The notes below the pieces were generated by a model. The model was given only the letters and a program-made list of their open reading frames with translations. It was not told the DNA's origin and searched no databases. Position numbers and translations under genes: made by a program. This document shows, piece by piece, positions 1 to 64,000 of a DNA stretch of 64,000 bases; within the stretch, counting starts at the first letter, position 1; each line of letters begins with the position of its first letter. Origin of the DNA: an uncultured Gammaproteobacteria bacterium (GTDB lineage Bacteria; Patescibacteriota; Microgenomatia; Levybacterales; GWA1-39-11); assembly GCA_964531275.1 (NCBI GenBank), contig CAZHDZ010000002.1, forward strand, positions 58,180 through 122,179, given 5' to 3'.

Positions 1-3000
1 AACACAAGATGTTACGTACACGCTTCCTCTAGATGACGGATCAAATAATTATGTTCTAACAACTGATGGTTCTGGGTTGTTGTCATGGCAGTCAGCATCT
101 GGCGTTGGTGCAGGTACCATAACAGCAGTCGGAAACGTTCTTTCAGGAACGGCATTTACTGGAAGCGATTCTCTTTCAAACAAAGGAAACACTCTCGTAT
201 TTGAAGGATCAACTTCAGTTGATGATGCGAATGACATTACGCTAACTGCAAGCAATCCTGTCTCATCCATAATATTTACGCTTCCAGATCTTGGTACAAA
301 CGGCACTTTTGCATTCCTTGAGGGTCTCCAGACTTTTACAGGGGCAAAGACCTTTAATGACATCACCATTGCCGATACAAACATCCCACTGTCAGGAGGA
401 AATACCACTCTGGACGTGACAGGTGGTGCAACTAGAACACTTACGTTGCTCAACTCAACAGGAGGTCAGGTAGCTGATTTTGATCTCTCAGACGGCTCGC
501 TATTAACTGCAGGTACATCAAGACTCACTAATGCAGGAGCTCTTCAAAATATAACCGGGTACAGCCAGTCATCCGGAAACTTCAGCCAGAGTGGCTCTGG
601 TAGTTTCTCAACAGGAACCGGGGCAGTATCTCTTAATGGCGCGACGACTACATCAACAACATTGGTAGTAGGGACCACATTAACAACCGGTGGAAGTGCA
701 AGCGTTTCTGGGAATCTAACTCTTGAAGGTGCTGGTCGATCGATTCAAACAACTGAGAACAACACATTAACACTTGGTGGCGCAACAACCGGAAATATTG
801 ACCTTAACGAAAATACCTATATTCTAGGAAGCAACACATTTAGTGTTGGTACAGGTCTTACTTCGCTTGGAGGAGCAATTAATGTAACCGGCGTTGCTAC
901 GTTTGATAACAACATTACCCAAACGGGTTCATCAACATTCTCAACAGGAACCGGTAATGTTACTTTGAACGGCAATACTACTGTTTCTACTGGTGTTTCT
1001 CTCACAGCAAACGGCCCGGTTGCTCTCGATCCTGATGGTGGTAATGACATTGTTCTTACAACTGCATTCGGAAGTGGTTCATACCTGCAAATAATCGGTC
1101 TTGATACTCAAACAGGTACTCAGCTTTGTATAGATGGTAGTAACCAAGTTGTTAAATGTAGCGCGGGGTCTACAACTTTGCAAGGGGCATATGATGGCGG
1201 CAATACAATAACAACCGCAAATAGCCGTGATATTGCAATTAATCTTGCCGGAAACGAGAATCTAACAGCTACAACATCTGCCGGTTCTAATGGTTATACA
1301 TCTTTTGCTTTGGCAAACGGATCAAATCCAAATCCACCATCCCAATTAGTGCTTATAGATAATCAGGATACAAATGAAGCCCTTCCAGCAGGACTAAGAA
1401 TAAAATCAGCAGGCGGAGGAATAACAACTGCAATTGATCTCTCTGATTCAGATATAGTAAATGCCCTTTCATTGGGTGCAAATGACGTTACTGCAACAAG
1501 CTTTGCAATAACCGGAAGCAATGGAAATATTTCAACAAATGGCACACTAACTGCTCTTGGAGATATTAATGCCAACTCGGGGGTTGTCGCAACAACCCAA
1601 ACCACTGCTTCTCTATTTAACTCAACTGTTACAAATCTTTCAGTTGGCAATGCCGCAACTACGCTTTCATTGGGAGCAGGAACAGGGACAACTACTGTAA
1701 ATAATGCCCTTAATGTAACTGGTCTTTCAACCTTCAATGCGGGGGCAACAATTCCATCAGGTCAGACACTGACGGCAAATGGACCTGTTGTTATCAATCC
1801 AAACCTTGGAAATGATATAACGCTTACAACTGATTATGTTGCTGGATCTGATCTGTATGTACCTGGTTTGGAGACGCCTGGAACTGCCGGAACTGCACTT
1901 TGTATTGAGACAGGCACTGACAGAGTTACAAAATGTTCTGCGTCAACATTTACACTCCAAGGAGCATATGACGGAGGAAATACAATCCTGACAACCGGTG
2001 GACGTGATATAGAATTTGATCTTGCCTCAGATGATAACTTTGCAATTACTACCGTTGCAGGATCGGTAAGCTACTCGGCTTTTGCTCTTGCAGATGGTTC
2101 AAATAGTGCGCCAGCTGGGCAACTAATATTAGTTGAAAATCAAGATCTTAATGAAGTTCTTGCCTCCGGCATAAAAGTTCAGTCTGCTGCAGGTGCAATC
2201 ACAAATGCACTTGACCTTTCAGATGCAGAAATAGTTAATGCGATATCCTTTGGCTTGAACAATATTGATGGTACTAACTTTGATGTCACCGGATCTAATG
2301 GGAATGTTACAACCGCAGGAGACATAGCGATAAATGGTGGAAATCTTACTACCACCCAAGCTGCATTTAATATCTTTAACACAGGTGTTGCTACATTAAA
2401 TATTGGCGGTGATGCAACAGCAATTTCTCTTGGAGATGGAACAAGTGTCACAACAATTAATGACGACCTTGTTGTATCAGGCGGAGTTCTTGATGCACTT
2501 TCTGCTCTTGCTCGAGTTGATTCATTGCAAGTTGGTGGAGGCTACGGTTCGACAGGTACAACAATCACAAATGCAGGAAATATCTCAACAAATGGAACTC
2601 TTACTGTTGATGGTATTTCAACACTAACTGGCTCTATCACAACTGCAGGGGATATTGCTGTAAATGGTGGAAATGTTACAACAACAGCAGGTACTGCTTA
2701 CCTATTTAATAGCGGTGCTACAACATTAAATATCGGTGGTGCTGCAACAACCCTTTCTCTTGGAGCATCAACAGGCACAACAACCGTTAACAACAACCTA
2801 ACGGTATCAGGTCTTATCTTGGCAAACGGCGGTATAACTATTCCAGCAGGTGAAGAACTGGCCGCAAGCGGAAGCGCTTCATTTGCACCAGACTTTACAA
2901 ATGACATAACATTCAATACTGATTCTGACTCCACAATCATCCTAAATGGAATTGGAACCGGAAGTGGAAACAGTCTCTGTCGAGAAGCTGGCACGAATAA

Positions 3001-6000
3001 TTTAGTTGAGTGTTCTGCCTCATCAATCACTTTGCAATCTGCATACAATGGCGGAAATACTATCTCAACTTCAGGTGGTCGAGATATTGCATTCACATTA
3101 AGTAACACTAACTTCAGCGCAACCGCTGCTGCTGGAACCAACTCATTCTCGCAATTTGCACTTGCTAACGGATCAAACGCAAATCCTGCAGGACAGGTTG
3201 TGTTAGTTGAAAATCTTGATACCGACCAGGCCATCGCAAGTGGCATTAGAATCCAGGCAGCCTCTGGAGGAATTACAAATGCACTCGATCTTTCAGATCC
3301 AGAGATTGTAAATGCTTTGTCTCTTGGAGCAAATGATATTACTGCAACTAACTTCTCAATTACAGGATCAACAGGTGCCTTTGCAACAAGCGATTCTATT
3401 ACTGCTTCAGGAGATATCAATGCCAACAGTGGAACAATTGCTTCTAATCAAGCAGCTGGGTTCTTATTTAATGCAGGTGTCTCTAATCTTTCCATAGGCG
3501 AGGATGCATCAACAATATCTCTTGGAGACGCGACAGGTACGATAACAATAAATAACCAGACACTCGCTCTTCCAAATGCAACTTCAATTACAGCAGCAGG
3601 TGCAGGACTTACCATTGGTTCTGTAACCGTGGGTGGTGGTTATGGAACGACTGGCACAACACTTTCAGGAAATGGGGACATTCAGACAAATGGTGCGCTA
3701 ACAGTTGATGGTATCTCTCAACTGTCTGGTAATGTTACGACCAACGGAGATTTGGCAGTTAATGGTGGCAACATAACCTCAACTCAAACGACCGCGAATC
3801 TATTTAACGCAACAGTAACAACCTTAAATATCGGAAGTGCAGCAACAACTGTTAGTTTGGGCGCAAACACCGGTACGACAACCGTAAATAATAATCTAGC
3901 TGTTTCGGATGCATTAACAGTTGGCCAACTTGCTACATTTAACGGTGGCGCTACTATTTCAAATGGAGAACGATTCTTGGCTTCTGGGTCAGCTGAATTT
4001 AATCCGAGTGGTTCAAATGACGTTTCAATTGCCGTTAGCTATAGTGCTGGTTCATACCTCCACATAACAGGTCTTGATACTCAGACCGGTACGACTCTTT
4101 GTATTGATGGATCAAGCAATGTTGTAAGATGCTCAGCTGCTTCAATCACATTGCAGTCTGCATATGATGGTGGAAATACAATTTCAACAACCGGTGGACG
4201 AAATATTGCGTACGTTCTCGCGAATGATGATGACTTTACGGTTACTACACCAGCAGGATCAACTGGTCAAAGCATCTTCTCACTCGCTAACGGCGGAGCA
4301 ACAAGTCCTTCAGAGCTTATCCTTGTATCAAACAATGATGTAGATACAACAATTGCCAACGGAATAACTATAAATTCTGCAGGAGGAGTTATTACTGACG
4401 CTCTTGATCTATCGGACTCTGAAATTGTAAACGCATTAAATCTTGGAGCAAATGATATTACCTCTTCCAACTTTACACTCACCGGTAGCAACGGAAATAT
4501 TTCAACAAATGGAACAATAACTGCTACTGGAGACATAACGACAACCGGCAATCTAGCTGTTAATGGTGGAAATATTACAACTACATCGACTGGCACTGCT
4601 GAAGTATTTAACTCAAATGCTACTGCTCTCAATATTGGTGGCGCTGCCGGCACAATCTCTATCGGTAATGGAACAAGTGTCACAACGGTTAATGATGATC
4701 TCGTTGTCTCTGGGGGCGCCCTTGATGCTCTCTCTGCTCTTGCCCGAGTTGACGGGTTACAAGTTGGTGGAGGATACGGTTCGACAGGTACAACTATTAC
4801 AAATGCTGGAAATATCTCAACCAATGGAACTCTTACTGTTGATGGTATTTCAACACTAACTGGATCTATCACAACTGCAGGGGATATTGCAGTAAATGGC
4901 GGAAATGTTACAACAACAGCTGGTACTGCTTACCTATTTAATAGTGGTGCTACAACATTAAATATTGGAGGGGCTGCAACTGCTATTACACTTGGAGCAA
5001 CCACAGGTACAACAACGGTAAGAAATAATTTGTCAGTATTAGGAAGTGCAAATGTCACCGGGTTCTCAACATTCAACGACAGAACGACTATTACTAACGG
5101 TCAGCAATTTAACGCATCAGGATCTGCTAACTTTAGTCCAAATATTGACAACGATGTTGTGATCAACACTGACGCTGATTCCTTCCTAACGCTTAATGGC
5201 CTTACCACTCCTGGTATTGCAGGGGACGCACTTTGTGTAGATGCATCAAATAACGTAACAAAGTGTTCTACAAATTCTGTTACTTTGCAATCTGCATACA
5301 ACGGCGGAAATACTATCTCAACCAGCGGTGGAAGAGATATTGCTTTTACTCTTAACAATACTAACTTCAGTGCAACTGCAGCAGCAGGAACCAACTCATT
5401 CAGTCAATTTGCATTGGCAAATGGATCTAATGCAAATCCTGCAGGACAAGTTGTGTTAGTTGAAAATCTTGATACAGACGAAGCAATCGCAAGTGGTATT
5501 AGAATCCAGGCTGCCTCTGGAGGAATTACAAATGCACTTGATCTTTCAGATCCTGAGATCGTAAATGCATTATCTCTTGGGGCGAATAACGTAGTTGCAA
5601 CCAATTTCTCAATAGCAGGATCAACTGGATCTATCACAACTGCAGGGGATATTGCTGTAAATGGTGGAAATGTTACAACAACAAATACAACAGCTGCATT
5701 ATTTAATACAAACGCTACAACTCTTTCTATCGGTGGTGCCGCAACGACCTTAACTCTTGGTAATGCTGCCGGCACAACTGCAGTTGCCGGAGGGCTTACT
5801 GTTGGTGGTGGATATGGATCAACCGGTGTAACGTTGTCCTCCGCAGGGGTAATTCAAGCGAACGGAGCCTTAACTGTTGACGGTATCTCAACTTTAACAG
5901 GATCTGTTACAACCGCCGGAGACATTGCGGTTAACGGCGGAAATGTTACGACAACAGCTGGTACTGCTTACTTGTTTGATACTAATGCTACAACATTAAA

Positions 6001-9000
6001 TATCGGTGGTGCTGCAACTGCTATTACACTTGGAGCAACCACAGGCACAACAACGGTTAGAAATAATTTGTCAGTATTAGGAAGTGCAAATGTAACCGGA
6101 TTTGCAACATTTAACGACAGAACAACCGTTACTAACGGCCAACAATTTAACGCGTCAGGATCTGCTAACTTTAGTCCAAATATTGACAACGATGTTGTTA
6201 TTAATACTGACGCTGATTCCTTCCTAACTCTTAATGGTTTGACTACTCCCGGTACTGCCGGATCTACCCTTTGTGTAGATGCATCAAATAATGTAACAAA
6301 ATGCTCTGCCTCATCAATTACGTTGCAATCTGCATACAATGGCGGAAATACTATCTCAACTTCAGGTGGTCGAGATATTGCTTTTACTCTCAACAATACT
6401 AACTTCAGTGCAACGGCAGCAGCAGGAACTAATTCATTCAGTCAATTTGCGCTTGCTAACGGATCAAATGCAAATCCTGCAGGACAAGTTGTGTTAGTTG
6501 AAAATCTTGATACAGACGAAGCAATCGCAAGTGGCATACGAATTCAGGCGGCCTCTGGAGGAATTACAAATGCACTTGATCTTTCAGATCCAGAGATTGT
6601 AAATGCATTGTCTCTGGGTGCCAACAATATAACTGCAACTAACTTTAGTATTACCGGATCAAACGGAGACGTTACAACTAATGGTTCAGTTACAGCTGCT
6701 GGTGATATAAATGCTAACTCAGGAGTAATTGCTACAACTCAAACAACAGGGACTATATTTAATGTCGGTGTAACTAACCTCTCAATTGGAAATGATGCAA
6801 CTACTCTCTCATTGGGAGATTCAACGGGGACAACAACAATCAACAACAACCTGACAGTAAGCGGTACTGCTCTTGATGCCCTTTCTGCCCTTGCCCGTGT
6901 CAGCTCTCTACAAGTTGGTGGTGGATACGCAGGTGGTACGGGATCAACGCTTGCAACGAATGGAGACGTAAGCTTGAATGGAATCCTAACAGTCGATGGC
7001 ACATCAACATTAACTGGTGATGTAACAGCAGCAGGGGACGTCGCCGTGAACGGTGGAGATATTACAACGACAGCAACAACATTTAATTTGTTAAATGCAA
7101 CTGTTACCACCCTTAATATTGGTGGAGCCACAACTGCTTACACAGTTGGAGGAACAGCTGCAACAGGAAACATACAGGGAACAACAATTAATCTTCCACA
7201 GGCAACGGTCCTTTCTGCAACGAGTGCGACCGCAGGATTTAGCGTTGTAAATGTTGGTGGCGGATATGCAGGCGGCACAGGATCAACTCTTGCAACCAAT
7301 GGGGATGCAAGCATTAACGGAATTCTTACTGTTGATGGTGCGTCAACTCTTACAGGAAACGTAACGGCTACCGGAGACCTTGCGGTTAACGGAGGGGATC
7401 TCACAACAACTGCTTCATCATTTAACTTACTAACAAGCCCTACCACCGTTAACTTTGCAACTGATGCAACTACTCTTTCAATTGGGGACGGCACCGGCAC
7501 GACCACTGTTAACAATGCTCTAACAATTACAGGTGCAACAACAGCGAATGGCAATTTCACGGCAAACGCAATATCAACATTCAATCTAACCGGAGGAAAT
7601 GATTTGACTATCAGTACAAATAACGGCTCCAACTCTAACTTAATTATTACTGACCTAGCAACTACAACAGGCACAACTCTTTGTATTACCGGAGGAAATG
7701 TTGTTGTGAAATGTGCAGGTGCTGCAGCCGGACTACAAGCATCATATGATGCCGGGAATACGATTTTGACAACCGGCTCAAGAGACATCGAATTTGAATT
7801 GGATCAGAATGATAATTTCACAGTCACTACAATTGCGGGGACAACTGGACATAGTATTTTTGCTCTGCAGGATGGTACTAATACTTCTCCAGCAACACAA
7901 TTAATCTTAGTTGAGAATCAAGATACCGATGAAGCTATAGCAAGCGGTATAACTGTTACCTCGGCAGGTGGAGCAATTACTTCTGGCATTGATCTTTCAG
8001 ATACAGATATTGTTGACGCTATCGCAATCGGAGCAAACAACATTAATGGCTCCATCTTTGATGTAGATGGTGCAACTGGAAATATAACTGCAGGAGACAT
8101 TGCTGTAAATGGTGCTGACATTACAACAACATCAACCGGTACTGCAAATGTATTCAACACTAATGCTACAACCCTAAATCTTGGAGGAGTTACGACAACC
8201 TACACTCTTGGAGGAACAGCAGCAACAGGAAATATTCAGGGAACAACTGTTAATTTCCCACAGGCAACTGTTCTTTCAGCAACAGGTGCAACAGCGAATA
8301 TCAATATTCTTAACGTCGGTGGCGGATACGGAACAACTGGCGCAACAATTGCAACTAACGGAAATATCTCAACAAACGGAACCCTAACTGTTGACGGAAT
8401 TTCTACTCTAACTGGAAATGTAACAGCAACTGGGGATGTAGCAATCAACGGCGGCGACCTAACTACAACTGCCGGAACATTCAACTTGCTTGCTTCTCCA
8501 ACAGTTCTTAATATCGGTGCTGCTGCAACAACATTGGAGTTGGGTGCGGGAACTGGAACAACCACAGTTAATAACAATCTCCAAGTCGACGGTACAACCA
8601 CATCAACCGGTCTTATTACGGCAAATGCCGGGGCTACTGTCAGCAATGGTCAAACGTTCCAGGCATTGGGCGTATCAACGTTCAATCCAGATTCCACAAA
8701 TGACGTGACATTTGTTACAGATGGAGCTGGTGGGTCAGATGTAATATTCCAGAATTTAGCTGTACAACCAGGAGACAATCTTTGTCTTGAAGACGGTTCT
8801 GATCGAATTGTCATCTGTGCAAGTTCTGCTATTTCATTACAGTCGGCTTATGATGGAGGGAACACAATTACAACAACTCCTGGTCTTGATATCGCATTCA
8901 CATTAGATGACTCCAATTTCTCAGCAACTGTAGCAGCTGGTACTACAGCTTTCAGCCAATTTGCTCTACAAGACGGATCAAATGCAAATCCTGCAGGTCA

Positions 9001-12000
9001 AATTGTTTTGGTTGAGAATCTTGATACTGATCAAGCAATCGCAAATGGTATCAGAATTCAAAGTGCCGCAGGTGGTATTACAAATGCACTTGACCTTTCA
9101 GATCCTGAGATTGTAAATGCACTCTCATTAGGGGCAAATAATATAACTGCAACCAACTTCTCAGTAACAGGAAGCAACGGAAATCTATCAACTAATGGCA
9201 CAATAACTGCTGCAGGTAATATCAATGCAAATAGCGGAACCATTAATACTACCCAGACAACAGGTAACATATTCAATAGCGTTGCAACGCTTAACGCAGG
9301 AACTTCGGCAACAACTTATACAATTGGTGGGACAACGGCAACAGGAAATCTCAGAGGCACAACAATCAACTTCCCTAACGCAACGGTTATAGACGGAAGC
9401 CTTGCAACTGCAGGCTTTGATGTTGTAAATGTTGGTGGCGGATACGCAGGTGGCACAGGATCAACTCTTGCAACAAATGGCGATGTAAGTCTAAATGGAG
9501 CACTAACTGTTGATGGTATCTCAACTCTAACAGGAAATGTAACAGCAACTGGGGATGTAGCAATCAACGGTGGAGACCTCACTTCAACAGCTACAACCTT
9601 CAATTTGTTAGCCAGCCCTACTACTATTAACTTTGGAGCTGGAGCAACAACCGGAATAAATATAGGTAATGCTGCCGGACTCGTCACATTGGCGAATGAT
9701 GTAACTATCAATGGGGACGCACTTGACGCTCTTTCGGCTCTTGCTCGTGTTGACTCATTGCAAGTCGGTGGTGGATATGGAACAACTGGCGTAACAATTA
9801 CAAATGCGGGTACCATCCAAGCAAATGGTAATCTAACCGTTGATGGTACATCTCAATTAACTGGAAATGTAACAGCAACAGGGGATGTTGCTGTCAATGG
9901 AGGAGATCTCACAACTACTGCTTCTTCATTCAATTTGCTTGCATCTCCAACAACTCTAACTATTGGAGCTGCTGCAAGCACTCTTACATTAGGTGTAAAT
10001 AGTGGAACTGCAACCATCAATAACACTACTCTTTCACTTCCAAACGCAAGCACAATAAATGCAACAGGAGCAACAGCAAATCTAAGTGTTGTAAATGTTG
10101 GTGGTGGATACTCTGGAGGATCTGGCTCGACCCTTTACACTAATGGTGACGCAAGCATTAACGGGATCCTAACTGTTGATGGTGCATCAACACTAACTGG
10201 TGACGTAACAGCAACAGGAGACTTGGCTGTCAATGGCGGAGATCTTACAACAACTGCCGGAACATTTAATCTACTTGCTTCTCCAACAGTTCTTAATATC
10301 GGAGCTGGAGCAACGACTCTTAATTTAGGAGCAACTACAGGAACAACAACGGTTAGGAATAATTTGAAAGTAAGCCTTGTTGATAACTCACCAGATGCGC
10401 TAGATATTGAACAGAATGGCGACAATTACATAAATGTCGACACAACAGATGGAAGTGAAGCAATTGCATTCGGATCAACGGCAGTTGCGCCTACATATAC
10501 ATTCTTAGGATCCGGTCTTACCACAATGGGTGGAAATCTTAACGTTAACGGTGGAACTCTTGCTTCCTCTCAAGCTACAGTTAATCTATTCAATGCAGCC
10601 CCTACGACAACTGTGAATGCATTTGGAAATGCTTCCGCAATTACAATTGGCGCAAATAACAGCGGAACACTAACTGTTCGAAACGATGTAGTAACTTTTG
10701 CCTCAGCAGATACTTTTAATGCAACGAGTGCTACAGCAAATATCAACATTCTCAATGTTGGTGGAGGATACGGAACAACTGGTGCAACAATTGCAACAAC
10801 CGGAGACATATCAACTAATGGAACACTTACTGTTGATGGCATTTCAACTTTGACAGGAGATGTAACGGCAACTGGGGATGTAGCAATTAATGGAGGAGAT
10901 CTCACAACAACTGCTTCATCATTTAACTTGCTCGCAAGCCCAACTACTATTAATTTTGGAGCTGCCGCAAGCACTCTTAACATCGGAGCTATTACAGGTA
11001 CAACAACTATCAGGAATTGGTTGACCGTTAACGGAGCTTCTACATTCAACGGAAATGTAATTGTTGCTGATAATAGGAGCTTTGATGCATCAGGTGCTGC
11101 AACCTTTACTCCATCAGGAAGCAACGACATCACATTTGCTGTAGATGATGCGAGTGGATCGTTCATAAATATTACTGGACTTGATACAACAGCTGGCACT
11201 ACTCTTTGTCTTGATGGATCAAATAATTTAGTTCTTTGTGCAGGCGCAACTCTTTCTCTTCAAAATGCATATGCAGGTGGAAATACAATATCAACAACTG
11301 GAGATGATATAGAGTTCATATTAAATGGATCAGATAATTTCACTGTTACAACTACAGCTGGTGCAACGGGTGGAAGTGTCTTTGCACTTGCGGATGGATC
11401 CAACGCAACTCCACCTACTCAATTAGTTCTTGTAGAAAATCAAGATACAAATGAAACGTTGACCTCCGGTATAGCAGTAAGTTCTGCCGGAGGTGCTATA
11501 ACTAGTGGTATTGATTTGACAGATACAGATATTGTTGACGCTATCGCAATCGGAGCAAACAACATTAATGGCTCCATCTTTGATGTAGATGGTGCAACTG
11601 GAAATATAACTGCAGGAGACATTGCTGTAAATGGTGCTGACATTACAACAACATCAACCGGTACTGCAAATGTATTCAACACTAATGCTACAACCCTAAA
11701 TCTTGGAGGAGTTACGACAACCTACACTCTTGGAGGAACAGCAGCAACAGGAAATATTCAGGGAACAACTGTTAATTTCCCACAGGCAACTGTTCTTTCA
11801 GCAACAGGTGCAACAGCGAATATCAATATTCTTAACGTCGGTGGCGGATACGGAACAACTGGCGCAACAATTGCAACTAACGGAAATATCTCAACAAACG
11901 GAACCCTAACTGTTGACGGAATTTCTACTCTAACTGGAAATGTAACAGCAACAGGAGACCTGGCTGTCAATGGTGGAGACCTGACAACAACTGCCGCCTC

Positions 12001-15000
12001 ATTTGCTCTTCTTGATACAACTGCAACGCAAATCGACTTTGCAGGAGCAGCTGCGCTTTTGACAATAGGAGCAGGTACCGGCACTACAACGCTAGATAAT
12101 AATTTGACAGTTAATTTAGTTGATGCAAATGCAGATGCTTTGGATATTCAGGAAGGAACAAGAAATTACATTAATGTAAATACTTCTAATGGTTCAGAAA
12201 ATATTTCATTCGGAAATGCTACAACCAATCCTTCCTACTCTTTCCTAGGATCAGGTACCACTACCTTTACTGGCCCAGCAACAGCAAATGGCGCTTTGAA
12301 TGCAAATGGTGTTTCAACATTTAACCCTACAACTAGTGGAGACGTTAACTTTGTGATGGACGAAGCAGCTGGTTCATACATTAACATAGTTGGGTTGGAT
12401 ACTGTGAGCGGAGACCCTCTTTGTCTTGATGGATCAGAGAACTTAGTTCTTTGCGCCGGAGCTTCTCTTTCTTTGCAAAATGCATATAACGGTGGAAATA
12501 CTATCTCAACAACTGGTAGCAGTATTGCCTTTACCCTTAATTCGGCAGACAATTTCTCAGTCACAACTGCAGCAGGCGCAACCGGGTATAGTGTATTCGC
12601 TCTTGCCGACGGATCTAATGCAACACCACCTACACAGCTTGTATTAGTTGAGAACCAAGATACAAATCAAGCAATTACAAACGGAATTAGAGTTATCTCC
12701 TCCGGAGGCGCTATAACAAACGGTATTGACCTTTCTGATACAGACATCGTGAATGCTCTTAATTTAGGGGCAAATGATATTACTGCTTCAAGCTTCTCAA
12801 TAACTGGATCCTCAGGAAATATTACAACTGCAGGAGATTTGGCTGTAAATGGTGCTGATATTACAACTACATCAACTGGTACAGCATATGTATTTGACAC
12901 TAATGCTACAGCACTAAATATTGGTGGAGCCGCTGGTGCGATTTCAATTGGTAATTCTACAAGCACAACTACAGTTAATGATGACTTAACAGTAACCGGA
13001 AATGCATTTGACGCACTTGCAGCTCTTGCTCGTGTTGACTCATTGCAAGTCGGTGGTGGATATGGAACTTCCGGCGTAACAATTACAAATGCAGGTACCA
13101 TCCAGGCAAACGGTAATCTAACTGTTGATGGTACATCTCAATTAACTGGAAATGTAACAGCAACTGGGGATGTTGCTGTCAATGGAGGAGATCTCACAAC
13201 TACTGCTTCTTCATTCAATTTGCTTGCATCTCCAACAACTCTAACTATTGGAGCTGCTGCAAGCACTCTTACATTAGGTGTAAATAGTGGAACTGCAACC
13301 ATCAATAACACTACTCTTTCACTTCCAAACGCAAGCACAATAAATGCAACAGGAGCAACAGCAAATCTAAGTGTTGTAAATGTTGGTGGTGGATACTCTG
13401 GAGGTAGCGGTTCAACTCTTGCAACAAATGGCGATGTAAGTCTAAACGGAGCTCTAACAGTTGATGGCATCTCAACATTAACAGGAGATGTTAGTGCAAT
13501 CGGAGATATTGATATAGACGGTGGAGATATTACAACGACCCAGACATCATTTAATTTACTCAACGCGAATGCAACAACTGTAAATTTTGCCGGCGATGCA
13601 ACAACTCTAAATATTGGTGATGGTGCTGGAGTTACAACATTAAATAACAATCTAAGGGCTAACTTGAGATCAAACACAGCAGATGCACTAGATATACAGC
13701 AAGGTTCTGATAACTACATTAACATCAGCACTCTAACCTCAACTGAGAATATTTCTTTTGGTAATGCAGTTATAAATCCTACCTACTCATTCCTAGGAAC
13801 GGGAGCTACAACATTTAATGGTGACGTTAATATTAATTCCGGCACAATACAGTCAAATCAAGGAACTATAAATGTATTCAACACCACTTCAACAGGAGTT
13901 AATGCTTTTGGAGCTGCAACTACACTGACATTAGGGGCAACCAGTGGTACAGCAACTGTAAGAAATTCAACGCTTTCATTGCCAAATGCTCGAGTTGGAA
14001 TTGGCACTGCCAGCCCATTAACTTCACTTCATGTCGTAAGACCATTAACACTTCCTGTAAATGGAAAAGCAGCTGTTATTGTTGATCAGTTGGAAAATCA
14101 GGATATCTTTACAGCATCTGCATCGGGAACGACAAGATTTACCGTAAGTAATGCTGGAAATGTAGTGGCTAGCGGCGACCTGGCCGTTAACGGAACTGGT
14201 ACTGCTGATATCACATCAACAAATACGCAGGCTTCCTTATTTAATACAACCGTTACCAATCTTTCTATCGGGGGTGCGGCAACCACAGTTTCCCTTGGTG
14301 TAGGTGGTGGAACAACAACAGTTAATAGCGCTCTTACCTCAACAGGGCTCATCACAGCTAATGCAGGAGCAACAATTGCATCAGGCCAGACTCTTCTTGC
14401 TCAGGGTGTTTCAACCTTTACACCTAACTTAACAAATGATGTAACAATCAATACTGACTCTGATTCATCGCTCATAATAACTGGGCTTACAGACGTAACA
14501 GGTTCAATATTGTGCGTATCTTCAAATGTTGTTGGTACGTGCGATGCGACATCGCAAAGCCTACAAGCTGCATATGACAACGGAAATACTATTGATACTA
14601 ATGACTCAAGCGACATTGCATTTACGCTTATGAACACTGCAGCTGATTCTAACTTTACAGTGACAACAGAACAGGGAGGTTCTGGCTATACACACCTTGC
14701 ATTAGAAGATGGAACAAATAATGTTGCACCTCCAGCACAATTGCTACGAATTGAAAATCAAGATACTGATGACATACTGGCTGCTGGCATAAAAGTTGAG
14801 TCAGAAGCAGGATTAATTGCCACCGGTATTGACCTTTCAGACACTGAAATAAATGACGCTATCAGTATTGGCGCTAATGACATTGAAGGAACTAATTTCG
14901 ACGTCGACGGTTCAAACGGAAATATAGTAACAGCAGGAACACTTGCTGTTAATGGGGGAACAATTTCCACAACTCAAACAGCAGGGACAATATTTAGTAC

Positions 15001-18000
15001 GCCAACAAATGTTTCGCTTGGTGCAGCTGCGACAACATTTACGTTAGGTGCAAATAATGCCGGCACATTCAATGTAAGAAATGATACGGTTACTTTCTCA
15101 GCAGCTGATACATTTAATGCAACAAGTGCTACAGCAAATGTTAATGTTCTAACTACGGGCGGTGGCTACGGATCAACTGGTACAACAATCGGTGCAACGG
15201 GAGATATCCAAACAAAAGGCGCTCTTACAGTTGACGGTATTTCAACCCTAACGGGAAATGTAACAGCAACTGGGGATGTTGCAGTTAATGGTGGAGACCT
15301 TACAACAACTGCATCTACATTTAACTTGCTTGCTTCACCAACTACGGTTAATCTCGGAGCGGGAACAACAACAGCTCTTAATCTTGGTAATGCTTCTGGT
15401 ACAACAAATGTGCTAGGTAATCTGACAATCGCTTCAGGCAAGACATTACTTGCTCAAGGTGCTTCTACATTTACACCATCAGGAACAAATGACGTAACTA
15501 TCAATACCAATCCAGGTGGCACAGCTTACTTTATTATTAACAACCTAGCAGGCGTTACAGGATCTGCACTTTGTACCGAAACATCTACAAATATTGTTGG
15601 GACATGTAATGCTTCATCACAGAGCCTGCAGGCTGCCTATGACAATGGAAATACAATCGCAACAACGAATTCTCGTGATATAGCATTCACTCTCACAAAC
15701 GACACAACTGACTCAAAGTTTTCGGTTACTACAGCTACAGGCTCGACTGCTGGGGTTGAATTCCTAAGAGCAGATGGTGCAGGTACTGCTGACCCAACGC
15801 AGCAAGTTCTTATTCAGAATCTTGACTCAAATCGAGCTCTTCCGGTTGGCCTTAAGGTTGCTGGTGTAACCGGCGGGGACGTTACTGTTGCAGTTGATCT
15901 TTCTGATTCAAATATTGTCTCTGCCCTTTCTCTTGGAGCAAATGACATAATTGCAACAAACTTCGGAATTACAGGATCAAATGGAAATATAACAACAAGT
16001 GGAGCTGTTGCTATCAATAGCGGTAATCTTACTACTACAAATACATCAGCAAATGTATTCGATACAAATGCAACAGGAGTAAATGCTTTTGGTGCTGCAA
16101 CCACCTTAAATATCGGAGCAGGTTCAGGCACAGCAACAATAAACAACGCAACTATTTCTTTCCCAACGGCATCTGCAATCAATGCAGCCGGAGCTGCTCT
16201 TGCTGTAGATTCAATCGCAGTTGGAGGAGGATACGGCGGAAGCGGTATAGATCTGACTGCTGCAGGAGATATTTCAGCCGACGGTGCTCTAACTATTGAC
16301 GGCACCTCCCAGTTGACCGGAAGTGTAACGACTGGTGGAGACTTGGCAGTAAATGGTGCAGGTACGGCTGATATAACAACGACAAATACCGGAACAGCTA
16401 CCTTATTTAATACAACTGCAACAACGGTAAATATTGCTGGTGGTGCGACAAGTGCTGTAAATGTAGGAAATGCATCCGGCACAGTTAATATAAATGGCAA
16501 CCTGGTGATGGGTTCTAGCAGAAGCATCACGTCAACTGGTCCTGTAAGCTTTACTCCAAACAGTACAAACTCAGTAACTATAACTGGGGACACGGATTCC
16601 TTCCTTACTCTTGTTGGAGTACAACCAGCAAGCGGTTCAACTCCAATACTTTGTTTGGACGGCTCTAGTCACGTAGTAACCTGTGACAACACAGCTATAC
16701 TTTCGCTTCAATCCGCATATGGGTATGGTAATACAATTGATACGACTTCGGCACGGGACATCGAATTCAATCTAACTACGGCAGGAACTGATTCAAGTTT
16801 TGCTATCACAACAGAGGCTGGTGCTACAGGATTTACCAATATCTCACTAGAAGACGGGACAAATACCGCTCCTCCAGCACAATTAGTGCTTATAAATAAT
16901 GAAGACTCAAATGAGGCTTTGCCTGCTGGACTTGTTATCAGCTCCACAGGCGGAGGAGCTGTTACGACTGCACTTGATGTATCTGATCCAGCGATTTTGA
17001 CTGCAATTTCGCTAGGTGGAAACGATATTACAGGTTCAGTATTTGATGTTGACGGAGCAACCGGAGATACAACAGTTGGAGACATTGCTGTTAATGGAAA
17101 CGACATAACAACAACCCAAGTAGCTGCTGCAAATATCTTTAATACAAATGCCAATGCGATAAATCTTGGAGGCGTTGCAGCAACGTATACAATTGGAGCA
17201 ACTACAGCTACAGGTAATCTTCGAGGAACAACTATAAACTTCCCTAACGCAACATCAATTGTTGCAAATGGTGCAACAGCTAACATATCAGCTCTTGAAG
17301 TTGGCGGAGGATATTCAGGTGCATCAGGAGTAAGTCTTTCAACAACCGGAGACATTCAGGCCAATGGAGCCCTTACTATTGATGGGATCTCAACTTTGAC
17401 AGGTAATGTAACAGCAACAGGAGACGTTGCAATCAATGGTGGAGATCTTACAACTACTGCAACTACGTTTAATTTGCTTGCAAGTCCAGCAACGGTTAAC
17501 TTTGCTGCAGGCGCTTCTACAGCAGTAAATGTTGGACATGCTTCAGGTACAACAAATATCCTGGGTAACTTGTCTATTGCATCAACTAAATCATTCACAT
17601 CCCAAGGAGCTGCAACATTTACACCAACCGGAACAACTGACGTCACGATAAATACCGATTCTGATTCTTCGTTGATTTTGGTTGGAATGAATGATGTAAC
17701 AGGTGCTGCAATTTGTATTGAAAATTCAACAAATGTTATAGGAACTTGCGATGCTGCATCTCAAAGTCTTCAAACAGCATATGATAATGGCAATACTATC
17801 CTGACAACCGATGCACGAAATCTGGATTTCACATTGGATGCAACCTCAACAGATCCTAATTTCTTAATAAAAACAGCAGCAGGCGGACAAGGAAATACTC
17901 AATTTTCACTTGAGGATGGCTCAAATGCTACTTCCCCAACAGAGCTGGTCTTAATTAGAAACAATGACAGTAATGAGGCGCTGACTTCAGGACTTAGAAT

Positions 18001-21000
18001 GACTTCTGCAGGAGGAGCTATTACAACGGCTCTTGATGTGAGTGCATCTCAAATTGGTACAGCATTAAGCTTCGGTGGTAACGACATCTCTGGGACGGCA
18101 TTCTCTGTAACGGGTAGCAATGGAAATATAACCTCCTCAGGGGATATTGCTATTAATGGTAATGACATAACGACAACAACAGCTGCAGGTGCAAATATTT
18201 TCAATACGAATGCAACATCTGTAAATATTGGAGGCGCAGCAACGGCTTACTCAATCGGTGGATCAAGTGCAACAGGACATCTAAGAGGAACATCTGTAAT
18301 ATTTGATGACGCGACGACAATCGATGCAACACTAGCAACGATAAATGGTTCAATCCTTACTTCCGGAGGCGGCTACACAAATACCGGAGTAACATTGGCT
18401 GCAAATGGAGATGTAAGTGCTGACGGAATTCTTACGGTCGGAGGAGCTGCCTCAATTACAGGAGCTGTTACATTAACAAATGATATCGCTGTTAACGGTG
18501 GAGACCTCACCTCAACAGCCACAACCTTCAATCTACTTGCTTCTCCAACAACTATTAATTTTGGTGCAGGTGCTTCGACTGCAATAAATATAGGAAATAC
18601 AGCAGGCACAACAACAGTTAATAGTAATCTAACAGTTGCTTCTGGTAAGACATTGCTTGCTCAGGGTGTATCAACATTTACCCCTAGCAGCACAAATGAT
18701 GTAACAATCAATACGGATGCTGACTCATCATTTATTGTTACTAGCTTGACAGATGTTACTGGTGATAACGTTTGTGTAGATGGCACTGGAGTTATTGGAA
18801 CCTGTGACTCTGCTTCTTCAAGCTTGCAAGCTGCTTACGATGCTGGTAACAATATTACGACCACAAGTTCTCGTGACATAGAATTTGACCTTTCAACGAC
18901 CGGAACTGATTCAAGTTTTGTAGTGTCTACCCTCGCTGGCGCAACAGGCTCAACGCTCTTTAATCTTGAGGATGGATCAAATGCAACACCACCTCAACAG
19001 TTGGTTCTTATTAATAATGCAGATACAAATGAGCCATTAGCTGCCGGACTTAAGATAACAGCTGCTGCTGGAGGAATTACAACAGGTATTGATGTCAGTG
19101 ACCCAGACGTTGTGATAGGAATAAGTCTTGGTGCGTCAAATATTGATGGAACGAGCTTTGATGTGACTGGGTCTTCCGGAAATATTACATCCTCTGGTGA
19201 CCTTGCACTTCACGGTGGTGATATAACTACAACAAATACTACAGCTACAGTATTTGATACAGCAGCAACAACTGTAAATGCATTCGGTGTCGCTTCAACT
19301 TTAATACTTGGTGCTAACAATAGTGGAACCGCAACTATTAGAAATCAAACTATTAGCTTCCCATCTGCAACTGCTGTTAATGCAACAAGTGCAACCGGCA
19401 ACTTCAGCGCTCTAACAACAGGTGGTGGATATGCTTCTACTGGTACTTCAATCTCAGCAGCTGGTGTAATCCAAACAAAGGGTGCGCTAACAGTCGACGG
19501 TATATCGACGTTGACTGGTGCAGTAACTGCTGAAGCTGGGATAACCATTGATGGTGCAACTCAATCAAATCTAATTGCTGCAAAATCAACTGCCAACCTA
19601 TTTAATACAACGGCAACTACAATTAACTTTGGTGCAGCTGCAACGACAGGTATAAATATTGGAGCTTCAGGTGGAACTATTGCTATCGCAGGTCCAGTAA
19701 CAATAGCAAACGGTCAAACTCTTACCGCGAATGGAGCAGCTACTATTGGAGACGGTGGTGACGCGATTGCTCTTTCCGGAACTACAGTTTCATTAACTGC
19801 AAATGGAGCAGGAAATGATATAACTGCAAATCTGGTTGACGCTAATACAGACGCTCTGGACATTCAACAAGGGACAGATAACTACATTAATATAAATACA
19901 ACTAACGGTTCTGAAAATATCTCATTTGGAAATACCGGGACTAATCCATCATTCTCATTCCTTGGATCTGGTACAACTACCATGGGTGGTAACTTAGCGG
20001 TAAATGGTGGTACCATTTCTACAACGCAAACATCAGGGACAATTTTTGCTTCCCCAACTACCCTCTCTATCGGTACCGCTGCAACTACATTCTCGTTAGG
20101 TGCAGGAAGCGGCACTACTACTATCAATAATGGCCTAACGGTAAGTGGTGCTACGACAAATATCGCATCAACAGCAATCAATCTTACGGGCAATAGCACA
20201 GTTCTTGACATGACAGGGACCGGAACTCTTGGAATCAATACAACAACTGATCGTGCAGTAACTTTTGGAGCAGGAGCATTTACTGTTGAGTCCAACTCTA
20301 TAAATCTTTCAGGAACCGCTCCTGCAATTGCTGCAACGACTAATGCCACAAACTTGACAATAAATGCAGGGACAACTGGCTTGGTGCAGATCGGTGGTAC
20401 ATCAACAGGGAATTTAGAGCTTGGAGGAGGATCGGGATCTACCGGATGTACGCTTACAAATAATACAGGAGACTTCGCTTGTTCTGGAGGTATTACTACA
20501 ACAGACACAACTGGTACGGTTAATTTCGGCTTCTGGACAAAAGACTTTAATACAGGGATCATCTCCCCAGTAACTGGTACTGATGTTCTTGCTATTACTT
20601 CCTCATCAACGACAAATGGAGCGCTATCACTGACAACTTCAGCTCTTCAATCTTCCGGAGTTGCTGGATTCAATAATGCAGTCACAATCACAGGAACTGC
20701 AGGTTCATCTACTTACTATGGACAAAGATTGACACTTACTAATAGCGGCACAACTAACGCAAATACTGCATATGGACAGCACATCTCATTTGTTGGAGCA
20801 GGAAGTTTGGCAAATACCATGACTGGTCTTTATGTTGATGTAACAACAGCAAATGCCAGTGATACAACATATGCTGCAGCATTTATGAACGGAAATGTTG
20901 GTATTGGGGATGCTTCGCCAACTGCCCCTCTTACTGTTGGCTCAGGAGACTTATTCCAAGTAGCAGCAACTGGAAATGTAACGTTTAATTACACTACACC

Positions 21001-24000
21001 AACTGTTACTTTTGGAAATGGTGGAACACTCGCCTTTAGAGACGGAACAAGTGACATTCTAAGACTCCAAGACTGGAATACATCTCAGACATTCCTAAGA
21101 GTTGGCGCACACGGAACAACAAATGGTGCGATCTTCTTTGGCTCATCTGGAGCTGGAACAATGGAGCCTTCAATCTCAGCATCTGCATCCGGTAACCTAT
21201 GGGTACAAGCACCAGGCGGAACAACAATTGTAGGAAGTGGAATTGGAGATATTACCATTAATCCTGGAACGGGAACAAATCAGGTTTACGTAAATCTAAA
21301 TACAGGAGGATCTGGTACAGGAGACTTTAATGTTAGGACAAATGGAACAAGCTTCCTAACGTTATCCGAGGTTGGTGCGTCAACCTTCACACAACCTATC
21401 AACCAAAAAGTAACGGTAAGTGCGCCAGGAACAACCCTTGGTTCAACAACTGGTGTTACAGGCGGAGTATTTGACATAAATGCTGATACGTCTACTGCAA
21501 ATACTGTAGGCATGACCATTGACTTTACAAGCAATGACGGAGGAGCTTCAGGAAGTGATCTTTATGCGCAAAGAATAAATTTAATTCAAAATGATGCTGA
21601 CTCAAATCTTTTTGGATTACATATAGGCCTTGCTGCAACAAGTGCAACTATCGGGGATAGTAAATTGGTAGACTGTCTGCTATGCCTTCAAAATCTAGAA
21701 AATCAGTCAGGCGCTATAGAATCGGCTATAAGAATAAGAGGAACAGCAGCTGCTGGTGCTATAACAAACGGGCTTAATATGAGTGGCGCAACTGATATTA
21801 CAAATGACATTGTTCTTCAAAATGGCGAAGTGATTGATAACAATACGAACGGAACCGTTGCTGTAACAGCTACCTCAACAACATTCTCGGGTGATATAAC
21901 CGTCACAGGTAACGACATAACATTTGGAAATGCCGAAACAATCTCCAACGGGACAAATGGAAGGATTACTGTTGGAGGAGCAGATCTGGCTCTTTCATCA
22001 ACCACTGGTGACATCATTTTTGGAAATGGTGAAACAATAGATAACGACACAAATGGCGTTGTTAACATCAACGGAAGAGTCCAATTTGATGCAACATCTG
22101 ATGACAACGAAAGACTTTGCCATACTGGTGCTGATGGTGCGTCTCTAACCAATATACTTCTCGAAGACTGTACGGTTAGCGGAGAAGACTTTGCAGAGTG
22201 GGCTATAGTTGGAACTCCTACAGCGGAGCCTGGAGATCTTGTATATGTTGTAGGTAATTTACCAAGTGACCCTACCCTGACACTAAAAGATTTGACTACC
22301 ACTCAATATCAAAGCAGTGTTTCTGGAATAATAAGCACAAATCCATTTATAGATATCCTTGGAGACGAACAATACAAGGGCAAGCCAAATGCAAAACCAA
22401 TTGCACTTGCAGGAAGAGTGCCAGTAAAGGTATCAACTGAGAATGGAAATATTAAGGTCGGAGATGCCCTTGTTGCCTCATCAATTCCTGGAGTTGCAAT
22501 GAAGGCTACGCAAAAGGGTATGATAATTGGATTTGCTGAAGAAGATTATGATGGGACCACGAGGGTTAGTGCTCAAGTCCTAAAGCAAGAAGAGGTCTTT
22601 AACTCAGACCTAGATGACAGGACTGAATATCACTCAAACCCTGCTGCTTGGGACTCTTCTGTAGGAAAGATCATGACATCAATAAATTCGTTCTTCTACG
22701 ACCCAAATTATGCGACCGCATACACTGGAAATGAAGATTGGAACCACACGGGTGACTTTACCGTGAGCCAGACATTATTTGCGTACGATGTAGCATTTGG
22801 AATAGGTGGTGAGCTAACAGTAGATGGAGCAGGAAGTCTCTCTACGACAGGCTCAATCACGTCAAGCGCTTTGACATCGCAGACAGCAAATTTTGGAGAT
22901 GCAGCACAATTTGCAATTGACGAGAATGGGAATGCGACCACTTCGGGAAGTTTGACTTTTGATGCTGCAGTACTAAGCTCCGAAACAAACAATTTTGTAA
23001 GCAGGTTAACTCTGGATACAAACGAGAATAATGATCCTACTAAATTTGTCTTTAAAAATGCTGCCGGTCTTGAGCTCTTGGGACTAGATAGCAATGGAAA
23101 TGCAACAATTGCAGGAACCTTGACGACTATGGTTGGCAACTATGATATTGCCGAAGATTATCCAACCCGTGACAACACAATTGAAGCCGGAGATATCGTG
23201 TCAGCAGATAGAGTCCTTGACGGATTTGTCTCAAAGTCAAATACTGCATACGACAAGACAGTTATCGGTATCTATTCTGAGAAGCCAGGATTTAGACTCT
23301 CTCAAGCAGGTGGCACGATAAATGGAGAAAGAGCTATTCCAATTGCCCTTGCCGGTAGAGTTCCTGTTAAGGTTAACAATGAAAATGGACCTATAAAGAA
23401 AGGTGATGCCCTCACTACTTCTTCAACCCCAGGATACGCAATGAAGGCTGTAAAAGCAGGTCAGATAATTGGTAAAGCATTAGAGGACTTCAACGGAACA
23501 ACAGGCAAGGTTCTTACCTTCGTTAACGTGAGCTTTGCTGATCCTCAAAATATACTTGAGAGAATTGCTTTGGATTCTGACAACAATATTGCAATCTCGA
23601 AGGTCAGCTCTGATGCTGTCAAGCTTCCTGCTAACCTAACAATTGCAGGAAAAGAAATAAATGGAACACTAACCGACGCACTTCTTGCAGTAGGAAATGA
23701 GATAACAAATGTAAAGACTGGTATTTCAAGTCTTGAAACTGCTGTTCTTGGTCTTGATACAAAGGCAAACGCCCTTGAGGAAAAGGTTTTGACGCTTGAA
23801 GAGCAACAGGCATCAACTGCAGCAGAACTCGCAAGAACAATCGATGGTACAAATGAGCTTGATTCTAGAGTAAGCTCAACCAGCGCAAGTCTTTCGGATC
23901 TAAATAGTAGACTTGATGCATTACTTTCTCAAATTGCATCAGGTTCAACATCTGCTTCAGGATCTGCAATTGGAACAGGCTCTGCTAGCTACAATGAATT

Positions 24001-24781
24001 GGTTGCAGGATTGACTGAAGCAAATGACTTGATTTCTTCAGGGTCTGCTATTCCTTCTTCAGTTAATGTCACATCAAGTGCACAGCTTGGAGATGAGATC
24101 GAGGCTTACAATCTTACAGTTAAGGATTCATTTACATCGCTTGGTCTTTCATATCTTGGAGGAACATCTATTTCTGGAGACGTTACTGTTGCTGGAACAT
24201 CATATCTATCAGACACAAGCATTGTCGGCGTTGTGACAATTGATGACATAACTCTTACAGAAAGCTCAATTAATGTTAAAGGTGTTGCCGATGAGAATGG
24301 CGTTATCTCTGGCGGAACTCTATTTATCCAGAATTCACCACTTGCAGGAAGCATTGATCTCTTCAATGGAGGTGTAACAATTCAAAAAGATGGAACAATT
24401 TCAGCGAGAGGAAATGTTAAGGTTGAAGGTGACCTAAATGTTGAAGGTGCAATTACAACTACAGCAATTGCTGGAGAGAATATCAAGGCACATGACGCTT
24501 TGTATGTAGCCTCAGACGGAATTGTTAAGAAAGCTGACAGTAGTTTTGCAGACCGTACAAATGTAATTGGAGTAGCTGCAAAAGACGCCAAGAAAGGGGC
24601 CAAAGTTACAGTAATAATTGGTGGAAAGGCAAAGGGCTATCAAGGACTCGATGCAGGAGTGAAATACTACCTCACAACCAGTGGACAAATGACCCCGACT
24701 CTTCCTTTAAGCCAGGAGAATGCAGTCACTATTGGAGTTGCTTTCTCAGAGACTGAGTTGGTGATACAGACGGGAAGATGA
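1..24781 (+). CDS. Giant repetitive cell-surface protein (fibrillar adhesin / beta-helix-like), 5'-partial. The frame is open from nt 2 (TQDVTYTLPLDDGSNNYVL... precedes the first Met at 77), so the product is longer than 8,234 aa.
   Basis: One uninterrupted 24.7-kb ORF ending in TGA at 24779-24781. Extreme T/G/N/S/A composition. ~330-370-aa super-repeats alternate a two-Cys module (LC[IV]DGSNxVVKCS...LQSAYDGGNTI...ALANGSNANPAGQVVLVENLDTDEAIASGIRIQ...DLSDPEIVNALSLGAN) with a Gly/Thr beta-strand module (GGGYGSTGTTITNAG...TVDGISTLTG...AVNGG...). The last ~1,500 aa are non-repetitive and carry a duplicated ~60-aa module (IALAGRVPVKV...GDAL...PG.AMKA..G.IIG) plus a coiled-coil stretch. Confidence 0.9.
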   Translation, partial: TQDVTYTLPLDDGSNNYVLTTDGSGLLSWQSASGVGAGTITAVGNVLSGTAFTGSDSLSNKGNTLVFEGSTSVDDANDITLTASNPVSSIIFTLPDLGTNGTFAFLEGLQTFTGAKTFNDITIADTNIPLSGGNTTLDVTGGATRTLTLLNSTGGQVADFDLSDGSLLTAGTSRLTNAGALQNITGYSQSSGNFSQSGSGSFSTGTGAVSLNGATTTSTTLVVGTTLTTGGSASVSGNLTLEGAGRSIQTTENNTLTLGGATTGNIDLNENTYILGSNTFSVGTGLTSLGGAINVTGVATFDNNITQTGSSTFSTGTGNVTLNGNTTVSTGVSLTANGPVALDPDGGNDIVLTTAFGSGSYLQIIGLDTQTGTQLCIDGSNQVVKCSAGSTTLQGAYDGGNTITTANSRDIAINLAGNENLTATTSAGSNGYTSFALANGSNPNPPSQLVLIDNQDTNEALPAGLRIKSAGGGITTAIDLSDSDIVNALSLGANDVTATSFAITGSNGNISTNGTLTALGDINANSGVVATTQTTASLFNSTVTNLSVGNAATTLSLGAGTGTTTVNNALNVTGLSTFNAGATIPSGQTLTANGPVVINPNLGNDITLTTDYVAGSDLYVPGLETPGTAGTALCIETGTDRVTKCSASTFTLQGAYDGGNTILTTGGRDIEFDLASDDNFAITTVAGSVSYSAFALADGSNSAPAGQLILVENQDLNEVLASGIKVQSAAGAITNALDLSDAEIVNAISFGLNNIDGTNFDVTGSNGNVTTAGDIAINGGNLTTTQAAFNIFNTGVATLNIGGDATAISLGDGTSVTTINDDLVVSGGVLDALSALARVDSLQVGGGYGSTGTTITNAGNISTNGTLTVDGISTLTGSITTAGDIAVNGGNVTTTAGTAYLFNSGATTLNIGGAATTLSLGASTGTTTVNNNLTVSGLILANGGITIPAGEELAASGSASFAPDFTNDITFNTDSDSTIILNGIGTGSGNSLCREAGTNNLVECSASSITLQSAYNGGNTISTSGGRDIAFTLSNTNFSATAAAGTNSFSQFALANGSNANPAGQVVLVENLDTDQAIASGIRIQAASGGITNALDLSDPEIVNALSLGANDITATNFSITGSTGAFATSDSITASGDINANSGTIASNQAAGFLFNAGVSNLSIGEDASTISLGDATGTITINNQTLALPNATSITAAGAGLTIGSVTVGGGYGTTGTTLSGNGDIQTNGALTVDGISQLSGNVTTNGDLAVNGGNITSTQTTANLFNATVTTLNIGSAATTVSLGANTGTTTVNNNLAVSDALTVGQLATFNGGATISNGERFLASGSAEFNPSGSNDVSIAVSYSAGSYLHITGLDTQTGTTLCIDGSSNVVRCSAASITLQSAYDGGNTISTTGGRNIAYVLANDDDFTVTTPAGSTGQSIFSLANGGATSPSELILVSNNDVDTTIANGITINSAGGVITDALDLSDSEIVNALNLGANDITSSNFTLTGSNGNISTNGTITATGDITTTGNLAVNGGNITTTSTGTAEVFNSNATALNIGGAAGTISIGNGTSVTTVNDDLVVSGGALDALSALARVDGLQVGGGYGSTGTTITNAGNISTNGTLTVDGISTLTGSITTAGDIAVNGGNVTTTAGTAYLFNSGATTLNIGGAATAITLGATTGTTTVRNNLSVLGSANVTGFSTFNDRTTITNGQQFNASGSANFSPNIDNDVVINTDADSFLTLNGLTTPGIAGDALCVDASNNVTKCSTNSVTLQSAYNGGNTISTSGGRDIAFTLNNTNFSATAAAGTNSFSQFALANGSNANPAGQVVLVENLDTDEAIASGIRIQAASGGITNALDLSDPEIVNALSLGANNVVATNFSIAGSTGSITTAGDIAVNGGNVTTTNTTAALFNTNATTLSIGGAATTLTLGNAAGTTAVAGGLTVGGGYGSTGVTLSSAGVIQANGALTVDGISTLTGSVTTAGDIAVNGGNVTTTAGTAYLFDTNATTLNIGGAATAITLGATTGTTTVRNNLSVLGSANVTGFATFNDRTTVTNGQQFNASGSANFSPNIDNDVVINTDADSFLTLNGLTTPGTAGSTLCVDASNNVTKCSASSITLQSAYNGGNTISTSGGRDIAFTLNNTNFSATAAAGTNSFSQFALANGSNANPAGQVVLVENLDTDEAIASGIRIQAASGGITNALDLSDPEIVNALSLGANNITATNFSITGSNGDVTTNGSVTAAGDINANSGVIATTQTTGTIFNVGVTNLSIGNDATTLSLGDSTGTTTINNNLTVSGTALDALSALARVSSLQVGGGYAGGTGSTLATNGDVSLNGILTVDGTSTLTGDVTAAGDVAVNGGDITTTATTFNLLNATVTTLNIGGATTAYTVGGTAATGNIQGTTINLPQATVLSATSATAGFSVVNVGGGYAGGTGSTLATNGDASINGILTVDGASTLTGNVTATGDLAVNGGDLTTTASSFNLLTSPTTVNFATDATTLSIGDGTGTTTVNNALTITGATTANGNFTANAISTFNLTGGNDLTISTNNGSNSNLIITDLATTTGTTLCITGGNVVVKCAGAAAGLQASYDAGNTILTTGSRDIEFELDQNDNFTVTTIAGTTGHSIFALQDGTNTSPATQLILVENQDTDEAIASGITVTSAGGAITSGIDLSDTDIVDAIAIGANNINGSIFDVDGATGNITAGDIAVNGADITTTSTGTANVFNTNATTLNLGGVTTTYTLGGTAATGNIQGTTVNFPQATVLSATGATANINILNVGGGYGTTGATIATNGNISTNGTLTVDGISTLTGNVTATGDVAINGGDLTTTAGTFNLLASPTVLNIGAAATTLELGAGTGTTTVNNNLQVDGTTTSTGLITANAGATVSNGQTFQALGVSTFNPDSTNDVTFVTDGAGGSDVIFQNLAVQPGDNLCLEDGSDRIVICASSAISLQSAYDGGNTITTTPGLDIAFTLDDSNFSATVAAGTTAFSQFALQDGSNANPAGQIVLVENLDTDQAIANGIRIQSAAGGITNALDLSDPEIVNALSLGANNITATNFSVTGSNGNLSTNGTITAAGNINANSGTINTTQTTGNIFNSVATLNAGTSATTYTIGGTTATGNLRGTTINFPNATVIDGSLATAGFDVVNVGGGYAGGTGSTLATNGDVSLNGALTVDGISTLTGNVTATGDVAINGGDLTSTATTFNLLASPTTINFGAGATTGINIGNAAGLVTLANDVTINGDALDALSALARVDSLQVGGGYGTTGVTITNAGTIQANGNLTVDGTSQLTGNVTATGDVAVNGGDLTTTASSFNLLASPTTLTIGAAASTLTLGVNSGTATINNTTLSLPNASTINATGATANLSVVNVGGGYSGGSGSTLYTNGDASINGILTVDGASTLTGDVTATGDLAVNGGDLTTTAGTFNLLASPTVLNIGAGATTLNLGATTGTTTVRNNLKVSLVDNSPDALDIEQNGDNYINVDTTDGSEAIAFGSTAVAPTYTFLGSGLTTMGGNLNVNGGTLASSQATVNLFNAAPTTTVNAFGNASAITIGANNSGTLTVRNDVVTFASADTFNATSATANINILNVGGGYGTTGATIATTGDISTNGTLTVDGISTLTGDVTATGDVAINGGDLTTTASSFNLLASPTTINFGAAASTLNIGAITGTTTIRNWLTVNGASTFNGNVIVADNRSFDASGAATFTPSGSNDITFAVDDASGSFINITGLDTTAGTTLCLDGSNNLVLCAGATLSLQNAYAGGNTISTTGDDIEFILNGSDNFTVTTTAGATGGSVFALADGSNATPPTQLVLVENQDTNETLTSGIAVSSAGGAITSGIDLTDTDIVDAIAIGANNINGSIFDVDGATGNITAGDIAVNGADITTTSTGTANVFNTNATTLNLGGVTTTYTLGGTAATGNIQGTTVNFPQATVLSATGATANINILNVGGGYGTTGATIATNGNISTNGTLTVDGISTLTGNVTATGDLAVNGGDLTTTAASFALLDTTATQIDFAGAAALLTIGAGTGTTTLDNNLTVNLVDANADALDIQEGTRNYINVNTSNGSENISFGNATTNPSYSFLGSGTTTFTGPATANGALNANGVSTFNPTTSGDVNFVMDEAAGSYINIVGLDTVSGDPLCLDGSENLVLCAGASLSLQNAYNGGNTISTTGSSIAFTLNSADNFSVTTAAGATGYSVFALADGSNATPPTQLVLVENQDTNQAITNGIRVISSGGAITNGIDLSDTDIVNALNLGANDITASSFSITGSSGNITTAGDLAVNGADITTTSTGTAYVFDTNATALNIGGAAGAISIGNSTSTTTVNDDLTVTGNAFDALAALARVDSLQVGGGYGTSGVTITNAGTIQANGNLTVDGTSQLTGNVTATGDVAVNGGDLTTTASSFNLLASPTTLTIGAAASTLTLGVNSGTATINNTTLSLPNASTINATGATANLSVVNVGGGYSGGSGSTLATNGDVSLNGALTVDGISTLTGDVSAIGDIDIDGGDITTTQTSFNLLNANATTVNFAGDATTLNIGDGAGVTTLNNNLRANLRSNTADALDIQQGSDNYINISTLTSTENISFGNAVINPTYSFLGTGATTFNGDVNINSGTIQSNQGTINVFNTTSTGVNAFGAATTLTLGATSGTATVRNSTLSLPNARVGIGTASPLTSLHVVRPLTLPVNGKAAVIVDQLENQDIFTASASGTTRFTVSNAGNVVASGDLAVNGTGTADITSTNTQASLFNTTVTNLSIGGAATTVSLGVGGGTTTVNSALTSTGLITANAGATIASGQTLLAQGVSTFTPNLTNDVTINTDSDSSLIITGLTDVTGSILCVSSNVVGTCDATSQSLQAAYDNGNTIDTNDSSDIAFTLMNTAADSNFTVTTEQGGSGYTHLALEDGTNNVAPPAQLLRIENQDTDDILAAGIKVESEAGLIATGIDLSDTEINDAISIGANDIEGTNFDVDGSNGNIVTAGTLAVNGGTISTTQTAGTIFSTPTNVSLGAAATTFTLGANNAGTFNVRNDTVTFSAADTFNATSATANVNVLTTGGGYGSTGTTIGATGDIQTKGALTVDGISTLTGNVTATGDVAVNGGDLTTTASTFNLLASPTTVNLGAGTTTALNLGNASGTTNVLGNLTIASGKTLLAQGASTFTPSGTNDVTINTNPGGTAYFIINNLAGVTGSALCTETSTNIVGTCNASSQSLQAAYDNGNTIATTNSRDIAFTLTNDTTDSKFSVTTATGSTAGVEFLRADGAGTADPTQQVLIQNLDSNRALPVGLKVAGVTGGDVTVAVDLSDSNIVSALSLGANDIIATNFGITGSNGNITTSGAVAINSGNLTTTNTSANVFDTNATGVNAFGAATTLNIGAGSGTATINNATISFPTASAINAAGAALAVDSIAVGGGYGGSGIDLTAAGDISADGALTIDGTSQLTGSVTTGGDLAVNGAGTADITTTNTGTATLFNTTATTVNIAGGATSAVNVGNASGTVNINGNLVMGSSRSITSTGPVSFTPNSTNSVTITGDTDSFLTLVGVQPASGSTPILCLDGSSHVVTCDNTAILSLQSAYGYGNTIDTTSARDIEFNLTTAGTDSSFAITTEAGATGFTNISLEDGTNTAPPAQLVLINNEDSNEALPAGLVISSTGGGAVTTALDVSDPAILTAISLGGNDITGSVFDVDGATGDTTVGDIAVNGNDITTTQVAAANIFNTNANAINLGGVAATYTIGATTATGNLRGTTINFPNATSIVANGATANISALEVGGGYSGASGVSLSTTGDIQANGALTIDGISTLTGNVTATGDVAINGGDLTTTATTFNLLASPATVNFAAGASTAVNVGHASGTTNILGNLSIASTKSFTSQGAATFTPTGTTDVTINTDSDSSLILVGMNDVTGAAICIENSTNVIGTCDAASQSLQTAYDNGNTILTTDARNLDFTLDATSTDPNFLIKTAAGGQGNTQFSLEDGSNATSPTELVLIRNNDSNEALTSGLRMTSAGGAITTALDVSASQIGTALSFGGNDISGTAFSVTGSNGNITSSGDIAINGNDITTTTAAGANIFNTNATSVNIGGAATAYSIGGSSATGHLRGTSVIFDDATTIDATLATINGSILTSGGGYTNTGVTLAANGDVSADGILTVGGAASITGAVTLTNDIAVNGGDLTSTATTFNLLASPTTINFGAGASTAINIGNTAGTTTVNSNLTVASGKTLLAQGVSTFTPSSTNDVTINTDADSSFIVTSLTDVTGDNVCVDGTGVIGTCDSASSSLQAAYDAGNNITTTSSRDIEFDLSTTGTDSSFVVSTLAGATGSTLFNLEDGSNATPPQQLVLINNADTNEPLAAGLKITAAAGGITTGIDVSDPDVVIGISLGASNIDGTSFDVTGSSGNITSSGDLALHGGDITTTNTTATVFDTAATTVNAFGVASTLILGANNSGTATIRNQTISFPSATAVNATSATGNFSALTTGGGYASTGTSISAAGVIQTKGALTVDGISTLTGAVTAEAGITIDGATQSNLIAAKSTANLFNTTATTINFGAAATTGINIGASGGTIAIAGPVTIANGQTLTANGAATIGDGGDAIALSGTTVSLTANGAGNDITANLVDANTDALDIQQGTDNYININTTNGSENISFGNTGTNPSFSFLGSGTTTMGGNLAVNGGTISTTQTSGTIFASPTTLSIGTAATTFSLGAGSGTTTINNGLTVSGATTNIASTAINLTGNSTVLDMTGTGTLGINTTTDRAVTFGAGAFTVESNSINLSGTAPAIAATTNATNLTINAGTTGLVQIGGTSTGNLELGGGSGSTGCTLTNNTGDFACSGGITTTDTTGTVNFGFWTKDFNTGIISPVTGTDVLAITSSSTTNGALSLTTSALQSSGVAGFNNAVTITGTAGSSTYYGQRLTLTNSGTTNANTAYGQHISFVGAGSLANTMTGLYVDVTTANASDTTYAAAFMNGNVGIGDASPTAPLTVGSGDLFQVAATGNVTFNYTTPTVTFGNGGTLAFRDGTSDILRLQDWNTSQTFLRVGAHGTTNGAIFFGSSGAGTMEPSISASASGNLWVQAPGGTTIVGSGIGDITINPGTGTNQVYVNLNTGGSGTGDFNVRTNGTSFLTLSEVGASTFTQPINQKVTVSAPGTTLGSTTGVTGGVFDINADTSTANTVGMTIDFTSNDGGASGSDLYAQRINLIQNDADSNLFGLHIGLAATSATIGDSKLVDCLLCLQNLENQSGAIESAIRIRGTAAAGAITNGLNMSGATDITNDIVLQNGEVIDNNTNGTVAVTATSTTFSGDITVTGNDITFGNAETISNGTNGRITVGGADLALSSTTGDIIFGNGETIDNDTNGVVNINGRVQFDATSDDNERLCHTGADGASLTNILLEDCTVSGEDFAEWAIVGTPTAEPGDLVYVVGNLPSDPTLTLKDLTTTQYQSSVSGIISTNPFIDILGDEQYKGKPNAKPIALAGRVPVKVSTENGNIKVGDALVASSIPGVAMKATQKGMIIGFAEEDYDGTTRVSAQVLKQEEVFNSDLDDRTEYHSNPAAWDSSVGKIMTSINSFFYDPNYATAYTGNEDWNHTGDFTVSQTLFAYDVAFGIGGELTVDGAGSLSTTGSITSSALTSQTANFGDAAQFAIDENGNATTSGSLTFDAAVLSSETNNFVSRLTLDTNENNDPTKFVFKNAAGLELLGLDSNGNATIAGTLTTMVGNYDIAEDYPTRDNTIEAGDIVSADRVLDGFVSKSNTAYDKTVIGIYSEKPGFRLSQAGGTINGERAIPIALAGRVPVKVNNENGPIKKGDALTTSSTPGYAMKAVKAGQIIGKALEDFNGTTGKVLTFVNVSFADPQNILERIALDSDNNIAISKVSSDAVKLPANLTIAGKEINGTLTDALLAVGNEITNVKTGISSLETAVLGLDTKANALEEKVLTLEEQQASTAAELARTIDGTNELDSRVSSTSASLSDLNSRLDALLSQIASGSTSASGSAIGTGSASYNELVAGLTEANDLISSGSAIPSSVNVTSSAQLGDEIEAYNLTVKDSFTSLGLSYLGGTSISGDVTVAGTSYLSDTSIVGVVTIDDITLTESSINVKGVADENGVISGGTLFIQNSPLAGSIDLFNGGVTIQKDGTISARGNVKVEGDLNVEGAITTTAIAGENIKAHDALYVASDGIVKKADSSFADRTNVIGVAAKDAKKGAKVTVIIGGKAKGYQGLDAGVKYYLTTSGQMTPTLPLSQENAVTIGVAFSETELVIQTGR

Positions 24782-24977
24782 CGCTTCGATTAATTGATTA
24801 AAGGATTAACTGATCAAGTGAAATACTTTTATCTTTGTTTTGCTTCGGGGTTTATATAGTTCAGCTAATCGCTAGCATTAATCAGTTTATCAAGACTTGA
24901 GGTTCAATCGATTAATCATTCAGTCAGCAATTCGAAATTAATCATTAATCAATTAATCTTGAGGATAATCAAAGCAG

Positions 24978-25970
24978 TTATTGTTTGATCTTTCGAGAGT
25001 CCACTTCTTCATAAACCAATTTAGAAATTTCTCCAATTGTTTTGACAAGTTCATCCATCTTTTCCCCTCTTGTCATAATACATATCAAATAAGGATTTTG
25101 AGGATAATAGATAATCCCGCAATCGTGGAATTGTCTTTCGTTTACGTCTAGTAATTCCCTTTCGCCAAACTTATGAGCAACTTTAACATTCTGGGGTATA
25201 CCACTTGGCAGCCCATCTTTATATTTTGTTTGCGCTAAAAGGTTTAGGGCCTTTTCAGAATTTTCAAAAGAAAGATAGCTCCCGTTATAGAGCTGTCTGA
25301 ATAGGGATGAGTATGTTCTCACGGTGAATGTGCTTTCAGTCGGATCCTCCGGGTTAATTAGACCTAGCTCCTGCATAGTTTTTACATAAACGTTAACATT
25401 TGGGTATAGTCTTAATAGGAACTTGTCAAGGAGTCCATAAGCGAGATTATCAGAATAAATTATCATGCGAGAAAGCAGTTCGTCCACCGGGTAAAGTTTA
25501 TTAATTTCTATTTCTTCTTCCGGTTTTATTTGAGGTATTGTTGTATTCCTTACTTCAATGAACTTTGTCTTTTTTGCTAATAGGGCTGGATCAGATTCTG
25601 ACAAGTTAAGATATGTTATTAGCATTGGAAGCTTTAGAAGGCTTGCTGGTGCGAAGTCGACATCTTCATCAATTCCAAAGGTTGGTCCTTGAACGAGATC
25701 TCGAAAGTAAACGGATACATGGCTAACTTTTCCTTCTTTCTGTTTTTTTAGAATGTATTCTTGAAGTCGAAACGTAAATTGTGTATAGAGATTTTTGCTA
25801 ATTATTAGTTTCGTTTTGCAGTCGAGTTGCTCATTCAGATACTCATATGTATTAGGGCAATCAGAGTCTGCTGATGAACTATCAACTTTATTGATGCCTC
25901 TGAATTGGTACCCAATTAGTAGTCCTGCAAGTAAAACAAGAATTCCTAGAACTATTACTTTTACATTCAT
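24978..25970 (-). CDS. Membrane-anchored beta-lactamase-like / PBP-like serine hydrolase.
   Basis: 330 aa with an N-terminal TM anchor (MNVKVIVLGILVLLAGLLIG). Carries an SxxK motif (ASLLK), an SDN motif (IYSDN) and a degenerate K[T/S]G-like HKFG motif, matching the class-A beta-lactamase / DD-peptidase fold. Confidence 0.5.
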   Translation of the reverse strand: MNVKVIVLGILVLLAGLLIGYQFRGINKVDSSSADSDCPNTYEYLNEQLDCKTKLIISKNLYTQFTFRLQEYILKKQKEGKVSHVSVYFRDLVQGPTFGIDEDVDFAPASLLKLPMLITYLNLSESDPALLAKKTKFIEVRNTTIPQIKPEEEIEINKLYPVDELLSRMIIYSDNLAYGLLDKFLLRLYPNVNVYVKTMQELGLINPEDPTESTFTVRTYSSLFRQLYNGSYLSFENSEKALNLLAQTKYKDGLPSGIPQNVKVAHKFGERELLDVNERQFHDCGIIYYPQNPYLICIMTRGEKMDELVKTIGEISKLVYEEVDSRKIKQ

Positions 25971-26175
25971 GCCTATATTTCAATTTTACGTCTAGTATGT
26001 AAGAACGCAATATGCCAGTTGCGTTCCTTACATCAAACCAGTCTAAGCGAGATAGCTACCTTACAGTTCTGCTGAGATACGTATTACGAGTATAAAGAAA
26101 TTGTTGGTCAAGATTTTCGACACTTGCTGTTTTTGCTCTTGTTTTTCCCAAATGAGATTTTGTAGTCGTAAAGCG

Positions 26176-28797
26176 TTAGTTGAGGGTTATTATAAGCCGT
26201 GGTGTTGCTCCACTTTCTTTTGTTCCAAATTCTACTCTACCGTTTTGGCCCTCGTCGGTCTTTTTGAGTACCCACCCGTAATTATTTGTCCCGTTCATAA
26301 ATGATTGTATGTCACTTGTGACGTCAATTTCTACTTCTCCACTCTGGTTATTAGTTATTGTTGTGGATGACGTTGGGTTAGCAACAAATGGCCATGAAGG
26401 GCTGTTGGTCATATTCCAAGATGGACTACAGTTATCGCTTTGATTGGCTATATTTGTATCGACAGCACAACTCCAAGTTGTGCCGGATCCTGTCCCTCTG
26501 TAATTGCCATTTCCATTTCCTTCTGTCCATGTCGATGTCAATCTATGAAGGTCTACTGTCCTTCCACTATTTCCCCAATTATTGCCGTTGTCAGAAATTG
26601 TGAAGTATAGCTTTGCGGAATAAGTTGTTGAGGTGCCAATGGCATCTGCAATTTCAGATTGACTGAATTGTACAAGGCCACGATTCTTGCCGGATGATTG
26701 AAGTCTCATCATTGTAGCGGCTCCTTCATTTTCATTCTGACTACCCTGCTTAATATAGGAATCCGAGATTGGGTAGAGCGTGACTGGCTCTGTCTGCCCC
26801 ACATTTACAGTTACTGTTGCAGAACTGTTACCTGTTGCATTCTGATCGTCAGTTATTTTTATGGTAACTTCATATACACCCGGAGTGTTATATTGATGTG
26901 TTAATTCGAAATTAAAACCATCAATAGCTAAAGGCTCATCTCCATTCCCCTCTCCATAGTCAACGGTTCCTGTCCATGAGGTCGAATCAGAGTCAGTGAA
27001 AGAACCAGATTCTGAATAAGTCTGCTCTTCTTCGATTGTTGAGCCAGTAAGTGCTTGTATTACCGGAGCTTCATTTGTTGCGCCCACAACAATGGTGGCC
27101 GTAGCTTCACCGGTTTGATTTTTGTTGTCTTTTACTTTTACTGTAACTGTATAAATACCTGGATTATCGTATTGGTGATTTAGGCTAAAGCTATATGCGT
27201 TTAGAAGAAGTGGTTCTTCTCCTCCTCCATCTCCATAATTAACTGTAGCTACCCAAGGGTAAGCCGTTTCGTCTTCAAAGTAACCATCTTCAGAATATGA
27301 AAATCCTGGATCAATATGCGAACCATTGAGGGGAAAAATTTCTGGAGCTACATTTGGTGGGGGTGTTATGTAAGTGCTCTCGGGAAAGTTAAAATTTACA
27401 GGTTGGGTTTGGGCAACAATATCATTAAGAACATTCCTGTATATTACTCTTACGAGTTGATTAGTCTCAGTAGCAATTTCTTCGCTGAAGGCTTTACAGT
27501 TATTGAGATCATTTAAGGAATTAACTCTAGTGCTGTAAAAAAATGTGTCTTCAGATTCAACACTACACTCAAGGCCGCTACTTGGGAAAGTAAGGAGTGG
27601 TAGTGTTTTAAACGTGACATTGTTGCAAGGTGCATGAAATTGATAATTATTAACTTCAGGGCAATCAGCGGCACCTCCTGTTTCTGGATCATTGTAGGCA
27701 ATATTTTCAAGAGATAACTGAATAGGATTCTCCACATGTACATAGACGGTTGCTTGGCTCCCTTCCAAATTTCGATAATTCGTAGAGTTTTCATTGTCCG
27801 TTATTGCGACTTGCACAGAAAAAGCTCCGGTATCGCCAAAAGAATCGTACGTGTGACTTAACTGGATAGCGTTACCAACAATTTCGATTGGTTCAAAACC
27901 AGCTCCTTCACCATAATCAACTCTTGCCGTCCAGCTAGAAGAATCAGGATCTGAGAAGTTTACCGTTTGTTCATAAGTATCACCTTCAAAGATTGAATCA
28001 CCAAGAAAAGCGTTTACAATGGGTCTTTCGCTCAAACTAAAATTATCACTTCTGCCAATAATTGTTTTGCCAGTGCTATCCGAATTGTATTTTGCTATAA
28101 AAATATAGTAGTTACCAGCTGGAATATTTGGATTTTCCCCAAACTGACAACGATTAATATTTGGAATGTTCGTATTGCTTGTATTGTGCATTCCCCCTTT
28201 TGCAACTAATTGATTGGTTGAAGAGCTATAAATGTCACAGGTGTAACCATTCGAATTTACTAAAATTGGCAGGCTTTCGGTAAGCTGAACATCCAAAAAT
28301 CCGTCATATGTAAATTCAAAACTATCAATGTCAATATTTGGACTAATTGAGGTCGGTAACTCATAATTTACACTAATTGTAGGAGCAGTAAAAGAATGGT
28401 CTTGGTTGTCTGCTGCAGTGAGGTTGGCTTTGTAATATCCGGAAATGTTTGCTAGGGAAGTTGCATTGTAGTCGCAATTTAAGTTAAAGTTTCTGGTTTG
28501 ATCACCTTTTGGAGGCGCATATGTGCATATGCCATCACTAAGTTGAGCTGTTTGTTGATTGTTGGACGGGGCAAAGCCATATGTACTGCTCCCACTAAGG
28601 ATAATTGCATTCACTGGAATCGGGGGATTAGGGCTTTCGCATGTAAATCCGAACTCGTGTTCAGTTTCTGTAAAATTGTGTACTTGATCAGGACTGCAAG
28701 AAAGATTAACTGTTGTTGCAAATTGAGGTGATGCAATTGTTAGAAATAATAAGGCAAAAAAGGAAAAGCTTATTGCTTTTGATAAATTTAAACTCAC
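26176..28797 (-). CDS. Secreted multidomain protein with three PKD-like domains and a C-terminal carbohydrate-binding-like (DNRLRE-like) domain.
   Basis: 873 aa with a signal peptide (MSLNLSKAISFSFFALLFLTIASPQF). Three repeats fit the PKD pattern (VDYGEG.G.EP....F.L.H.Y...G.Y.V.V...D). The C-terminus has LHRLTS.WTEG and a W/G-rich beta region. Confidence 0.6.
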   Translation of the reverse strand: MSLNLSKAISFSFFALLFLTIASPQFATTVNLSCSPDQVHNFTETEHEFGFTCESPNPPIPVNAIILSGSSTYGFAPSNNQQTAQLSDGICTYAPPKGDQTRNFNLNCDYNATSLANISGYYKANLTAADNQDHSFTAPTISVNYELPTSISPNIDIDSFEFTYDGFLDVQLTESLPILVNSNGYTCDIYSSSTNQLVAKGGMHNTSNTNIPNINRCQFGENPNIPAGNYYIFIAKYNSDSTGKTIIGRSDNFSLSERPIVNAFLGDSIFEGDTYEQTVNFSDPDSSSWTARVDYGEGAGFEPIEIVGNAIQLSHTYDSFGDTGAFSVQVAITDNENSTNYRNLEGSQATVYVHVENPIQLSLENIAYNDPETGGAADCPEVNNYQFHAPCNNVTFKTLPLLTFPSSGLECSVESEDTFFYSTRVNSLNDLNNCKAFSEEIATETNQLVRVIYRNVLNDIVAQTQPVNFNFPESTYITPPPNVAPEIFPLNGSHIDPGFSYSEDGYFEDETAYPWVATVNYGDGGGEEPLLLNAYSFSLNHQYDNPGIYTVTVKVKDNKNQTGEATATIVVGATNEAPVIQALTGSTIEEEQTYSESGSFTDSDSTSWTGTVDYGEGNGDEPLAIDGFNFELTHQYNTPGVYEVTIKITDDQNATGNSSATVTVNVGQTEPVTLYPISDSYIKQGSQNENEGAATMMRLQSSGKNRGLVQFSQSEIADAIGTSTTYSAKLYFTISDNGNNWGNSGRTVDLHRLTSTWTEGNGNGNYRGTGSGTTWSCAVDTNIANQSDNCSPSWNMTNSPSWPFVANPTSSTTITNNQSGEVEIDVTSDIQSFMNGTNNYGWVLKKTDEGQNGRVEFGTKESGATPRLIITLN

Positions 28798-28902
28798 TAC
28801 CTAAAACTTATCATATGTCTATTTTTTGTCAATGTATCATTATTTTTCTATTAATTCTTGCACTATATATAGGTATGCTATACTGAATGTAACCTCAAAT
28901 TT

Positions 28903-31900
28903 ATGAATGTTAAGGTAGTCTTGGCTGGCATATTCTCTCTTGTCTTAGTTATTGGTTTTGGTGTTTATTTTTTGCAAAGTACTCCGTCGGTTTCAACAAT
29001 GCCTCGAGTAGCAAGTTTGATTTCACCATCGGAAGTAAAGCGAGAGATAGTTCAGTATCCCATTAACCCCAACATAACTATTGAGGTTGAAGCGCAAAAG
29101 ATTCCCGAGTTTGCGCTAGATATTTCAGACCCTAAGTATGAAAGAATTCTTGATGCATCAAGCGAGGAGCTCAATAAGCTTGCGAGCGTCAACGTATCGC
29201 ATGATGTGCGTACTGCAAACTTAGATACAAAATTAGCTGTAAATAAAGAAAAGAAAGAGCTTTTAGTGTCTGCCAAGGATATTCCAAATTTTAAGCCTGG
29301 CCTTTATACAATAAGTATGACTCTTCGTACCCTTGAGGGTGAGGTAAATCTTGAGCAAGATTTTGCATGGGGAGTTCTTGCCGTCAATACTAAAAAATCG
29401 GTTTATGCTCCTGGTGAAAAGGTGAATATTGGTATTGGTGTTCTGGATGATGGTGGTAATACCCAATGCAGAACTGGCTTTAATCATCTCTCCTCTCTCA
29501 GAATGACAGTTACTGCTCCTGGTGGTAAGGTTGCTGAGTACAATATCGAAGACAATTCAATTAAGGATAGCGGAAAATGTGCTGCTACCTCAGTTACCAA
29601 TGAGGCTGACTTTCAGGCTGAATACTTTAGTACAAATGAGCCAGGCGTTTATCAAATTTTTGTTGAATCCACGGTTAAGGGTAAAATAAGAAGTATTAAA
29701 GATTATTTTAAGGTCGATCCAAATGTTAAATTTGACGTTGAAAGAACAAGTTTTCCAACCCGTATCTATCCTTTTGCTCCTTATCCTGCAACTTTTAAAA
29801 TAACCTCAAAAGAGGATTATGAGGGTAAAGTTACAGATATTATGCCAGCTTTTTTTGACATTAAAAATGTCGGTGACAATGGAACAGTTACAGTTGTTGG
29901 TGATTATAAAGTGATAACCTGGCAAGTATCGCTTAAAAAAGGACAATCTCAAGAATTTACTTATCTTATTAAATTCCCACCTGTTTCTCCTGAATTCTAT
30001 TTGATAGGGCCAATAAAAGTTGGCAATTTTACAGAAGCTAGACAATGGCAAATAGCCTCAGATGCTATCAATTCCACATCTGGAGTTCTTGCTTATGAGG
30101 ATAATTCAGGTAGTACGACATGGTATAGATTATGGACAGGAACAGTGTGGAGTCCACTTGCCGGGTCAGCAGCTATCTCGGTGGACACAACTGGAGACAC
30201 CCCTGATGATAGTAGATGGTTTCGAATGGTTAGTAGTCCAAAGACCGGAGAAAAGCTTCTTGCCGCTTATGATAATTGCGGTGCACCAATAAGTACTGAA
30301 TGTATTTGGATGTATCGCTGGACAGGTACTGCTTGGGTTGAAGACTTCACAGTGAACGCAAATACACCTGATACTAATACTAATCTCATGGATGTAACCT
30401 ACGAAGAGCTGTCAGGGGAAGCTCTTTTTGTGTTTGGTGATAGTACTACGCAGCTTAAATACAGGCATAGATCAGGTGGCTCTTGGACGGCCACTTTGAA
30501 TGCAGGTACTGCTTTGGATTCGAGAAAAAAGTGGGTGAGAGCAAAATCTCAGTTTAATACGGACGCAATCCTTGTGGGATATCTAAATGACAATGAGCGT
30601 ACTGGAGCGTTGATATGGGATGGATCGACCAATACTTTTGGTGATCAATTTGAAGATGATGATTCTCCCGCTCAATCAGAAACAGCAACGAGCGATGAAT
30701 CGGCTTTTGATATAGCCTGGGAGACACAAAGTGGTACCCCAATGATGTTTTGGGGGAATACATCTCAGCAATTAATGTACCGTGAATTTACAGGTGGCTC
30801 TTGGTCGGGTGAGACCGCTATTTACACTACTGACGCTGATGCTGCAAATGATTTGGATTGGGTTACAGCAGCTGCAGACCCCACGTCCTCCAGCAACTAC
30901 ATTGCCCTTGCCATGCAGGAGGATTTGGATGATGATGGAACGGATGAGACTATAGATTGTGAATTTGGAATGTGGACGGGATCTGGCGTTGAGTCTCTAG
31001 GAGGTCTTGTAACATGTAGAAGTGATAACGATGGGAGACTTAACAATGTGGCATTTGAGAATACAGGTGGAAGAGCCGTATTTGTCTATGTAACAAGCGC
31101 TGATGGCAATAGTCTTACCTACAGAACATGGACAACGGGCGACGCCAGTCCAGGAACAAGCACCGCTATAACGGGTAACGTGGGGGATGATGGAGTTGAA
31201 CTTATAGAGTCTGTTCAGCTTCACACTGATCTTAATACAACCAGCATGATTGCTCTTGTTTCGGATTCCGACGCAGAATTGAGCGGGACGGATCTATATT
31301 CTTGGACATGGGATGGTTCTTCGTGGGCTTATAATTCCACTTCTTTACATGCTGCAATACAAAATGCAGGTGAAAATGCTGAAGCTTATGGGTTTGGATT
31401 TGATCGTAATCTTGAACAACAGGTTGCATACAGGTGGTTTGCAAATAGTGGCACAGTAGCTGTAGCCTCTGCTATTGGGTCTCAAGATACTCCGGCGCTT
31501 CTAACTTCTGCCAATCAACAATTTAGACTCCGGCTTCTAATTGCTACTACGGACACTCTTGGTACGAGCTTTAGGGACTATAAGTTGCAGTATGTTGATC
31601 CTGGTACAGGAACCTGCGCTTCCCCTACCGGGGGAACTCCATCAACCTGGACTGACGTACCGACAAGTGGAGGTTCTACGGTTTCATTCCATAACAACGC
31701 AACTCCTTCAGATGGAGACAATTTGACCGCAAACGGTTCACTTGATCCGACCTATCCTGGTACAACAAATGTTGCACAGGATTACGAGGAGGCAAACAAC
31801 TTCACTAATAGCGTGGCCTCCATAACTGCCGATACCCAGGTGGGCCTTTGGGATTTTTCACTGGTAGACAATACCTCCTTTGATCGTACTGCTCAGACTT

Positions 31901-32040
31901 ACTGTTTCCGTGTTGCGCGCACAAGCAATGTTGCGTTGCGGATTGGAATATATCCTCAGATTTCAACAGCTGCAGTTGATGATGTTCTTATTCAAGGGGG
32001 AACACAAATAAATCAAGGTACTTCGATAAACAACCCTTAG
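28903..32040 (+). CDS. Large membrane-anchored or secreted exoprotein with W-rich ~55-aa repeats (beta-propeller-like); function unknown.
   Basis: 1,045 aa. N-terminal signal anchor MNVKVVLAGIFSLVLVIGFGVYFL resembles that of the 24978 gene. Repeats include WYRLWTGTVWSPL, WMYRWTGTAWVEDF, KYRHRSGGSWTATL and MYREFTGGSWSGETAIY. An upstream promoter-like TTGCAC-17-TATACT sits at 28858-28886. Confidence 0.6.
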   Translation: MNVKVVLAGIFSLVLVIGFGVYFLQSTPSVSTMPRVASLISPSEVKREIVQYPINPNITIEVEAQKIPEFALDISDPKYERILDASSEELNKLASVNVSHDVRTANLDTKLAVNKEKKELLVSAKDIPNFKPGLYTISMTLRTLEGEVNLEQDFAWGVLAVNTKKSVYAPGEKVNIGIGVLDDGGNTQCRTGFNHLSSLRMTVTAPGGKVAEYNIEDNSIKDSGKCAATSVTNEADFQAEYFSTNEPGVYQIFVESTVKGKIRSIKDYFKVDPNVKFDVERTSFPTRIYPFAPYPATFKITSKEDYEGKVTDIMPAFFDIKNVGDNGTVTVVGDYKVITWQVSLKKGQSQEFTYLIKFPPVSPEFYLIGPIKVGNFTEARQWQIASDAINSTSGVLAYEDNSGSTTWYRLWTGTVWSPLAGSAAISVDTTGDTPDDSRWFRMVSSPKTGEKLLAAYDNCGAPISTECIWMYRWTGTAWVEDFTVNANTPDTNTNLMDVTYEELSGEALFVFGDSTTQLKYRHRSGGSWTATLNAGTALDSRKKWVRAKSQFNTDAILVGYLNDNERTGALIWDGSTNTFGDQFEDDDSPAQSETATSDESAFDIAWETQSGTPMMFWGNTSQQLMYREFTGGSWSGETAIYTTDADAANDLDWVTAAADPTSSSNYIALAMQEDLDDDGTDETIDCEFGMWTGSGVESLGGLVTCRSDNDGRLNNVAFENTGGRAVFVYVTSADGNSLTYRTWTTGDASPGTSTAITGNVGDDGVELIESVQLHTDLNTTSMIALVSDSDAELSGTDLYSWTWDGSSWAYNSTSLHAAIQNAGENAEAYGFGFDRNLEQQVAYRWFANSGTVAVASAIGSQDTPALLTSANQQFRLRLLIATTDTLGTSFRDYKLQYVDPGTGTCASPTGGTPSTWTDVPTSGGSTVSFHNNATPSDGDNLTANGSLDPTYPGTTNVAQDYEEANNFTNSVASITADTQVGLWDFSLVDNTSFDRTAQTYCFRVARTSNVALRIGIYPQISTAAVDDVLIQGGTQINQGTSINNP

Positions 32041-32525
32041 TTCTCCCAGTTATTCTTGCTCTCTACCCTCTTGGTTAAATAGTATGGTTTTTCTTTTTAC
32101 CGCCTCCTCCATTCTTGTTGTAAGGGGCATTTACTCAAGTAATTCCGCCGTCAGGTTTGTAATACGAGAATGTTTTCGGTTGTAACCATAGCTTGTTTAT
32201 CATTGAAGTTTCTCGCTTATGTCCCACTTAAGGTTCATCCTTAATGAACTTAAACTAGATTAACCTAAGGATCGACCTTTGATAGCCTCAGTTAAGCTCT
32301 GTCCTTCGTCAGTCTCAGCGAATGTTTAAGCTTAAAGTAATCACAATAGAAAATAAGTCAAAGCCGGGGATTTAGTGAAATAAATAGACCTTAATGTTTA
32401 GAACAAGGAGTATCTTTGTTGAGAAGGTATTAAGCTAAATATGAAGTGAAAGTATTTCTATCAAGTTTAATTAAAAAACTAAACTACAATTAATCATGAA
32501 TCAGTTGATCAATTTATCAGAAGTC

Positions 32526-34811
32526 TTATTCTGTTGCAGCTTGAGTAGGCGTTGGAGAAAGGTTAGGAAGATTTGTATTTGGATTTCTTCTAACAGCTGC
32601 TGGTGTTGATACTTCAGGAGCATCATCAAGACCGTCTACGTTTACTCCGTCAGGTAGATTTGATTGTCCAGAAGGAATTGTTGCGCCGCTCTTTGCTGCA
32701 TCTGGGTTCTTTGCAATTGTGTCATTGATCTCTTTGACTAATGCTGTTGCGATCTTGAAGTCTTGAGAGTCTTTGTTCTTTGAGAGTAAGTTTGCAGCTT
32801 GTTCAGCAACTAGCTTTGCATTATTTAGGTCTCCTTTGTCGCGAAGTGCGATTGCAAGGTTGAAGTATGCATTTGCATTGTCTGGTTTTAGGTTTGCAGC
32901 GTCAGTGAAGAATCGGATAGCTAGATCATAGTTCTTAGCTTGATAGTAGATTCCTCCAACGCTAATTCTAAGTGCAGGATTCAATGGATCTCTCTGAATT
33001 GCTCTTCCGTATGCATCTAGTGAGAATGTAAGCGCGTTTTGTGCAACTCCAGTGATGTTTCTGTATATAGATGCTAATACTTCCCAATTTCTCGCTGAAA
33101 GAGGTGATAGTGCTACAGCTACTCTTCCTTCGTTTATAGACTGTGAAAGAAGTGTCTGGATTGTTCTTCTATCCTGATCAGTCAAAGAACCTTGTGGATT
33201 TGCTTCAGTTGGGCCCTTTTGAGTTGCGATTGCATTTGCAAGAGCAAAGTTAGTTTGTGCCATGTCAATTCTGTAAAGGTCGATGTATGGGTTGAGTGAT
33301 TCTGCTTTCTGCAAATTAGTGTAGGTTGCATTTCCGCTCTTGTTAGCCTGCAATAATGCTTGTCTGTGGTAGAAATCAGCCATTATTGTGTTGTATGCGT
33401 TGTAAAGAACAGGTGCAGCACCAACTAGGAAGACTACGAATACAATTACAGGAAGTAGGTCAAATTGTTTATCATCTGCAGTTGAAGCTTTTAGGCCCAT
33501 TGAAAGGTTCATAACTTTGTCACGAATTTGTTTCTGAGATGCCATAAGGGCTGCAAATACGATTATCATTCCGACAACCGATACTAAGGTTGTTGCGTGT
33601 AGAGCTAGTAAGAGTACTGCTACTAGTGATCCAACAGCAAGAGAAGGAGTTATTATGTGAGTTCCGTCAGAATCTGTTGCTGGAAGAGAAAGAACTTTTC
33701 TTGTGTTATTAAGTACTACTAGACATATTATTGTTAGAGAAAGCAGTCCGAGTAGTCCAAGGGTGCCCCAAACTTGTAGGAATTCATTGTAAGCTGAGTC
33801 AAAAGTGAAATTCCAGTAGTTAAGTACATTGAACTCTAATGGCTTGTAGCTTGTGAAGTTGAACAGGTATGTTGATGGACCAGTACCTAGCAATGGAGCA
33901 TCTCTGAAAGCAGATGCACTAACTTTCCATGAGATAGCAAAAGGAAGTTGGATTTCTCGTGGGAATTTAGATTGCATGTCGTGAATACCGTTGCCTGGGA
34001 AAGGAAGGTATGCAAGAACTAGAATTACAACAGCTACAGCAGCTGGTGCTAAGAATAACGGTAATGCCTTTCGGAATTTAGCAACCTTGTGAGGCTTTGC
34101 GACCAAGAAACAAAGTGCGAATACTACTGCAAGCGCAATGTATGTGGGAACAGATCCTATAAGAGCTATAGTTGCAGCGAACAAAATAGATAGAGTTAAG
34201 GCTGCGGGGGTAGGTAGGAATTTATTTACGCTAATAGTTGAGAGTAATGGCAATGGTAAGAGCATTAATAGAAATGCAACTGTTGAGAAGGATGAGCCTG
34301 TTGTAGTGAAATTAACCGCTTGTGCGAAATTGAATGGAAGGAATAGCCCAAAGAATGAAAGTACACTTACTAAAGCAACTGCTGCTGCACTTCCATAGAC
34401 TACATATAATAAAGTCTTGAGTCGTACTACTGATTTGAGGTTGGATACGGTTACAAAATATAGCAATATATAGGTTACCCAAGATACTGCTGAGCCATGA
34501 ACACGAGGAAAATTGCCGTAAATAGCCTGATATTTTGAAATACTGAAGAATGCAGACACAACAATTATTCCCAATAGAAGCAAGAGAGGAATATCTAATG
34601 GAGTTCTTGTTATTTGTACCTTACCTTTTAATATCCAAGAGAAAATCCAAAGTCCTAGAAGCACAACTGTCGAAACAACTAAGAAAGCCAGTTTTGGCAT
34701 TTCGTAGAATTCAGTTGTTTGGTTAACAAAGAATAAAGGAGTTAATCCTCCTACAACCAGGAGAAGAAAAGCAATAGCATTGTCGATGACTGATGATATC
34801 TGATTTCGCAT
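32526..34811 (-). CDS. Polytopic membrane protein with an O-antigen-ligase-like (Wzy_C-type) core and C-terminal TPR repeats.
   Basis: 761 aa with ~12 predicted TM helices in the first ~430 aa. The C-terminal soluble region holds TPR-like repeats (AYFNLAIALRDKGDLNNAKLVAEQA; YYQAKNYDLAIRFFTDAANLKPDNANAYFNLA). Confidence 0.5.
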   Translation of the reverse strand: MRNQISSVIDNAIAFLLLVVGGLTPLFFVNQTTEFYEMPKLAFLVVSTVVLLGLWIFSWILKGKVQITRTPLDIPLLLLLGIIVVSAFFSISKYQAIYGNFPRVHGSAVSWVTYILLYFVTVSNLKSVVRLKTLLYVVYGSAAAVALVSVLSFFGLFLPFNFAQAVNFTTTGSSFSTVAFLLMLLPLPLLSTISVNKFLPTPAALTLSILFAATIALIGSVPTYIALAVVFALCFLVAKPHKVAKFRKALPLFLAPAAVAVVILVLAYLPFPGNGIHDMQSKFPREIQLPFAISWKVSASAFRDAPLLGTGPSTYLFNFTSYKPLEFNVLNYWNFTFDSAYNEFLQVWGTLGLLGLLSLTIICLVVLNNTRKVLSLPATDSDGTHIITPSLAVGSLVAVLLLALHATTLVSVVGMIIVFAALMASQKQIRDKVMNLSMGLKASTADDKQFDLLPVIVFVVFLVGAAPVLYNAYNTIMADFYHRQALLQANKSGNATYTNLQKAESLNPYIDLYRIDMAQTNFALANAIATQKGPTEANPQGSLTDQDRRTIQTLLSQSINEGRVAVALSPLSARNWEVLASIYRNITGVAQNALTFSLDAYGRAIQRDPLNPALRISVGGIYYQAKNYDLAIRFFTDAANLKPDNANAYFNLAIALRDKGDLNNAKLVAEQAANLLSKNKDSQDFKIATALVKEINDTIAKNPDAAKSGATIPSGQSNLPDGVNVDGLDDAPEVSTPAAVRRNPNTNLPNLSPTPTQAATE

Positions 34812-34931
34812 AGCGATAATTTATATAATCACAATTTAAAAAACGCGTCAAGTAGCAAAATTGGACTATGTCTATAGCATTTTCGGTGATACCCTCCTTT
34901 TGGAAAGTACCCCTTTTTTAGGGAGTTTTTT

Positions 34932-36875
34932 CTAACCTAATGAAGCCTTAAATTGGGTGGTAAGTATGTACTCTATATCTTTTCTAGCTGGTTCTATGTC
35001 GCTAGTTGTGAGACTTTTTGCTCTACTCATATAGGTAATCCTGAATGTTTTTTTTGTTTTGTATACATCAAGAAGCGATACGGCATACACCAATTCGCTT
35101 GACTCCTTTAATGCTTTTTCAATTTTTGCAAAAGGATAATGTGCTGGGATCTCTACTCTAACATCTTCAATAAGTGGTGGGAATTTTGCCGGCTCTTTAT
35201 ATTTTTTCTTTGAATTTGCATGCGCAAGTAGTTCTTGCATGTCAATTTCGATCGTTATGTCCTCTTCCGCTTCTATTGACCCTATACTTTTCCCAGAGAT
35301 CATGATACTTGCTCCCTCTATCCCCTCTTTTTTCTTTTCAAAAGAGATATTAGATATACCAAGAACTTTCGCAACAGATTCCACTATTCCCTTTCCATCA
35401 AAAAAAGTAGCATCTGGTTTTCTTATGACAACTGCCAGATGAAGAATCTCGTCTGGTAAGCCTTTTGGTTTTTTTACATATATATTGGCTAATTCAAAAA
35501 GTTGAATGTCGGTAGATTTATTTTGGTTTGCTATTTCTACAACACTTGGTATAAGAGAATTTCTCAGATATGTCTTATCTTCAGTTAGTGGATTTTTAAG
35601 CTTGAGAGCGTTTTCAATTGGACCATCAAACAATTCTTCAGTTACCAATGAGTAGGTATAGACTTCGTTGTAACCCCAAAATCGGAATGCCTCTTTTACT
35701 TTTTGTATCCAATAAAATTCGTTTTGATCTTGATGGTAATTCGTTTGTTCTGTGAGGGCTGGTAACGAATTAGGGATTTTATGATACCCATATACACGGG
35801 CTACCTCTTCGATTATATCTTCAGGGATATCAATATCATTTACTCTTGATGTGAAGATTTCGACTGAGAATTCATCACCTTCTACTGCAACAGTAAAGCC
35901 TAAGCTTGTTAGTATGTCGACAATTGTTTTTTGAGGAATATCAATACCTATTACAGAGTCAATTTTTTCCTTAGTTACTTTAATAGTTTTTGATTTTATT
36001 TTATTTGGATAAATATCAATGATTGGAGAAAGTAATTTCGCATTTGCGTATTTCTTCAGAAGTTCAATGCCCGTAACAAGAGTTGGAAGCATAATGTCTG
36101 GGTTAATTCCTTTTTCATTTAACACTGCGGCCTCAGTGCGTATTCCTAAATTCATAGAAGTCTTTCGAAGTAGATTGTGATTATTATTATCAAGGAATAG
36201 AACTATTCTTTTTGTATCCTCGACTACTACACTATTTGCAGTACCCATAATTCCAAGTAAGTCCACAATATTTCCAGTGCCGTCGTCTGCGACAATGTCA
36301 TTTCCTGGGAGGGTGTATTCCTTGCCGTCAAGAGTTGTTATCTTTTCGCCCTTTTTCGATTTCCTTATGTTGAGTGTGTGATTGGGAAGACGGTCATAGT
36401 CAAAAACATGTGATGGGTGTCCAATTTCGCGCATAATATAATTTGTTACATCCACCGCATTATTAATGGAACGGATGCCAGTCTTAGTAAGTCGATCAGA
36501 AATATGCTCAGGGGAAGCATGAAGATCAATTTCTAGCACTACAGCCATTATTCGGTTTACAAGCTCCGGGTCACCCGAAATTGTCAGAAGATTACTTTTG
36601 CCGGTGGGGGTATTGTAGGCAATTTTTTGAGGCTTGAATTTTGCGGTATATCCCTGCTGGGGAAGAACTGCAGATGCTTCTCGAGCGATCCCAATAATGC
36701 TCATAAGATCTGGTCTATTTGTTGTTACTTCTATGTCATACACATAGTCATCCCCAATCTTTTCAATGCGTTCTATTGAGACACTTGTAAGACTCATAGC
36801 ATCGGCAAATTGTTGAGGAGTTGCATTTGTTTCTAGATAGTCAGAAAGCCAACTGTTTGGTATTAAAATATTCAT
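34932..36875 (-). CDS. pheT: Phenylalanine--tRNA ligase beta subunit (short form, 647 aa).
   Basis: B3/4 and B5 region motifs, FDYDRL, and position directly downstream of pheS. Shorter than the canonical ~800 aa. Confidence 0.85.
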   Translation of the reverse strand: MNILIPNSWLSDYLETNATPQQFADAMSLTSVSIERIEKIGDDYVYDIEVTTNRPDLMSIIGIAREASAVLPQQGYTAKFKPQKIAYNTPTGKSNLLTISGDPELVNRIMAVVLEIDLHASPEHISDRLTKTGIRSINNAVDVTNYIMREIGHPSHVFDYDRLPNHTLNIRKSKKGEKITTLDGKEYTLPGNDIVADDGTGNIVDLLGIMGTANSVVVEDTKRIVLFLDNNNHNLLRKTSMNLGIRTEAAVLNEKGINPDIMLPTLVTGIELLKKYANAKLLSPIIDIYPNKIKSKTIKVTKEKIDSVIGIDIPQKTIVDILTSLGFTVAVEGDEFSVEIFTSRVNDIDIPEDIIEEVARVYGYHKIPNSLPALTEQTNYHQDQNEFYWIQKVKEAFRFWGYNEVYTYSLVTEELFDGPIENALKLKNPLTEDKTYLRNSLIPSVVEIANQNKSTDIQLFELANIYVKKPKGLPDEILHLAVVIRKPDATFFDGKGIVESVAKVLGISNISFEKKKEGIEGASIMISGKSIGSIEAEEDITIEIDMQELLAHANSKKKYKEPAKFPPLIEDVRVEIPAHYPFAKIEKALKESSELVYAVSLLDVYKTKKTFRITYMSRAKSLTTSDIEPARKDIEYILTTQFKASLG

Positions 36876-36970
36876 ATATTTATTTTTTAGGGTTTAGATC
36901 TTAGAGTTTAGGGTTTAGTTTTATTAGAATTTAACTAAACGCTATACGCTATTTTACTATACGCTTTTCT

Positions 36971-38017
36971 CTAGAATTGTTTTAGGAAATCCAAGTCATT
37001 TGAATAAAGTATTCTTAAATCATCCAATTTGAGTCCTTCTTTCATCATAAGAACTCTTTCAACGCCCCACCCAAAAGCAAATCCAGTATATTTTTTAGGG
37101 TCGATATTGCCTGCCTTTAGTACATTTGGATGCACCATGCCGCTGCCTCCCATTTCGAGCCATCCGGCCTTACAAAGTTTGCAGCCTTTTCCAAGACAAA
37201 CACCGCAAGTAACATCAATTTCAAATGATGGTTCTGTGAACTGAAAGTGATAGGGGCGTATCCTAAAAGTTCTTTCTTCGCCAAAAAAGCTTTTGACAAA
37301 ATATTCTAATACTCCTTTGAGATGAGAAATATTTATTCCCTCTCCCACTACGAGTCCCTCGAATTGATGGAACATCTGAGTGTGGGATACATCGGACTGT
37401 CTCCTATAGCATTTTGCAATGTTAAGCATTTTTATAGGAAGTTTGCCCTTAAGCATCTCCCGTACTTGTCCTGATGACGTATGTGGGGTTAGAAGTACCG
37501 GTCCTAATTTTGGATCTGCTTCTTGTTCTACAAAGAATGTTTCCCAGTCGTCCCGTGCTGGATGATTTTCCGGAAAATTTAGAGCGCCGAATGCATACCA
37601 GTCAAATTCGACTTCTGGATAGCGCACGCGGGCAAATCCAATCTTTTCAAATATCGCTGTTATCTCTTCGATTGCTTGAGTTACTAGATGAAGAGATCCA
37701 ACAGGAGGCATTATTCCTGGCATAGTAATATCAAGCTCCTCTCCCCTACTCTTTGTAAGCGTTGCTTTTTTTGCTTCTTTTTTTAGGTCAGTTCTTTTGT
37801 CATTGATTTGTTCTTCTAAAGAATCTTTTATTTCATTGGCTAATTTACCTATCTCCGCTCTTTTTTCAATATCGACTTTTGGAAGATCTTTTAAAGCCAA
37901 TGTAAGTTTTCCCTTTTTACCTAAATAATCTACATAGATTCTTTCTATCTCATCTCCTTCTGCAGAAAGAATTTGAGACATGGCCTCATTTTTTATATGT
38001 AGTAGGTTTTCTTCCAT
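36971..38017 (-). CDS. pheS: Phenylalanine--tRNA ligase alpha subunit.
   Basis: Class II aaRS motifs (TPHTSSGQVR; CYRRQSDVSHTQMFHQFEGL; GGSGMVHPNVL), followed by pheT. Confidence 0.9.
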   Translation of the reverse strand: MEENLLHIKNEAMSQILSAEGDEIERIYVDYLGKKGKLTLALKDLPKVDIEKRAEIGKLANEIKDSLEEQINDKRTDLKKEAKKATLTKSRGEELDITMPGIMPPVGSLHLVTQAIEEITAIFEKIGFARVRYPEVEFDWYAFGALNFPENHPARDDWETFFVEQEADPKLGPVLLTPHTSSGQVREMLKGKLPIKMLNIAKCYRRQSDVSHTQMFHQFEGLVVGEGINISHLKGVLEYFVKSFFGEERTFRIRPYHFQFTEPSFEIDVTCGVCLGKGCKLCKAGWLEMGGSGMVHPNVLKAGNIDPKKYTGFAFGWGVERVLMMKEGLKLDDLRILYSNDLDFLKQF

Positions 38018-38018
38018 A

Positions 38019-38423
38019 TTATTTTAAGCAGGATTCTATCATTTCTCTTGTGTCATCTAGTGTTGAAAGTTTTTCCCATTCTGATCTTCGAAACCATTTG
38101 GCATCATTTGTCTCTTCATCGCAAGATATATCAATTGTACCAGATATAAGCTCGACCTTGAAGCCATAGAGAGTATATTGTTTGCCTCCATAAGGATGCA
38201 CTATTATAGAAGCCTCTTTCGATACCACTTCCACCGTGTATCCAGTTTCTTCCAAAAACTCTCTGACACAAGCATCAGGTGGGGTTTCGTCTTTGTTAAT
38301 TTCACCGCCAGGCAATTGCCATTTGAGATGAACGTTTGGAGATTCTGGTGAAAATCTTTGGGTTAACAGTATTTTGCCATGTGTATCTTGTAATACGCCG
38401 ATGGCTACTGGAATATTTTTCAT
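38019..38423 (-). CDS. NUDIX hydrolase.
   Basis: Nudix box LPGGEINKDETPPDACVREFLEETGY. 134 aa. Confidence 0.85.
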   Translation of the reverse strand: MKNIPVAIGVLQDTHGKILLTQRFSPESPNVHLKWQLPGGEINKDETPPDACVREFLEETGYTVEVVSKEASIIVHPYGGKQYTLYGFKVELISGTIDISCDEETNDAKWFRRSEWEKLSTLDDTREMIESCLK

Positions 38424-38433
38424 ATTTTTAATA

Positions 38434-38457
38434 CAAAAAAAGCCTCCTGGGGAGGCT
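38434..38457 (-). terminator. Intrinsic terminator after rplT (GCCUCC-CCAG-GAGGC + U7).
   Basis: Minus-strand reading AAAGCCTCCCCAGGAGGCTTTTTTTG. It lies between the rplT stop and the NUDIX gene start. Confidence 0.6.
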
Positions 38458-38482
38458 TTGGAAAAAGATGTTTGGCACTTTA

Positions 38483-38836
38483 TTACTTTGTACCAAATGC
38501 CTCTTTCACGATCATTCTAAAAGCTTCACGATTTTCACTAACAAGACCTGAAAGAATCTTTCTATCGATTTCTATATTTTTTAGCTTGAGTGCATTGATG
38601 AATCGGCTGTATGAATAACCCTCTTCTTTAACCGCTTCACCGATTCTTACAATCCAAAGTCTTCGAAAATCTCTCTTCTTTCTCTTTCGACCATGGTATG
38701 CGTACTGATCTGCATGCAAAACAGCCTCGGTTGCTGTTTTGATCAGTCTTGATCGTGTGCCTCGGTAACCCTTGGCTAGATCAAATATTTTATTGTGTTT
38801 TCTGTGGGTAACTACCCCTCTTTTTACTCTACTCAT
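38483..38836 (-). CDS. rplT: 50S ribosomal protein L20.
   Basis: MSRVKRGVVTHRKHNKIFDLAKGYRG...RLWIVRI is a canonical L20 sequence. Confidence 0.95.
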   Translation of the reverse strand: MSRVKRGVVTHRKHNKIFDLAKGYRGTRSRLIKTATEAVLHADQYAYHGRKRKKRDFRRLWIVRIGEAVKEEGYSYSRFINALKLKNIEIDRKILSGLVSENREAFRMIVKEAFGTK

Positions 38837-38910
38837 AGTTTATTCGTGAGCAAGCTTCGCTTACTCTACTCATATGTTTTTACCCCTGCTTTAGCTGGGG
38901 CAAGCTTCGC

Positions 38911-39108
38911 TTATGCTTCTCCTAATAAATGTCTAATTTTCTTAGCAAATGCTCCGTGTAGTTGCTTTACCTCTTTTTGTGCTCTTAATGTACTTTTTGA
39001 TTTATGAGATCTTAAATGGCTTCTCATTTGTGATCCACGAAGAACTTTTCCGGTTTTTGTAACCTTGAATCTTCTTTTAACAGATCTTTTTATTTTAAGT
39101 TTGTACAT
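38911..39108 (-). CDS. rpmI: 50S ribosomal protein L35.
   Basis: MYKLKIKRSVKRRFKVTKTGKVLRGSQMRSHL... is the L35 signature. Confidence 0.9.
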   Translation of the reverse strand: MYKLKIKRSVKRRFKVTKTGKVLRGSQMRSHLRSHKSKSTLRAQKEVKQLHGAFAKKIRHLLGEA

Positions 39109-39119
39109 ATACTTATTTA

Positions 39120-39653
39120 TTATTTACTTTTGGTGACAAACATTACCATTTGTCTTCCTTCCATTTTTATATCTCGTTCTACTTTTGCTAATTCACCTAA
39201 TTTTTCAAGTACCATGTCCAACTTTTGGCGTCCTATCTCTTGATGGCCCATTTGTCGTCCTGTGAACCTGACTGAGAATTTAACCTTGTTGCCTTCAGTT
39301 AAAAATTCAGTAGCTTTTTTTAGCTTAATGTCTAAATCGTGCTCTCCGATAAAAGGTCCGAATCTGATTTGCTTTGTTTCAGATCCTTTTACTCCTTTTT
39401 TCTCTTCCTGCTTCTTTTTCTTTAGCTGATAAAGAAATTTAGAGTAATCTATAAGTTTTGCGACAGGTGGCTTAGCCAAAGGCGCTACTTCTACAAGATC
39501 GACTCCTAGTTCTTCAGCCTTTGCCAAAGCTTCCCTGATTGACAGAATGCCAATCATTTCGCCTTGATCATCAAGAACTCTCACTTCGGAAGCCCGAATT
39601 TGGTAATTCTTTCTGTAAAAGACTTTTGGTTTGAATTTATTGTTTGGTCTCAA
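39120..39653 (-). CDS. infC: Translation initiation factor IF-3.
   Basis: RPNNKF...YQIRASEVRVLDDQGEMIGILSIREALAKAEELGVDLVEV. The start is non-ATG (TTG at 39653; IF3 genes typically use rare starts). It overlaps the thrS 3' end by 17 nt. Confidence 0.85.
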   Translation of the reverse strand: MRPNNKFKPKVFYRKNYQIRASEVRVLDDQGEMIGILSIREALAKAEELGVDLVEVAPLAKPPVAKLIDYSKFLYQLKKKKQEEKKGVKGSETKQIRFGPFIGEHDLDIKLKKATEFLTEGNKVKFSVRFTGRQMGHQEIGRQKLDMVLEKLGELAKVERDIKMEGRQMVMFVTKSK

Positions 39654-40884
39654 TTTCGTTTTGAATTTGTTTGATAAATTCTTTTATCTCGAGTTGTCCG
39701 AGATCCTTTCCTCCTCTAACTCTTACAGAAATAAATTTAGATCCGTCTTTCGACTTTTCTTCTTCCTGACCGCCTATTATACACATGTAGGGTACTTTTT
39801 GTAAAGTAGCCTCACGAATCTTGTTACCAAGTGTGTTATTTGCGTTGTCTAATTCAACTCTTATTCCCAACGATTTTAGCTCGTCATATACACTTTTTGC
39901 GTAGTCTCCGAATTTATCAGATACGGGCAAAATAGACACTTGCACTGGCGCAAGCCATACTGGAAAAGCTCCTGCGTAATGCTCTATTAAAAAAGCCATT
40001 ACACGCTCAATTGCGCCTATGGAGGATCTATGAATGACAACCGGTCTTTCTTCTTCTCCTTGCTCATTTATGTATGTTAAATTGAAGCGTTGTGGCATCA
40101 CAAAATCGTATTGAACAGTAAATGCAGTATCTTCTTTACCATTGGTATTTTTCATTTGGACGTCTATTTTCGGTCCATAAAAAGCAGCTTCATTCTCTGC
40201 CTCAACAAATTTTGCCTTACGATTTATCAGCACTTCTCTTAATGTGCTCTCTGCTTCATCCCATGAGGAGTCATCTTTAAAGTACTTCTTTTCGTCCTTT
40301 CTGTCCCCCAAAGAGAGTCTGTAATGGTAATTTTCGCCCATTTTTAGCCCAAAGGTATCAGCTATAAATTCAATGAGTGAAAGAACTGAGTCAATTTCGC
40401 TTTTTGCGTCAGCTTTGGCGGTTATTATGTGTGCATCAGCTAGGCAAAATGAGCGCACTCTTTGAAGACCCATTAATTCTCCTGACTGCTCAAAACGGTA
40501 AAGCTTTGCAAGCTCTGCATATCTGACTGGTAATTCTCTGTAGCTATGTGGTCTTGAAAGGTACAATTCGAAGTGATGCGGGCATGTCATGGGTCTGAGC
40601 ATGAACTGCTCATCTTCAATTTCAATTGGAGCGTACATCGAGTCTTTGTAGTAAGGGTAATGCCCTGATTTTTCATAGAGCTCTATTTTTGCTATGTCAG
40701 GAGTGTAGACATGCAAATAATCTCGTCTAATTTCTTCATCTACAATAAATCGCTCTAATTCTCGTCTGATAACTGAGCCCTTAGGTGTAAAAAGAGGAAG
40801 CCCCTTTCCTACTGTGTCTGAAAATGTAAATAATTCCAACTCTTTTCCGAGGCGTTTGTGGTCATTGGGTGCTAATTCATCCAT
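39637..40884 (-). CDS. thrS: Threonine--tRNA ligase, truncated form: catalytic core plus anticodon-binding domain only (415 aa).
   Basis: MLRPMTCPHHFELY and a class II core. The N-terminal TGS and editing domains (~220 aa in canonical ThrRS) are absent. Directly upstream is only a 73-aa membrane ORF. Confidence 0.85.
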   Translation of the reverse strand: MDELAPNDHKRLGKELELFTFSDTVGKGLPLFTPKGSVIRRELERFIVDEEIRRDYLHVYTPDIAKIELYEKSGHYPYYKDSMYAPIEIEDEQFMLRPMTCPHHFELYLSRPHSYRELPVRYAELAKLYRFEQSGELMGLQRVRSFCLADAHIITAKADAKSEIDSVLSLIEFIADTFGLKMGENYHYRLSLGDRKDEKKYFKDDSSWDEAESTLREVLINRKAKFVEAENEAAFYGPKIDVQMKNTNGKEDTAFTVQYDFVMPQRFNLTYINEQGEEERPVVIHRSSIGAIERVMAFLIEHYAGAFPVWLAPVQVSILPVSDKFGDYAKSVYDELKSLGIRVELDNANNTLGNKIREATLQKVPYMCIIGGQEEEKSKDGSKFISVRVRGGKDLGQLEIKEFIKQIQNEIETKQ

Positions 40885-40907
40885 TCAATTATTATACTTA
40901 AATGAAG

Positions 40908-41129
40908 CTAGAAAGGAAAGAAGGATCTATTTCTTGCCATATGCTTGGTTACTTGGACCATGAAATCGCCTACTACAGCCACAAAATCAACTTTTGAGAG
41001 GAAGAAAAATACAATAATTGCAATAATTGTGGTACCAATCCATACGCCAAATGACCACATGACACCTCCTAGGAGGTTATCAATAAGCATTCTTTTACGA
41101 GTTCTATACACTCCTTCGCTCTTTGCCAT
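40908..41129 (-). CDS. Small hypothetical membrane protein (73 aa).
   Basis: One or two predicted TM helices (LLGGVMWSFGVWIGTTIIAIIVFFFL). It fills the gap between the HD gene and thrS. Confidence 0.35.
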   Translation of the reverse strand: MAKSEGVYRTRKRMLIDNLLGGVMWSFGVWIGTTIIAIIVFFFLSKVDFVAVVGDFMVQVTKHMARNRSFFPF

Positions 41130-41137
41130 ATGAATTA

Positions 41138-41716
41138 TTATGTCTCAAAACCAAGATGAACTGCAATAGATTGCATTGCAATAAGTACTATTCCTATATA
41201 TTCTCGTTGGGTTAGGCCAAGTTTTGTCTCGCATGCTGCTATAACCGTACGGTCAACCTCTTTTGCAAATGACTTTTCCTGCATTTTTGTAATCACCATG
41301 TCAATTGCAACCATGCTCAGCTTCTTATCTTTTTGTGCAAGTCCACAAGCAACAATAAAACCGGTTAGCTCGTCGCAAGATAATAGGGCCCAGTCTAGGG
41401 CGGATTTTGGAGTAGCCCCTGTAACTTTGTAGTTGTGAGCCTTTATCGCGTACATCACCTCAGGAGGAATGGTTTTGCCCAATTTTTCCTCCAAATATAG
41501 AGTGTGTCGTAAAGGTTTATTGCGGGTTAATTCATAATCTGCGTCATGAAGGAGTCCAGCGATTGCCCAAAGCTCTTCATTTGCATAGGATTTCGTCCTT
41601 ACATTGTAGGCTCTACATATGGCTCTCATTGCAGCTTCAACGGCATAGTGATGACGTATGAGATTCTGTGTCTTGACATACACTTGAAGGGTTTGGATAG
41701 CTTCCTGACGAGTCAT
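41138..41716 (-). CDS. HD-domain phosphohydrolase (YqeK-like size and motifs).
   Basis: 192 aa with H..H...LLHDADYE..., the HD metal-binding signature. Confidence 0.6.
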   Translation of the reverse strand: MTRQEAIQTLQVYVKTQNLIRHHYAVEAAMRAICRAYNVRTKSYANEELWAIAGLLHDADYELTRNKPLRHTLYLEEKLGKTIPPEVMYAIKAHNYKVTGATPKSALDWALLSCDELTGFIVACGLAQKDKKLSMVAIDMVITKMQEKSFAKEVDRTVIAACETKLGLTQREYIGIVLIAMQSIAVHLGFET

Positions 41717-41762
41717 AAGATAAGTATATATTTATTGGTGGTTGGTGGCTAGTGAATGGTGA

Positions 41763-42125
41763 CTAGTGGTTTGTGATAAGTGGGTCGCCACTTGATACAT
41801 GAAAATGCAGATGTTTTGAATCCTGATATTTGCCTAAATTTGTTAAGATTCTAGCCTCTCCATATTCTTGTTCAACTTTTTTTGCAATCATTTCAACAAT
41901 TTTTAACAATTCCGTAATTATTTCATCATCTCCCTTATTCCTATTCGTAAATGATGGTATATGTTTTTTGGGAATTACTACAATATGAACTGGCCAAGTT
42001 GGGCGGGTATGATGAAAGGATAAAAAAGAATCGTCTTCATACTCAATCTTAAATGACTTGGTATCTTTGAGGGCAATATCACAATAAAAGTCGGCGCCGG
42101 TATATGGGGAATCTTGTGTGTTCAT
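41763..42125 (-). CDS. HIT-family (histidine triad) nucleotide hydrolase.
   Basis: HLHFHV histidine-triad motif near the C-terminus. 120 aa. Confidence 0.8.
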   Translation of the reverse strand: MNTQDSPYTGADFYCDIALKDTKSFKIEYEDDSFLSFHHTRPTWPVHIVVIPKKHIPSFTNRNKGDDEIITELLKIVEMIAKKVEQEYGEARILTNLGKYQDSKHLHFHVSSGDPLITNH

Positions 42126-42130
42126 AATCT

Positions 42131-42300
42131 ATTGTGGACCCAAGAGGACTCGTTCTGCAACGCAGTGCGAAGCACAATCTGACCTAAAGTATCACGCTCA
42201 ACATGTGATTATTGTGGACGATACAGAATTCGAATCTGTGACCTTTACAATGTCAATGTAACGCTCTACGATTTGCAAAGCAAATTGAGTGCTCCAGCTG
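42131..42300 (-). repeat. Two degenerate partial copies of the tRNA-Val 3' region directly downstream of the intact gene.
   Basis: 42212-42300 retains the D-stem 3' side, an identical anticodon arm (TTACATTGACATTGTAA), and a T-arm and acceptor 3' side (ACAGATTCGAATTCTGT, ATCGTCCA) with compensatory changes, but has no matching acceptor 5' strand. 42135-42152 is an exact 18-nt copy of the T-arm/acceptor 3' end (CGAGTCCTCTTGGGTCCA). All three copies are followed by CAAxA. Confidence 0.6.
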
Positions 42301-42309
42301 AGCTTTTTG

Positions 42310-42384
42310 TGGACCCAAGAGGACTCGAACCTCTGACCTTTACAATGTCAATGTAACGCTCTAACCAAACTGAGCTATGAGTCC
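42310..42384 (-). tRNA. tRNA-Val (anticodon GAC).
   Basis: Minus-strand GGACTCATAGCTCAGTTTGGTTAGAGCGTTACATTGACATTGTAAAGGTCAGAGGTTCGAGTCCTCTTGGGTCCA folds as a cloverleaf with anticodon loop TTGACAT. CCA is not encoded. Confidence 0.8.
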
Positions 42385-42492
42385 GTATATTCGACTCAGA
42401 AACTAAGTTTCGTGGGTCCATACGAGAATCTAATTTTAACAAATAATTGAGGCTAAGACAATCAAATGGATCATCTTACTTCTCTGAAACAA

Positions 42493-43569
42493 TTAGGCTA
42501 GTAAAAATTTCTCACAGAAAACTGCTGCTTCTACCATTTCGGAGATTTTGGCATATTCTCTTTTTGTGTGAGCATTGTAATCTCCGGTTCCGACAACAAT
42601 AGCTTCAATTCCATTAGTATGAAATATATTTACGTCAGTTCCTCCCCCACTGTCTGAGATATTTGGGGTAATACCCATTTCGACAAAAGAGCTTTTCGCT
42701 CTTTCAATAACAGTATGAGTTTCTGAAAAGCGATATGGGTCAAATTCTCTTACAATCTCCAGATCTACTTTGGCTTCTGGGTATTCCTTCATGACACTAT
42801 CAAATACATCCTGGAAATGTCTTGCATGAAGTGCTAGTTTCTCTCGATCTCTACTTCTAATTTCGGCCTTGAAATGTGCTGATTCCGGTACCGCATTTCT
42901 CGCGCTCCCCCCTTCAATAAGCCCAACATTTGCGGTTGTTTCATGGTCAATTCGCCCTAGCTGTAACTGGCTAATAATTTTGGATGCAATTTGAATTGCT
43001 GAAATGCCCTTTTCAGGTTCTGCACCTGCATGCGCGCTTCTACCTGTAATGGTTGCGTCCACTCTGTTGTATCCTGGAGCTGAGATTGTGACGTTCGTTA
43101 CTCTTTCTTCACCGTCAAATGTAAGGCCTTGTCTCGAAGTAACCATGGAATAGTCAAGATTCTTTGCTCCTAGAAGTCCAATTTCTTCAGATCGGGTAAA
43201 TACTACCTCAAGTGAGACTTCTTTTTTTTCTTCTTTTAGAGACTCGATGGCTTCAAGGATTGCAGCCACTCCTGCTTTTGGGTCTGCACCCAATACTGTT
43301 GTGCCGTCAGTATTAATAATATCTCCATTTATTACTGGTTTTATGTTATTGCCCGGCTCAACAGTGTCGATGTGAGCATTCAGCATGAAGGGTGCACCCT
43401 TTCCTTGAAACTTTGCCACAATATTGCCAAAGGAATCGGTGTCGGTTTTGCCTCCCAGGCTTTCTAGTTTTTCAATTAAAAATTTAGCCATTGCATCCTC
43501 ATTGCCTGAAGTGCTGTCTATTGAGACCATTTCCAAAAAATTCTTTATCAGTCTTTCTTTCGTTATCAT
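42493..43569 (-). CDS. M20-family metallopeptidase (ArgE/DapE/PepT-like).
   Basis: NAHIDTVEPG, SEEIGLLGAKN, and a dimerisation-domain insertion. 358 aa. Confidence 0.7.
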   Translation of the reverse strand: MITKERLIKNFLEMVSIDSTSGNEDAMAKFLIEKLESLGGKTDTDSFGNIVAKFQGKGAPFMLNAHIDTVEPGNNIKPVINGDIINTDGTTVLGADPKAGVAAILEAIESLKEEKKEVSLEVVFTRSEEIGLLGAKNLDYSMVTSRQGLTFDGEERVTNVTISAPGYNRVDATITGRSAHAGAEPEKGISAIQIASKIISQLQLGRIDHETTANVGLIEGGSARNAVPESAHFKAEIRSRDREKLALHARHFQDVFDSVMKEYPEAKVDLEIVREFDPYRFSETHTVIERAKSSFVEMGITPNISDSGGGTDVNIFHTNGIEAIVVGTGDYNAHTKREYAKISEMVEAAVFCEKFLLA

Positions 43570-43577
43570 AAAATGTA

Positions 43578-44588
43578 TTATAGCGAATTTTGAATTATTG
43601 TACTAAGCTCGCCTTCAAAATGTCCTCCTCCAATATCTTTTCGTATAAGGTTAGTTGCGTGGAGTATTTCCGTAAAAGCAGCGCCATGTGGCACGTGAGA
43701 GTGTGCAAGCATACCGTCGGTTAATAAAACGCCGTCTACTAACAGAGGTTCACTATTGTGCGGATAGTAGTGCGGTGTTCTTAAGTTTTTTGACATAAGA
43801 GTAATAGCATTGCTTTCGGCAAGTGTAATAAGCGCGCCATGCCCTCTAAGATTGTTCCTTTCTTGTTCCATAAGGTTTATAAAGGTGTCTTCGCTTTGAG
43901 GAAGAACAAAAAGCGGATTGTTTTTGGGTTTAAAAAGTCCTGCTTCCGTTTCTCCGTATGTAAGACCGTATGCATCATAGTGTGCAAGTAGATAGGACGC
44001 TGCTCCATTTCGCGGATCTCCTGATCTGGCATGCTTACTGGACATATTAAGAAGGGTATTCATGCCTTCTGGGCTTATGCCTTGAGAAGCTTTATCTCCT
44101 TCACTTAGAATACGAAGCGCAGCATCAATACTGTCGTACTCGATTTCAGGTTTTGGAACGGATGGATGAAATCGGTCAAGATATCCATGCGCTACTCTTC
44201 CCAAGAATTGTGCGTTAGTCATGCCCTCTTGCACAGCTACTTCAAGCTCCTCACGAGACCTAGGGTCAATATTTGCAGCTGTATTTATGTGAATTGGGGC
44301 CATGGTTACCCATGACTCAGGTGGTTGATATCCTTTTTCTCTTATACCCTCAATAAGTTGGGCTGTTTCTGCTATGCCAGCTAGCCATCTCATTGGTACC
44401 TGACCATTTACAGAGTGGAGAGTATATATTGTTCTTTCTCCAAGACTATTTGCTTTGAGTGCCTCCCGCCATTTCTGGGCACTATCCCAGTCATACGCCA
44501 TAGTTGGCATATTTGCGTCATTAGGTTTTTCACCCAAGTAGTACTGTTCTAGGTCTAATCTGTATGTTGATAAGTGTTCCATAACCAC
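43578..44588 (-). CDS. Hypothetical protein (336 aa), co-operonic with the M20 peptidase.
   Basis: The ORF starts with GTG at 44588 right after a U7 tract; an in-frame ATG follows 2 codons later. No recognisable motifs. Confidence 0.6.
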   Translation of the reverse strand: MVMEHLSTYRLDLEQYYLGEKPNDANMPTMAYDWDSAQKWREALKANSLGERTIYTLHSVNGQVPMRWLAGIAETAQLIEGIREKGYQPPESWVTMAPIHINTAANIDPRSREELEVAVQEGMTNAQFLGRVAHGYLDRFHPSVPKPEIEYDSIDAALRILSEGDKASQGISPEGMNTLLNMSSKHARSGDPRNGAASYLLAHYDAYGLTYGETEAGLFKPKNNPLFVLPQSEDTFINLMEQERNNLRGHGALITLAESNAITLMSKNLRTPHYYPHNSEPLLVDGVLLTDGMLAHSHVPHGAAFTEILHATNLIRKDIGGGHFEGELSTIIQNSL

Positions 44589-44740
44589 AAAAAAACCCCC
44601 GCTTAGGTCCCGAAATCTGGGACGCGGAGGTTAAAGTTGACCAGCTCAAATCAACCCCCGCTAGGCGAAGGTGTAAGTAAAGTAGAATTGAGCTGTTTTT
44701 AACATTAGATCCATTATACAAAAGCGGATTGATAAATCAA
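44589..44740 (-). promoter_or_regulatory. Promoter (TTGATT-16-TATAAT) plus a ~130-nt structured leader with a terminator/antiterminator-like arrangement directly 5' of the 336-aa gene.
   Basis: Minus strand: -35 at 44735-44740, -10 TATAAT at 44713-44718. The leader holds GCGGGGGUU (decoy), then CCUCCGC-[GUCCC AGAUUUC GGGAC]-CUAA-GCGGGGG-U7, then GUG. Decoy and 5' arm are complementary. Confidence 0.5.
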
Positions 44741-45852
44741 CCTACTTTTTGGAAAATTAGTTCTTTGGATTTTTGGAGTATCTTTACTTTGTCCATATTA
44801 AGTTCTACGCCAAGACCATTTTTGCTAACAGGTACTCTTTGGCCTGCGACGTAAGGAGACATTCCGGTTGTATAATTCTGAACTTTAAGATCTGCGTCTA
44901 AATCCGAAAGAATTATATTAGGAGTAGAAACAGCAAAGTGAACGCCTGCCGCAATGCCAATTGGTCCTTCTAGCATGCATCCCACCATTACTTTCATATC
45001 TGCCTTCTCAGCCATTTCCGCAATGACTTTGGAGGGCCAGATCCCTCCTGCCTTTTGAAGCTTAATATTAATTCCATGCGCAGCCTTTTTCTTTGTTACC
45101 ACTTTTGCATCTTCTATGGTTGCGGCAGATTCATCCGCAAAAACCAGCATGCCCTCAACATTGTCTTTAACAAATTTCAACTTTGTAAGTTGACCTTTGG
45201 GACATGGTTCCTCAACCAAAATTACATTCCCAAGAATCTTATTAATACTATTTAAATCTTTAACCGCTTTTTTAGGGTCGGTAAATCCTTGATTAGCGTC
45301 AACTATATACTTCATTCTTGCTGGTGAGGCATTTTTTATTGCCCGTACTCTTTCAATATCCCCTTCTCCTTTAAGCTTTATTTTAAGAATCTTTAATTTC
45401 GGAAACTCATCAAAAATTTGACGAGTCGCTTGTGCTGTTTGGCTGAGTGTGTCATGAAGAAGAACCGTAACAGAATTGTCCACTAGGGAAGCCTTTGGTG
45501 CATACAGGGCATAGACCGGAATTTTGCGAATCTTTGCAATTAGATCATGATATGCAAAGTCGATTGCTGCTCGTAATGTTAAAGAGGTAATTTTGGTATC
45601 CAAAAAAGCATGAAGTTGTGCCAGTGAATCTGTCTCTGGATTAAGTGGTATCGTTCTTACTTTTGATACATCCTCAACTACATCATCCTGGGAGTCTCCA
45701 GTTATTGGTTTAAATGGGGCTGCTTCGCCTACTCCAGTAAACCCTTTGTGTGAAAGAGTAATAACGACTGTCTCTCGATAGTAGAAAGTGTGGAATGATA
45801 CGGAGAAAGGCTCCGGTAGTTTTGTGTTAAGAATTGATGCGCTTAGTTTCAT
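44737..45852 (-). CDS. Mandelate racemase / muconate-lactonizing enzyme family (enolase superfamily); likely dipeptide epimerase or OSBS-like.
   Basis: KxK (KIKLKG), metal ligands D (VDANQGF), E (LVEEP) and D (FADES), and the second catalytic K (KLQKAG). 371 aa. Confidence 0.75.
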   Translation of the reverse strand: MKLSASILNTKLPEPFSVSFHTFYYRETVVITLSHKGFTGVGEAAPFKPITGDSQDDVVEDVSKVRTIPLNPETDSLAQLHAFLDTKITSLTLRAAIDFAYHDLIAKIRKIPVYALYAPKASLVDNSVTVLLHDTLSQTAQATRQIFDEFPKLKILKIKLKGEGDIERVRAIKNASPARMKYIVDANQGFTDPKKAVKDLNSINKILGNVILVEEPCPKGQLTKLKFVKDNVEGMLVFADESAATIEDAKVVTKKKAAHGINIKLQKAGGIWPSKVIAEMAEKADMKVMVGCMLEGPIGIAAGVHFAVSTPNIILSDLDADLKVQNYTTGMSPYVAGQRVPVSKNGLGVELNMDKVKILQKSKELIFQKVG

Positions 45853-45855
45853 GCG

Positions 45856-47436
45856 TTATTGTAATTGCAATTCTACTAAATTCGGTCGAGCATTGTCGTA
45901 AATAAATTGTGGCGTTACTTCTGCAAATGTCTCATCTTTTCTTCCAGAAAAAACCGTAGCATATATGCCCGGAAGGCCAATAAGACTTGCCTCCTTAACT
46001 GTAGTATCCCGAATTTGATCAAGTCTTTTCTGATTAATTGCTCCTCCTGCAATTATCTCGATTGCTCCTGCAGGTCTGACCGCTCTATCTGCGTTATTTC
46101 TGCTGACAATAGGAATCATGCCGGCGCTATAATTCTCAGTGCGTTGGGCTCTGACCATTTGCGCCCATTTACTATTTCCTGCTTCATCTAGTGCCTGAGA
46201 AAGGCCATCCTTCATCCTTGTTAAATAGTCTGTTTGCATGAATCCCCCATAGCAAACAAGGCCTCTAGCTAAGGCAAGTTCTGTAAATGTTACAAAGAGA
46301 TTTGGATAAATATCCTCGTTGTTAAGAGCTTGTGCAATTGCCTCGGGCTCGAATGGTAGAACAGAATCTTTTCCTGCCAGAACGAGCCCTCCACTCCTTT
46401 CTTCTAGGTGAAGACTCTCTACTTCCAGATTTGTTCTCTTGCCCCAGAAAAATTCAGTACCTTGTCTTGCATTTTGGCTATTCCAACAGCCGGGTACGCC
46501 ATCAAGACTACGATACGTTGCATCTCTTAACTCAGGATTAAAGAGGGTATTAAAGATAAGAGAATCCGGATTTTCCAGATCCTGTTTGAGTAGATCTGTT
46601 GCTACTTTTTCGATTTGCAAAAAGGACATCTCAGGCATATGTTCTGCAACATCCGGTGTAAAGAGACGCTTCCACAAATCACTATTAATAAGACTTGCTT
46701 GGTCAGAGAAGCTGTCTTGTCCTAGTACGTCATATCTCATATAAACATCATTAAGAATCTCTCTAATTACTGTCATCTCCTGCTTGCTTATTACGCCTTG
46801 TCCGAAAAGTCCCGTGAGTTTTCCATCAGTTTGTTGAATCATTTCGCTCGTCATTGGTGGCAATGCAGCAACGGGTGCGTCTCCGTATTTTCGTACGGGG
46901 AGAATATTAATTTTTACCGGGACACTTTTCATTTCACCAGTGCCAGTGTCTTGGTGTCTTTCTCGTGCAAGTTGAATTCCTAAAGGATATGTTAAATTGT
47001 TTGCAGGGAGGGCACCTCCTGCAAGTGCCACAAGAACCCCCTCAGGTTTTTTCCCAAATTGTGCCAGTACGCTTGATTGTGCTGTTATGGGGAAAAAATC
47101 ACCACCCATGTGATAAGGAGAATTAACTACGGGAGTCTCTGCTAACTGACCTGCTGCTTTAATAGCCATTTCCGTCCCGTACAGACGGCGCGTCTCATCA
47201 ACTACTGCCTCAACTGCTTCTTCTAGAGGGTGAATAGTTGGAGTACTATCACCTTCACTAAATGTTGAGGCATATTCGCCTAGCCCTTTGCCTCCTTGTT
47301 CAGACAGAACACTTGTAAGCACGGGTCTTTCTGCCTTTACGGCGTCGTACATAGCCTCTATTTTTGCTTCTTGCGGTGTAAATCTTAAATTATCCATAGT
47401 AGCGCAAATTATATGCAACATCTGCCCTTCGCGCAA
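45856..47436 (-). CDS. Hypothetical protein (526 aa).
   Basis: Long ORF tightly packed, with a 3-nt gap to the MR/MLE gene. No motif I can name. Confidence 0.6.
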   Translation of the reverse strand: MREGQMLHIICATMDNLRFTPQEAKIEAMYDAVKAERPVLTSVLSEQGGKGLGEYASTFSEGDSTPTIHPLEEAVEAVVDETRRLYGTEMAIKAAGQLAETPVVNSPYHMGGDFFPITAQSSVLAQFGKKPEGVLVALAGGALPANNLTYPLGIQLARERHQDTGTGEMKSVPVKINILPVRKYGDAPVAALPPMTSEMIQQTDGKLTGLFGQGVISKQEMTVIREILNDVYMRYDVLGQDSFSDQASLINSDLWKRLFTPDVAEHMPEMSFLQIEKVATDLLKQDLENPDSLIFNTLFNPELRDATYRSLDGVPGCWNSQNARQGTEFFWGKRTNLEVESLHLEERSGGLVLAGKDSVLPFEPEAIAQALNNEDIYPNLFVTFTELALARGLVCYGGFMQTDYLTRMKDGLSQALDEAGNSKWAQMVRAQRTENYSAGMIPIVSRNNADRAVRPAGAIEIIAGGAINQKRLDQIRDTTVKEASLIGLPGIYATVFSGRKDETFAEVTPQFIYDNARPNLVELQLQ

Positions 47437-49077
47437 TTAATTTAGTCTTGCATTGTGAAGTGCAGTTATGTCAAAAAGTACTCCTCTTAAGTTTTCCCTT
47501 TGTAGTGCTGATTCCTGGCCAGTTGCTTGCTGAAGTACGACTTCTGTCTGGGCTAACATTTCTATGGCATCTTTAAGGTCAGTTCCCTGCGGAACATCAT
47601 ACTCGGTAGCGTAATACACGGGTTTATGTCCGATGTCTGTTATGAGAGATATTCCAATTTGTTCCTGAGGATCTATTAATCTTTGTTCTTCCCAGGCCTC
47701 AACATCATCAGCTACTTGCTGTAAATTTATTCTTTCATCTTGATCTTCACTTTTTGCTATCTTATTTTTTACAAAGTCAACAAGGCCATCTGAATTAGCT
47801 TCACGTCTCAGGAAGTCTCTCACTGCACAAAAATGCCTTTCAGACCTTCCACCAATAGTTATATTTACATCAACTGCTTCGCCCTCGCTCCCAAAATACC
47901 CATCAGAAGGAATTGCTAATTGATCTCGAAAAACCAGGGGGTGTATTGCTGCATATTCGGCTGCATTTTCTGCGCCATTGTCACCACCGTGATTATTGCC
48001 TAATTCCTGAAGCGTAGCGATGGTGTCCATAACTGCAGGATCAGTGCTGCTTTTCAAAAGATGGGCTAGATATTCACGAGCAACTCTAGTTCCCAATTGG
48101 TGTTCATCCCAAGGAACATCTTCCCTGTATTCAACTGCACTACTAATGTCAGGATAGGTACCGTCGATGAATCCTTTCATTGCTTCCATATTCTGTGCAG
48201 TTCTTCCCGGAATTTTTTCAGGATCCATTCGTTGGCTTACAGTATTTATTGCAATTGCAGCTTGATGTGCGAAAAAGAATTCTGCTGTTGGAAGTTGTTG
48301 TAGGATTCCTGCTTTCCTTCTAACCTCTTCCTGTTCATCTCCTGTAAGAACTGCTTCAACACCTATACTGTCAATTTCCTGAGCAATTGAAGCTCTTTGA
48401 CCTTGGGAAAGGAAATCAATATTCAAATACTCTTTCACAGTATCAATACCCTTTTTGTTTGCCGCTTGCCTCATTTTTGTGGATTCTCTTTTGGAATAAA
48501 TTTGTGATAGTCCGTCAAGAATTCGCATAGCTGGAATGCCATACGCCGGAAGTCTTGCGGGTGTAAAGTCATCATCGGAACCACCAAACCCAGTTCGTAT
48601 TGCAACCCTGGTATCAGGGTTTTTAGCCATCATAATGGCAGCTTCTACAACATGAAGAGATTGATTCTGTTGAACCATTGATATGTAGTTGTCTGATCCA
48701 ACTATAACTTTTGTAATTGAAGGAGCAAGTTCTGATATATTGGTAAAAGTATTTCGTGCTTCATCGCTAACAAATTCACCAGTATCAGTAAATAATTCTG
48801 CGCACTGTCTTCTAACAACTTCTGCGCTTTGTGCTATGAATGATCGGCGATATTTCTTCTCAAGTGGCGAAAATGGTGCATTTCCATCAACAAAAACTTT
48901 GATTCGATTGTCTGCATTATCTTCGAAAGGCTTAATAAGTTTTACTTGAAGCGCTTCAAGTTGCTTGTTGGCAACGCCAAAGCTTGCCTCTGCAGGCTGA
49001 ATGCTTGAAAATTCAAATTGTTGTGTTGGTATTTCAGCTGTCATATTTTTCCATTGGTTTGTCTTCTCAAACCACAA
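47437..49077 (-). CDS. Hypothetical protein (546 aa).
   Basis: The long ORF abuts the 526-aa gene (stop and start adjacent). The TTG start at 49077 sits 5 nt after a GGGAGG inside the upstream hairpin; an alternative ATG lies at 49044. Confidence 0.6.
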   Translation of the reverse strand: MWFEKTNQWKNMTAEIPTQQFEFSSIQPAEASFGVANKQLEALQVKLIKPFEDNADNRIKVFVDGNAPFSPLEKKYRRSFIAQSAEVVRRQCAELFTDTGEFVSDEARNTFTNISELAPSITKVIVGSDNYISMVQQNQSLHVVEAAIMMAKNPDTRVAIRTGFGGSDDDFTPARLPAYGIPAMRILDGLSQIYSKRESTKMRQAANKKGIDTVKEYLNIDFLSQGQRASIAQEIDSIGVEAVLTGDEQEEVRRKAGILQQLPTAEFFFAHQAAIAINTVSQRMDPEKIPGRTAQNMEAMKGFIDGTYPDISSAVEYREDVPWDEHQLGTRVAREYLAHLLKSSTDPAVMDTIATLQELGNNHGGDNGAENAAEYAAIHPLVFRDQLAIPSDGYFGSEGEAVDVNITIGGRSERHFCAVRDFLRREANSDGLVDFVKNKIAKSEDQDERINLQQVADDVEAWEEQRLIDPQEQIGISLITDIGHKPVYYATEYDVPQGTDLKDAIEMLAQTEVVLQQATGQESALQRENLRGVLFDITALHNARLN

Positions 49078-49212
49078 AAAAACCTCCCTTTTGGGGAGGT
49101 CGTTAATACACGAAAAACCTCCCCTAGCGCTGGCTAAGAAGGAGGTCTAGTAAGATTACTGAATTTCGTGTCATGTTATGTACCATTATATCAATTCATT
49201 TGTCTTTGACAA
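49074..49212 (-). promoter_or_regulatory. Promoter (TTGTCA-16-TATAAT) plus a leader with two tandem CCUCC/GGAGG hairpins and a U7 tract 5' of the 546-aa gene.
   Basis: Minus strand: -35 at 49207-49212, -10 at 49185-49190. The leader reads GACCUCCUUCUUAGCCAGCGCUAGGGGAGGUUUUU ... GACCUCCCCAAAAGGGAGGUUUUUUUGUGG. The first hairpin's 5' arm (GACCUCCUU) mimics the 16S 3' end. Confidence 0.5.
49076..49099 (-). terminator. Intrinsic-terminator-like hairpin CCUCCC-CAAA-AGGGAGG + U7. It could terminate the 49221 gene and also sequesters the SD of the 546-aa gene.
   Basis: Minus strand CCTCCCCAAAAGGGAGGTTTTTTTGTGG. Confidence 0.55.
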
Positions 49213-49220
49213 GAGCTTTT

Positions 49221-49625
49221 TTATTCATTTTCCGCACCTTCTCCTGCCTCAGATTCCCCAAATTCGCTACCTTCGATCTCGAAAGATGCACCGTTTTCTA
49301 TTCCTGCTCCTTCTACTTCATTGGTGCCTATTGCTGCTAATTCCATAGTCACTTCTGCAACGCCCACAGAAAATTCATGACCATGAGACATATCAATTCC
49401 AAACCCGCCTATTTCCATTGGAACAATAGATATATCGAAAAGACTATTTGAAGCACTTACTTCCTGGGTGGCAAACCCTCCCGCTAATTCGACATTAAAG
49501 TCATCAACAGCCGGATTGAGCTCTATCTCTCGCGGTTCAAATTTCCTTTTTCGCTCCAAAGAACGTTCTATCCCGGACATCACTGTACGTACTTGATCTA
49601 ATTGTTGTTGTATATCCATTTCCAT
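49221..49625 (-). CDS. Hypothetical acidic protein (134 aa).
   Basis: Monocistronic: the leader hairpin/U7 element is upstream (49643-49666) and a promoter for the next gene is immediately downstream. The C-terminal third is Glu/Gly-rich. Confidence 0.5.
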   Translation of the reverse strand: MEMDIQQQLDQVRTVMSGIERSLERKRKFEPREIELNPAVDDFNVELAGGFATQEVSASNSLFDISIVPMEIGGFGIDMSHGHEFSVGVAEVTMELAAIGTNEVEGAGIENGASFEIEGSEFGESEAGEGAENE

Positions 49626-49642
49626 AGTTTGTTAAAAGGCAC

Positions 49643-49700
49643 AAAAAAACCTCCCAAAGTGGGAGGTCAAATTATTATTTTCTCCCACGAAAAGCTACGC
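49643..49700 (-). promoter_or_regulatory. CCUCCCA-CUU-UGGGAGG + U7 hairpin with an upstream decoy (CGUGGGAG), followed by a 14-codon uORF (GUG start) overlapping the start of the acidic-protein gene.
   Basis: Minus strand UUUUCGUGGGAGAAAAUAAUAAUUUGACCUCCCACUUUGGGAGGUUUUUUUGUGCCUUUUAACAAACUAUGGAAAUGG. The decoy GUGGGAG is exactly complementary to the 5' arm CUCCCAC. Confidence 0.45.
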
Positions 49701-49755
49701 CTTGATAAGGTGAAGTCTTCGTGTGTAAGAAAATTGCATGTCCATACGTAATATA

Positions 49756-50151
49756 TTACACTTTTGAGGCTGCAATGTCAATTTCTGCGGTTGCTGCTAT
49801 TTCAACCAAGGCGTTTAGCGGAAGTGACACAACGCCAACTGTGTATCGAGCTGGTTTCGAATCGCCGAGATATTTTGCATACACTTCGTTAAATTTTGCG
49901 TAATTGCTCAAGTCTGATAAAAAACATTGTGTTTGGACAACATCAGAAAGAGAAGATCCCGCCTCCTCAAGAACCGCTTTAAGGTTTGAAATTACTTGCT
50001 CTGTCTGACCTTCAATATCAGCTGCCTCTATCGTGCCACTAATCGGATTTATTCCAATTTGCCCCGAGCAAAAGACAAATCCACCGCTTACGATTGCTTG
50101 CGAATAGGGCCCTACAACTGTCGGTGCCTTAGAGGTAAAGACTGTTTTCAT
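49756..50151 (-). CDS. ridA: RidA (YjgF/TdcF) family reactive-enamine/imine deaminase.
   Basis: 131 aa. The full-length sequence is characteristic of the YjgF fold. It sits immediately downstream of threonine dehydratase (1-nt junction). Confidence 0.85.
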   Translation of the reverse strand: MKTVFTSKAPTVVGPYSQAIVSGGFVFCSGQIGINPISGTIEAADIEGQTEQVISNLKAVLEEAGSSLSDVVQTQCFLSDLSNYAKFNEVYAKYLGDSKPARYTVGVVSLPLNALVEIAATAEIDIAASKV

Positions 50152-51399
50152 TTATATGATGTAATTATACAAAAGATCGCTGTGCTTAATCGGCGTATAG
50201 GAAATACCTATGCTGTCTAGCCTTTTGATTAAAGGCTCGTAGTCATTTTTTGAAGCAAGCTCTATTCCGACCAGTGCAGGGCCGGTCTCTCGGGAAGTTT
50301 TTTTGACATATTCAAATCTGACTATGTCATCCGTAGGTCCAAGAGCTTTGTCTACAAATGCTCGCAGTTGTCCTGGCTTTTGGGCAAATTTAAGAAGAAA
50401 ATAGTGCTTTCTTCCTTGATGTATCAAGCTTCTTTCCATAATCTCCGGGTATCTTAGGATGTCATTATTTCCTCCGCTTAGTACGCAAACAACAGTTTTG
50501 CCTTTTAACTTTTTTTTGAGGCTATATAGGGCTGCGATTGAGAGTGCTCCCGCAGGCTCAGCTACGATCCCCTCATTTTGATAAAGGTCAATCATGGTTG
50601 TACATATTTGCCCCTCAGAAATAAGTACTACTTCTTTCACAAGCCTTTTAATTATTGAAAAGGATATATCCCCGGGCTTTTTAACAGCAGCACCATCTAC
50701 AAATGTATCTATGTGATCAAGCTCTACTACCTCACCCTTTTTAAGGGACTCATACATGCTGGGGGCACCTTCCGGTTCTGCGCCAATGAATACAGTATGA
50801 GGTGAGACATGGGAAAAATATGAACTAACTCCAGACAAGAATCCCCCTCCACCAATTGGAGCAATGAAATAATCGATACTGCTTCCCAATTCTTCATAAA
50901 TTTCTTTTCCTACAGTTCCTTGGCCAGCAATTACATCAATGTCATTGAAAGGATGAACAAAAATAGCGTTTTTCTTTTCGCACACCTCTATGGCTTTTTT
51001 GTAAGCTTCGTCATACGTATTGCCAAACAACTCAATAGTTATATGTGAGTTGCCAAACTCTCTGACTCTTTTTATTTTTTGTAACGGGGTCGTTGTGGGC
51101 ATAAAAATTGTTGTTGAAATTCCTAGTTCTTTTGCAGCAAATGCAACTCCTTGTGCATGATTGCCTGCGCTTGCTGCGACTACTCCTTGCTGTCTCTCCT
51201 TTGGGGTTAGCATGGACATTTTGTTGTAGGCACCTCGTATTTTGTATGATCTAACGATCTGCTGGTCTTCTCTCTTAATATAAACTTGAGCCTCAAATTC
51301 TTGAGATAGACGCTCTGAAAGCATAAGCTCGGTGCGTTTTACGGTACCGCTTAGTCTTTTGGCTGCTTCGTTAATATGATTAAGAGTTATTACGTTCAT
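50152..51399 (-). CDS. ilvA: Threonine dehydratase (PLP-dependent; catalytic domain plus C-terminal regulatory ACT-like domain).
   Basis: PLP-lysine motif VRSYKIRGAYNKM, ASAGNHAQGVA, and a G-rich PLP loop GGGGF. 415 aa. Confidence 0.85.
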   Translation of the reverse strand: MNVITLNHINEAAKRLSGTVKRTELMLSERLSQEFEAQVYIKREDQQIVRSYKIRGAYNKMSMLTPKERQQGVVAASAGNHAQGVAFAAKELGISTTIFMPTTTPLQKIKRVREFGNSHITIELFGNTYDEAYKKAIEVCEKKNAIFVHPFNDIDVIAGQGTVGKEIYEELGSSIDYFIAPIGGGGFLSGVSSYFSHVSPHTVFIGAEPEGAPSMYESLKKGEVVELDHIDTFVDGAAVKKPGDISFSIIKRLVKEVVLISEGQICTTMIDLYQNEGIVAEPAGALSIAALYSLKKKLKGKTVVCVLSGGNNDILRYPEIMERSLIHQGRKHYFLLKFAQKPGQLRAFVDKALGPTDDIVRFEYVKKTSRETGPALVGIELASKNDYEPLIKRLDSIGISYTPIKHSDLLYNYII

Positions 51400-51586
51400 T
51401 CCATAAGCAAAGCTTGTGTCTTTTCAAGCCAATCCCTGTCTTTCAAAGCCATAAAAAAACCTCCCATTTTTGGGAGGTCGTGCGTCTTAAAAGATCAACA
51501 CCCTCCCTAGGAAGGAATAATAATGTCGATAATTTGAAGACTTCGGTGCATAAAAGTAATGTACTACTGCTAGGGAAAAAAGTCAA
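51400..51586 (-). promoter_or_regulatory. ilvA leader: candidate promoter (TTGACT-17-TACATT), three-segment GGGAGGG / CCUCCCA / GGGAGG-U7 switch, and an 18-codon uORF whose stop overlaps the ilvA AUG (AUGA).
   Basis: Minus strand CCUUCCUAGGGAGGGUG...CGACCUCCCAAAAAUGGGAGGUUUUUUUAUGGCUUUGAAAGAC...CUUAUGGAAUGAACG. The hairpin's 3' arm GGGAGG is the SD of the uORF at 7-nt spacing. Confidence 0.45.
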
Positions 51587-51626
51587 TTGGGATTGACATA
51601 TTGGGCTAATTTGATATGATTTATTC

Positions 51627-51752
51627 AACGTGAAAAATTGTACATACATGAGAACTTCCCATTTCGGCACTCGATGCTGAGGGAATTTCTGTGTTTGTTC
51701 AATTTTCAAAACGAGCTCAAGAACTTCCCGCCAGCAAGGGAAGTTTTTTTTT
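51627..51752 (+). ncRNA. Candidate small RNA (~125 nt) with a consensus sigma70 promoter and a Rho-independent terminator.
   Basis: -35 TTGACA at 51593-51598, 16-nt spacer, -10 TATGAT at 51615-51620. The terminator is CUUCCC-GCCAGCAA-GGGAAG + U9 at 51724-51752. The body has two related hairpins sharing the 5' arm GAACUUCCC. No ORF of plausible composition. Confidence 0.45.
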
Positions 51753-51949
51753 GGGCTTTTTTTGGCTCTTTCACTTATCAAAGCGTTCGAAAATGCATTT
51801 TCGCACGCTACCATGTATTCGTCTTGGGAAGCTTTGTTTCCCGTAAGCCATAACGACCAACATTCATACAGGAGAGGTGTCCTTTGGCAGTCCCGAGCAT
51901 GTCGCTTGCAGAACTTTCGGCTGTTGCCGACTCCAACGGGGTGATTTGG

Positions 51950-52345
51950 TCATCCCACGTCAACTGCTCTAAGCCCTGGTTGGGCTACGGAGTGAACCTG
52001 ATTCTAGGCGAGAAAAACGCGGCAGAGGTCGACTTTTCTTTCTGTAAGGAAGTCTGGCAAAAACCCCCGCAGGGGTGGACTGTCCTTCTTCGCGTTGAGC
52101 GAGACGCATGCGAGGCGCACATGATGCGCCTGAAGCCAACCGGGGAGAACGAAACGTTCTTCTTCATGAGGGCCAGGGTTAACCTGAGCTCAAGCCCGAC
52201 ATGGATGAGTCTGGCTGGGACTGGGCTTGTCCGGACCAGGACTTACCGCGCAGGTATGCGTCGGAACAAGAACCGCGTGTCGGTTGGTCGCGTAAAACGT
52301 GAGTCGGTTACAGAGGAGGTATAAGTGAACAAACGTGGGTTGAGT
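51950..52345 (-). ncRNA. rnpB: RNase P RNA (bacterial type-A-like).
   Basis: Minus strand contains GGUAAGUCCUGG (P4 5' strand; cf. GGAAAGUCCGGG). CCAGGGCUUAGAGCAGUUGACGUGGG forms the P4 3' strand and 3' end (cf. CCCGGCUUAUCGGUCAGUUUCACC). UCAGGUUAACCCUGG matches CCAGGUAACGCCUGG, GGCGCAUCAUGUGCGCC is P12-like, and ACAGUCCACCCCUGCGGGGG is present. P1 is CCCACGU/ACGUGGG. ~900 bp lacks any credible ORF. Confidence 0.6.
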
Positions 52346-52413
52346 AAAAGTTGGCAAGTTCTACTTGCTGGCCGCTTGCAGTTTTTGCAAGCACTCGACC
52401 CCATTTCTTAGAT

Positions 52414-53091
52414 TTAGCCGCTTTGAGTTGCTACTGCACGGTCAATATTCTGAGTGAAGCTGGTTCCACCCTTTTTAGCCATAGCTTGATATCCTTTTTC
52501 GGCTTTTCGTCCTTTGAATAATTTGGCGTATGTCACGCCATCTTGCACCTTATCTCTCATCTTTATAACTAACTTCAAAAATCCCTCATAGAAGGTAAGG
52601 TGATAAACTCCAGGTTTGTCTGGAACATCGTCAATAACTACGTCTTTGAATACATTTTCAAGTTCATCTGATGAATCTTTAAGATTTCTAAGTTCTGCAA
52701 GAATTTGTTCTAATTGTTGTTTTATACCAAGAGATGCTTCGTCTGATTTTCGTCCTTCAGTTGCACCCTTGAATTCAGCGAAATACTGCATATGCTCTGC
52801 AGTAACTTCTACTTTTTGATGAGATTCGCTACCGTCATGAGATTCTTCTTTTTTATGTCCACCAACTGAGTGTGCCTCACCGTGCTTGAGTTCAATTCCG
52901 AAAACTTGGTTGATAACGACATTGAATTCAGTCTTTGCTTCACCTGCAACAACTTTTTGTGCAGTTTTAATTGCTTCCGTGTCTACAATCTTGGGTTTTT
53001 TTGCAGATTCAAAGAACTTCTTAAAAATAGAAGTTGCGTCGTGAATCCTTTCCTCTCCAGTGTATTTGGGTGTTCCCCCTTGTTTTTTCAT
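52414..53091 (-). CDS. Hypothetical Lys/Glu-rich protein (225 aa).
   Basis: Clean ORF. A tandem-repeat promoter region lies upstream. Confidence 0.5.
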   Translation of the reverse strand: MKKQGGTPKYTGEERIHDATSIFKKFFESAKKPKIVDTEAIKTAQKVVAGEAKTEFNVVINQVFGIELKHGEAHSVGGHKKEESHDGSESHQKVEVTAEHMQYFAEFKGATEGRKSDEASLGIKQQLEQILAELRNLKDSSDELENVFKDVVIDDVPDKPGVYHLTFYEGFLKLVIKMRDKVQDGVTYAKLFKGRKAEKGYQAMAKKGGTSFTQNIDRAVATQSG

Positions 53092-53181
53092 TGCCGTTTC
53101 TGCCTAAATCGACACCGATATTATACCACCTAAGTTCAAATTTATCAATTCAAATCATGAAATGCAAGTAACAGAATAGTA

Positions 53182-53275
53182 AGAAATTATATCTATTCTG
53201 TTGACGCAAGCTTCGCTTACGTTAAGAAATTATATCTATTCTGTTGACGCAAGCTTCGCTTACGTTAAGAAATTC
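53182..53275. repeat. 43-bp tandem direct repeat (2.2 copies).
   Basis: Unit AGAAATTATATCTATTCTGTTGACGCAAGCTTCGCTTACGTTA recurs at 53182 and 53225 with a partial third copy. Each unit carries a TATAAT on the minus strand and the 14-nt motif GCAAGCTTCGCTTA. Confidence 0.85.
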
Positions 53276-53333
53276 TTAAAATAATAAGGGTTTTTCATCG
53301 TCTACACTCAACTGACGAGAAAAACAGGTTGAA

Positions 53334-54221
53334 TTAAAGTGTGCTGAGGAAGGTGACGGTCTTTTGCTGACGGATAATTGATGCTACTAAATAAGGGTTT
53401 TTCATAATTTCTTCTCTTTCGGTAGGATTTTCAATAGAAGCCAGTGCCTTTTCAATATCTTCTTTATCTACAGTTATTTTCTCTTCATCTGCTATTTTTC
53501 TTAATAAAAATTCTAATTTGAGATCGTTTTCTGCCTTTAGCTTGTATTCATCTCTTAATTTTTCAGCATCAATATTTTTAGATGAAAGATATTGTTCTAG
53601 GGTTAATCCGAGCTTTTTGAGTTCATCTAGCATTTGTGAGAGAAGGCGTGATGTCTCGCTTTCAACAAGCACATCAGGGATAGTGATTTTTGCGGCTTTT
53701 AGTGCTGCCTCCAATATTCCATCAAGGTCTACCTTGCTTTCCTCTTTACCAGGTACAAGGATTTTTGATTTTGCTGTTACTTTTGCTATTTCTTCTTTGT
53801 ATTTGCCCAGTTCAACCATTGGTTCTTCGCAGGTTTGAGCTGTAAATTGAATATCAGTACCTTCAGTAAAAATTTCAATATGAATTTGAGGGCTAATTAT
53901 TGGAGTTAGTTTGTGTTTTGTAATAGCCTCATTGTAGGCAACTCCTACGACTTTCTTAAGAACCTCTTCTTTTACAAGTTCTGGATTGAGTCTTGCCTTT
54001 GCGACATTTTTTGGAGCCTGTCCTGGTCTAAATCCTGCGATCTTAACGCTTTTAATCAGTTCATTTTCAATTGCATCCTGTGCTTTTTGAGCTTGAGTCC
54101 ATGGCACAACAATAGTTAGTTCAAGAGTGCCGTCATCCTTTCGGATCAACCCCTCTTTTCTAGGAGAGTGATCGTGCGCCTGATTTTCGCTTTGTGTAGC
54201 AGGTTTGTCTGATTTAGCCAT
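53334..54221 (-). CDS. tig: Trigger factor, short form: ribosome-binding N-domain plus C-domain, no PPIase domain.
   Basis: Signature GFRPGQAPKNV in the N-domain. It is 295 aa, whereas canonical trigger factor is ~430 aa. Confidence 0.7.
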   Translation of the reverse strand: MAKSDKPATQSENQAHDHSPRKEGLIRKDDGTLELTIVVPWTQAQKAQDAIENELIKSVKIAGFRPGQAPKNVAKARLNPELVKEEVLKKVVGVAYNEAITKHKLTPIISPQIHIEIFTEGTDIQFTAQTCEEPMVELGKYKEEIAKVTAKSKILVPGKEESKVDLDGILEAALKAAKITIPDVLVESETSRLLSQMLDELKKLGLTLEQYLSSKNIDAEKLRDEYKLKAENDLKLEFLLRKIADEEKITVDKEDIEKALASIENPTEREEIMKNPYLVASIIRQQKTVTFLSTL

Positions 54222-54270
54222 GAAGGGAATTCTACCAAATACAGTCCTTAATGTCTAGATCTGAGGCTAA

Positions 54271-55212
54271 TTACTCCTGCCACAGCTGTAGTAGTCCAAA
54301 AAAAATGAAGAGTGCGATAAGAATAAAACCTTCTTTTCGTGACAACTCTTTTTTACTTCGTGCAAAAAAGAAAAATATCAAAAGTCCTACAACAAGCATT
54401 GCAAATGCGGGCAGAAAGTGCTCTGTAACAACTGCTGTTTTGCTGTAGATAATACCGAAAAGACCAAATAATAACGTATTTGCGGCCGCGCTTCCCACAT
54501 AATCTCCAAAAGCTACATCCTTTTTTCCTGAAATAACAGCCTTTATTGCAAGTGACAACTCAGGAAGATTTGTGCCAAAAGAAAGCAGAATAAGACTAAT
54601 AAAAAAGGGTGAAATGGTAAAAAAGTCAGCAAAGTACAGCGCACCCTCAACTATATAGTGGCTTGCAACAAACACTAGCCCCACACCGAAAAGGACATTA
54701 AATATGTCTTTCAATGAATACGAATTTGAATTGAGAAATGCTTGATTGGCTGTATCCAGAACGCCCTTCTCTCGTTGTATTAGGAAAACAAGAGCAATGT
54801 ATAAAGCTATAAGTACTATTGACTCAAAGACACTAACAGTGCCGTCAAGAACAAAAAAAGCAGGCGTTAACATTACAAAAAAAGAGAAAAAAAGGTTTTT
54901 TTGACTAATGCTTTTATGAAATTTGAGGCCATTTCCAAATATAGCAAGAAGGGGTATTACAAATAAGAAGAGTACAGGAACACCACCGATTAAATTCCCC
55001 ATATAAATTGTAGGTTTGCCTTCGCTAATTGCAGTCATTCCTACAGCAAATTCAGGTGTTGAGGTAAGAATTCCAAGTACCAAAAAAGAAAAAGCAAAGG
55101 AGGAGATTTTGAGCTTCTTGGAAAAATGATCTGCTGACGCAACAATTTTCCCAGCGCCATACCAAATCATGACAAAAGAGCCTAAGAAGACGAGAAGCTG
55201 GAGAATGGGCAT
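54271..55212 (-). CDS. CaCA-family cation/Ca2+ antiporter (YrbG-like).
   Basis: Two alpha-repeats, the second carrying GTNLPELSLAI. 10 TM helices. 313 aa. Confidence 0.75.
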   Translation of the reverse strand: MPILQLLVFLGSFVMIWYGAGKIVASADHFSKKLKISSFAFSFLVLGILTSTPEFAVGMTAISEGKPTIYMGNLIGGVPVLFLFVIPLLAIFGNGLKFHKSISQKNLFFSFFVMLTPAFFVLDGTVSVFESIVLIALYIALVFLIQREKGVLDTANQAFLNSNSYSLKDIFNVLFGVGLVFVASHYIVEGALYFADFFTISPFFISLILLSFGTNLPELSLAIKAVISGKKDVAFGDYVGSAAANTLLFGLFGIIYSKTAVVTEHFLPAFAMLVVGLLIFFFFARSKKELSRKEGFILIALFIFFGLLQLWQE

Positions 55213-55262
55213 GCAATTAGTATAGTTGAAACTAAAACTTTAAGACAAGAAGGGAGGGGCTG

Positions 55263-55368
55263 GTGCCCGAGAGAGTGGTTCGACAGGCTCACCATTTGAA
55301 AAGAGTTCTTAATAAGTGCCCGAGAGAGTGGTTCGACAGGCTCACCATTTGAAAAGAGTTCTTAATAA
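55263..55368. repeat. 53-bp tandem repeat (2 copies), each starting with the last 12-13 nt of tRNA-Leu(TAG).
   Basis: GTGCCCGAGAGAGTGGTTCGACAGGCTCACCATTTGAAAAGAGTTCTTAATAA occurs twice (55263, 55316) and abuts the tRNA 3' end at 55369-55371. Confidence 0.85.
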
Positions 55369-55370
55369 GT

Positions 55371-55453
55371 GCCCGAGAGAGGACTTGAACCTCCACACCA
55401 TTACTGGTACTAGTTCCTAAAACTAGCGTGTATACCATTTCACCACTCGGGCG
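55371..55453 (-). tRNA. tRNA-Leu (anticodon TAG).
   Basis: Anticodon loop TTTAGGA and a long variable arm. Acceptor pairs GCCCGAG/CTCGGGC. Confidence 0.8.
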
Positions 55454-55574
55454 TATCATAGTTGCCGAGTGTAGTGATCACTCGGGCAAAAAACTCAGCC
55501 ATATGGCCGTAAGGGATATTATAACTTAAAAAACGGAGAATTTTAATCACCAACCACTAGCCACCAACCACCAA

Positions 55575-56159
55575 TTAAATAGTTAGCTCCAGGCTGTGCA
55601 TTCCAAGACGTGCATATTCAGCCTCAATTTTATTCATAAAGAATCTAATTCTAGGAGCCCATGTAGGGCTTTCAGAATAAATTGGCGCTATAGACTCAAC
55701 GGTAGTTGCACCACGTGATGCGTACTTTGTTTTAAGGGCACCGAGAACAGTAGTAATACCATCCTCTACAGATTCAAAGTAAATATGACCCCCGCCCCAC
55801 CCATAGGAGTTATGTGATCCAGGCATTTGATGAAGCCCAAAAGATGACTCAAGTCCAGCAATAGCAGGAAGAAGTCTCCAGTCCATTTCATTCTTATCCG
55901 CTTCCTCAATATAGTAAGCAGCATATGGAGCCAAGGGTGAATTATACCGTTCTAATACATTTTGCAGGGCTACTACCCTCATGTCTTTAGACTGAATAGC
56001 CAAGACCTGTGTATTAGGTACAGTTGTTGCTGCAGATACAGTTGCAGCGTTAACCGCAAATATAGCTGTCATTATGAACAGTGTTATGATTTTTTTCATA
56101 TTTGGGAAAACCTTTGGGGGTTGTCCTAAATATGAGTCTTGGTGAAGATCCAAGACCAA
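55575..56159 (-). CDS. Secreted SLT-like (lytic-transglycosylase-like) protein.
   Basis: Signal peptide. Motif LLPAIAGLESSFG resembles the AIAxQESxF catalytic-Glu motif of family-1 lytic transglycosylases. It is a paralog of the next gene. Confidence 0.4.
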   Translation of the reverse strand: MVLDLHQDSYLGQPPKVFPNMKKIITLFIMTAIFAVNAATVSAATTVPNTQVLAIQSKDMRVVALQNVLERYNSPLAPYAAYYIEEADKNEMDWRLLPAIAGLESSFGLHQMPGSHNSYGWGGGHIYFESVEDGITTVLGALKTKYASRGATTVESIAPIYSESPTWAPRIRFFMNKIEAEYARLGMHSLELTI

Positions 56160-56282
56160 AGAGGATTACCAAAAAAAAATCCTAAAGTAGTTTTGGGCTA
56201 CCTTAGGATCTAAAGTGTATTATAGACTATTACTATGAGTCTGTCAAGGGGTAAACTATAGGTTACTTATTGCAGTTTGAGG

Positions 56283-56990
56283 CTAAATTTCGTCTTTGAG
56301 GCGAGTCATTATCATATTTACGGTATTTTCCCACTTCCCAGTGTCTGATGGAGTGTATTTTCTTACAATTTGGGAAGGGGTCTCATAACCCTTTGCGACG
56401 TATTTTTTTGCCAAGGTCTCTGTGATAACTCTAATTGCATGATCATAATCATTAAATCTCGTTACCTTGCCTCCATAAATGCCAAATCCCCAACAGTTAT
56501 TTGAGCCTGAAATAACTTTCTTGCATAGTGTACTTTCTTGCATCGCAATCGCTGGAAGCAATCTGTAGTCGATATTGTGTGAATCAGCCTCCTCTATGAT
56601 TGTCTTGGCATGCCCTTCTAAGGGTGAATTATATTCTGCAAAAAATTCGTCTAAGGCCTCTTCTCTTCCATCTTCTGAAGTAATCTCCACAGTGCTTACA
56701 GCACCTGCTACTGGAACAGCCTGAAATTTCGGCTTATGTTGTTGTCTTGAGATATACCCATTACCCTCGTATTTCACTGAAAGAGAGAAAAGCATGAGTA
56801 TTACGATAAAAAGGGGAATTGCTGAAAGATAGGAAAAAATGAAAAAAGCCTTTTTATATTTGAATTTTGGCGGATTTTGAGGCTCTTGAGGTGAAGGCAA
56901 TTGAGATACTGAAGAATCCTGAACTTCCATAACGTAAATTATCATGTGAAAATATTTAAAGCAAGAATATAAAGTCACTCGTAGTGACAC
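56283..56990 (-). CDS. Membrane-anchored SLT-like protein, paralog of 55575..56159.
   Basis: LLPAIAMQESTLC. Shared NSPL...IIEEAD...D.RLLPAIA block. The real start is probably internal (MEVQDSS...). Confidence 0.4.
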   Translation of the reverse strand: MSLRVTLYSCFKYFHMIIYVMEVQDSSVSQLPSPQEPQNPPKFKYKKAFFIFSYLSAIPLFIVILMLFSLSVKYEGNGYISRQQHKPKFQAVPVAGAVSTVEITSEDGREEALDEFFAEYNSPLEGHAKTIIEEADSHNIDYRLLPAIAMQESTLCKKVISGSNNCWGFGIYGGKVTRFNDYDHAIRVITETLAKKYVAKGYETPSQIVRKYTPSDTGKWENTVNMIMTRLKDEI

Positions 56991-57050
56991 AAACTGATAT
57001 ATAATAATTTTGATTTGCCCGGATGATCGCTACATCCGGGATGAAAGTTG

Positions 57051-57136
57051 GCCCGGATGGTGAAATGGTATACACGCAGTGTTCAGAACGCTGTAAGGCA
57101 AGCCTTGTGGAGGTTCGAGTCCTCTTCCGGGCACCA
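57051..57136 (+). tRNA. tRNA-Leu (anticodon CAG), CCA encoded.
   Basis: Anticodon loop TTCAGAA and a long variable arm. An upstream hairpin at 57017-57040 repeats the tRNA 5' nine nt GCCCGGATG. Confidence 0.8.
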
Positions 57137-57241
57137 AGCTTTGCTTGGTGTAACCTCAGCTTAGCTGAGGCACACTATATAGGCATTCCTTTGCTCGCAA
57201 AAAAGATGGTTTGAGTCCGAGTTTCTCCCTGCCCCAGATGT

Positions 57242-58702
57242 ATGCAGTTCACTTCTTTTAACTTTCTTATTTTCTTCTTAGCCAATGCGTTGATTTTTCA
57301 CCTGTTACCAAAGCAAAAACTGAGAATTGCACTCTTACTTGCCTCAAGTACACTCTTCTATGCCTTCTACAAAGTTGAATATGTTCTCATTATCTTTCTT
57401 ATAGTATTGATCGATTTTTATGGCGGAAAATTTATTAATCAAGCAAAAAAGGCAAAGCATAGGAAGGCGCTTCTTATAGTAGCTATTTCTCTTAATTTGT
57501 TACTTCTTTGTTACTTTAAATACTTTAATTTTTTGCTAGGAACCGTTATGGACTTGTCCCATGTCATTAATGCAGGAGTTAAATTTGACCTCATTTCTTT
57601 ACTTTTACCTCTAGGAATTTCATTTCATACATTTCAAGGACTTAGCTATCTTGTTGAGGTCTATAAAAAAAGATACAAACCCGAGCGCAATATCATGATC
57701 TTTTCCCTATATATACTCTTTTTTCCCCAGCTTGCAGCAGGACCCATAGAGCGTCCGCAGGCACTCATACCTCAATTTAAAATGAAACAAAAATTTAACA
57801 AAGATGAAGCTGCAAGTGGTCTAAGACTTATCTTGTGGGGAGTATTTAAAAAGCTCTTAATAGCAGACAGGATTGCAGTGTTTATAAATCCAATTTTCGC
57901 AAATCCTGCTTCATTTAATGGATTTACCCTTCTTTTAGTTGTTTTTCTCTTCGGTTATCAAATATATTGTGATTTTTCAGGTTATACAGATATGGCACGA
58001 GGAGTTGCACGCTTATTCGGGATAAAGCTTGTAAGAAATTTTAACTACCCATACGCGAGCGCTTCTCCTGCGGAATTTTGGAATAGATGGCATATGTCAC
58101 TCTATTCGTGGTTCCGTGACTACATTTACATTCCCCTTGGTGGGAGCAGAGTCTCCACTATAAAGCGTTACCGTAACATATTGGTTGTTTTTGCACTGAG
58201 TGGATTGTGGCATGGAGCTTCATGGCATTTTGCTATATGGGGGTTATTGAACGGTCTGTATGTGGCCTGCTCTGCTCTTATCAGTAATAAATTAGGGAAG
58301 TTAGAATTTCCAGGGAGAAAATTTCTCTGCATAGCTCTTACCTTTGTATTAATTCAGCTCACATGGGTTTTCTTTAGAGCTTCATCTTTAGGTCAAGCAT
58401 TTAGTATTCTAGAAAGTATATTTTCATCCCTATTAAATTTAGCAGCTTACCCTTCCCAAATTAATCAGGCTCTTGTTAACGTATTCTCAAAAGAAGCAAC
58501 TTTTGGACAAGCAGGAATATTGTTATTTTTAATTGTATTTCTTGAAACGGTGCAATATTTTGCAAGAAATACGCCCATAATTAGTAAATTCCCAAAATAT
58601 CCAATTATTGTTCGGTGGGCAACGTATTATTTATTACTGCTTCTCATAATGTCTCTTGGTGTTGATATTCCTAACGTTAATTTTATTTACTTTACATTTT
58701 AA
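57242..58702 (+). CDS. MBOAT-family membrane-bound O-acyltransferase (AlgI/DltB-like).
   Basis: FWNRWHMSLYSWFRDYIYIPLGG is the conserved MBOAT His motif. 486 aa with ~10 TM helices. Confidence 0.8.
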   Translation: MQFTSFNFLIFFLANALIFHLLPKQKLRIALLLASSTLFYAFYKVEYVLIIFLIVLIDFYGGKFINQAKKAKHRKALLIVAISLNLLLLCYFKYFNFLLGTVMDLSHVINAGVKFDLISLLLPLGISFHTFQGLSYLVEVYKKRYKPERNIMIFSLYILFFPQLAAGPIERPQALIPQFKMKQKFNKDEAASGLRLILWGVFKKLLIADRIAVFINPIFANPASFNGFTLLLVVFLFGYQIYCDFSGYTDMARGVARLFGIKLVRNFNYPYASASPAEFWNRWHMSLYSWFRDYIYIPLGGSRVSTIKRYRNILVVFALSGLWHGASWHFAIWGLLNGLYVACSALISNKLGKLEFPGRKFLCIALTFVLIQLTWVFFRASSLGQAFSILESIFSSLLNLAAYPSQINQALVNVFSKEATFGQAGILLFLIVFLETVQYFARNTPIISKFPKYPIIVRWATYYLLLLLIMSLGVDIPNVNFIYFTF

Positions 58703-59602
58703 ATGGGTTTTATATACAGATTTATTACTTTTTTTGCGATTTTTGGACTTCTTGTGTATCTGATAGTGGGAATTCTGGAATTTTCTGTCGATCTTTATAG
58801 AAATTCCGATATAAGCGTGTTGCATGAGATACGAGAAAATAGAAGTTACGATACGCTTCTTATGGGCACATCTCATGCACGGATGCTTGGGATAAGTGGT
58901 CACAAAAAGGATGTTCAGGATATATTAGGAAAAAAAATTCTTTTGCTTGCCAATAATGGTAGCGGAATTTTGCCTCAAAAATTATACTTGGAGATTTTTT
59001 ATGAGGATTACAATAAAGCTGACACAATTGTCTATTTTATTGATCCCTGGGTCTTTTACAGTAAAGATTGGAATGAAAACAACTACTACATTACAGATGA
59101 GGTTTTTCGATTCGACTATTTAACTAAGATTATCGCGAATAAATTTAGTGGTTCTGTTGTCAAAGAATACTTGCGAAAAAAGCTTTCATATAAGCTTTTT
59201 ATATATCCGATACCAAGATCGATAGTTCATTTAGATTCAATAAATGACAAAGATTATTCAGGTCTTAAAGAATTTCAAAAAGAGAGGGTGAAGCTATGGT
59301 ACCCCCAAGGTACGGACAAACAAAATTTTGAGCGCTATTCTCATGAGCTCGAAAAGATTATTATTCTGGCAAAAAAGAATAATACTAAGGTTGTTTTTAT
59401 TCTTCCCCCTTCTCTCCTTTCGGAATTGCCTGGTCAGAAGGAAGTAACTAGCTATATGAATACGCTTACTAAAAAATACGGTGTATCTTTCCATGATTAT
59501 TCGAAAACTGTTACGGATAGATCTATGTATCTGAATGCAGACCACTTGAATAAGAAAGGGGCGCTTTATTTTACAAAAGAATACTTGCTTAAAATTCTTT
59601 GA
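58703..59602 (+). CDS. MBOAT partner protein (DltD/AlgJ/AlgX-like periplasmic acyl-transfer protein; single N-terminal TM).
   Basis: Start abuts the MBOAT stop (TAAATG). 299 aa. This is the positional analogue of DltD/AlgJ. Confidence 0.45.
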   Translation: MGFIYRFITFFAIFGLLVYLIVGILEFSVDLYRNSDISVLHEIRENRSYDTLLMGTSHARMLGISGHKKDVQDILGKKILLLANNGSGILPQKLYLEIFYEDYNKADTIVYFIDPWVFYSKDWNENNYYITDEVFRFDYLTKIIANKFSGSVVKEYLRKKLSYKLFIYPIPRSIVHLDSINDKDYSGLKEFQKERVKLWYPQGTDKQNFERYSHELEKIIILAKKNNTKVVFILPPSLLSELPGQKEVTSYMNTLTKKYGVSFHDYSKTVTDRSMYLNADHLNKKGALYFTKEYLLKIL

Positions 59603-59663
59603 GTTGTGCTCGCAATTGGTATATATTTAGAATAGATTGTATTAGGAAGGGAGGTGAGAATTT

Positions 59664-60071
59664 ATGATGGGTGTAAATATGTTAGCCGTTCTTGTTTGTG
59701 CGGTTATTAGCATGGTTATTGGTTCTGTTTGGTATGGGCCTCTTTTTGGGAAAAAATGGATGAAGCTCGTTTCTTTTACAAAAGAAGAAATGGAGAAAAA
59801 CAAAAAGGAAATGCCAAAAACATACAGCATGATGTTTGTAGGTTCAATTGTGACTTCGTTCGTGCTTGCTGTAGTTATTGGTATGGCGCCAGAACCTTCT
59901 GCAGCCGCAGGGGTAACCGGTGCTTTTTGGCTCTGGCTAGGATTTATAGTTGCTCCAAAACTTTCTGAAGTGCTTTTTGAAAAGAAGGCTTGGATGCTCT
60001 TCTATATCGAGTGTGGGTATTATCTCGCATTTTTAGCCGTAGCTGGAGTTATTTTAGGTTCTTGGAGGTAG
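59664..60071 (+). CDS. DUF1761-like small membrane protein.
   Basis: WYGPLFGKKWM motif. 4 TM helices. Confidence 0.5.
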   Translation: MMGVNMLAVLVCAVISMVIGSVWYGPLFGKKWMKLVSFTKEEMEKNKKEMPKTYSMMFVGSIVTSFVLAVVIGMAPEPSAAAGVTGAFWLWLGFIVAPKLSEVLFEKKAWMLFYIECGYYLAFLAVAGVILGSWR

Positions 60072-60128
60072 ATACTTAAGATCGTTGCTAAGGATGTGCT
60101 TTTTTAGTACAATAAAGCTCGATCTTTT

Positions 60129-60211
60129 GGGCTTGTGGTGAAATGGTATACACGCAGCCTTGAGGTGGCTGTGCCAGTAATGGTGTGGAGGTTCAAGTCC
60201 TCTCAAGCCCA
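60129..60211 (+). tRNA. tRNA-Leu (anticodon GAG).
   Basis: Anticodon loop TTGAGGT and a long variable arm. Confidence 0.8.
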
Positions 60212-60237
60212 CCGCTTAGTTCAAACCGAAAGTACCA

Positions 60238-60313
60238 GGGTCCTTAGCTCAGCTGGTAGAGCGCTTCATTTACACTGAAGATGTCAGGGGTTCGAGCCCT
60301 CTAGGGCCCACCA
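60238..60313 (+). tRNA. tRNA-Val (anticodon TAC), CCA encoded.
   Basis: GGGTCCTTAGCTCAGCTGGTAGAGCGCTTCATTTACACTGAAG... with anticodon loop TTTACAC. Confidence 0.8.
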
Positions 60314-60377
60314 AGCTTAGCTTGGTGTTAGGTCAGCTTAGCTGACCCACCATCAGGCAAAGTAGTTTGACCAGTAT

Positions 60378-60450
60378 GCCAAGATTGCCAAGTTGGTCAA
60401 GGCGCGTGTCTGAAGAACACGTTATCCGGGTTCGATTCCTGGTCTTGGCA
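60378..60450 (+). tRNA. tRNA-Phe (anticodon GAA).
   Basis: Anticodon loop CTGAAGA; T-arm CCGGG-TTCGATT-CCTGG; acceptor GCCAAGA/TCTTGGC. Confidence 0.75.
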
Positions 60451-60673
60451 CAAAAAAAGTGCATTTTTTTGCACAAAATTGAAATTTAAATAGTTAGCCA
60501 CGCCTTGCGATGGTTAACAAAAGGTGTATACAGAACACCTGCGGCGGTGGCGAAAGTCATATTGAAAATTAAAGAAAAGTGCGACGGTGAGCGGAAGGTG
60601 TTATAAAATGCACCTGCGGCGGTGAGAACCTTGCTTTTAGCAAGGACCTCGCCACCACAAAATTGAAAATTTT

Positions 60674-60745
60674 GCGGCGGTAGTTCAGTGGTAGAACGCT
60701 TCCTTGCCAAGGAAGAGGTCGCCAGTTCAAGTCTGGTTCGCCGCT
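60674..60745 (+). tRNA. tRNA-Gly (anticodon GCC).
   Basis: GCGGCGGTAGTTCAGTGGTAGAACGCTTCCTTGCCAAGGAAG... with discriminator U. Confidence 0.8.
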
Positions 60746-60885
60746 CATCACACTTTCTCTGGCATACCGCTCGCCCTGTCCGCTCAGCGGACTGCTACGC
60801 AGCACACCGAAGGTCTCGCCGCTTATAAGCCTCTTTCCTCTTGTTTTTGACTGTCATTTTTCATATCCTAGACTTTACTACTCCT

Positions 60886-61332
60886 ATGAGGATCTCAAGC
60901 CCAGCCTTTACCGACAATGGTAAAATGCCCTTAAAATACACGTGTGATGGAGCTGATGTAAATCCTCCCTTAGCATTTGAAGATGTCCCTGAAGAAGCGC
61001 AAAGCCTTACCCTTCTTGTCGAAGACCCTGATTCTGTGGGAAAAACATGGTTACATTGGGCAGTATTCAATATAAATCCCGCTACTAAATACGTGAATGA
61101 GGATTCAGTGCCTGGCCATGGAAGTGAAGGAGTTACTGATTTTGGAAACGCTTCGTATGGAGGTCCCTGTCCGGCAAATGGAATTCACAGGTATAATTTC
61201 AAGCTTTTTGCTTTAGCTGACCGTCTTGACATAACAGAAGACGCTACGCTTGATGAAATCTATGATCTTATGGACGGAAATATAATTGAAAAAGCTGAAA
61301 TAACAGGGTTGTATTCTCGAGAAGAAGCTTAG
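60886..61332 (+). CDS. YbhB/YbcL-family PEBP (Raf-kinase-inhibitor-like) protein.
   Basis: GIHRYNFKLFAL (the HRY motif). The ORF is open from 60841, but the likely start is MRISSP at 60886. Confidence 0.75.
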   Translation: MRISSPAFTDNGKMPLKYTCDGADVNPPLAFEDVPEEAQSLTLLVEDPDSVGKTWLHWAVFNINPATKYVNEDSVPGHGSEGVTDFGNASYGGPCPANGIHRYNFKLFALADRLDITEDATLDEIYDLMDGNIIEKAEITGLYSREEA

Positions 61333-61706
61333 TGTAGATCTGTTCTTTCGTCGTGTATTTTGTCATGCCATCCCTCCATTAATTTAATCTCATCTCCCTG
61401 CGTTTTGATGATCGCATCTGAAAGTGTTTTTATTTCAGTCATTTCCGCATTCTCTTTGGCCATTTTTGCCATTTCAATTGCTCCGGCATGGTGCATGATC
61501 ATTTCGTGTAAAAATTCATTGTCAAATTCCTTGCCCTTTTTATTTTTAAGAGCTGTCGTCATGCCATCCATTACCATTTCGTTATGTGTTGGTTCTGCAT
61601 GCGACGCCTTTACTCTTCCACTCCAGTAGGATCCTGCTGCAAACCATGTAAGTATTGCGCCAGCAGCAAACGCGGCGATTATAAAGAAAATGTAATTACG
61701 CTTCAT
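61329..61706 (-). CDS. DUF305-family protein (metal-resistance associated), N-terminal TM.
   Basis: MIMHHAGAIEMAKMA motif. It overlaps the upstream ATPase gene by 4 nt. Confidence 0.6.
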   Translation of the reverse strand: MKRNYIFFIIAAFAAGAILTWFAAGSYWSGRVKASHAEPTHNEMVMDGMTTALKNKKGKEFDNEFLHEMIMHHAGAIEMAKMAKENAEMTEIKTLSDAIIKTQGDEIKLMEGWHDKIHDERTDLH

Positions 61707-64000
61707 AGGTTAACGCTTTCCGGAAAATACTTCCTTCTTATCAGCTTGTAAATTTCTGTCACTGCAACAAAAATAACAATACCTGAAAGAAGCTTAAGCC
61801 AGTCTATCACACCAAGTGATACTTGTTCAAATACTCCGCTTAAGAAAGGCAAATACATCCCGAAAAGAAGCAAGCTGAATGAGGTGGCAACACCCAGAAT
61901 TAAGCTTTTGTTGTTAAAGATGTCTTTCCTAAAAAGAGAAGTTGCGGTTGACCGGGCATTGAACGCCTGAGTCAGTTGCGCAATTACAAGCATCGCAAAT
62001 GCCATTGTTCTGGCTTTTTCAATTGCTGCGCCGCTTGCCATTTCAAAAAGAAACACAAACAGCATAAGTGCAGCCATTAATGCACCATGAAAGACTATGA
62101 AGATTATATCTGCGCGTCTAAATATCCCTTTTTTAGTATCACGTGGAGGCTTTTCCATAGTATTCTTTTCTAGTTCATCAAAACCCAGAGCAAGAGCAGG
62201 TGGTGTATCCGTAACTAAATTGAGCCATAGAATCTGCACAGGAGTAAATGGCAAGGGAATACCCGCAAGTGTTGCAATAAGAATGGAAATAACATTACTG
62301 ATATTGCAAGAGAGCAAATATCTGACAAATTTGCGTATGTTAGCAAATATCCTCCTACCCTCCTCGACGGCACTGACAATAGTTGCAAAATTATCATCAG
62401 CAAGAACAATATCTGCTGCTTGACGGGTAACATCTGTACCTTCTTTGCCCATTGCAACTCCTACGTTTGAATGTTTTATAGCTGCTGCATCATTAACCCC
62501 ATCTCCGGTCATAGCAACGACATATTTCATTCTACGAAGTGCATTAATAAGCATTAATTTATTCTCAGGACTTACACGCGCAAAAACCTTAGGAAAAGGA
62601 TGCAGATTCGTTATCTGTTGCTCGTCTAATTTGTCCAATTCATCCCCAGTCATTACTTCATCTTTCTGTGGGTCAAAAAATCCAAGACCTGCTGCGATAT
62701 TTGCAGCCGTTGCTGGATGATCACCTGTTATCATCATGACCTGAATTCCTGCTCTCCTACACTCCTCTACTGCTTTTTTTGCCTCAGGTCTAGCAGGGTC
62801 AAGAACGCCAACAAGGCCCAAAAAAATCATTTCCTGTTCTATTGTTTCAGGTTCCACATCGGCAGGAAGAGAGGTAAGATCTTTATAGGATATCGCAAGC
62901 ACGCGAAGCCCCCTACTTGCCATATCGGTATTTATTTGTTTGAATTTATTTCTCTTCTCCGAAGACATGCTTACGACTTTTCCGTCTTCTCGTATATACG
63001 TACACACATCTAATACTTCCTCAGGTGCTCCTTTTGTTAGAACCACAGTCTTTTCCTCGGGGTTTTTGTGTATGACGCTCATTCTTTTGCGGTCACTATC
63101 AAATGGCAGCCCCTCAATAAATGGCCATTTTGTTTCAAGAACTTCACGCTTCACATCCAGTTTGTGGGCAAGAACCTGCAAAGCAATTTCTGTGGGGTCA
63201 CCTACTGCATCCCAAACCCCATCTTCGTCTTTCTGAAGAACAGCGTCATTGCAAAGAGCAAGTACGGTAAGGGTCATTAGTAAATCGGATGACAATTCTT
63301 TAACTGGTTGATCATCGGCATAGATTTCTCCATCAGGTGTCATGCCGCTTCCAGAGACTGTATGAAGCTTCTCTCCTACCCATAAGTCGGTTGCAACCAT
63401 TTTTCCCTCTGTTAATGTGCCTGTTTTGTCAGAACAGATTACATTTACAGCCCCCAACGTCTCAACGGCTGGAAGACTTCTAACAATTGCATTCCTCTTT
63501 GCCATATGCTGGACTCCGATTGCCATAGTAACGGTAACAACTGCAACAAGGCCCTCAGGAATGACCGCAACTGCAAGACTAATAACCGTGAAAAGAAGGT
63601 CGTGTAGATCTCGCCCCTGAAGGAGTCCAATGACGAAAATAAGAGAGCTTACTGATAAGGCTGCTATGACTAAATATTTGCCTAAGGAATTCAAGTTCTT
63701 TTGCAATGGCGTTGGTTTTTCATATGGGATTGCAAGTGTTGCAGCAATTCGTCCTATTTGAGTTGTTGCACCTACTTCAACTACTATCCCTTGCCCATTT
63801 CCAGCGGCTATAACAGTTCCCATAAAAGCCATATTAAGTTGGTCGCCTACCGATACCTTGTTCTCTATGATGTCTTCAGCATCTTTTTGGGATGGTGTAG
63901 ATTCTCCTGTCAAAACAGATTCATTTATTTCAAGACCAACAGACGTGAGCAGTCGAAGATCTGCCGGAATAATATCTCCTTCTTCAAGAATAACTATATC
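61703..64000 (-). CDS. P-type cation-transporting ATPase, P2-type (PEGL motif), 5'-partial: it continues beyond the window edge.
   Basis: TGES (VLTGES spans the first predicted codon), CSDKTGTLT, MITGDH, GDGVNDAAA, and IPEGL in TM4 (not CPC). The frame is open to nt 64000. Confidence 0.85.
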   Translation of the reverse strand, partial: DIVILEEGDIIPADLRLLTSVGLEINESVLTGESTPSQKDAEDIIENKVSVGDQLNMAFMGTVIAAGNGQGIVVEVGATTQIGRIAATLAIPYEKPTPLQKNLNSLGKYLVIAALSVSSLIFVIGLLQGRDLHDLLFTVISLAVAVIPEGLVAVVTVTMAIGVQHMAKRNAIVRSLPAVETLGAVNVICSDKTGTLTEGKMVATDLWVGEKLHTVSGSGMTPDGEIYADDQPVKELSSDLLMTLTVLALCNDAVLQKDEDGVWDAVGDPTEIALQVLAHKLDVKREVLETKWPFIEGLPFDSDRKRMSVIHKNPEEKTVVLTKGAPEEVLDVCTYIREDGKVVSMSSEKRNKFKQINTDMASRGLRVLAISYKDLTSLPADVEPETIEQEMIFLGLVGVLDPARPEAKKAVEECRRAGIQVMMITGDHPATAANIAAGLGFFDPQKDEVMTGDELDKLDEQQITNLHPFPKVFARVSPENKLMLINALRRMKYVVAMTGDGVNDAAAIKHSNVGVAMGKEGTDVTRQAADIVLADDNFATIVSAVEEGRRIFANIRKFVRYLLSCNISNVISILIATLAGIPLPFTPVQILWLNLVTDTPPALALGFDELEKNTMEKPPRDTKKGIFRRADIIFIVFHGALMAALMLFVFLFEMASGAAIEKARTMAFAMLVIAQLTQAFNARSTATSLFRKDIFNNKSLILGVATSFSLLLFGMYLPFLSGVFEQVSLGVIDWLKLLSGIVIFVAVTEIYKLIRRKYFPESVNL

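What the first reader, a model, noticed from the sequence alone, without database searches (positions are those of the whole stretch)
1..24781. Giant (>8,200 aa, 5'-open) hyper-repetitive surface protein with long near-identical intragenic DNA repeats
The ORF covers 39% of the window and is still open at nt 1. Its super-repeats of ~330-370 aa alternate a two-cysteine module (LCxDGSNxVxKCS...LQSAYDGGNTI...LVENLDTDEAIASGIRIQ) with a Gly/Thr beta-strand module, and then give way to a unique ~1,500-aa C-terminal region. Several repeat copies are essentially identical at the DNA level over hundreds of bp. 7918-8387 matches 11440-11909, offset exactly 3,522 nt, with identical 68-aa antisense peptides. 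9853-10053 matches the 3' part of 13138-13677 (~13138-13338), offset 3,285 nt. 2461-2780 matches 4681-5000. Identity at this level inside one gene implies recent gene conversion or unequal recombination, and is a ready substrate for length and antigenic variation of a surface fibre. It is also an assembly hazard. The two-Cys module is not an obvious member of a named adhesin repeat family that I can recognise.
Basis: seen in the sequence. Interest (0 to 1): 0.7.

Follow-up and report, generated by a model that had tools for sequence, protein, structure and literature searches.

The report
Giant phage-fibre-like surface protein gene
The first 24.8 kb of the window is the 3' part of one real gene for a protein of more than 8,259 amino acids. 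It comes from an ultra-small (CPR/Patescibacteria) bacterium and is most likely a cell-anchored surface fibre built from phage tail-fibre parts plus a rare, unnamed two-cysteine domain. A few patches of its internal repeats have recently been copied onto one another.

Summary
One frame is open from nt 2 to the stop at 24779-24781, giving 8,259 aa with the 5' end missing.

**Architecture**
- Aa 332-6715 are a mosaic (A-C-[B-C]n) x15.
- A is a 195-aa domain with a Cys-x9-11-Cys hairpin.
- B (44 aa) and C (55 aa) are shaft repeats.
- A unique 1,544-aa C-terminal region follows.

**Repeats**
- Most repeats are old: A copies are 41-93% identical, median 49%.
- Two patches are exactly identical: 433 nt (7998-8430 = 11520-11952) and 239 nt (9881-10119 = 13166-13404).

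**Homology**
- B and C match phage tail-fibre families.
- The conserved C-terminal domain folds like the phi29 gp12 C-terminal autochaperone and phage decoration proteins, and it ends phage tail fibres.
- Module A has no Pfam, NCBIfam or PDB match and only 323 hits among 1.84 billion representative proteins.

**Context**
- Relatives in CPR genomes have the same architecture. Their ORFs exceed 7,000 aa while open at both ends, and their N-termini carry a MerR-type HTH followed by one TM helix.
- dN/dS against a 93%-identical strain is 0.06.

Verdict: a real, constrained, probably host-binding surface fibre. It is a new variant of a known kind.

The parts
2..24781 (+). 3' part of one giant coding sequence (8,259 codons plus stop). 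The start codon lies upstream of the window.
   Evidence: Translation is open from nt 2. The ORF list gives a stop at 24781. dN/dS is 0.06 against L001/L002.
2..994 (+). Aa 1-331: fibre segment before the first A module. It contains the motif YTLPLDDGSNNYVLTTDGSGLLSW.
   Evidence: 80% identical to L006 and 83% to L010. In L006 at least 3,333 further open codons lie upstream of the match.
995..20146 (+). Repeat mosaic (A-C-[B-C]n) x15, n = 1-4, aa 332-6715. It holds 15 A, about 19 B and 38 C modules.
   Evidence: HMMs built from the copies, hmmsearch domain table.
995..1576 (+). A module 1 (two-Cys domain; Cys 376/386)
   Evidence: (E 3e-86)
1760..2356 (+). A module 2 (Cys 634/645)
2849..3427 (+). 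A module 3 (Cys 993/1004)
3965..4546 (+). A module 4 (Cys 1367/1377)
5099..5683 (+). A module 5 (Cys 1745/1755), the copy that was modelled
   Evidence: AF2 places a hairpin between the two Cys.
6137..6718 (+). A module 6 (Cys 2091/2101), 93% aa identical to module 5
7550..8131 (+). A module 7 (Cys 2561/2571)
8648..9232 (+). A module 8 (Cys 2928/2939)
11075..11653 (+). A module 9 (Cys 3736/3746)
12293..12871 (+). A module 10 (Cys 4141/4151)
14384..14971 (+). A module 11 (Cys 4838/4847)
15437..16039 (+). A module 12 (Cys 5191/5202)
16520..17116 (+). A module 13 (Cys 5551/5561)
17588..18178 (+). A module 14 (Cys 5905/5916)
18644..19234 (+). A module 15 (Cys 6258/6268)
7998..8430 (+). 433-nt exact repeat, copy 1. 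It spans the end of A7, a C module and the start of a B module.
   Evidence: Exact k-mer extension. Flanks are 62-68% identical.
11520..11952 (+). 433-nt exact repeat, copy 2 (offset 3,522 = 1,174 codons)
9881..10119 (+). 239-nt exact repeat, copy 1
13166..13404 (+). 239-nt exact repeat, copy 2 (offset 3,285 = 1,095 codons)
4835..6645 (+). Tandem duplicate of a whole super-repeat: 4835-5607 vs 5873-6645, 87% identical, offset 1,038 nt. 74% of mismatches fall at third codon positions.
10397..10546 (+). D insert 1 ('ALDIEQNGDNYINVDT...')
12137..12286 (+). D insert 2
13685..13834 (+). D insert 3
19853..20002 (+). D insert 4
20147..24778 (+). Unique C-terminal region, aa 6716-8259
   Evidence: No full A/B/C modules after aa 6715. 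55% identical over its full length to P0121.
22175..22555 (+). Conserved beta-rich domain, copy 1 (aa 7392-7518; 'DFAEW...GDLV...PIALAGRVPVKV...GD')
   Evidence: BLASTP to many CPR proteins; paralogue of copy 2.
23141..23548 (+). Conserved beta-rich domain, copy 2 (aa 7714-7849). Its fold resembles the phi29 gp12 C-terminal fragment and phage decoration proteins.
   Evidence: AF2 pLDDT about 95. Foldseek hits 3gqh at E 3e-4, prob 1.0, plus 8pkh, 8hdt_G, 5wk1_K and 6qyy. 63 viral loci at about 40% identity.
23753..23938 (+). Long helix, aa 7918-7979 (probable coiled coil)
   Evidence: AF2 helix at residues 229-290, pLDDT about 83.
24449..24778 (+). C-terminal ~110 aa (presumed distal tip), conserved in P0121, P0122, P0124 and P0126; fold not resolved
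   Evidence: Sequences. The AF2 model is low-confidence here.

Best explanation
This is the 3' two-thirds or less of a chromosomal gene of a CPR/Patescibacteria bacterium. It encodes a very long surface fibre anchored in the cell membrane.

**Anchor.** By homology, the missing N-terminus carries a small cytoplasmic MerR-type HTH domain and one transmembrane helix (N-in, C-out). Everything in the window would then be extracellular.

**Shaft.** The shaft is a mosaic of three module types. Short B and C repeats are homologous to the shaft repeats of phage tail fibres. A 195-aa A domain of unknown fold is interspersed 15 times, and its one recognisable feature is a beta-hairpin closed by two conserved cysteines.

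**Tip.** Near the far end lie two copies of a domain that, in phages, ends tail fibres. It has the fold of the phi29 gp12 autochaperone and of trimeric capsid decoration proteins. A coiled coil and a conserved ~280-aa tip follow.

**Proposed function.** I infer that the protein assembles as a (probably trimeric) phage-fibre-like rod whose tip binds another cell, the host of this episymbiont.

**Repeat dynamics.** The repeat array is old and under purifying selection. It is occasionally homogenised in patches by intragenic gene conversion, and it grows by in-frame duplication of whole super-repeats.

**Shown versus inferred.**
- Shown: the ORF, the module map, the exact patches, homology to phage fibre modules, the fold of the C-terminal domain, constraint on the sequence, and the same architecture in relatives.
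- Inferred: the N-terminal anchor of this particular gene, the oligomeric state, surface exposure, and host binding.
For: - ORF and composition.
- Module map.
- No TM segment in the 8,259 aa, and 18 close Cys pairs.
- PHROG 4527 'short tail fiber protein' at E 4e-34; 17 of 18 B-C units hit it individually.
- Small homologues consist of 3xC or 3xB plus Peptidase_S74, or Mtd_N plus 3xC.
- C-terminal domain: pLDDT about 95. Foldseek matches the phi29 gp12 C-terminal fragment and decoration proteins at prob 1.0. 63 viral loci match at about 40% identity. In one of them it is the last ~115 aa of a 1,652-aa protein that hits four tail-fibre PHROGs.
- Relatives L006, L007, L009, L014 and L015 have the same A-C-B-C order and ORFs open across 12-21 kb.
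- L007 and L013 begin with a MerR_1/HTH_17 domain followed by a TM helix, and an ATP synthase gene lies upstream of L007. Many C-terminal homologues carry the same N-terminal HTH Pfams.
- Cellular context: PheS/PheT, ThrRS and tRNAs. The ThrRS cluster is named Moranbacteria.
- dN/dS is 0.06.
- Exact patches with sharp edges recur in six independent relatives, always at offsets divisible by 3.
Against: - The N-terminus of this gene is not in the window, so the anchor is inferred from relatives at 52-80% identity.
- No experiment or proteome shows that the protein is made, exposed or trimeric.
- The C-terminal 280 aa were modelled at low confidence, so nothing identifies a ligand.
- The giant protein itself has no Peptidase_S74 or Peptidase_G2 Pfam match.
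- Exact identity of the patches could be slightly overstated by assembler graph simplification.
Confidence: 0.6

Rival explanations
1. The fibre is a structural coat or spacer (an S-layer-like or glycocalyx-like envelope component that sets cell-cell distance or protects the cell) rather than a specific host adhesin.
For: - Strong purifying selection and little strain variation in the distal 2,300 aa, unlike many receptor-binding tips.
- Neighbours are envelope genes: a Wzy_C/TPR O-antigen-ligase-like protein, a PKD/CBM96 protein and a beta-lactamase-like protein. They are syntenic in a relative.
Against: - The phage parts used are those of receptor-binding fibres.
- A single N-terminal TM anchor with a distal conserved tip fits a reaching adhesin.
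- No S-layer (SLH or similar) domain was found.
Confidence: 0.2
2. The near-identical patches, and perhaps the copy number, are assembly artefacts (collapsed or mis-joined repeats, or polishing that homogenised copies). On this reading they are not real gene conversion.
For: - The gene breaks short-read assemblies. L001 and L002 end at window positions 17872-17880, and L003 and L004 end inside its 3' end.
- Exact repeats of 239-433 nt exceed typical k-mer sizes.
Against: - The frame stays open through all junctions, and every repeat offset is a multiple of 3.
- Similar exact patches of 198-553 nt occur in six independently assembled relatives.
- A 598-kb contig whose name suggests a long-read assembly carries 1,584-nt exact tandem repeats.
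- Graph collapse could erase a few SNPs but cannot create 433 identical bases between copies that are 62-68% identical next door.
Confidence: 0.12
3. It is a tail-fibre gene of a prophage, or of a phage-tail-like particle, integrated in the chromosome.
For: Shaft repeats and the C-terminal domain have phage homologues.
Against: - No phage genes lie in the 39 kb downstream.
- Synteny with housekeeping genes is conserved in a relative.
- Homologues start with an HTH plus TM next to an ATP synthase gene.
- Module A is essentially absent from IMG/VR. There were 2 marginal partial hits, and my HMM did not confirm them.
- The length exceeds 8,259 aa.
Confidence: 0.03
4. It is a programmed-variation locus, either a diversity-generating retroelement target or a phase-variable or antigenically variable adhesin.
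For: - Some small homologues carry the Mtd_N domain of the Bordetella phage DGR target.
- The repeats provide a substrate for recombination.
Against: - Pfam found no reverse transcriptase among the 20 largest window ORFs scanned.
- Mismatches between repeat copies show no adenine bias and sit at third codon positions.
- dN/dS is 0.06, with only a one-codon indel between strains.
Confidence: 0.03

Closest known systems
Phage tail fibres with C-terminal intramolecular chaperones (Peptidase_S74 type; phi29 gp12 type)
   Same: - The B and C shaft repeats match PHROG 4527/6002. They occur in small proteins that end in Peptidase_S74 or start with Mtd_N.
- The conserved C-terminal domain has the fold of the phi29 gp12 C-terminal fragment, and it is the last domain of phage tail-fibre proteins at about 40% identity.
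   Different: - It is a cellular, chromosomal gene.
- It is 5-20 times longer than a phage tail fibre.
- By homology it is anchored by an N-terminal TM helix instead of a virion-attachment domain.
- The chaperone-like domain is internal and duplicated.
- There is no S74 or G2 sequence match.
- It contains 15 copies of module A, which viral contigs essentially lack.
Giant membrane or surface proteins of CPR bacteria (for example the 1,392-4,163-aa proteins of Vampirococcus lugosii, PMC8080830)
   Same: - The host is an ultra-small episymbiotic bacterium.
- The protein is a membrane-anchored, very large protein proposed to mediate host recognition and attachment.
   Different: - Those proteins carry WD40, PKD, integrin, DUF11 or fibronectin domains. 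This one has none of them.
- This one is at least twice as long and is built from phage-fibre modules.
Very large and giant genes of Omnitrophota and other phyla (bioRxiv 10.1101/2023.11.21.568195)
   Same: - The protein is probably over 10,000 aa, in an ultra-small bacterium.
- The gene fragments assemblies.
- A role in cell-cell interaction is proposed.
   Different: - The Omnitrophota giants have many TM regions and SecA-DEAD-like domains. This protein has no TM segment in 8,259 aa and a different domain set.
- The passages of that paper I read do not list CPR among phyla rich in proteins of 10,000 aa or more.
Classical giant bacterial adhesins (RTX/BIg adhesins such as LapA, SiiE and MpIBP; LPXTG proteins Ebh and Embp; trimeric autotransporters)
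   Same: - It is a long repetitive rod with a distinct distal region.
- Repeat arrays evolve by duplication and conversion.
   Different: - No BIg, cadherin, FIVAR, YadA or autotransporter domains.
- No LPxTG motif, and one chance GGxGxD motif.
- The anchor is at the N-terminus rather than a C-terminal sortase signal or beta-barrel.

Membership tests
Phage tail fibre (S74-chaperone type) | Shaft repeats homologous to phage fibre repeats | tested here: met
   PHROG 4527 at E 4e-34. 17 of 18 B-C units match it individually. C and B modules occur in proteins with S74 or Mtd_N.
Phage tail fibre (S74-chaperone type) | C-terminal Peptidase_S74 intramolecular chaperone domain | tested here: not met
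   No PF13884 hit in any of the three pieces at E <= 0.1.
Phage tail fibre (S74-chaperone type) | Encoded among phage structural genes | tested here: not met
   Downstream neighbours are cellular genes. Relatives lie next to ATP synthase or PheT. The region upstream of the window was not seen.
Phage tail fibre (S74-chaperone type) | Homotrimeric fibre | not testable with these tools
   Only monomer prediction is available. The monomer model lacks intrachain sheets despite pLDDT 83.7, which is compatible with a trimer but is not evidence for one.
phi29 gp12-type C-terminal autochaperone / beta-tulip decoration-protein fold | Fold similarity | tested here: met
   Foldseek: 3gqh_A at E 3.3e-4, prob 1.0, TMt 0.53; 3suc; 8pkh; 8hdt_G; 5wk1_K at TMt 0.59; 6qyy. 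The modelled domain has pLDDT about 95.
phi29 gp12-type C-terminal autochaperone / beta-tulip decoration-protein fold | Sequence membership (Pfam Peptidase_G2 or PDB sequence match) | tested here: not met
   No Pfam hit. Neither phmmer nor the profile search against the PDB found gp12.
phi29 gp12-type C-terminal autochaperone / beta-tulip decoration-protein fold | Terminal position and autocleavage after assembly | tested here: not met
   For position: here the domain is internal and duplicated (aa 7392-7518 and 7714-7849), with 410 aa following. In phage L032 it is terminal. Cleavage cannot be tested.
CPR 'HTH-TM-fibre' large surface proteins (unnamed family seen here) | Conserved C-terminal domain 'ADYAExYP...GDVV...PVALxGRVPVKV...GD.LT.S..PG.AMKA' | tested here: met
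   Two copies are present. The domain aligns to more than 50 Patescibacteria proteins.
CPR 'HTH-TM-fibre' large surface proteins (unnamed family seen here) | N-terminal MerR/HTH_17 domain followed by a single TM helix | not testable with these tools
   The 5' end lies outside the window. The feature is present in relatives L007 and L013 and in P0131 and others.
RTX / LPXTG / autotransporter giant adhesins | BIg, cadherin, FIVAR or YadA repeats, plus RTX nonapeptides, an LPxTG signal or a beta-barrel anchor | tested here: not met
   No Pfam or NCBIfam hits. No LPxTG and one GGxGxD motif.
DGR variable protein | Template/variable repeat pair differing at adenines, plus a nearby reverse transcriptase | tested here: not met
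   No adenine bias in repeat mismatches. No RT among the 20 largest window ORFs scanned with Pfam.

The most novel reading that the evidence does not exclude
The protein is a membrane-tethered MerR-type DNA-binding protein whose extracellular part is a >10,000-aa, trimeric, phage-derived fibre. In other words, an ultra-small episymbiont has domesticated phage receptor-binding hardware both to grab its host cell and to report contact directly to its own chromosome, either by tension or by proteolytic release of the HTH domain. Module A would be a new disulfide-stapled domain specific to this cellular fibre.
Probability: 0.1. Interest if true: 0.85.

Novelty: new variant of a known kind. Interest (0 to 1): 0.55.

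Why it matters
CPR/Patescibacteria make up a large share of bacterial diversity and live attached to other cells. The molecules that choose and hold the host are mostly unknown beyond type IV pili.

- **A testable candidate.** This gene family takes up several percent of a roughly 1-Mb genome, is under strong purifying selection, and is assembled from phage receptor-binding-fibre parts. That makes it a concrete, testable candidate for the host-attachment organelle.
- **Two uncharacterised elements.** It defines a rare domain (module A, 323 representatives in 1.84 billion proteins) and an odd cytoplasmic HTH-TM anchor, neither of which has been characterised.
- **A practical warning.** The gene breaks short-read assemblies, so it is under-counted in MAG catalogues. 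Its exact-repeat patches need long-read confirmation.

Tried and rejected
**Sequence searches that found nothing**
- Pfam and NCBIfam on the whole protein returned only sub-threshold noise.
- PDB sequence searches found nothing. I tried single sequences and profiles of module A, the B-C unit and the C-terminal alignment.

**Structure searches**
- My recollection that the 'DxAEx...GD.V' domain is Pfam Peptidase_G2 was not borne out at sequence level. The fold match to phi29 gp12 was.

**Hypotheses tested and rejected**
- DGR or programmed variation.
- LPxTG or RTX anchoring.
- Prophage context.
- Module A in viral contigs: two marginal partial hits that my HMM did not confirm.

**Technical failures and limits**
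- Fetching the source contig upstream of the window failed. PheS is not on record in the look-up of encoding contigs, and no GTDB representative is identical, the best being 80%.
- An alignment of 53 full-length homologues failed internally, so I used 24 sequences.
- L007 and L014 lie on one contig in the same frame, which would make an ORF of more than 15,000 aa. The 6.5-kb gap between them could not be read, so this is not claimed.
Full report
**1. The observation**

One reading frame is open from nt 2 to a stop at 24779-24781. The tool lists the ORF from an internal TTG at 77, but translation from nt 2 shows no stop, so the gene continues upstream of the window. The visible product is 8,259 aa, rich in Thr (17%), Gly (13%), Ala (12%), Asn (10%) and Ser (9%). 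At this base composition the chance of 8,260 stop-free codons is about e^-494.

A regular-expression scan finds 15 copies of C-x9-11-C...LQxAYxxGN between aa 376 and 6258. The spacings range from 258 to 808 aa, and nine of the 14 fall between 346 and 378.

- 7918-8387 vs 11440-11909 is 94.3% identical.
- 9853-10053 vs 13138-13338 is 99.5% identical.
- 2461-2780 vs 4681-5000 is only 28% identical in that register. The real match is 2325-2787 vs 4554-5019 at 82%.

An exact-match scan gives two long perfect repeats: 433 nt (7998-8430 = 11520-11952, offset 3,522) and 239 nt (9881-10119 = 13166-13404, offset 3,285). The next longest exact repeat is 68 nt.

**2. Anatomy**

I built HMMs from the internal copies and scanned the protein with them. 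This resolves aa 332-6715 into (A-C-[B-C]n) x15 with n = 1-4.
- A is a 195-aa domain.
- B is 44 aa ('VGGGYG.TG...LTVDG.S.LTG').
- C is 55 aa ('GDIAVNGGDLTTT..FNLL...LNIGGAA..L.LG..GTTTVNN').
- Four 'ALDIQ.G..NYINV' inserts are also present.

After aa 6715 the sequence is unique for 1,544 aa.

The A copies are old. Pairwise protein identity is 41-93% with a median of 49%, and DNA identity has a median of 56%. Only A5 and A6 are close. They belong to an 87%-identical tandem duplicate of a whole 1,038-nt super-repeat.

All 36 cysteines fall in 18 pairs spaced 3-17 residues apart, and no window of 19 residues is hydrophobic enough for a membrane helix. Both features fit an extracellular protein.

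**3. Is it a real, constrained gene?**

Two contigs from other aquatic metagenomes (L001, L002) are 93% identical in DNA and cover the last 2,300 codons. Against the window they give dN 0.021, dS 0.35 and dN/dS 0.06, with a single one-codon indel. Mismatches between internal repeat copies sit mainly at third codon positions, 60-74% of them.

The gene is therefore translated and under purifying selection. The ten antisense ORFs of 160-260 aa inside it are by-products of its composition.

**4. The repeat patches**

Around the 433-nt patch, identity in 60-nt windows runs 62-68%, then 100% across the patch, then falls back to about 60%. The 239-nt patch is similar. Given the flanks, chance is excluded, at about 10^-81 and 10^-13.

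The patch edges do not coincide with module edges. The first patch runs from the last third of A7 into a B module. This is what a conversion tract looks like, rather than a module duplication.

Six independently assembled relatives show the same thing: exact intragenic repeats of 198-553 nt, always at offsets divisible by three.

Mismatches carry no adenine bias, and Pfam found no reverse transcriptase among the 20 largest window ORFs scanned. This is not a diversity-generating retroelement.

An assembly artefact cannot be excluded without reads. All four short-read contigs shown that carry the flanking gene end inside the giant gene. However, graph collapse could at most erase a few SNPs. It could not create the patches.

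**5. What the parts are**

Pfam, NCBIfam and PDB sequence searches find nothing significant for any part. The evidence for the phage connection comes from other sources.

*Shaft repeats (B and C).*
- PHROG 4527 ('short tail fiber protein') matches at E 4e-34.
- 17 of 18 individual B-C units hit that family, and 13 hit PHROG 6002, a virion structural protein.
- Among database homologues of a super-repeat, small proteins consist of three C modules followed by Peptidase_S74, three B modules followed by Peptidase_S74, or Mtd_N followed by three C modules. Others add endosialidase beta-barrel or pectate-lyase-like domains.
- B and C are therefore shaft repeats of the phage tail-fibre kind.

*Conserved C-terminal domain.*
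- The most widely conserved element of the C-terminal region is a ~130-aa domain present twice, at aa 7392-7518 and 7714-7849. Its consensus is 'ADYAExYP..GDVV...PVALxGRVPVKV..ENGPI..GD.LT.S..PG.AMKA'.
- AlphaFold2 models copy 2 at pLDDT about 95.
- Foldseek matches it at probability 1.0 to the phi29 gp12 C-terminal fragment (3gqh; also 3suc). It also matches a series of phage capsid decoration or cement proteins and the phi29 head-fibre base (8pkh, 8hdt_G, 5wk1_K, 9ocb, 6qyy). From prior knowledge, these are trimer-forming beta-tulip-type modules, and the gp12 fragment is an autochaperone.
- The same domain occurs at about 40% identity in 63 IMG/VR viral contigs. In the one examined in detail it forms the last ~115 residues of a 1,652-aa protein that matches four tail-fibre PHROGs.
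- A 62-residue helix follows (pLDDT about 83), then ~280 residues that were modelled poorly.

*Module A.*
- A profile search of 1.84 billion representative proteins finds only 323 carriers at E <= 1e-3 and 72 at E <= 1e-30. Most are proteins of 1,000-4,900 aa. The few with names are Saccharimonadales, 'Acidobacteriota' fragments and a Bacillota MAG, and some carry Kelch repeats.
- Viral contigs essentially lack it.
- The AF2 model of one super-repeat has mean pLDDT 83.7. DSSP finds only a hairpin at residues 60-62/68-70, exactly between Cys61 and Cys71, plus one short helix.
- I read this as a disulfide-stapled hairpin in a chain whose sheets may form only between subunits. That reading is inference.

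**6. Relatives and the missing N-terminus**

A scan of GTDB species representatives with aa 1-370 found 18 loci, the best at 80% identity, so the source genome is not itself a representative. Five of the loci (L006, L007, L009, L014, L015) show the same A-C-B-C order, with 8-15 A modules each. Their frames are open across the whole 12-21-kb loci, which means more than 7,000 aa with both ends missing.

In the closest relative, L006, at least 3,333 open codons precede the point that matches the window start. The window's protein is therefore probably longer than 10,000 aa. L007 and L014 lie on one contig in the same frame, which would give more than 15,000 aa. The 6.5 kb between them was not seen.

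Where the start is visible (L007, L013), the protein begins with a MerR_1/HTH_17 domain. A basic stretch and one hydrophobic helix follow, and then the fibre. The gene upstream of L007 encodes an ATP synthase subunit. Many C-terminal homologues from Patescibacteria (Uhrbacteria, Kerfeldbacteria, Blackburnbacteria and others) carry the same N-terminal HTH Pfams.

The window itself is cellular, with PheS/PheT, ThrRS, trigger factor and seven tRNAs. It comes from a 188,710-nt NCBI contig. Its ThrRS falls in a >=90%-identity cluster named Candidatus Moranbacteria. The nearest GTDB relatives are titled 'uncultured Gammaproteobacteria', which I take to be mislabelling of TPA MAGs. I did not test this.

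**7. Mechanism**

My best reading has confidence about 0.6. The protein is a type-II-anchored giant fibre, with the N-terminus in the cytoplasm and everything else outside. Its shaft is derived from phage tail-fibre repeats and is interrupted by 15 disulfide-stapled A domains. Its distal end carries two phage-type trimerisation or chaperone domains, a coiled coil and a conserved tip that binds the host cell.

Intragenic conversion and whole-unit duplication shape the repeat array without disturbing the frame.

Rival readings are:
- a structural coat rather than an adhesin (0.2);
- assembly artefact for the exact patches (0.12);
- a prophage fibre (0.03);
- programmed variation (0.03).

**8. 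Comparison with what is known, and novelty**

Giant surface proteins proposed as host-attachment factors are known in CPR. The Vampirococcus examples are 1,392-4,163 aa and carry other domains. Epibiotic growth of a cultured Saccharibacterium requires 'multiple adhesins'. Proteins of 10,000 aa or more have been surveyed, with emphasis on Omnitrophota and a different architecture.

In the searchable literature I found no description of a CPR fibre built from phage tail-fibre modules with a MerR-HTH/TM anchor, nor of module A. That search covers open-access text only.

I classify this as a new variant of a known kind, with moderate interest (0.55).

The most novel reading not excluded is that the cytoplasmic HTH makes the fibre a direct contact sensor (probability about 0.1).

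Noticed in passing
window 55263-55402: A 53-nt unit is repeated in tandem (2.2 exact copies, 2.6 at 89%) and runs into the end of tRNA-Leu(tag) at 55369-55452 (- strand). It looks like a partial tRNA duplication.
   Followed up: no
window 53180-53274: An exact 43-nt tandem repeat (2.2 copies) lies in the intergenic region between the DUF5660 gene and the trigger-factor gene.
   Followed up: no
window 42221-42285 (-): A degenerate tRNA-like remnant (Rfam tRNA, 31 bits) lies directly beside tRNA-Val(gac) at 42309-42384 and shares a 30-nt exact stretch with it. It may be the scar of a duplication or of an integration.
   Followed up: partly
window 24978-34811: The genes downstream of the giant gene are a beta-lactamase-like protein, a PKD/CBM96 protein (873 aa), a 1,045-aa protein with an N-terminal TM and no Pfam match, and a Wzy_C+TPR protein. 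Most recur next to the orthologous gene in relative L005; the PKD/CBM96 protein was not identified there. This suggests a conserved envelope or surface locus.
   Followed up: partly
L005 ~1650-1680: In the JGI relative the giant gene is interrupted by a frameshift in the middle of an A module ('...LKIAG|YPEEM*' continues in another frame as 'VSGGNVTTALDLSD'). This is either a sequencing error or a pseudogene.
   Followed up: partly
L018 635-8300: A different ORF of more than 6,163 aa, on a 598-kb Patescibacteria contig, contains a 1,584-nt unit repeated about five times with exact identity. It lacks A/B/C modules.
   Followed up: no
L020 7010-7562 and 15993-16545: Two adjacent large ORFs (>2,681 aa and 2,794 aa) in one MAG share a 553-nt exact stretch, which suggests conversion between neighbouring paralogous genes.
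   Followed up: no
L007 and L014 (contig CAYPEN010000001.1, 326182 to >371581): Both loci are open in the same reading frame on one contig. If the unseen 6.5 kb between them is also open, the gene would encode more than 15,000 aa in a MAG whose largest contig is 424 kb.
   Followed up: partly
window 2698-22302 (- strand): Ten antisense ORFs of 161-259 aa lie inside the giant gene. They are by-products of its codon composition, not genes.
   Followed up: no

Follow-up and report, generated by a model that had tools for sequence, protein, structure and literature searches.

The window, a 64,000-nt stretch of DNA, carries a giant open reading frame for a protein of more than 8,200 residues, the last ~900 of which are analyzed here. 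The frame runs past the 5' edge of the window, which places the N-terminus beyond it; because it is open at that edge, residues are numbered from the TTG at nt 77. The flanking genes encode PheRS alpha and beta, a class II aaRS, trigger factor, a Wzy_C protein and a P-type ATPase, and the same neighborhood recurs in a related metagenome contig. We saw no phage genes around the gene within the window, and neither type I secretion genes nor outer-membrane genes turned up near it. The preliminary description of this locus, which had the C-terminal region start at nt 22380, rightly set it apart from the rest of the protein, yet the internal repeats cease well before that point, near aa 6800 (nt ~20470). 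From the N-terminal side, the predicted order is fibre, module A, a short stalk, module B, a coiled coil of 13 heptads, a flexible linker, a beta stalk and a cement-like beta-tulip cap (Table 1). After module A come another 729 aa, after module B another 390 aa (320-730 further residues after the modules overall).

Table 1. Features of the C-terminal region of the giant protein; arrows mark putative scissile bonds
Feature	Position (nt)	Strand	Residues	Basis
Module A, predicted divergent G2-type intramolecular-chaperone / beta-tulip domain, with neck	22049..22591	+	7325-7505	HMM envelope
Cysteine pair C7348...C7365, just before the D-x-A-E of module A	22118..22171	+	7348-7365	Cys-pair count in relatives
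Putative autocleavage site of module A	22187..22198	+	E7370↓D7371-F-A-E7374	Motif
Inter-module segment	22592..23083	+	7506-7669	
Module B, predicted G2-type intramolecular-chaperone / beta-tulip domain	23084..23608	+	7670-7844	HMM envelope
Putative autocleavage site of module B	23144..23155	+	Y7689↓D7690-I-A-E7693	Motif
Predicted coiled coil, 90 aa, 13 uninterrupted heptads	23669..23938	+	7865-7954	AlphaFold and heptad analysis
Predicted flexible linker, rich in Ser/Gly/Ala/Thr	23939..24052	+	7955-7992	Low pLDDT
Beta-rich stalk, kept among tail homologues	24053..24418	+	7993-8114	Short predicted strands
Terminal domain, predicted beta-tulip, Phage_cement_2 / head-fibre-base type	24419..24778	+	8115-8234	
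Stop codon	24779..24781	+		

The duplicated module and its phage relatives

The region had been described as holding two clear copies of a module of ~55-60 aa. The duplication itself holds (45% identity over 130 aa, E 7e-25, in a BLASTP of the two regions), but not the size or the boundaries: the repeated unit measures ~130-175 aa, and a start at 22380 cuts the first copy in half, because this copy has the full extent given in Table 1. The module is built of two beta-barrel halves that are weakly alike (hhalign E 1.8e-4), and the ~55-aa stretch (PIALAGRVPVKV...) covers only the second. Module A scores 144.6 bits (E 2.6e-44) with the HMM of alignment A1, and module B 213 bits with the family HMM. 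How the region was queried mattered: a self-BLAST of the 900 aa returned the identity match alone, the repeat being seen once the segments were compared separately, and the whole 900-aa queries against Pfam, PHROGs, NCBIfam and PDB sequences gave weak coiled-coil noise alone. Domain signal emerged only with the family profile or with single-domain queries. Elsewhere in the giant protein, Pfam gives no other match. The last ~100 aa of the inter-module segment are common to the relatives P0147, P0116 and P0032, and the half of the segment that runs into module B is fibre-like and rich in T/G/N/S; inter-module gaps in the family are typically 50-170 aa.

Against PDB sequences, the module profile matched the phi29 pre-neck appendage protein gp12 (6qz9_A, E 2.2e-4) and the marine phage tailspike Dpo31 (E 0.032), the PDB profile match being of moderate E-value and covering just the first half of the module. 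The AlphaFold model of module B (pLDDT 89.9) is predicted to share the fold of the gp12 C-terminal domain: Foldseek retrieved 3suc (E 8e-4, TMq 0.59), 3gqh (E 1.8e-3) and trimeric beta-tulip decoration proteins, with TM-scores of 0.55-0.6. In BFVD, the same model found phage proteins, some of them named pre-neck appendage or tail fibre, with TMq 0.74-0.77 and rmsd ~2 Å. Module A matches phrog_6427 near the C-terminus of that profile (E 1.3e-8) and alone gives no match in Pfam, and module B falls just short of the threshold of PF23982, a capsid-cement family (E 8e-6). The Pfam family of the gp12 domain, PF11962 (Peptidase_G2), gave no score for the 900-aa region, module A or module B, even at E<=10. 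It is matched by 14 of 49 relatives at E<=0.01, the best being P0047 (37.1 bits; cut-off 25). Since relatives match PF11962 and the modules of the window do not, their membership in Peptidase_G2 is transitive only and holds at the superfamily level.

All structural and sequence relatives found are C-terminal domains of phage tail spikes and tail fibres or trimeric capsid decoration proteins, which bears out the kinship with phage fibres and trimer formers that had been proposed from the sequence. Profile and model matches together indicate that modules A and B are homologous to the C-terminal auto-chaperone of phi29 gp12 and Dpo31. This auto-chaperone (MEROPS G2) trimerizes the chain and is then cut off (PMC3357383, PMC6542822, PMC13317679). 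The link between the fold of the gp12 C-domain and the beta-tulip decoration proteins has been published previously (PMC7602432, Table 2).

The coiled coil and the terminal domain

The ~100-aa heptad-like coiled coil noted earlier is confirmed as a single predicted helix of 90 residues (AlphaFold pLDDT ~90) in 13 unbroken heptads. Hydrophobic residues occupy 85% of a and 77% of d positions, against 25% elsewhere, with a periodicity of 3.5 residues. The core has Ile/Val at a and Leu at d, which alone does not indicate a trimer; the region gives weak matches to coiled-coil families. In the linker, pLDDT drops below 50 at tail residues 145-157 and 165-178. The beta stalk (pLDDT 50-80) has conserved columns in alignments A2 and A3.

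Scanned alone, the terminal domain matches PF09956 (Phage_cement_2, formerly DUF2190) with E 1.3e-5 and 25.9 bits against a cut-off of 24, a match that was missed in the scan of the whole 900 aa. PF11133 also matches (E 2.6e-3), and PF09956 is precomputed in the homologues P0193, P0194 and P0198. Among PHROGs, the domain matches phrog_4368 (E 3.7e-13), phrog_122 (head decoration) and phrog_14753 (head fibre). By these profile matches it is a member of Phage_cement_2. Its model, with pLDDT above 93, is predicted to have the beta-tulip fold of decoration proteins: Foldseek retrieved 8qsy (1.7e-5), 6qyy (3.9e-5), 8saj, 5wk1_K, 8hdt_G and 1td0, the proteins concerned being those of HFTV1, the base of phi29 gp8.5 (24% identity, E 3.9e-5), Adjutor, TW1, lambda gpD and SHP. 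The capsid-lattice binding of such proteins does not fit the locus, given its cellular context and the absence of phage structural genes from the window.

The preliminary description saw at the extreme C-terminus a degenerate third copy of the module. Profile-profile comparison with the module gives E 1.3e-5 (probability 81%), pairwise comparison E 0.002-0.004 in a tiny search space, and the models of module and terminal domain retrieve the same PDB structures. These comparisons of profiles and models point to a distant third relative of the module fold, which belongs to another Pfam family and has no D-x-A-E.

The D-x-A-E motif and its distribution

The Asp and Glu of the D-x-x-E required at the N-terminal boundary of the auto-chaperone domain are present in both modules. 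In the profile alignment, the D-x-A-E of the modules falls on S691↓D692-F-A-E695 of phi29 gp12 and on D664-Y-A-E667 of Dpo31. Asp664 is the residue with which the released Dpo31 auto-chaperone domain begins. Mature gp12* stops at residue 691 (PMC6542822), and 3suc, the "pre-mature" crystal form of gp12, has E695Q. We compared 151 proteins, namely 150 two-module relatives and the protein of the window, all less than 50% identical to one another. The Asp is conserved in 149/151 first copies and 145/151 last copies, the Glu in 150/151 and 148/151, respectively. Relatives that are not cleaved, among them the terminal domain of the window protein, lack D-x-A-E. We infer from this pattern that modules A and B are cleaved at D-x-A-E; the conserved residues could instead serve structure. 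In the same set of two-module relatives, a Cys pair within 45 aa before the D-x-A-E occurs in 81/151 first copies versus 6/151 last copies, and C7348 and C7365 possibly form a disulfide loop.

An exhaustive search with the module profile, of the kind proposed earlier, found about 32,000 clusters at 50% identity (31,961 with E<=1e-3, and 10,906 with E<=1e-30). The best 150 of the 31,961 representatives are all long proteins with two or three modules (150/150), in a ranking by score that favors multi-copy proteins. The nearest module homologues come from MAGs labelled "uncultured Gammaproteobacteria" (86%) and Levyibacteriota (71%). Among the carriers of a homologue is Sorangium, which can be cultivated. 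Word-index homologue searches gave 30, 7 and 42 matches, mainly fragments, and the cultured-phage collection four hypothetical proteins, three of them in jumbo phages. Viral and cellular architectures differ. Contigs of IMG/VR contributed 219 relatives, and at 80/80 viral loci a single module ends 2-11 residues (mostly 3) before the stop of a long ORF, whereas in 73/81 cellular ORFs the modules lie inside the protein, with a long tail behind them. Of the 150 representatives, only 5-7 share the tail that comes after module B. P0187, possibly a stand-alone tail gene, is a contig-edge or frameshift fragment. One distant representative of the family combines a G2-type module with a Peptidase_S74 domain. 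Our literature searches turned up no report of giant cellular proteins that carry G2 modules in tandem.

Models for the C-terminal region

Hallmarks of the phi29 gp12-type chaperone are a homotrimer, autocatalytic cleavage after trimerization and ATP-dependent release. We suggest that the last ~900 residues are probably a phage-derived cassette for trimer assembly and maturation, carried by a giant cellular fibre. Once the whole chain of more than 8,000 residues had been made or exported, the three C-terminal oligomerization elements would align three chains and nucleate the folding of a trimeric beta-structured fibre from C to N. The bonds before D7371 and/or D7690 would then cleave themselves, with Glu and Asp catalytic as in MEROPS G2; a cut at D7371 would expose DFAEWAIVGTPTAEPGDLVYVVGNLPSDPTLTLK, and one at D7690 DIAEDYPTR. 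The cassette would be released as one or two trimeric fragments, leaving a mature fibre that ends near residue 7370. Besides the transitive link to Peptidase_G2, several points count against this reading. The modules of the window are internal, not at the extreme C-terminus of a fibre or spike as in all characterized examples and viral homologues; the cell would build a tail that is elaborate and variable just to throw it away; and tail sharing as limited as that found here is more typical of a specificity determinant.

A bolder extension, which we put forward tentatively and think rather less likely to hold, is that giant fibres encoded by cells and marked by tandem self-cleaving G2-type chaperones form a large class, so far unannotated, in Patescibacteria/CPR-like and other uncultivated bacteria and archaea, with a two-cut "assemble then cut" cassette that releases distinct trimeric products. 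The products would be a short stalk piece and a piece in which the coiled coil is joined to the cement-like domain. The latter piece would have a function of its own; it might dock onto an S-layer or cell-surface lattice, for example, or cap the fibre. If this is true, bacterial surface structures would have a polyprotein-like maturation pathway taken from phage tail spikes.

The strongest rival to the assembly-and-maturation cassette is that the same folds stay uncut as permanent trimer clamps, that is, trimerization nodes in the mature fibre with a structural D-x-A-E. The internal position and long tails of the modules in cellular ORFs would suit such clamps, as would a fold common to non-cleaving capsid cement proteins and the near-threshold match of module B to PF23982. 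They also have a precedent in the P22 tailspike, whose C-terminal auto-chaperone domain stays in the mature protein (PMC3357383). We nevertheless consider clamps unlikely: the Asp and Glu are 96-99% conserved in both copies among proteins that share less than 50% identity, they sit precisely at the cut sites that experiments have defined in gp12 and Dpo31, and the motif is absent from non-cleaving relatives, including the protein's own terminal domain.

The preliminary description had favored the region, and especially the coiled coil with the small terminal beta domain, as the distal host- or ligand-binding end. That arrangement is indeed present, the tail after module B differs among family members as receptor-binding ends often do, and some beta-tulip head fibres and decoration proteins aid host adhesion (PMC7602432). 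However, the documented role of the module is assembly and cleavage, not binding; the family of the terminal domain binds capsid lattices as trimers, not host receptors; we detected no lectin, Ig or carbohydrate-binding family in the region; and cleavage by either module would detach the tail from the fibre. The module thus matches a known intramolecular domain of unrelated function, the G2-type auto-chaperone, a result that had been named beforehand as speaking against the binding tip, and we regard this reading as improbable, though the variable tail after module B may have a binding role. Characterized phage spikes carry their binding or enzymatic part on the N-terminal side of the cleavage site, so that, by analogy, the non-repetitive aa ~6800-7370 would be the better candidate for the tip.

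We give equally little credence to an anchor, in which the terminal cement-like trimer would dock the fibre on an S-layer or envelope lattice and the C-terminus would be proximal, not distal. The model for it is phi29 gp8.5, whose beta-tulip base touches the capsid and from which the fibre projects (PMC6542822); the terminal domain matches this N-terminal base as well as Phage_head_fibr / phrog_14753. Against it, no lattice partner was identified, G2 modules placed between base and fibre would cut the connection if active, and, with the N-terminus beyond the window, either end of the protein could be the proximal one. Lastly, a prophage or tailocin-like element was rejected as very improbable on account of the housekeeping and envelope genes that flank the gene in a recurring neighborhood, with no phage genes seen in the window, and of cellular homologues that differ in architecture from the viral ones, even though all recognizable domains have phage relatives and contigs of IMG/VR hold 219 relatives.

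The assembly-and-maturation reading gives a first functional handle on an otherwise unannotated C-terminus, down to precise residues (D7371 and E7374, D7690 and E7693), and means that the real binding tip should be sought upstream of module A. The divergent branch of the gp12 auto-chaperone is very common, yet Pfam detects it weakly and in the window protein not at all; with a profile of its own, tens of thousands of giant proteins now called "hypothetical" would gain an annotation. Single, terminal copies in viruses versus often tandem copies with long tails in cells suggest that parts for phage fibre assembly have been reused in cellular surface fibres.

Among known systems, the closest are phi29 gp12 (residues 692-854; PF11962) and domain D4 of Dpo31. 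They resemble the modules in fold and in the position of D-x-A-E, and in both the module follows a T/G/N/S-rich fibre neck; the viral relatives have it at the extreme C-terminus. In the window protein, by contrast, the modules are doubled and internal, with a coiled coil and one more domain behind them, and the carrier is a cellular protein of more than 8,200 aa instead of a virion spike of ~850 aa. Beta-tulip cement and decoration proteins all form trimers. The folds of several of them (lambda gpD, SHP, TW1 gp56, Pam3, XM1 and the N-terminal base of phi29 gp8.5) are matched by the terminal domain and the modules, but these proteins are small, stand-alone or N-terminal, and bind capsids, whereas the domain of the window ends a giant cellular protein that has no capsid to attach to. 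Trimeric autotransporter adhesins resemble the proposed fibre in being long trimeric surface fibres with coiled coils and folding nucleated at the C-terminus; the window protein differs in having no beta-barrel membrane anchor or YadA-like domains, and the match of its coiled coil to the adhesin fragment 3zmf is weak and generic (E 0.2). Peptidase_S74, with its Ser-Lys dyad, differs from the G2-type modules in fold and chemistry; we rejected it as the identity of the region, PF13884 having no match in the window. Its logic is nonetheless the one proposed here: in K1F endoNF, T5 pb1 and the ICA domain of MYRF, the chaperone is C-terminal and trimeric, contains a helical bundle, and severs itself once it has folded the triple beta-helix that precedes it (PMC4690869, PMC8326128, PMC3357383).

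Architecture of the C-terminal end of the giant fibre protein

The giant ORF, whose residues are numbered here from nt 77, shows no in-frame stop between the first codon of the window and that position; it runs off the window's 5' edge, and the protein is therefore longer than the 8,234 aa listed. Its composition is rich in T/G/A/N/S, and no significant Pfam match was found anywhere upstream of the C-terminal region. The internal repeats stop near aa 6800, so that the C-terminal part without repeats exceeds the stretch 22380-24781 flagged in the preliminary description. The duplicated module noted there does exist, but the quoted ~55-aa stretches belong to a much longer repeat: alignment of the regions around them extends over 130 aa with 45% identity (E 7e-25). 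Judged by the extent of the family HMM, the start at 22380 bisects copy A. The quoted stretch is the second of the module's two beta-barrel halves, which have a motif in common, I-x-x-G-D-x-[VL]...G...K...[IV]-I-G (hhalign E 1.8e-4).

Features of the window: giant fibre ORF, its C-terminal domains and other genes
Feature	Nucleotides	Residues	Remarks
Giant ORF	77..24781		8,234 aa; stop codon 24779-24781 (ORF listing of the window)
Non-repetitive stretch between last internal repeat and module A	~20470-22048	~6800-7324	~570 aa; still T/G/N/S-rich; no Pfam match
Copy A	22049-22591	7325-7505	family HMM
Conserved Cys pair ('ERLCH...x16...DC')	22118-22171	C7348, C7365	shortly upstream of D-x-A-E of module A
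Copy B	23084-23608	7670-7844	family HMM
Coiled coil		7865-7954	one predicted helix, pLDDT ~90
Beta-lactamase-like gene	within 24978-34811		downstream of fibre
PKD/CBM96 protein	within 24978-34811		downstream; 873 aa
1,045-aa protein	within 24978-34811		downstream; no Pfam match
Wzy_C/TPR membrane protein	within 24978-34811		downstream
Large ORFs (526, 546, 1,045 aa)	45856-49077 and 28903-32040		no Pfam match at E<=1e-5
DUF5660 protein and unusually short trigger factor	52414-54221		trigger factor 294 aa, N and C domains only

After module B, a conserved FVNVSFADP segment is followed by the coiled coil, a disordered Ser/Gly linker, a beta-rich stalk and the terminal domain. The coiled coil proposed earlier is real: its single predicted helix holds 13 uninterrupted heptads, with 85% and 77% hydrophobic residues at a and d versus 25% at other positions. 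The terminal domain, described before as a degenerate third copy of the module, resembles the modules only weakly by BLAST; its profile aligns with the first half of the module (E 1.3e-5, probability 81%), and its predicted structure (pLDDT >93) retrieves the same PDB entries as the module. The D-x-A-E motif is absent from it. The terminal domain scores above the Pfam threshold for Phage_cement_2 (25.9 bits versus 24), weakly matches Phage_head_fibr, and in PHROGs finds head-decoration and head-fibre families; its structural matches are HFTV1, phi29 gp8.5 N-base (24% identity), Adjutor, TW1, Pam3, lambda gpD and SHP. This tail is common to only 5-7 of the 150 best-scoring representatives; the homologue P0181 is a syntenic orthologue.

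A family related to phage auto-chaperones

Searches with the whole 900-aa region against Pfam, PHROGs, NCBIfam and PDB sequences were empty. We aligned homologues of copy B, in which the conserved domain comes after glycine-rich fibre-like segments, and obtained the consensus G-A-D-[LIVFY]-A-E-x-[YF] ... E-P-G-D-V-V ... P-I-A-L-A-G-R-V-P-V-K-V ... E-N-G-x-I-x-x-G-D-L-L-T-T-S-S-T-P-G-Y-A-M-K ... I-I-G-K-A-L-E. Against all PDB sequences this profile matched the phi29 pre-neck appendage protein gp12 (6qz9_A, E 2.2e-4), the module's D-x-A-E falling on S691|D692-F-A-E695, and also the marine phage tailspike Dpo31, where it falls on D664-Y-A-E. In the crystal structure 3suc, the 'pre-mature' form, it is precisely E695 that is changed (to Q). 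Published work agrees with this kinship: the C-terminal domain of gp12 is an auto-chaperone cut away once the trimer has folded (PMC3357383), and residue 691 is the last of mature gp12* (PMC6542822). In gp12 and Dpo31, two experimental systems independent of each other, the released chaperone thus begins with the motif Asp.

AlphaFold gave a confident model of copy B (pLDDT 89.9), which matched 3suc (E 7.9e-4, TMq 0.59), the gp12 C-fragment 3gqh and several trimeric capsid decoration and cement proteins of the beta-tulip type, a fold relationship that is already published (PMC7602432, Table 2). Far closer were its matches among predicted viral structures, with TMq 0.74-0.77, rmsd ~2 A and 27-39% identity; the matched proteins include some named 'preneck appendage protein' and 'tail fiber protein'. 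Pfam Peptidase_G2 did not detect modules A and B themselves, and detected 14 of 49 relatives, one above the gathering threshold; in PHROGs both modules map near the C-terminal end of phrog_6427. We regard the domain identities assigned in the cassette as very likely correct.

When representatives at 50% identity were searched exhaustively with the profile, 31,961 clusters scored at E<=1e-3; at E<=1e-30 the number was 10,906. The best-scoring 150 proteins (485-5,766 aa), biased towards multi-copy proteins since scores add up, carry two (136) or three (14) modules, mostly 50-170 aa and in a few cases up to ~700 aa apart, and in most of them 200-480 aa of tail follow the final module. Counting these 150 and the window's protein, the motif D and E are kept in 149 and 150 of the 151 first copies, and in 145 and 148 of the last. 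A Cys pair like the one upstream of the motif in module A, present in 81/151 first copies versus only 6/151 last copies, recalls the 'cysteine annulus' of the P22 tailspike, implicated in auto-chaperone function (PMC3357383). Among the representatives, one two-module protein also bears Peptidase_S74 (E 2e-17), and hence two kinds of intramolecular chaperone; seven have LVIVD repeats and two Bact_surface_Ig-like domains.

Viral and cellular homologues contrast sharply. In 80 viral loci (IMG/VR) the module is always single and ends 2-11 residues (mostly 3) before the stop, in ORFs that are long (up to >1,789 aa), whereas of 81 cellular ORFs, from 80 loci, 73 continue for >100 aa after the module and only 7 end with it. 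Represented among the cellular loci are Levyibacteriota, Saccharibacteria, Parcubacteria and other Patescibacteria, MAGs that carry the label Gammaproteobacteria, and also Elusimicrobia, Myxococcota and Nanoarchaeia; the MAG labels of the closest module homologues disagree (Gammaproteobacteria versus Levyibacteriota). Three loci, L078 (Elusimicrobia MAG) and the viral contigs L133 and L140, each have two same-strand ORFs ending with a terminal module, adjacent in L078 and ~770-2,080 nt apart in the others, resembling arrays of paralogous fibre genes. P0003 (L001 8001-8579; GCA_900089805.1, FLOH01000010.1) is complete at 192 aa and consists of a hydrophobic segment at the N-terminus, a short stretch of fibre-like sequence and the module at its end; it lies within a run of same-strand ORFs (~430-440 and ~690-711 aa) that have no Pfam match.

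Proposed maturation and functional tip

The cassette combines three trimer-type domains, by homology and fold, with a cleavage motif kept in both G2 modules and a long heptad helix. We suggest that it brings three chains into register from the C-terminal end, in which case folding would be possible only once the entire chain is available. The cassette would nucleate folding of the fibre in the C-to-N direction and then sever itself before D7371 and/or D7690. The main alternative, that the domains are kept uncut as permanent trimer clamps, is disfavoured by the conservation of the cleavage motif, and we consider actual self-cleavage at one site or more to be the probable outcome.

By comparison with phage spikes, the mature fibre would have as its functional end the repeat-free region that precedes module A (aa ~6800-7370), which is a better candidate for the tip than the region previously flagged as such. 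The variable tail could still have a role in binding or anchoring.

Gene neighbourhood and known systems

The neighbours of the fibre gene are ordinary cellular genes: those for the beta-lactamase-like, PKD/CBM96 and Wzy_C/TPR proteins and for trigger factor given in the table, and in addition PheRS alpha and beta, a class II aaRS, an M20 peptidase, threonine dehydratase and a P-type ATPase. Neither phage structural genes nor type I secretion genes were seen among them. The set at 24978-34811 is syntenic with a related metagenome contig (L004) bearing the orthologous fibre 3' end. The DUF5660 protein and the short trigger factor suggest a reduced genome. The label 'CPR' used in the preliminary description is plausible.

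The kinds of domain in the cassette are already known. Xiang et al., in 2009, reportedly suggested that bacterial adhesins might mature in the manner of gp12. The searchable literature yielded no account of the following, which appear to be new: the very large, Pfam-invisible branch of the module family, the tandem and internal arrangement of modules in giant cellular proteins, and the coupling of such modules to a coiled coil and a capsid-cement domain.

Follow-up and report, generated by a model that had tools for sequence, protein, structure and literature searches.

Duplicated tRNA ends are routinely taken for integrase footprints, and att-site duplications that result from integrase insertion into tRNA genes were reportedly described by Williams in 2002. 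Repeats of another kind are said to have been found at the E. coli tyrT locus by Egan and Landy in 1978 and by Rossi et al. in 1981, with 3.14 tandem repeats of 178 bp that each carry the last 19 nt of tRNA-Tyr. In a study of Allomyces atp6, Paquin et al. reportedly found in 1994 that fungal mitochondrial endonuclease genes insert, as free-standing genes, at the 3' ends of other genes together with a foreign version of the end concerned.

In phages T4 and T6, the free-standing GIY-YIG homing endonuclease SegB is encoded within a tRNA gene cluster (PMC2330249; PMC13096335). SegB recognises a conserved motif of the TpsiC loop, cuts inside tRNA genes, spreads together with the flanking tRNA DNA and drives recombination-dependent tandem amplification of tRNA segments, involving many isotypes (PMC2330249; PMC13096335). 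In CPR bacteria, rRNA genes carry insertions that encode GIY-YIG proteins and are not recognisable introns (PMC11270868). The locus compared with these systems here lies in a stretch of 64,000 nucleotides (the window), where an intact tRNA-Val(GAC) gene is followed by two partial copies. The comparative evidence points to an agent other than an integrase, namely tiny GIY-YIG nuclease genes lodged at tRNA genes.

The tRNA-Val(GAC) gene and its partial copies

The host of the locus is an ultra-small CPR/Patescibacteria bacterium. The tRNA-Val(GAC) gene lies on the minus strand, so that downstream means lower coordinates (Table 1). Its acceptor stem, GGACTCA/TGGGTCC, contains a T5-G68 wobble and the CCA end is not encoded. 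An M20 peptidase gene adjoins the same tRNA-Val gene in four relatives (L084, L082, L087 and L002), and the downstream side differs among relatives, with HIT and HD genes in the window and other genes in L084 and L082. The candidate promoter would begin transcripts about 35 nt 5' of the tRNA, and no intrinsic terminator was found in the region. The heptamer GGACCCA in the leader recurs as the 5' acceptor strand in the tRNA-Val of L082, forms an inverted repeat (I1) with the third copy in the repeat search and makes a long-range stem in both the predicted MFE and centroid folds. Its match taken on its own is not significant against chance, and it may be a remnant 5' fragment.

Table 1. Coordinates of the features at the tRNA-Val(GAC) locus and at other tRNA genes of the window
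Feature	Position	Strand	Basis or remark
Intact tRNA-Val(GAC)	42309/42310-42384	minus	ARAGORN; Rfam RF00005, 70.3 bits, full model
Leader heptamer GGACCCA	42413..42419	minus	predicted transcribed leader; perfect complement of 3' acceptor strand
Candidate sigma-70-like promoter, TTGTCT-17-TAAAAT with TG	42433..42461	minus	consensus match only
psi1, 5'-truncated tRNA-Val(GAC) homolog	42214..42304	minus	exact 30-mer and diverged 3' part; Rfam 31 bits
25-nt insert of psi1, AGCACTCAATTTGCTTTGCAAATCG	42269..42293	minus	replaces 3' part of psi1 D-loop; alignment
Third copy, exact 21-mer CGAGTCCTCTTGGGTCCACAA	42132..42152	minus	repeat search; 0 matches expected in shuffles
Possible degraded body of third copy	42153..42202	minus	colinear with tRNA; not significant against shuffles, p = 0.16
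Two 53-nt tandem units, 100% identical	55263..55368	minus	downstream of tRNA-Leu(TAG); repeat search
Leader hairpin GCCCGAGTG-ATCACTA-CACTCGGC	55464..55487	minus	acceptor-stem "minihelix" copy of tRNA-Leu(TAG) (55369-55452)
Leader hairpin GCCCGGATG-ATCGCTA-CATCCGGG	57017..57040	plus	acceptor-stem copy of tRNA-Leu(CAG) (57051-57136)
tRNA-Leu(CAG) trailer	57132..57173	plus	repeat search; fold -22.4 kcal/mol, z = -5.3
Two-hairpin trailer after tRNA-Val(TAC), as at Leu(CAG)	60309..60352	plus	fold z = -5.5
Two copies of the first 8-9 nt of tRNA-Gly, GCGGCGGTG, at 60541 and 60616	60541..60624	plus	repeat search

The initial annotation described the two downstream pieces as decaying copies of the gene's own 3' half, about 89 and 18 nt long and each followed by a CAA(T/A)A junction. 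The three-copy structure is real and the CAA(A/T)A flank directly follows all three copies; the third copy is exact over 21 nt and not 18. The second copy, psi1, has secure homology only in 42214-42268, which matches tRNA positions 22-76 and consists of an exact 30-mer in common with tRNA-Val(GAC) (positions 22-51), followed by a diverged T-arm and acceptor 3' strand. Its extension to 42304, which would give a total of about 91 nt, rests on the 7-mer AGCTCAG at 42298-42304, a match that alone is not significant (p=0.08).

The notion of decay does not agree with the sequence of psi1. Its T-stem, ACAGA/TCTGT, carries two double compensatory changes relative to tRNA-Val(GAC), and its acceptor 3' strand, ATCGTCC, is of a foreign type that is native in the tRNA-Val of another CPR lineage (L108). 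Judged from the compensatory changes and the native occurrence of ATCGTCC, psi1 is no decayed duplicate of tRNA-Val(GAC) and comes from a different, once-functional allele. The small hairpin of its insert does not exceed shuffled sequence in stability (z = -0.7), and neither of the 25-nt inserts, in psi1 and in the third copy, folds significantly better than shuffles.

Rfam gave the segment 42221-42285 (minus strand) 31 bits as a tRNA, above the gathering score of 29, with only model positions 6-65 covered, and ARAGORN called no tRNA at psi1. A functional second tRNA-Val gene was rejected for want of a complete cloverleaf, a 7-bp acceptor stem and an ARAGORN call. Also rejected was a split, permuted or intron-bearing tRNA, made of psi1 or the third copy and completed by the leader GGACCCA: psi1 has no 5' acceptor strand, the required GGACGAT is absent from the locus sequence and the leader match is not significant. 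An outer split tRNA enclosing an inserted tRNA, an idea taken from L084, has no statistical support in the window. Relatives might have carried an intact second tRNA gene, the outcome that the initial annotation set against its own reading, and none was found: L082, L087 and L002 each have a single clean tRNA-Val, and L084 has one tRNA with fragments.

The third copy runs from T-loop position 56 to the tRNA 3' end and 2-3 flanking nt. It ends at 42132, 6 nt before the HIT start codon ATG (42125), which leaves an 11-nt leader between its pseudo-discriminator and that codon. A degraded body of this copy may precede it, composed of GTTGAGCG (about positions 19-26), 9 nt replacing the anticodon arm and AGGTCAGA (positions 45-52, a match that alone is not significant), and ending in the 25-nt insert at the T-loop. 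This layout mirrors the 3' pseudo-copy of L214, which combines positions 20-28, a hairpin and positions 46-76, and as a reading of 42153..42202 it is suggestive only. The copies are spaced by 95 and 80 nt in units unlike each other, not as a tandem of one period, and 156 nt lie between the end of tRNA-Val(GAC) and the 21-mer, most of them made up by psi1.

Partial copies and GIY-YIG genes at other tRNA loci

Copies of their own ends were found with the right polarity, 5' pieces upstream and 3' pieces downstream, at 5/7 tRNAs of the window. The initial annotation's statement that other tRNA loci show the same phenomenon holds more broadly than claimed, for four further tRNA genes and for 5' copies too. 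Downstream of tRNA-Leu(TAG), each 53-nt unit consists of a 19-nt spacer and 34 nt copied from the 3' part of the tRNA, with a scrambled T-arm and an exact match over the final 13 nt; TCTCTCGGGCAC occurs 3 times against 0.13 expected. The predicted leader hairpins of Leu(TAG) (-10.3 kcal/mol, z = -3.7) and Leu(CAG) (-13.2 kcal/mol, z = -3.9) co-vary, and each holds a 9-nt copy of the 5' end of its own tRNA. In the Leu(CAG) trailer, hairpin 1 pairs the CACCA end of the tRNA with TGGTG, and hairpin 2 is then followed by CAC. In the Val(TAC) trailer, hairpin 2 shows compensatory changes relative to Leu(CAG), from CCTCAGC/GCTGAGG to GGTCAGC/GCTGACC, and the trailer ends in a second CCCACCA, so that both trailers re-use the CAC(CA) end. 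Upstream of tRNA-Gly (60674-60746), the copies of GCGGCGGTG each open a unit of about 75 nt, and GCGGCGGTR is present 3 times against 0.16 expected, always at this locus. Rfam detected only tRNAs in the window and eight related loci, and its hits to HPnc0260, ycf2 and tmRNA_permuted were discarded as sub-threshold echoes of tRNA sequence.

Among related CPR contigs (about 700 kb), self-copies were counted as direct copies of at least 10 nt of a tRNA's own end, within 250 nt and with the right polarity. By this definition 18/146 tRNAs have self-copies, 12 of them 5'-upstream and 6 3'-downstream, with a single wrong-polarity copy. The non-CPR control gave 0/38 tRNAs in 1.35 Mb of loci; these are contigs from an M20-peptidase profile search, mostly of Chloroflexi, and are useless for synteny. 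Exact tandem units of 82 and about 100 nt are present in L110 and L124, and in relatives the majority of partial copies are without a neighbouring ORF.

The same contigs encode GIY-YIG proteins of 85-100 aa, which are UPF0213-like (structures PDB 1zg2 and 1ywl), and 8/8 of these ORFs have a same-strand tRNA gene at a distance of 0-32 nt. In a separate sample of homologs, 4/4 stand beside tRNA-Asp, Val, Lys and Ala, so that 12/12 are within 70 nt of a tRNA gene. They match the Pfam GIY-YIG family at 1e-17, and 18 sequences share, without exception, the catalytic residues Y, Y-x-G, R, H and E. UPF0213 proteins have no DNA-binding domain and are not known to cleave specifically or to be mobile.

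Partial tRNA copies bracket these ORFs, for example in L214, L219, L225, L226, L140, L138 and L142. L219 resembles the window in having an exact downstream copy of 21 nt from the T-loop to the 3' end, and L142 in having a foreign-type pseudo-tRNA-Val like psi1. Units with the cassettes' signature hairpins and no ORF occur in L110, L124 and L138. At the orthologous locus of L084, the closest relative, the downstream fragment bears the motif CCTGAGGCGACAGGTC, which in L138 contains the stop codon of a GIY-YIG ORF. The copy junctions lie at position 54 in L219, 56 in L214, 55/56 in L226 and in the D-loop in L225/L150; those of the window fit this pattern, the third copy starting at position 56 and the psi1 insert lying at the D-loop. 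The 64-kb window contains no GIY-YIG ORF or coding relic detectable by hmmsearch --max or tblastn, all tblastn matches being translations of tRNA sequence. Searches of the window for the signature hairpin (the GTCCGATGnnCATCGGAC type, CCGAT-N-ATCGG) and for the TGA-loop hairpin motif GTCGCC-TGA-GGCGAC gave 0 matches each, and its 25-nt inserts are unrelated to the signature hairpins of the pseudo-tRNAs. AGCTCAG, AGGTCAGA and the leader GGACCCA, by which psi1 and the third copy would conform to the layout of the cassettes, each fall short of significance on their own.

Candidate origins of the copies

The favoured explanation starts from small cassettes with a stand-alone GIY-YIG gene that, in this CPR branch, would lodge directly against tRNA genes. 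The nuclease would break a conserved tRNA segment, in the D-loop, at the base of the anticodon stem or in the T-loop, and the break would be repaired by recombination with another tRNA-linked copy, conserved tRNA motifs serving as short homology arms. The product would be an intact tRNA with partial copies, 5' pieces upstream and 3' pieces downstream, often with unrelated inserts at the junctions and sometimes with part of the donor tRNA, of foreign type. Exact tandem units would then arise as these direct repeats recombine unequally, and the nuclease ORF would finally be lost by deletion. The window would represent the end state, with psi1 as the donor-type fragment, the 21-mer starting at T-loop position 56 and no ORF left.

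It is plausible, if somewhat short of probable, that the copies at the tRNA-Val(GAC) locus are ORF-less recombination scars of such cassettes, that tRNA-Val(GAC) is the sole working gene there with both downstream pieces inert pseudo-tRNA fragments, and that the end-copies at other tRNA genes of the window are likewise inert recombination scars and not att sites. Because the window has no GIY-YIG ORF, the link to the cassettes is by architecture only. The copies appear to be non-functional duplications from a recurrent process. The initial annotation had also raised an unusual tRNA-end-copying process, which comes close to the comparative data.

More tentatively, and with doubt outweighing belief, the cassettes could be an undescribed class of selfish elements in CPR bacteria (Microgenomates and neighbours): mini GIY-YIG genes fused to tRNA genes, which would ride tRNA promoters and processing, build pseudo-tRNA scaffolds with a hairpin in place of the anticodon arm and hop between isotypes with the D- and T-loop motifs, which are universal, as their arms of homology. 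If so, the genome of the window would be a "graveyard" in which most tRNA genes bear ORF-less scars, and some of these, for instance the minihelices of leaders and the hairpins of trailers, may have been recruited to precursor processing. Duplication of tRNA ends by tiny GIY-YIG nucleases that cut conserved tRNA motifs would carry the SegB paradigm beyond phage tRNA clusters, to streamlined bacterial chromosomes, and would account for the inverted orientation of single tRNA genes in these genomes and for their position at breaks of synteny. Fragments like psi1 will suggest false "prophage att sites" in CPR genomes and also inflate tRNA counts, since psi1 scores above the Rfam threshold for tRNA, and repeats at tRNA loci break short-read assemblies.

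Spontaneous tandem duplication ending inside a tRNA gene (P-A-B-S to P-A-B-S-B-S), or the collapse of small tRNA arrays through internal deletions, followed by decay and involving no nuclease, is unlikely, though it accounts for much. Selection would tolerate only events that leave one intact tRNA, which by itself would produce the observed polarity rule. The exact tandem units, the CAA(A/T)A flank common to every copy, the lack of a neighbouring ORF at most partial copies and the lack of a nuclease gene in the window also speak for it. Against it, the compensatory T-stem changes and the foreign-type acceptor strand show that psi1 is not a local copy. Divergence is moreover mosaic, with exact beside scrambled blocks, and not the product of uniform decay; the same inserted hairpins lie by tRNAs of different isotypes and genomes, which argues for transferred sequence; and neither the non-CPR control nor clean relatives such as L082 show such copies.

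The initial annotation favoured attL/attR scars of integrases. In this form, tyrosine-integrase elements (phages or islands) would have left att-type scars in the tRNA 3' end and their cargo would later have eroded, which is quite improbable. The exact 21-mer, from the T-loop to the 3' end and flank, does occupy the classic position of an att core, the region 3' of tRNA-Val is variable, and foreign-type tRNA segments are typical of attP arms. Pfam scans of the 34 window ORFs, however, found no integrase, recombinase or transposase, and no integrase was found among the tested ORFs of L120, where a 12-nt 3' copy sits 3.4 kb downstream. In place of kb-scale cargo, only 156 nt separate the repeats. 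Precise excision would erase the duplication, not leave one. To our knowledge, integrases that carry a tRNA 3' segment yield neither upstream 5' copies nor exact tandem units, and upstream 5' copies are at least as frequent as 3' copies. An integrase would also predict that the displaced 3' part is the host original; here the fragment is of foreign type and the gene of native type, like L084 and L082. On these grounds, namely the missing integrase, the 156 nt, the logic of excision, the upstream copies and the tandem units, the integrase scar is unsupported. Mobile-element integration is nonetheless a documented common source of tRNA gene fragments (PMC9897764).

Neither fragment was matched in 2.9 M viral contigs, where the psi1 T-arm/acceptor segment and the tRNA 3' 20-mer had 0 exact matches, and an exact search of metagenomes with psi1 gave 0 matches; with these exact searches empty, no phage or plasmid source of an attP was found. 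The generic tRNA-Val core matched only jumbo-phage tRNA arrays among viral contigs, and pseudo-tRNAs with the signature hairpin had 0 matches there.

Plant-mitochondrial t-elements offer an analogy for tRNA-like processing signals, and the fragments, whatever their origin, could have been kept as processing or terminator signals (RNase P/Z entry, 3' stabilisers) that part the tRNA from the HIT mRNA. The short distance from the third copy to the HIT start codon and the lack of an intrinsic terminator agree with such a function, as do the GIY-YIG ORFs of relatives, which start 0-2 nt after a tRNA or pseudo-tRNA 3' end, the leader-third copy pairing in the predicted fold (z = -2.9) and the hairpins, very stable and co-varying, in leaders and trailers of the Leu and Val(TAC) genes. 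A retained function is nevertheless highly improbable: psi1 and the third copy are conserved in no relative, no two flanks are alike among L084, L110, L163 and the window, clean relatives manage without fragments, and psi1 has no acceptor stem, which both RNase P and RNase Z need. Scarcely credible is an assembly artefact, in which repeats were mis-joined in the MAG and the true locus has one tRNA: Logan contigs do stop exactly at the 30-nt repeat, leaving the tRNA-to-psi1 junction supported by the MAG assembly only, but the independent Logan re-assembly of SRR12762304 keeps the leader contiguous with the tRNA 5' part (L086) and the psi1 3' part with the third copy and HIT gene (L001), psi1 is a distinct sequence, with 8 differences from the tRNA over 31 positions, and analogous architectures occur in many unrelated assemblies.

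Comparison with described systems

The tyrT repeats begin inside the tRNA 3' end and run downstream, which matches the pair of identical 53-nt units at Leu(TAG). They belong to a single locus with a uniform period, and leave unexplained psi1, the upstream 5' copies and the frequency of copies across tRNAs. Allomyces atp6 is alike in that endonuclease-linked insertion duplicates the end of an essential gene, giving a native-plus-foreign mosaic and a displaced fragment; it differs in its protein-gene targets, organellar genomes and much larger ORFs.

Att duplications (PMC9897764) likewise combine one intact tRNA with a direct, partial copy reaching over the 3' end, may pass tRNA-finder thresholds and can hold foreign-type segments. 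The window differs from them by having neither integrase nor kb-scale cargo, by its upstream 5' copies and short exact tandem units, and by a foreign-type fragment that adjoins a native-type gene. The CPR rRNA insertions come from the same radiation and also place GIY-YIG ORFs in conserved RNA genes, in a report that covers rRNA without mention of tRNA (PMC11270868).

SegB, of about 220 aa, is carried by phages and has a DNA-binding domain, whereas the CPR genes of 85-100 aa are chromosomal and encode the catalytic domain only. Unlike SegB, the CPR genes overlap the tRNA, in which positions 8-10 supply their stop codon TAG, and are accompanied by pseudo-tRNAs with a hairpin substituted for the anticodon arm. 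Their similarity to phage homing endonuclease genes is weak (phrog_314, E ~1e-4; TIGR01453, below cut-off), and the window, unlike the SegB cluster, is itself without a nuclease gene. Points of likeness are that the exact copy in the window starts in the T-loop and that tandem units are present. SegB, the phage enzyme for which alone tRNA-gene cleavage activity is known, is a mechanistic precedent for nuclease-driven copies of tRNA genes.

The tRNA-Val(GAC) locus and the origin of psi1

With high confidence, the tRNA-like repeats of the window are inert pseudo-tRNA fragments left by recombination at tRNA gene ends, and neither integrase att sites nor a second tRNA gene. By its protein matches the window belongs to the Patescibacteria (CPR) and, within them, to the Microgenomates (for example Levy-, Davies- and Gottesmanbacteria); the M20 peptidase adjoining tRNA-Val(GAC), one of seven tRNA genes, is 57-68% identical to its top relatives. 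Read on the minus strand, the intact gene gives way to AAAAA and next to the tRNA-like psi1. This shares an exact 30-mer with the gene (tRNA positions 22-51), beyond which it still has a well-formed T-arm and the 3' strand of an acceptor stem. At 31 bits, psi1 just passes the Rfam tRNA threshold of 29, with a hit confined to model positions 6-65. ARAGORN makes no call there, and GGACGAT, the 5' acceptor strand that psi1 would require, is absent. An exact 21-mer, CGAGTCCTCTTGGGTCCACAA, with no expected chance occurrence, lies 61 nt beyond psi1; it runs from the T-loop through the 3' end and three nucleotides of flank. The initial annotation had recognized this exact T-arm/acceptor copy, giving 18 nt instead of 21 nt, and correctly reported the CAA(A/T)A directly after all three copies. 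A Logan assembly made independently from the same run recovered both flanks of the locus, and its contigs end at the 30-nt repeat. Three more stretches are colinear with the tRNA: AGCTCAG ahead of psi1, GTTGAGCG...AGGTCAGA ahead of the 21-mer, and GGACCCA within the leader. Singly they are not significant (p = 0.08-0.25), and they are no more than suggestive of extensions of the copies. Two 25-nt inserts fold no better than shuffles.

The initial annotation took psi1 for a decaying copy of the resident gene's 3' half, which is ruled out by its T-stem and acceptor strand. The T-stem reads ACAGA/TCTGT in psi1 versus AGAGG/CCTCT in the resident gene, with two base pairs altered on both sides, and the acceptor strand ATCGTCC is native in tRNA-Val(GAC) of another CPR contig, L108. 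The resident GGACTCA/TGGGTCC is the type at the orthologous locus of the relatives L084 and L082, and the 30-nt identity is a core common to many CPR tRNA-Val genes. Judged from the paired changes and the L108-type strand, psi1 is a fragment of another allele, one that was once functional. On another contig (L133), two tRNA-Val(GAC) predictions overlap; the second begins at the D-stem directly after the first's 3' end, and the anticodon and T stems of the two differ by compensatory changes, a pattern as in psi1.

Coordinates of features (window positions unless a relative's contig is named)
Feature	Position	Strand	Remark
tRNA-Val(GAC)	42309-42384	minus	intact gene
psi1	42214-42304	minus	secure part 42214-42268
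21-mer	42132-42152	minus	near HIT gene start
Minihelix hairpin, tRNA-Leu(TAG) leader	55464-55487	minus	acceptor-stem copy
Minihelix hairpin, tRNA-Leu(CAG) leader	57017-57040	plus	acceptor-stem copy
Two-hairpin trailer, tRNA-Leu(CAG)	57132-57173	plus	
Two-hairpin trailer, tRNA-Val(TAC)	60309-60352	plus	
Long hairpin	60316-60362		alternative fold
tRNA-Phe 3' end, recurrence	60452-60487	plus	
16-mer 5' of tRNA-Gly	60656-60671		
Giant ORF	77-24781	plus	8,234 codons
Threonyl-tRNA synthetase ORF	39637-40884	minus	415 aa as called
Threonyl-tRNA synthetase	L082 12650-14422		590 aa
M20-adjacent tRNA-Val(GAC)	L082 11080-11154; L002 11086-11160		inverted vs window
M20-adjacent tRNA-Val(GAC)	L084 1629-1706		
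Overlapping tRNA-Val(GAC) predictions	L133 934-1074		
Mini GIY-YIG ORFs	L214 1501-1767; L219 1501-1809; L225 1501-1770; L140 5759-6043		end in next tRNA's 5' acceptor strand
267-aa gene	L219 600-1403		

Copies at other tRNA genes and in relatives

The initial annotation's statement that other tRNA loci carry end copies was borne out more broadly than claimed, at Leu(TAG), Leu(CAG), Gly and Val(TAC). Two 53-nt units, 100% identical and each closing with the tRNA's last 13 nt, lie downstream of tRNA-Leu(TAG), and tRNA-Gly is preceded by two units, each opening with the gene's first 8-9 nt. Stable hairpins 25-26 nt upstream of Leu(TAG) and Leu(CAG) consist of the tRNA's own first 9 nt and their complement, co-vary with their tRNAs and share the loop ATC(A/G)CTA (GCCCGAGTG.../GCCCGGATG...); these minihelices may derive from tRNA copies by internal deletion or may serve as RNase P-type substrates. 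In the trailer common to Leu(CAG) and Val(TAC), the CAC(CA) end is used again: hairpin 1 is formed with the CACCA end of the tRNA itself, and a second CAC(CA) stands behind hairpin 2, in which there are compensatory changes. The long hairpin suggests mutually exclusive trailer folds. The GCAC-AAAA 3' end of tRNA-Phe recurs after an A7/T7 hairpin (GCACAAAAAAAGTGCATTTTTTTGCACAAAATTG), and the 16-mer CACAAAATTGAAA(T/A)TT is seen again just 5' of tRNA-Gly. Elsewhere, one ORF occupies the window's first 24.7 kb; such giant ORFs occur in CPR and related groups. The threonyl-tRNA synthetase ORF as called begins beyond the N-terminal editing/TGS region.

A survey of ~700 kb of CPR sequence (146 tRNAs with full flanks; direct copies of at least 10 nt) found a 5'-part copy upstream of 12 tRNAs and a 3'-part copy downstream of 6, with 1 and 0 wrong-polarity cases and a chance expectation of ~0.7 per class; 13 cases include acceptor sequence. 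None of 38 tRNAs in 1.35 Mb of non-CPR loci has a self-end copy. A generic tRNA-Val(GAC) core, used as metagenome query, retrieved 78 further loci. On three contigs (L100 and L121, 40-260 nt 3' of tRNA-Val(GAC), and L134) the layout differs: the last ~20 nt of the tRNA recur first in inverted and, 100-190 nt further on, in direct orientation, so that the two copies can pair in a long stem enclosing a structured, GC-rich insert; it has no Rfam match. Synteny breaks among relatives are marked by tRNA genes: M20-adjacent tRNA-Val(GAC) is inverted in two, and tRNA-Leu(CAG) is flipped in L082, with extra genes inserted (MBOAT and a 299-aa gene).

GIY-YIG cassettes as the candidate trigger

The best-supported mechanism is that a tRNA-linked GIY-YIG cassette would have triggered the recombination. 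At several CPR loci the small ORF between partial copy and intact tRNA is a GIY-YIG nuclease (Pfam 1e-17) of stand-alone UPF0213 type (PDB 1zg2, 1ywl), with predicted catalytic Y, Y-x-G, R, H and E invariant. The surveyed CPR loci contain 8 such ORFs, every one of them 0-32 nt away from a tRNA with which it shares the strand, and four independent homologs fetched by protein identity all adjoin one (Asp, Val, Lys, Ala), the stop codon being the TAG of tRNA positions 8-10 in three. This universal U8-A9-G10 terminates the mini ORFs of L214, L219, L225 and L140; other copies (L142, L147, L138) start 0-2 nt past a tRNA or pseudo-tRNA 3' end. Such placement against tRNA ends implies that the ORFs would be expressed through tRNA promoters and processing. 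Just upstream of the L219 GIY-YIG/tRNA-Val cassette, a called 267-aa gene with a faint LAGLIDADG_3 match overlaps the tRNA-Leu(GAG) region and may be a second kind of endonuclease associated with tRNA genes.

In order, the cassette consists of a copy of the tRNA 5' part (from positions 1-13 to 1-28), hairpin(s), positions 46-56, the ORF and the intact tRNA, after which there is often a 3' pseudo-copy. Its hairpin is often GTCCGATGnnCATCGGAC, in the exact place of the anticodon arm, or hairpins lie within the D-loop; 20 of 25 cassette hairpins fall within 450 nt of tRNAs, versus 18% of bases. The 3' pseudo-copy is positions 20-28, a hairpin and 46-76 in L214, and a bare 21-nt copy from T-loop to 3' end in L219. 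Tandem units (L140), a foreign-type pseudo-tRNA (L142) and units without ORF but with cassette hairpins (L110, L124, L138) tie ORF-less copies to these cassettes.

For the window, the cassette reading is based on this architecture and on the orthologous locus of the closest relative, L084/L085, where tRNA-Val is flanked by a 5'-like fragment on its upstream side and by one resembling a tRNA 3' part on its downstream side. The downstream fragment contains a 16-mer, CCTGAGGCGACAGGTC, which in L138 includes the stop codon of a GIY-YIG ORF. The window itself has neither a nuclease ORF nor a relic of such an ORF, nor any of the cassette's signature hairpins, and the main rival is nuclease-independent duplication of tRNA ends.

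Integrase reading and known systems

The textbook origin of tRNA fragments is integration of mobile elements (PMC9897764), and the initial annotation proposed attL/attR scars. This does not hold: Pfam scans of 34 ORFs across the window found no integrase, recombinase or transposase, the tRNA-Val repeats are only 156 nt apart, and native and foreign parts are in reversed arrangement for such a pair. Integrases that target tRNA genes leave neither 5' copies on the upstream side nor exact tandem units, and neither psi1 nor the tRNA 3' end was matched in 2.9 M viral contigs. A second intact tRNA gene is dismissed by the relatives, where peptidase-tRNA-Val synteny is kept and L082, L087 and L002 hold a single clean gene.

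CPR rRNA genes are known to carry GIY-YIG insertions, in a report that does not mention tRNA (PMC11270868), and our literature search found no description of tRNA-linked mini GIY-YIG cassettes in CPR. The nearest precedent is the phage GIY-YIG homing endonuclease SegB, which is located within the tRNA cluster of T4/T6 and whose association with tRNAs extends across phages. It recognizes the TpsiC-loop motif, cuts tRNA genes internally and causes tRNA segments to be amplified in tandem in a recombination-dependent manner (PMC2330249; PMC13096335).
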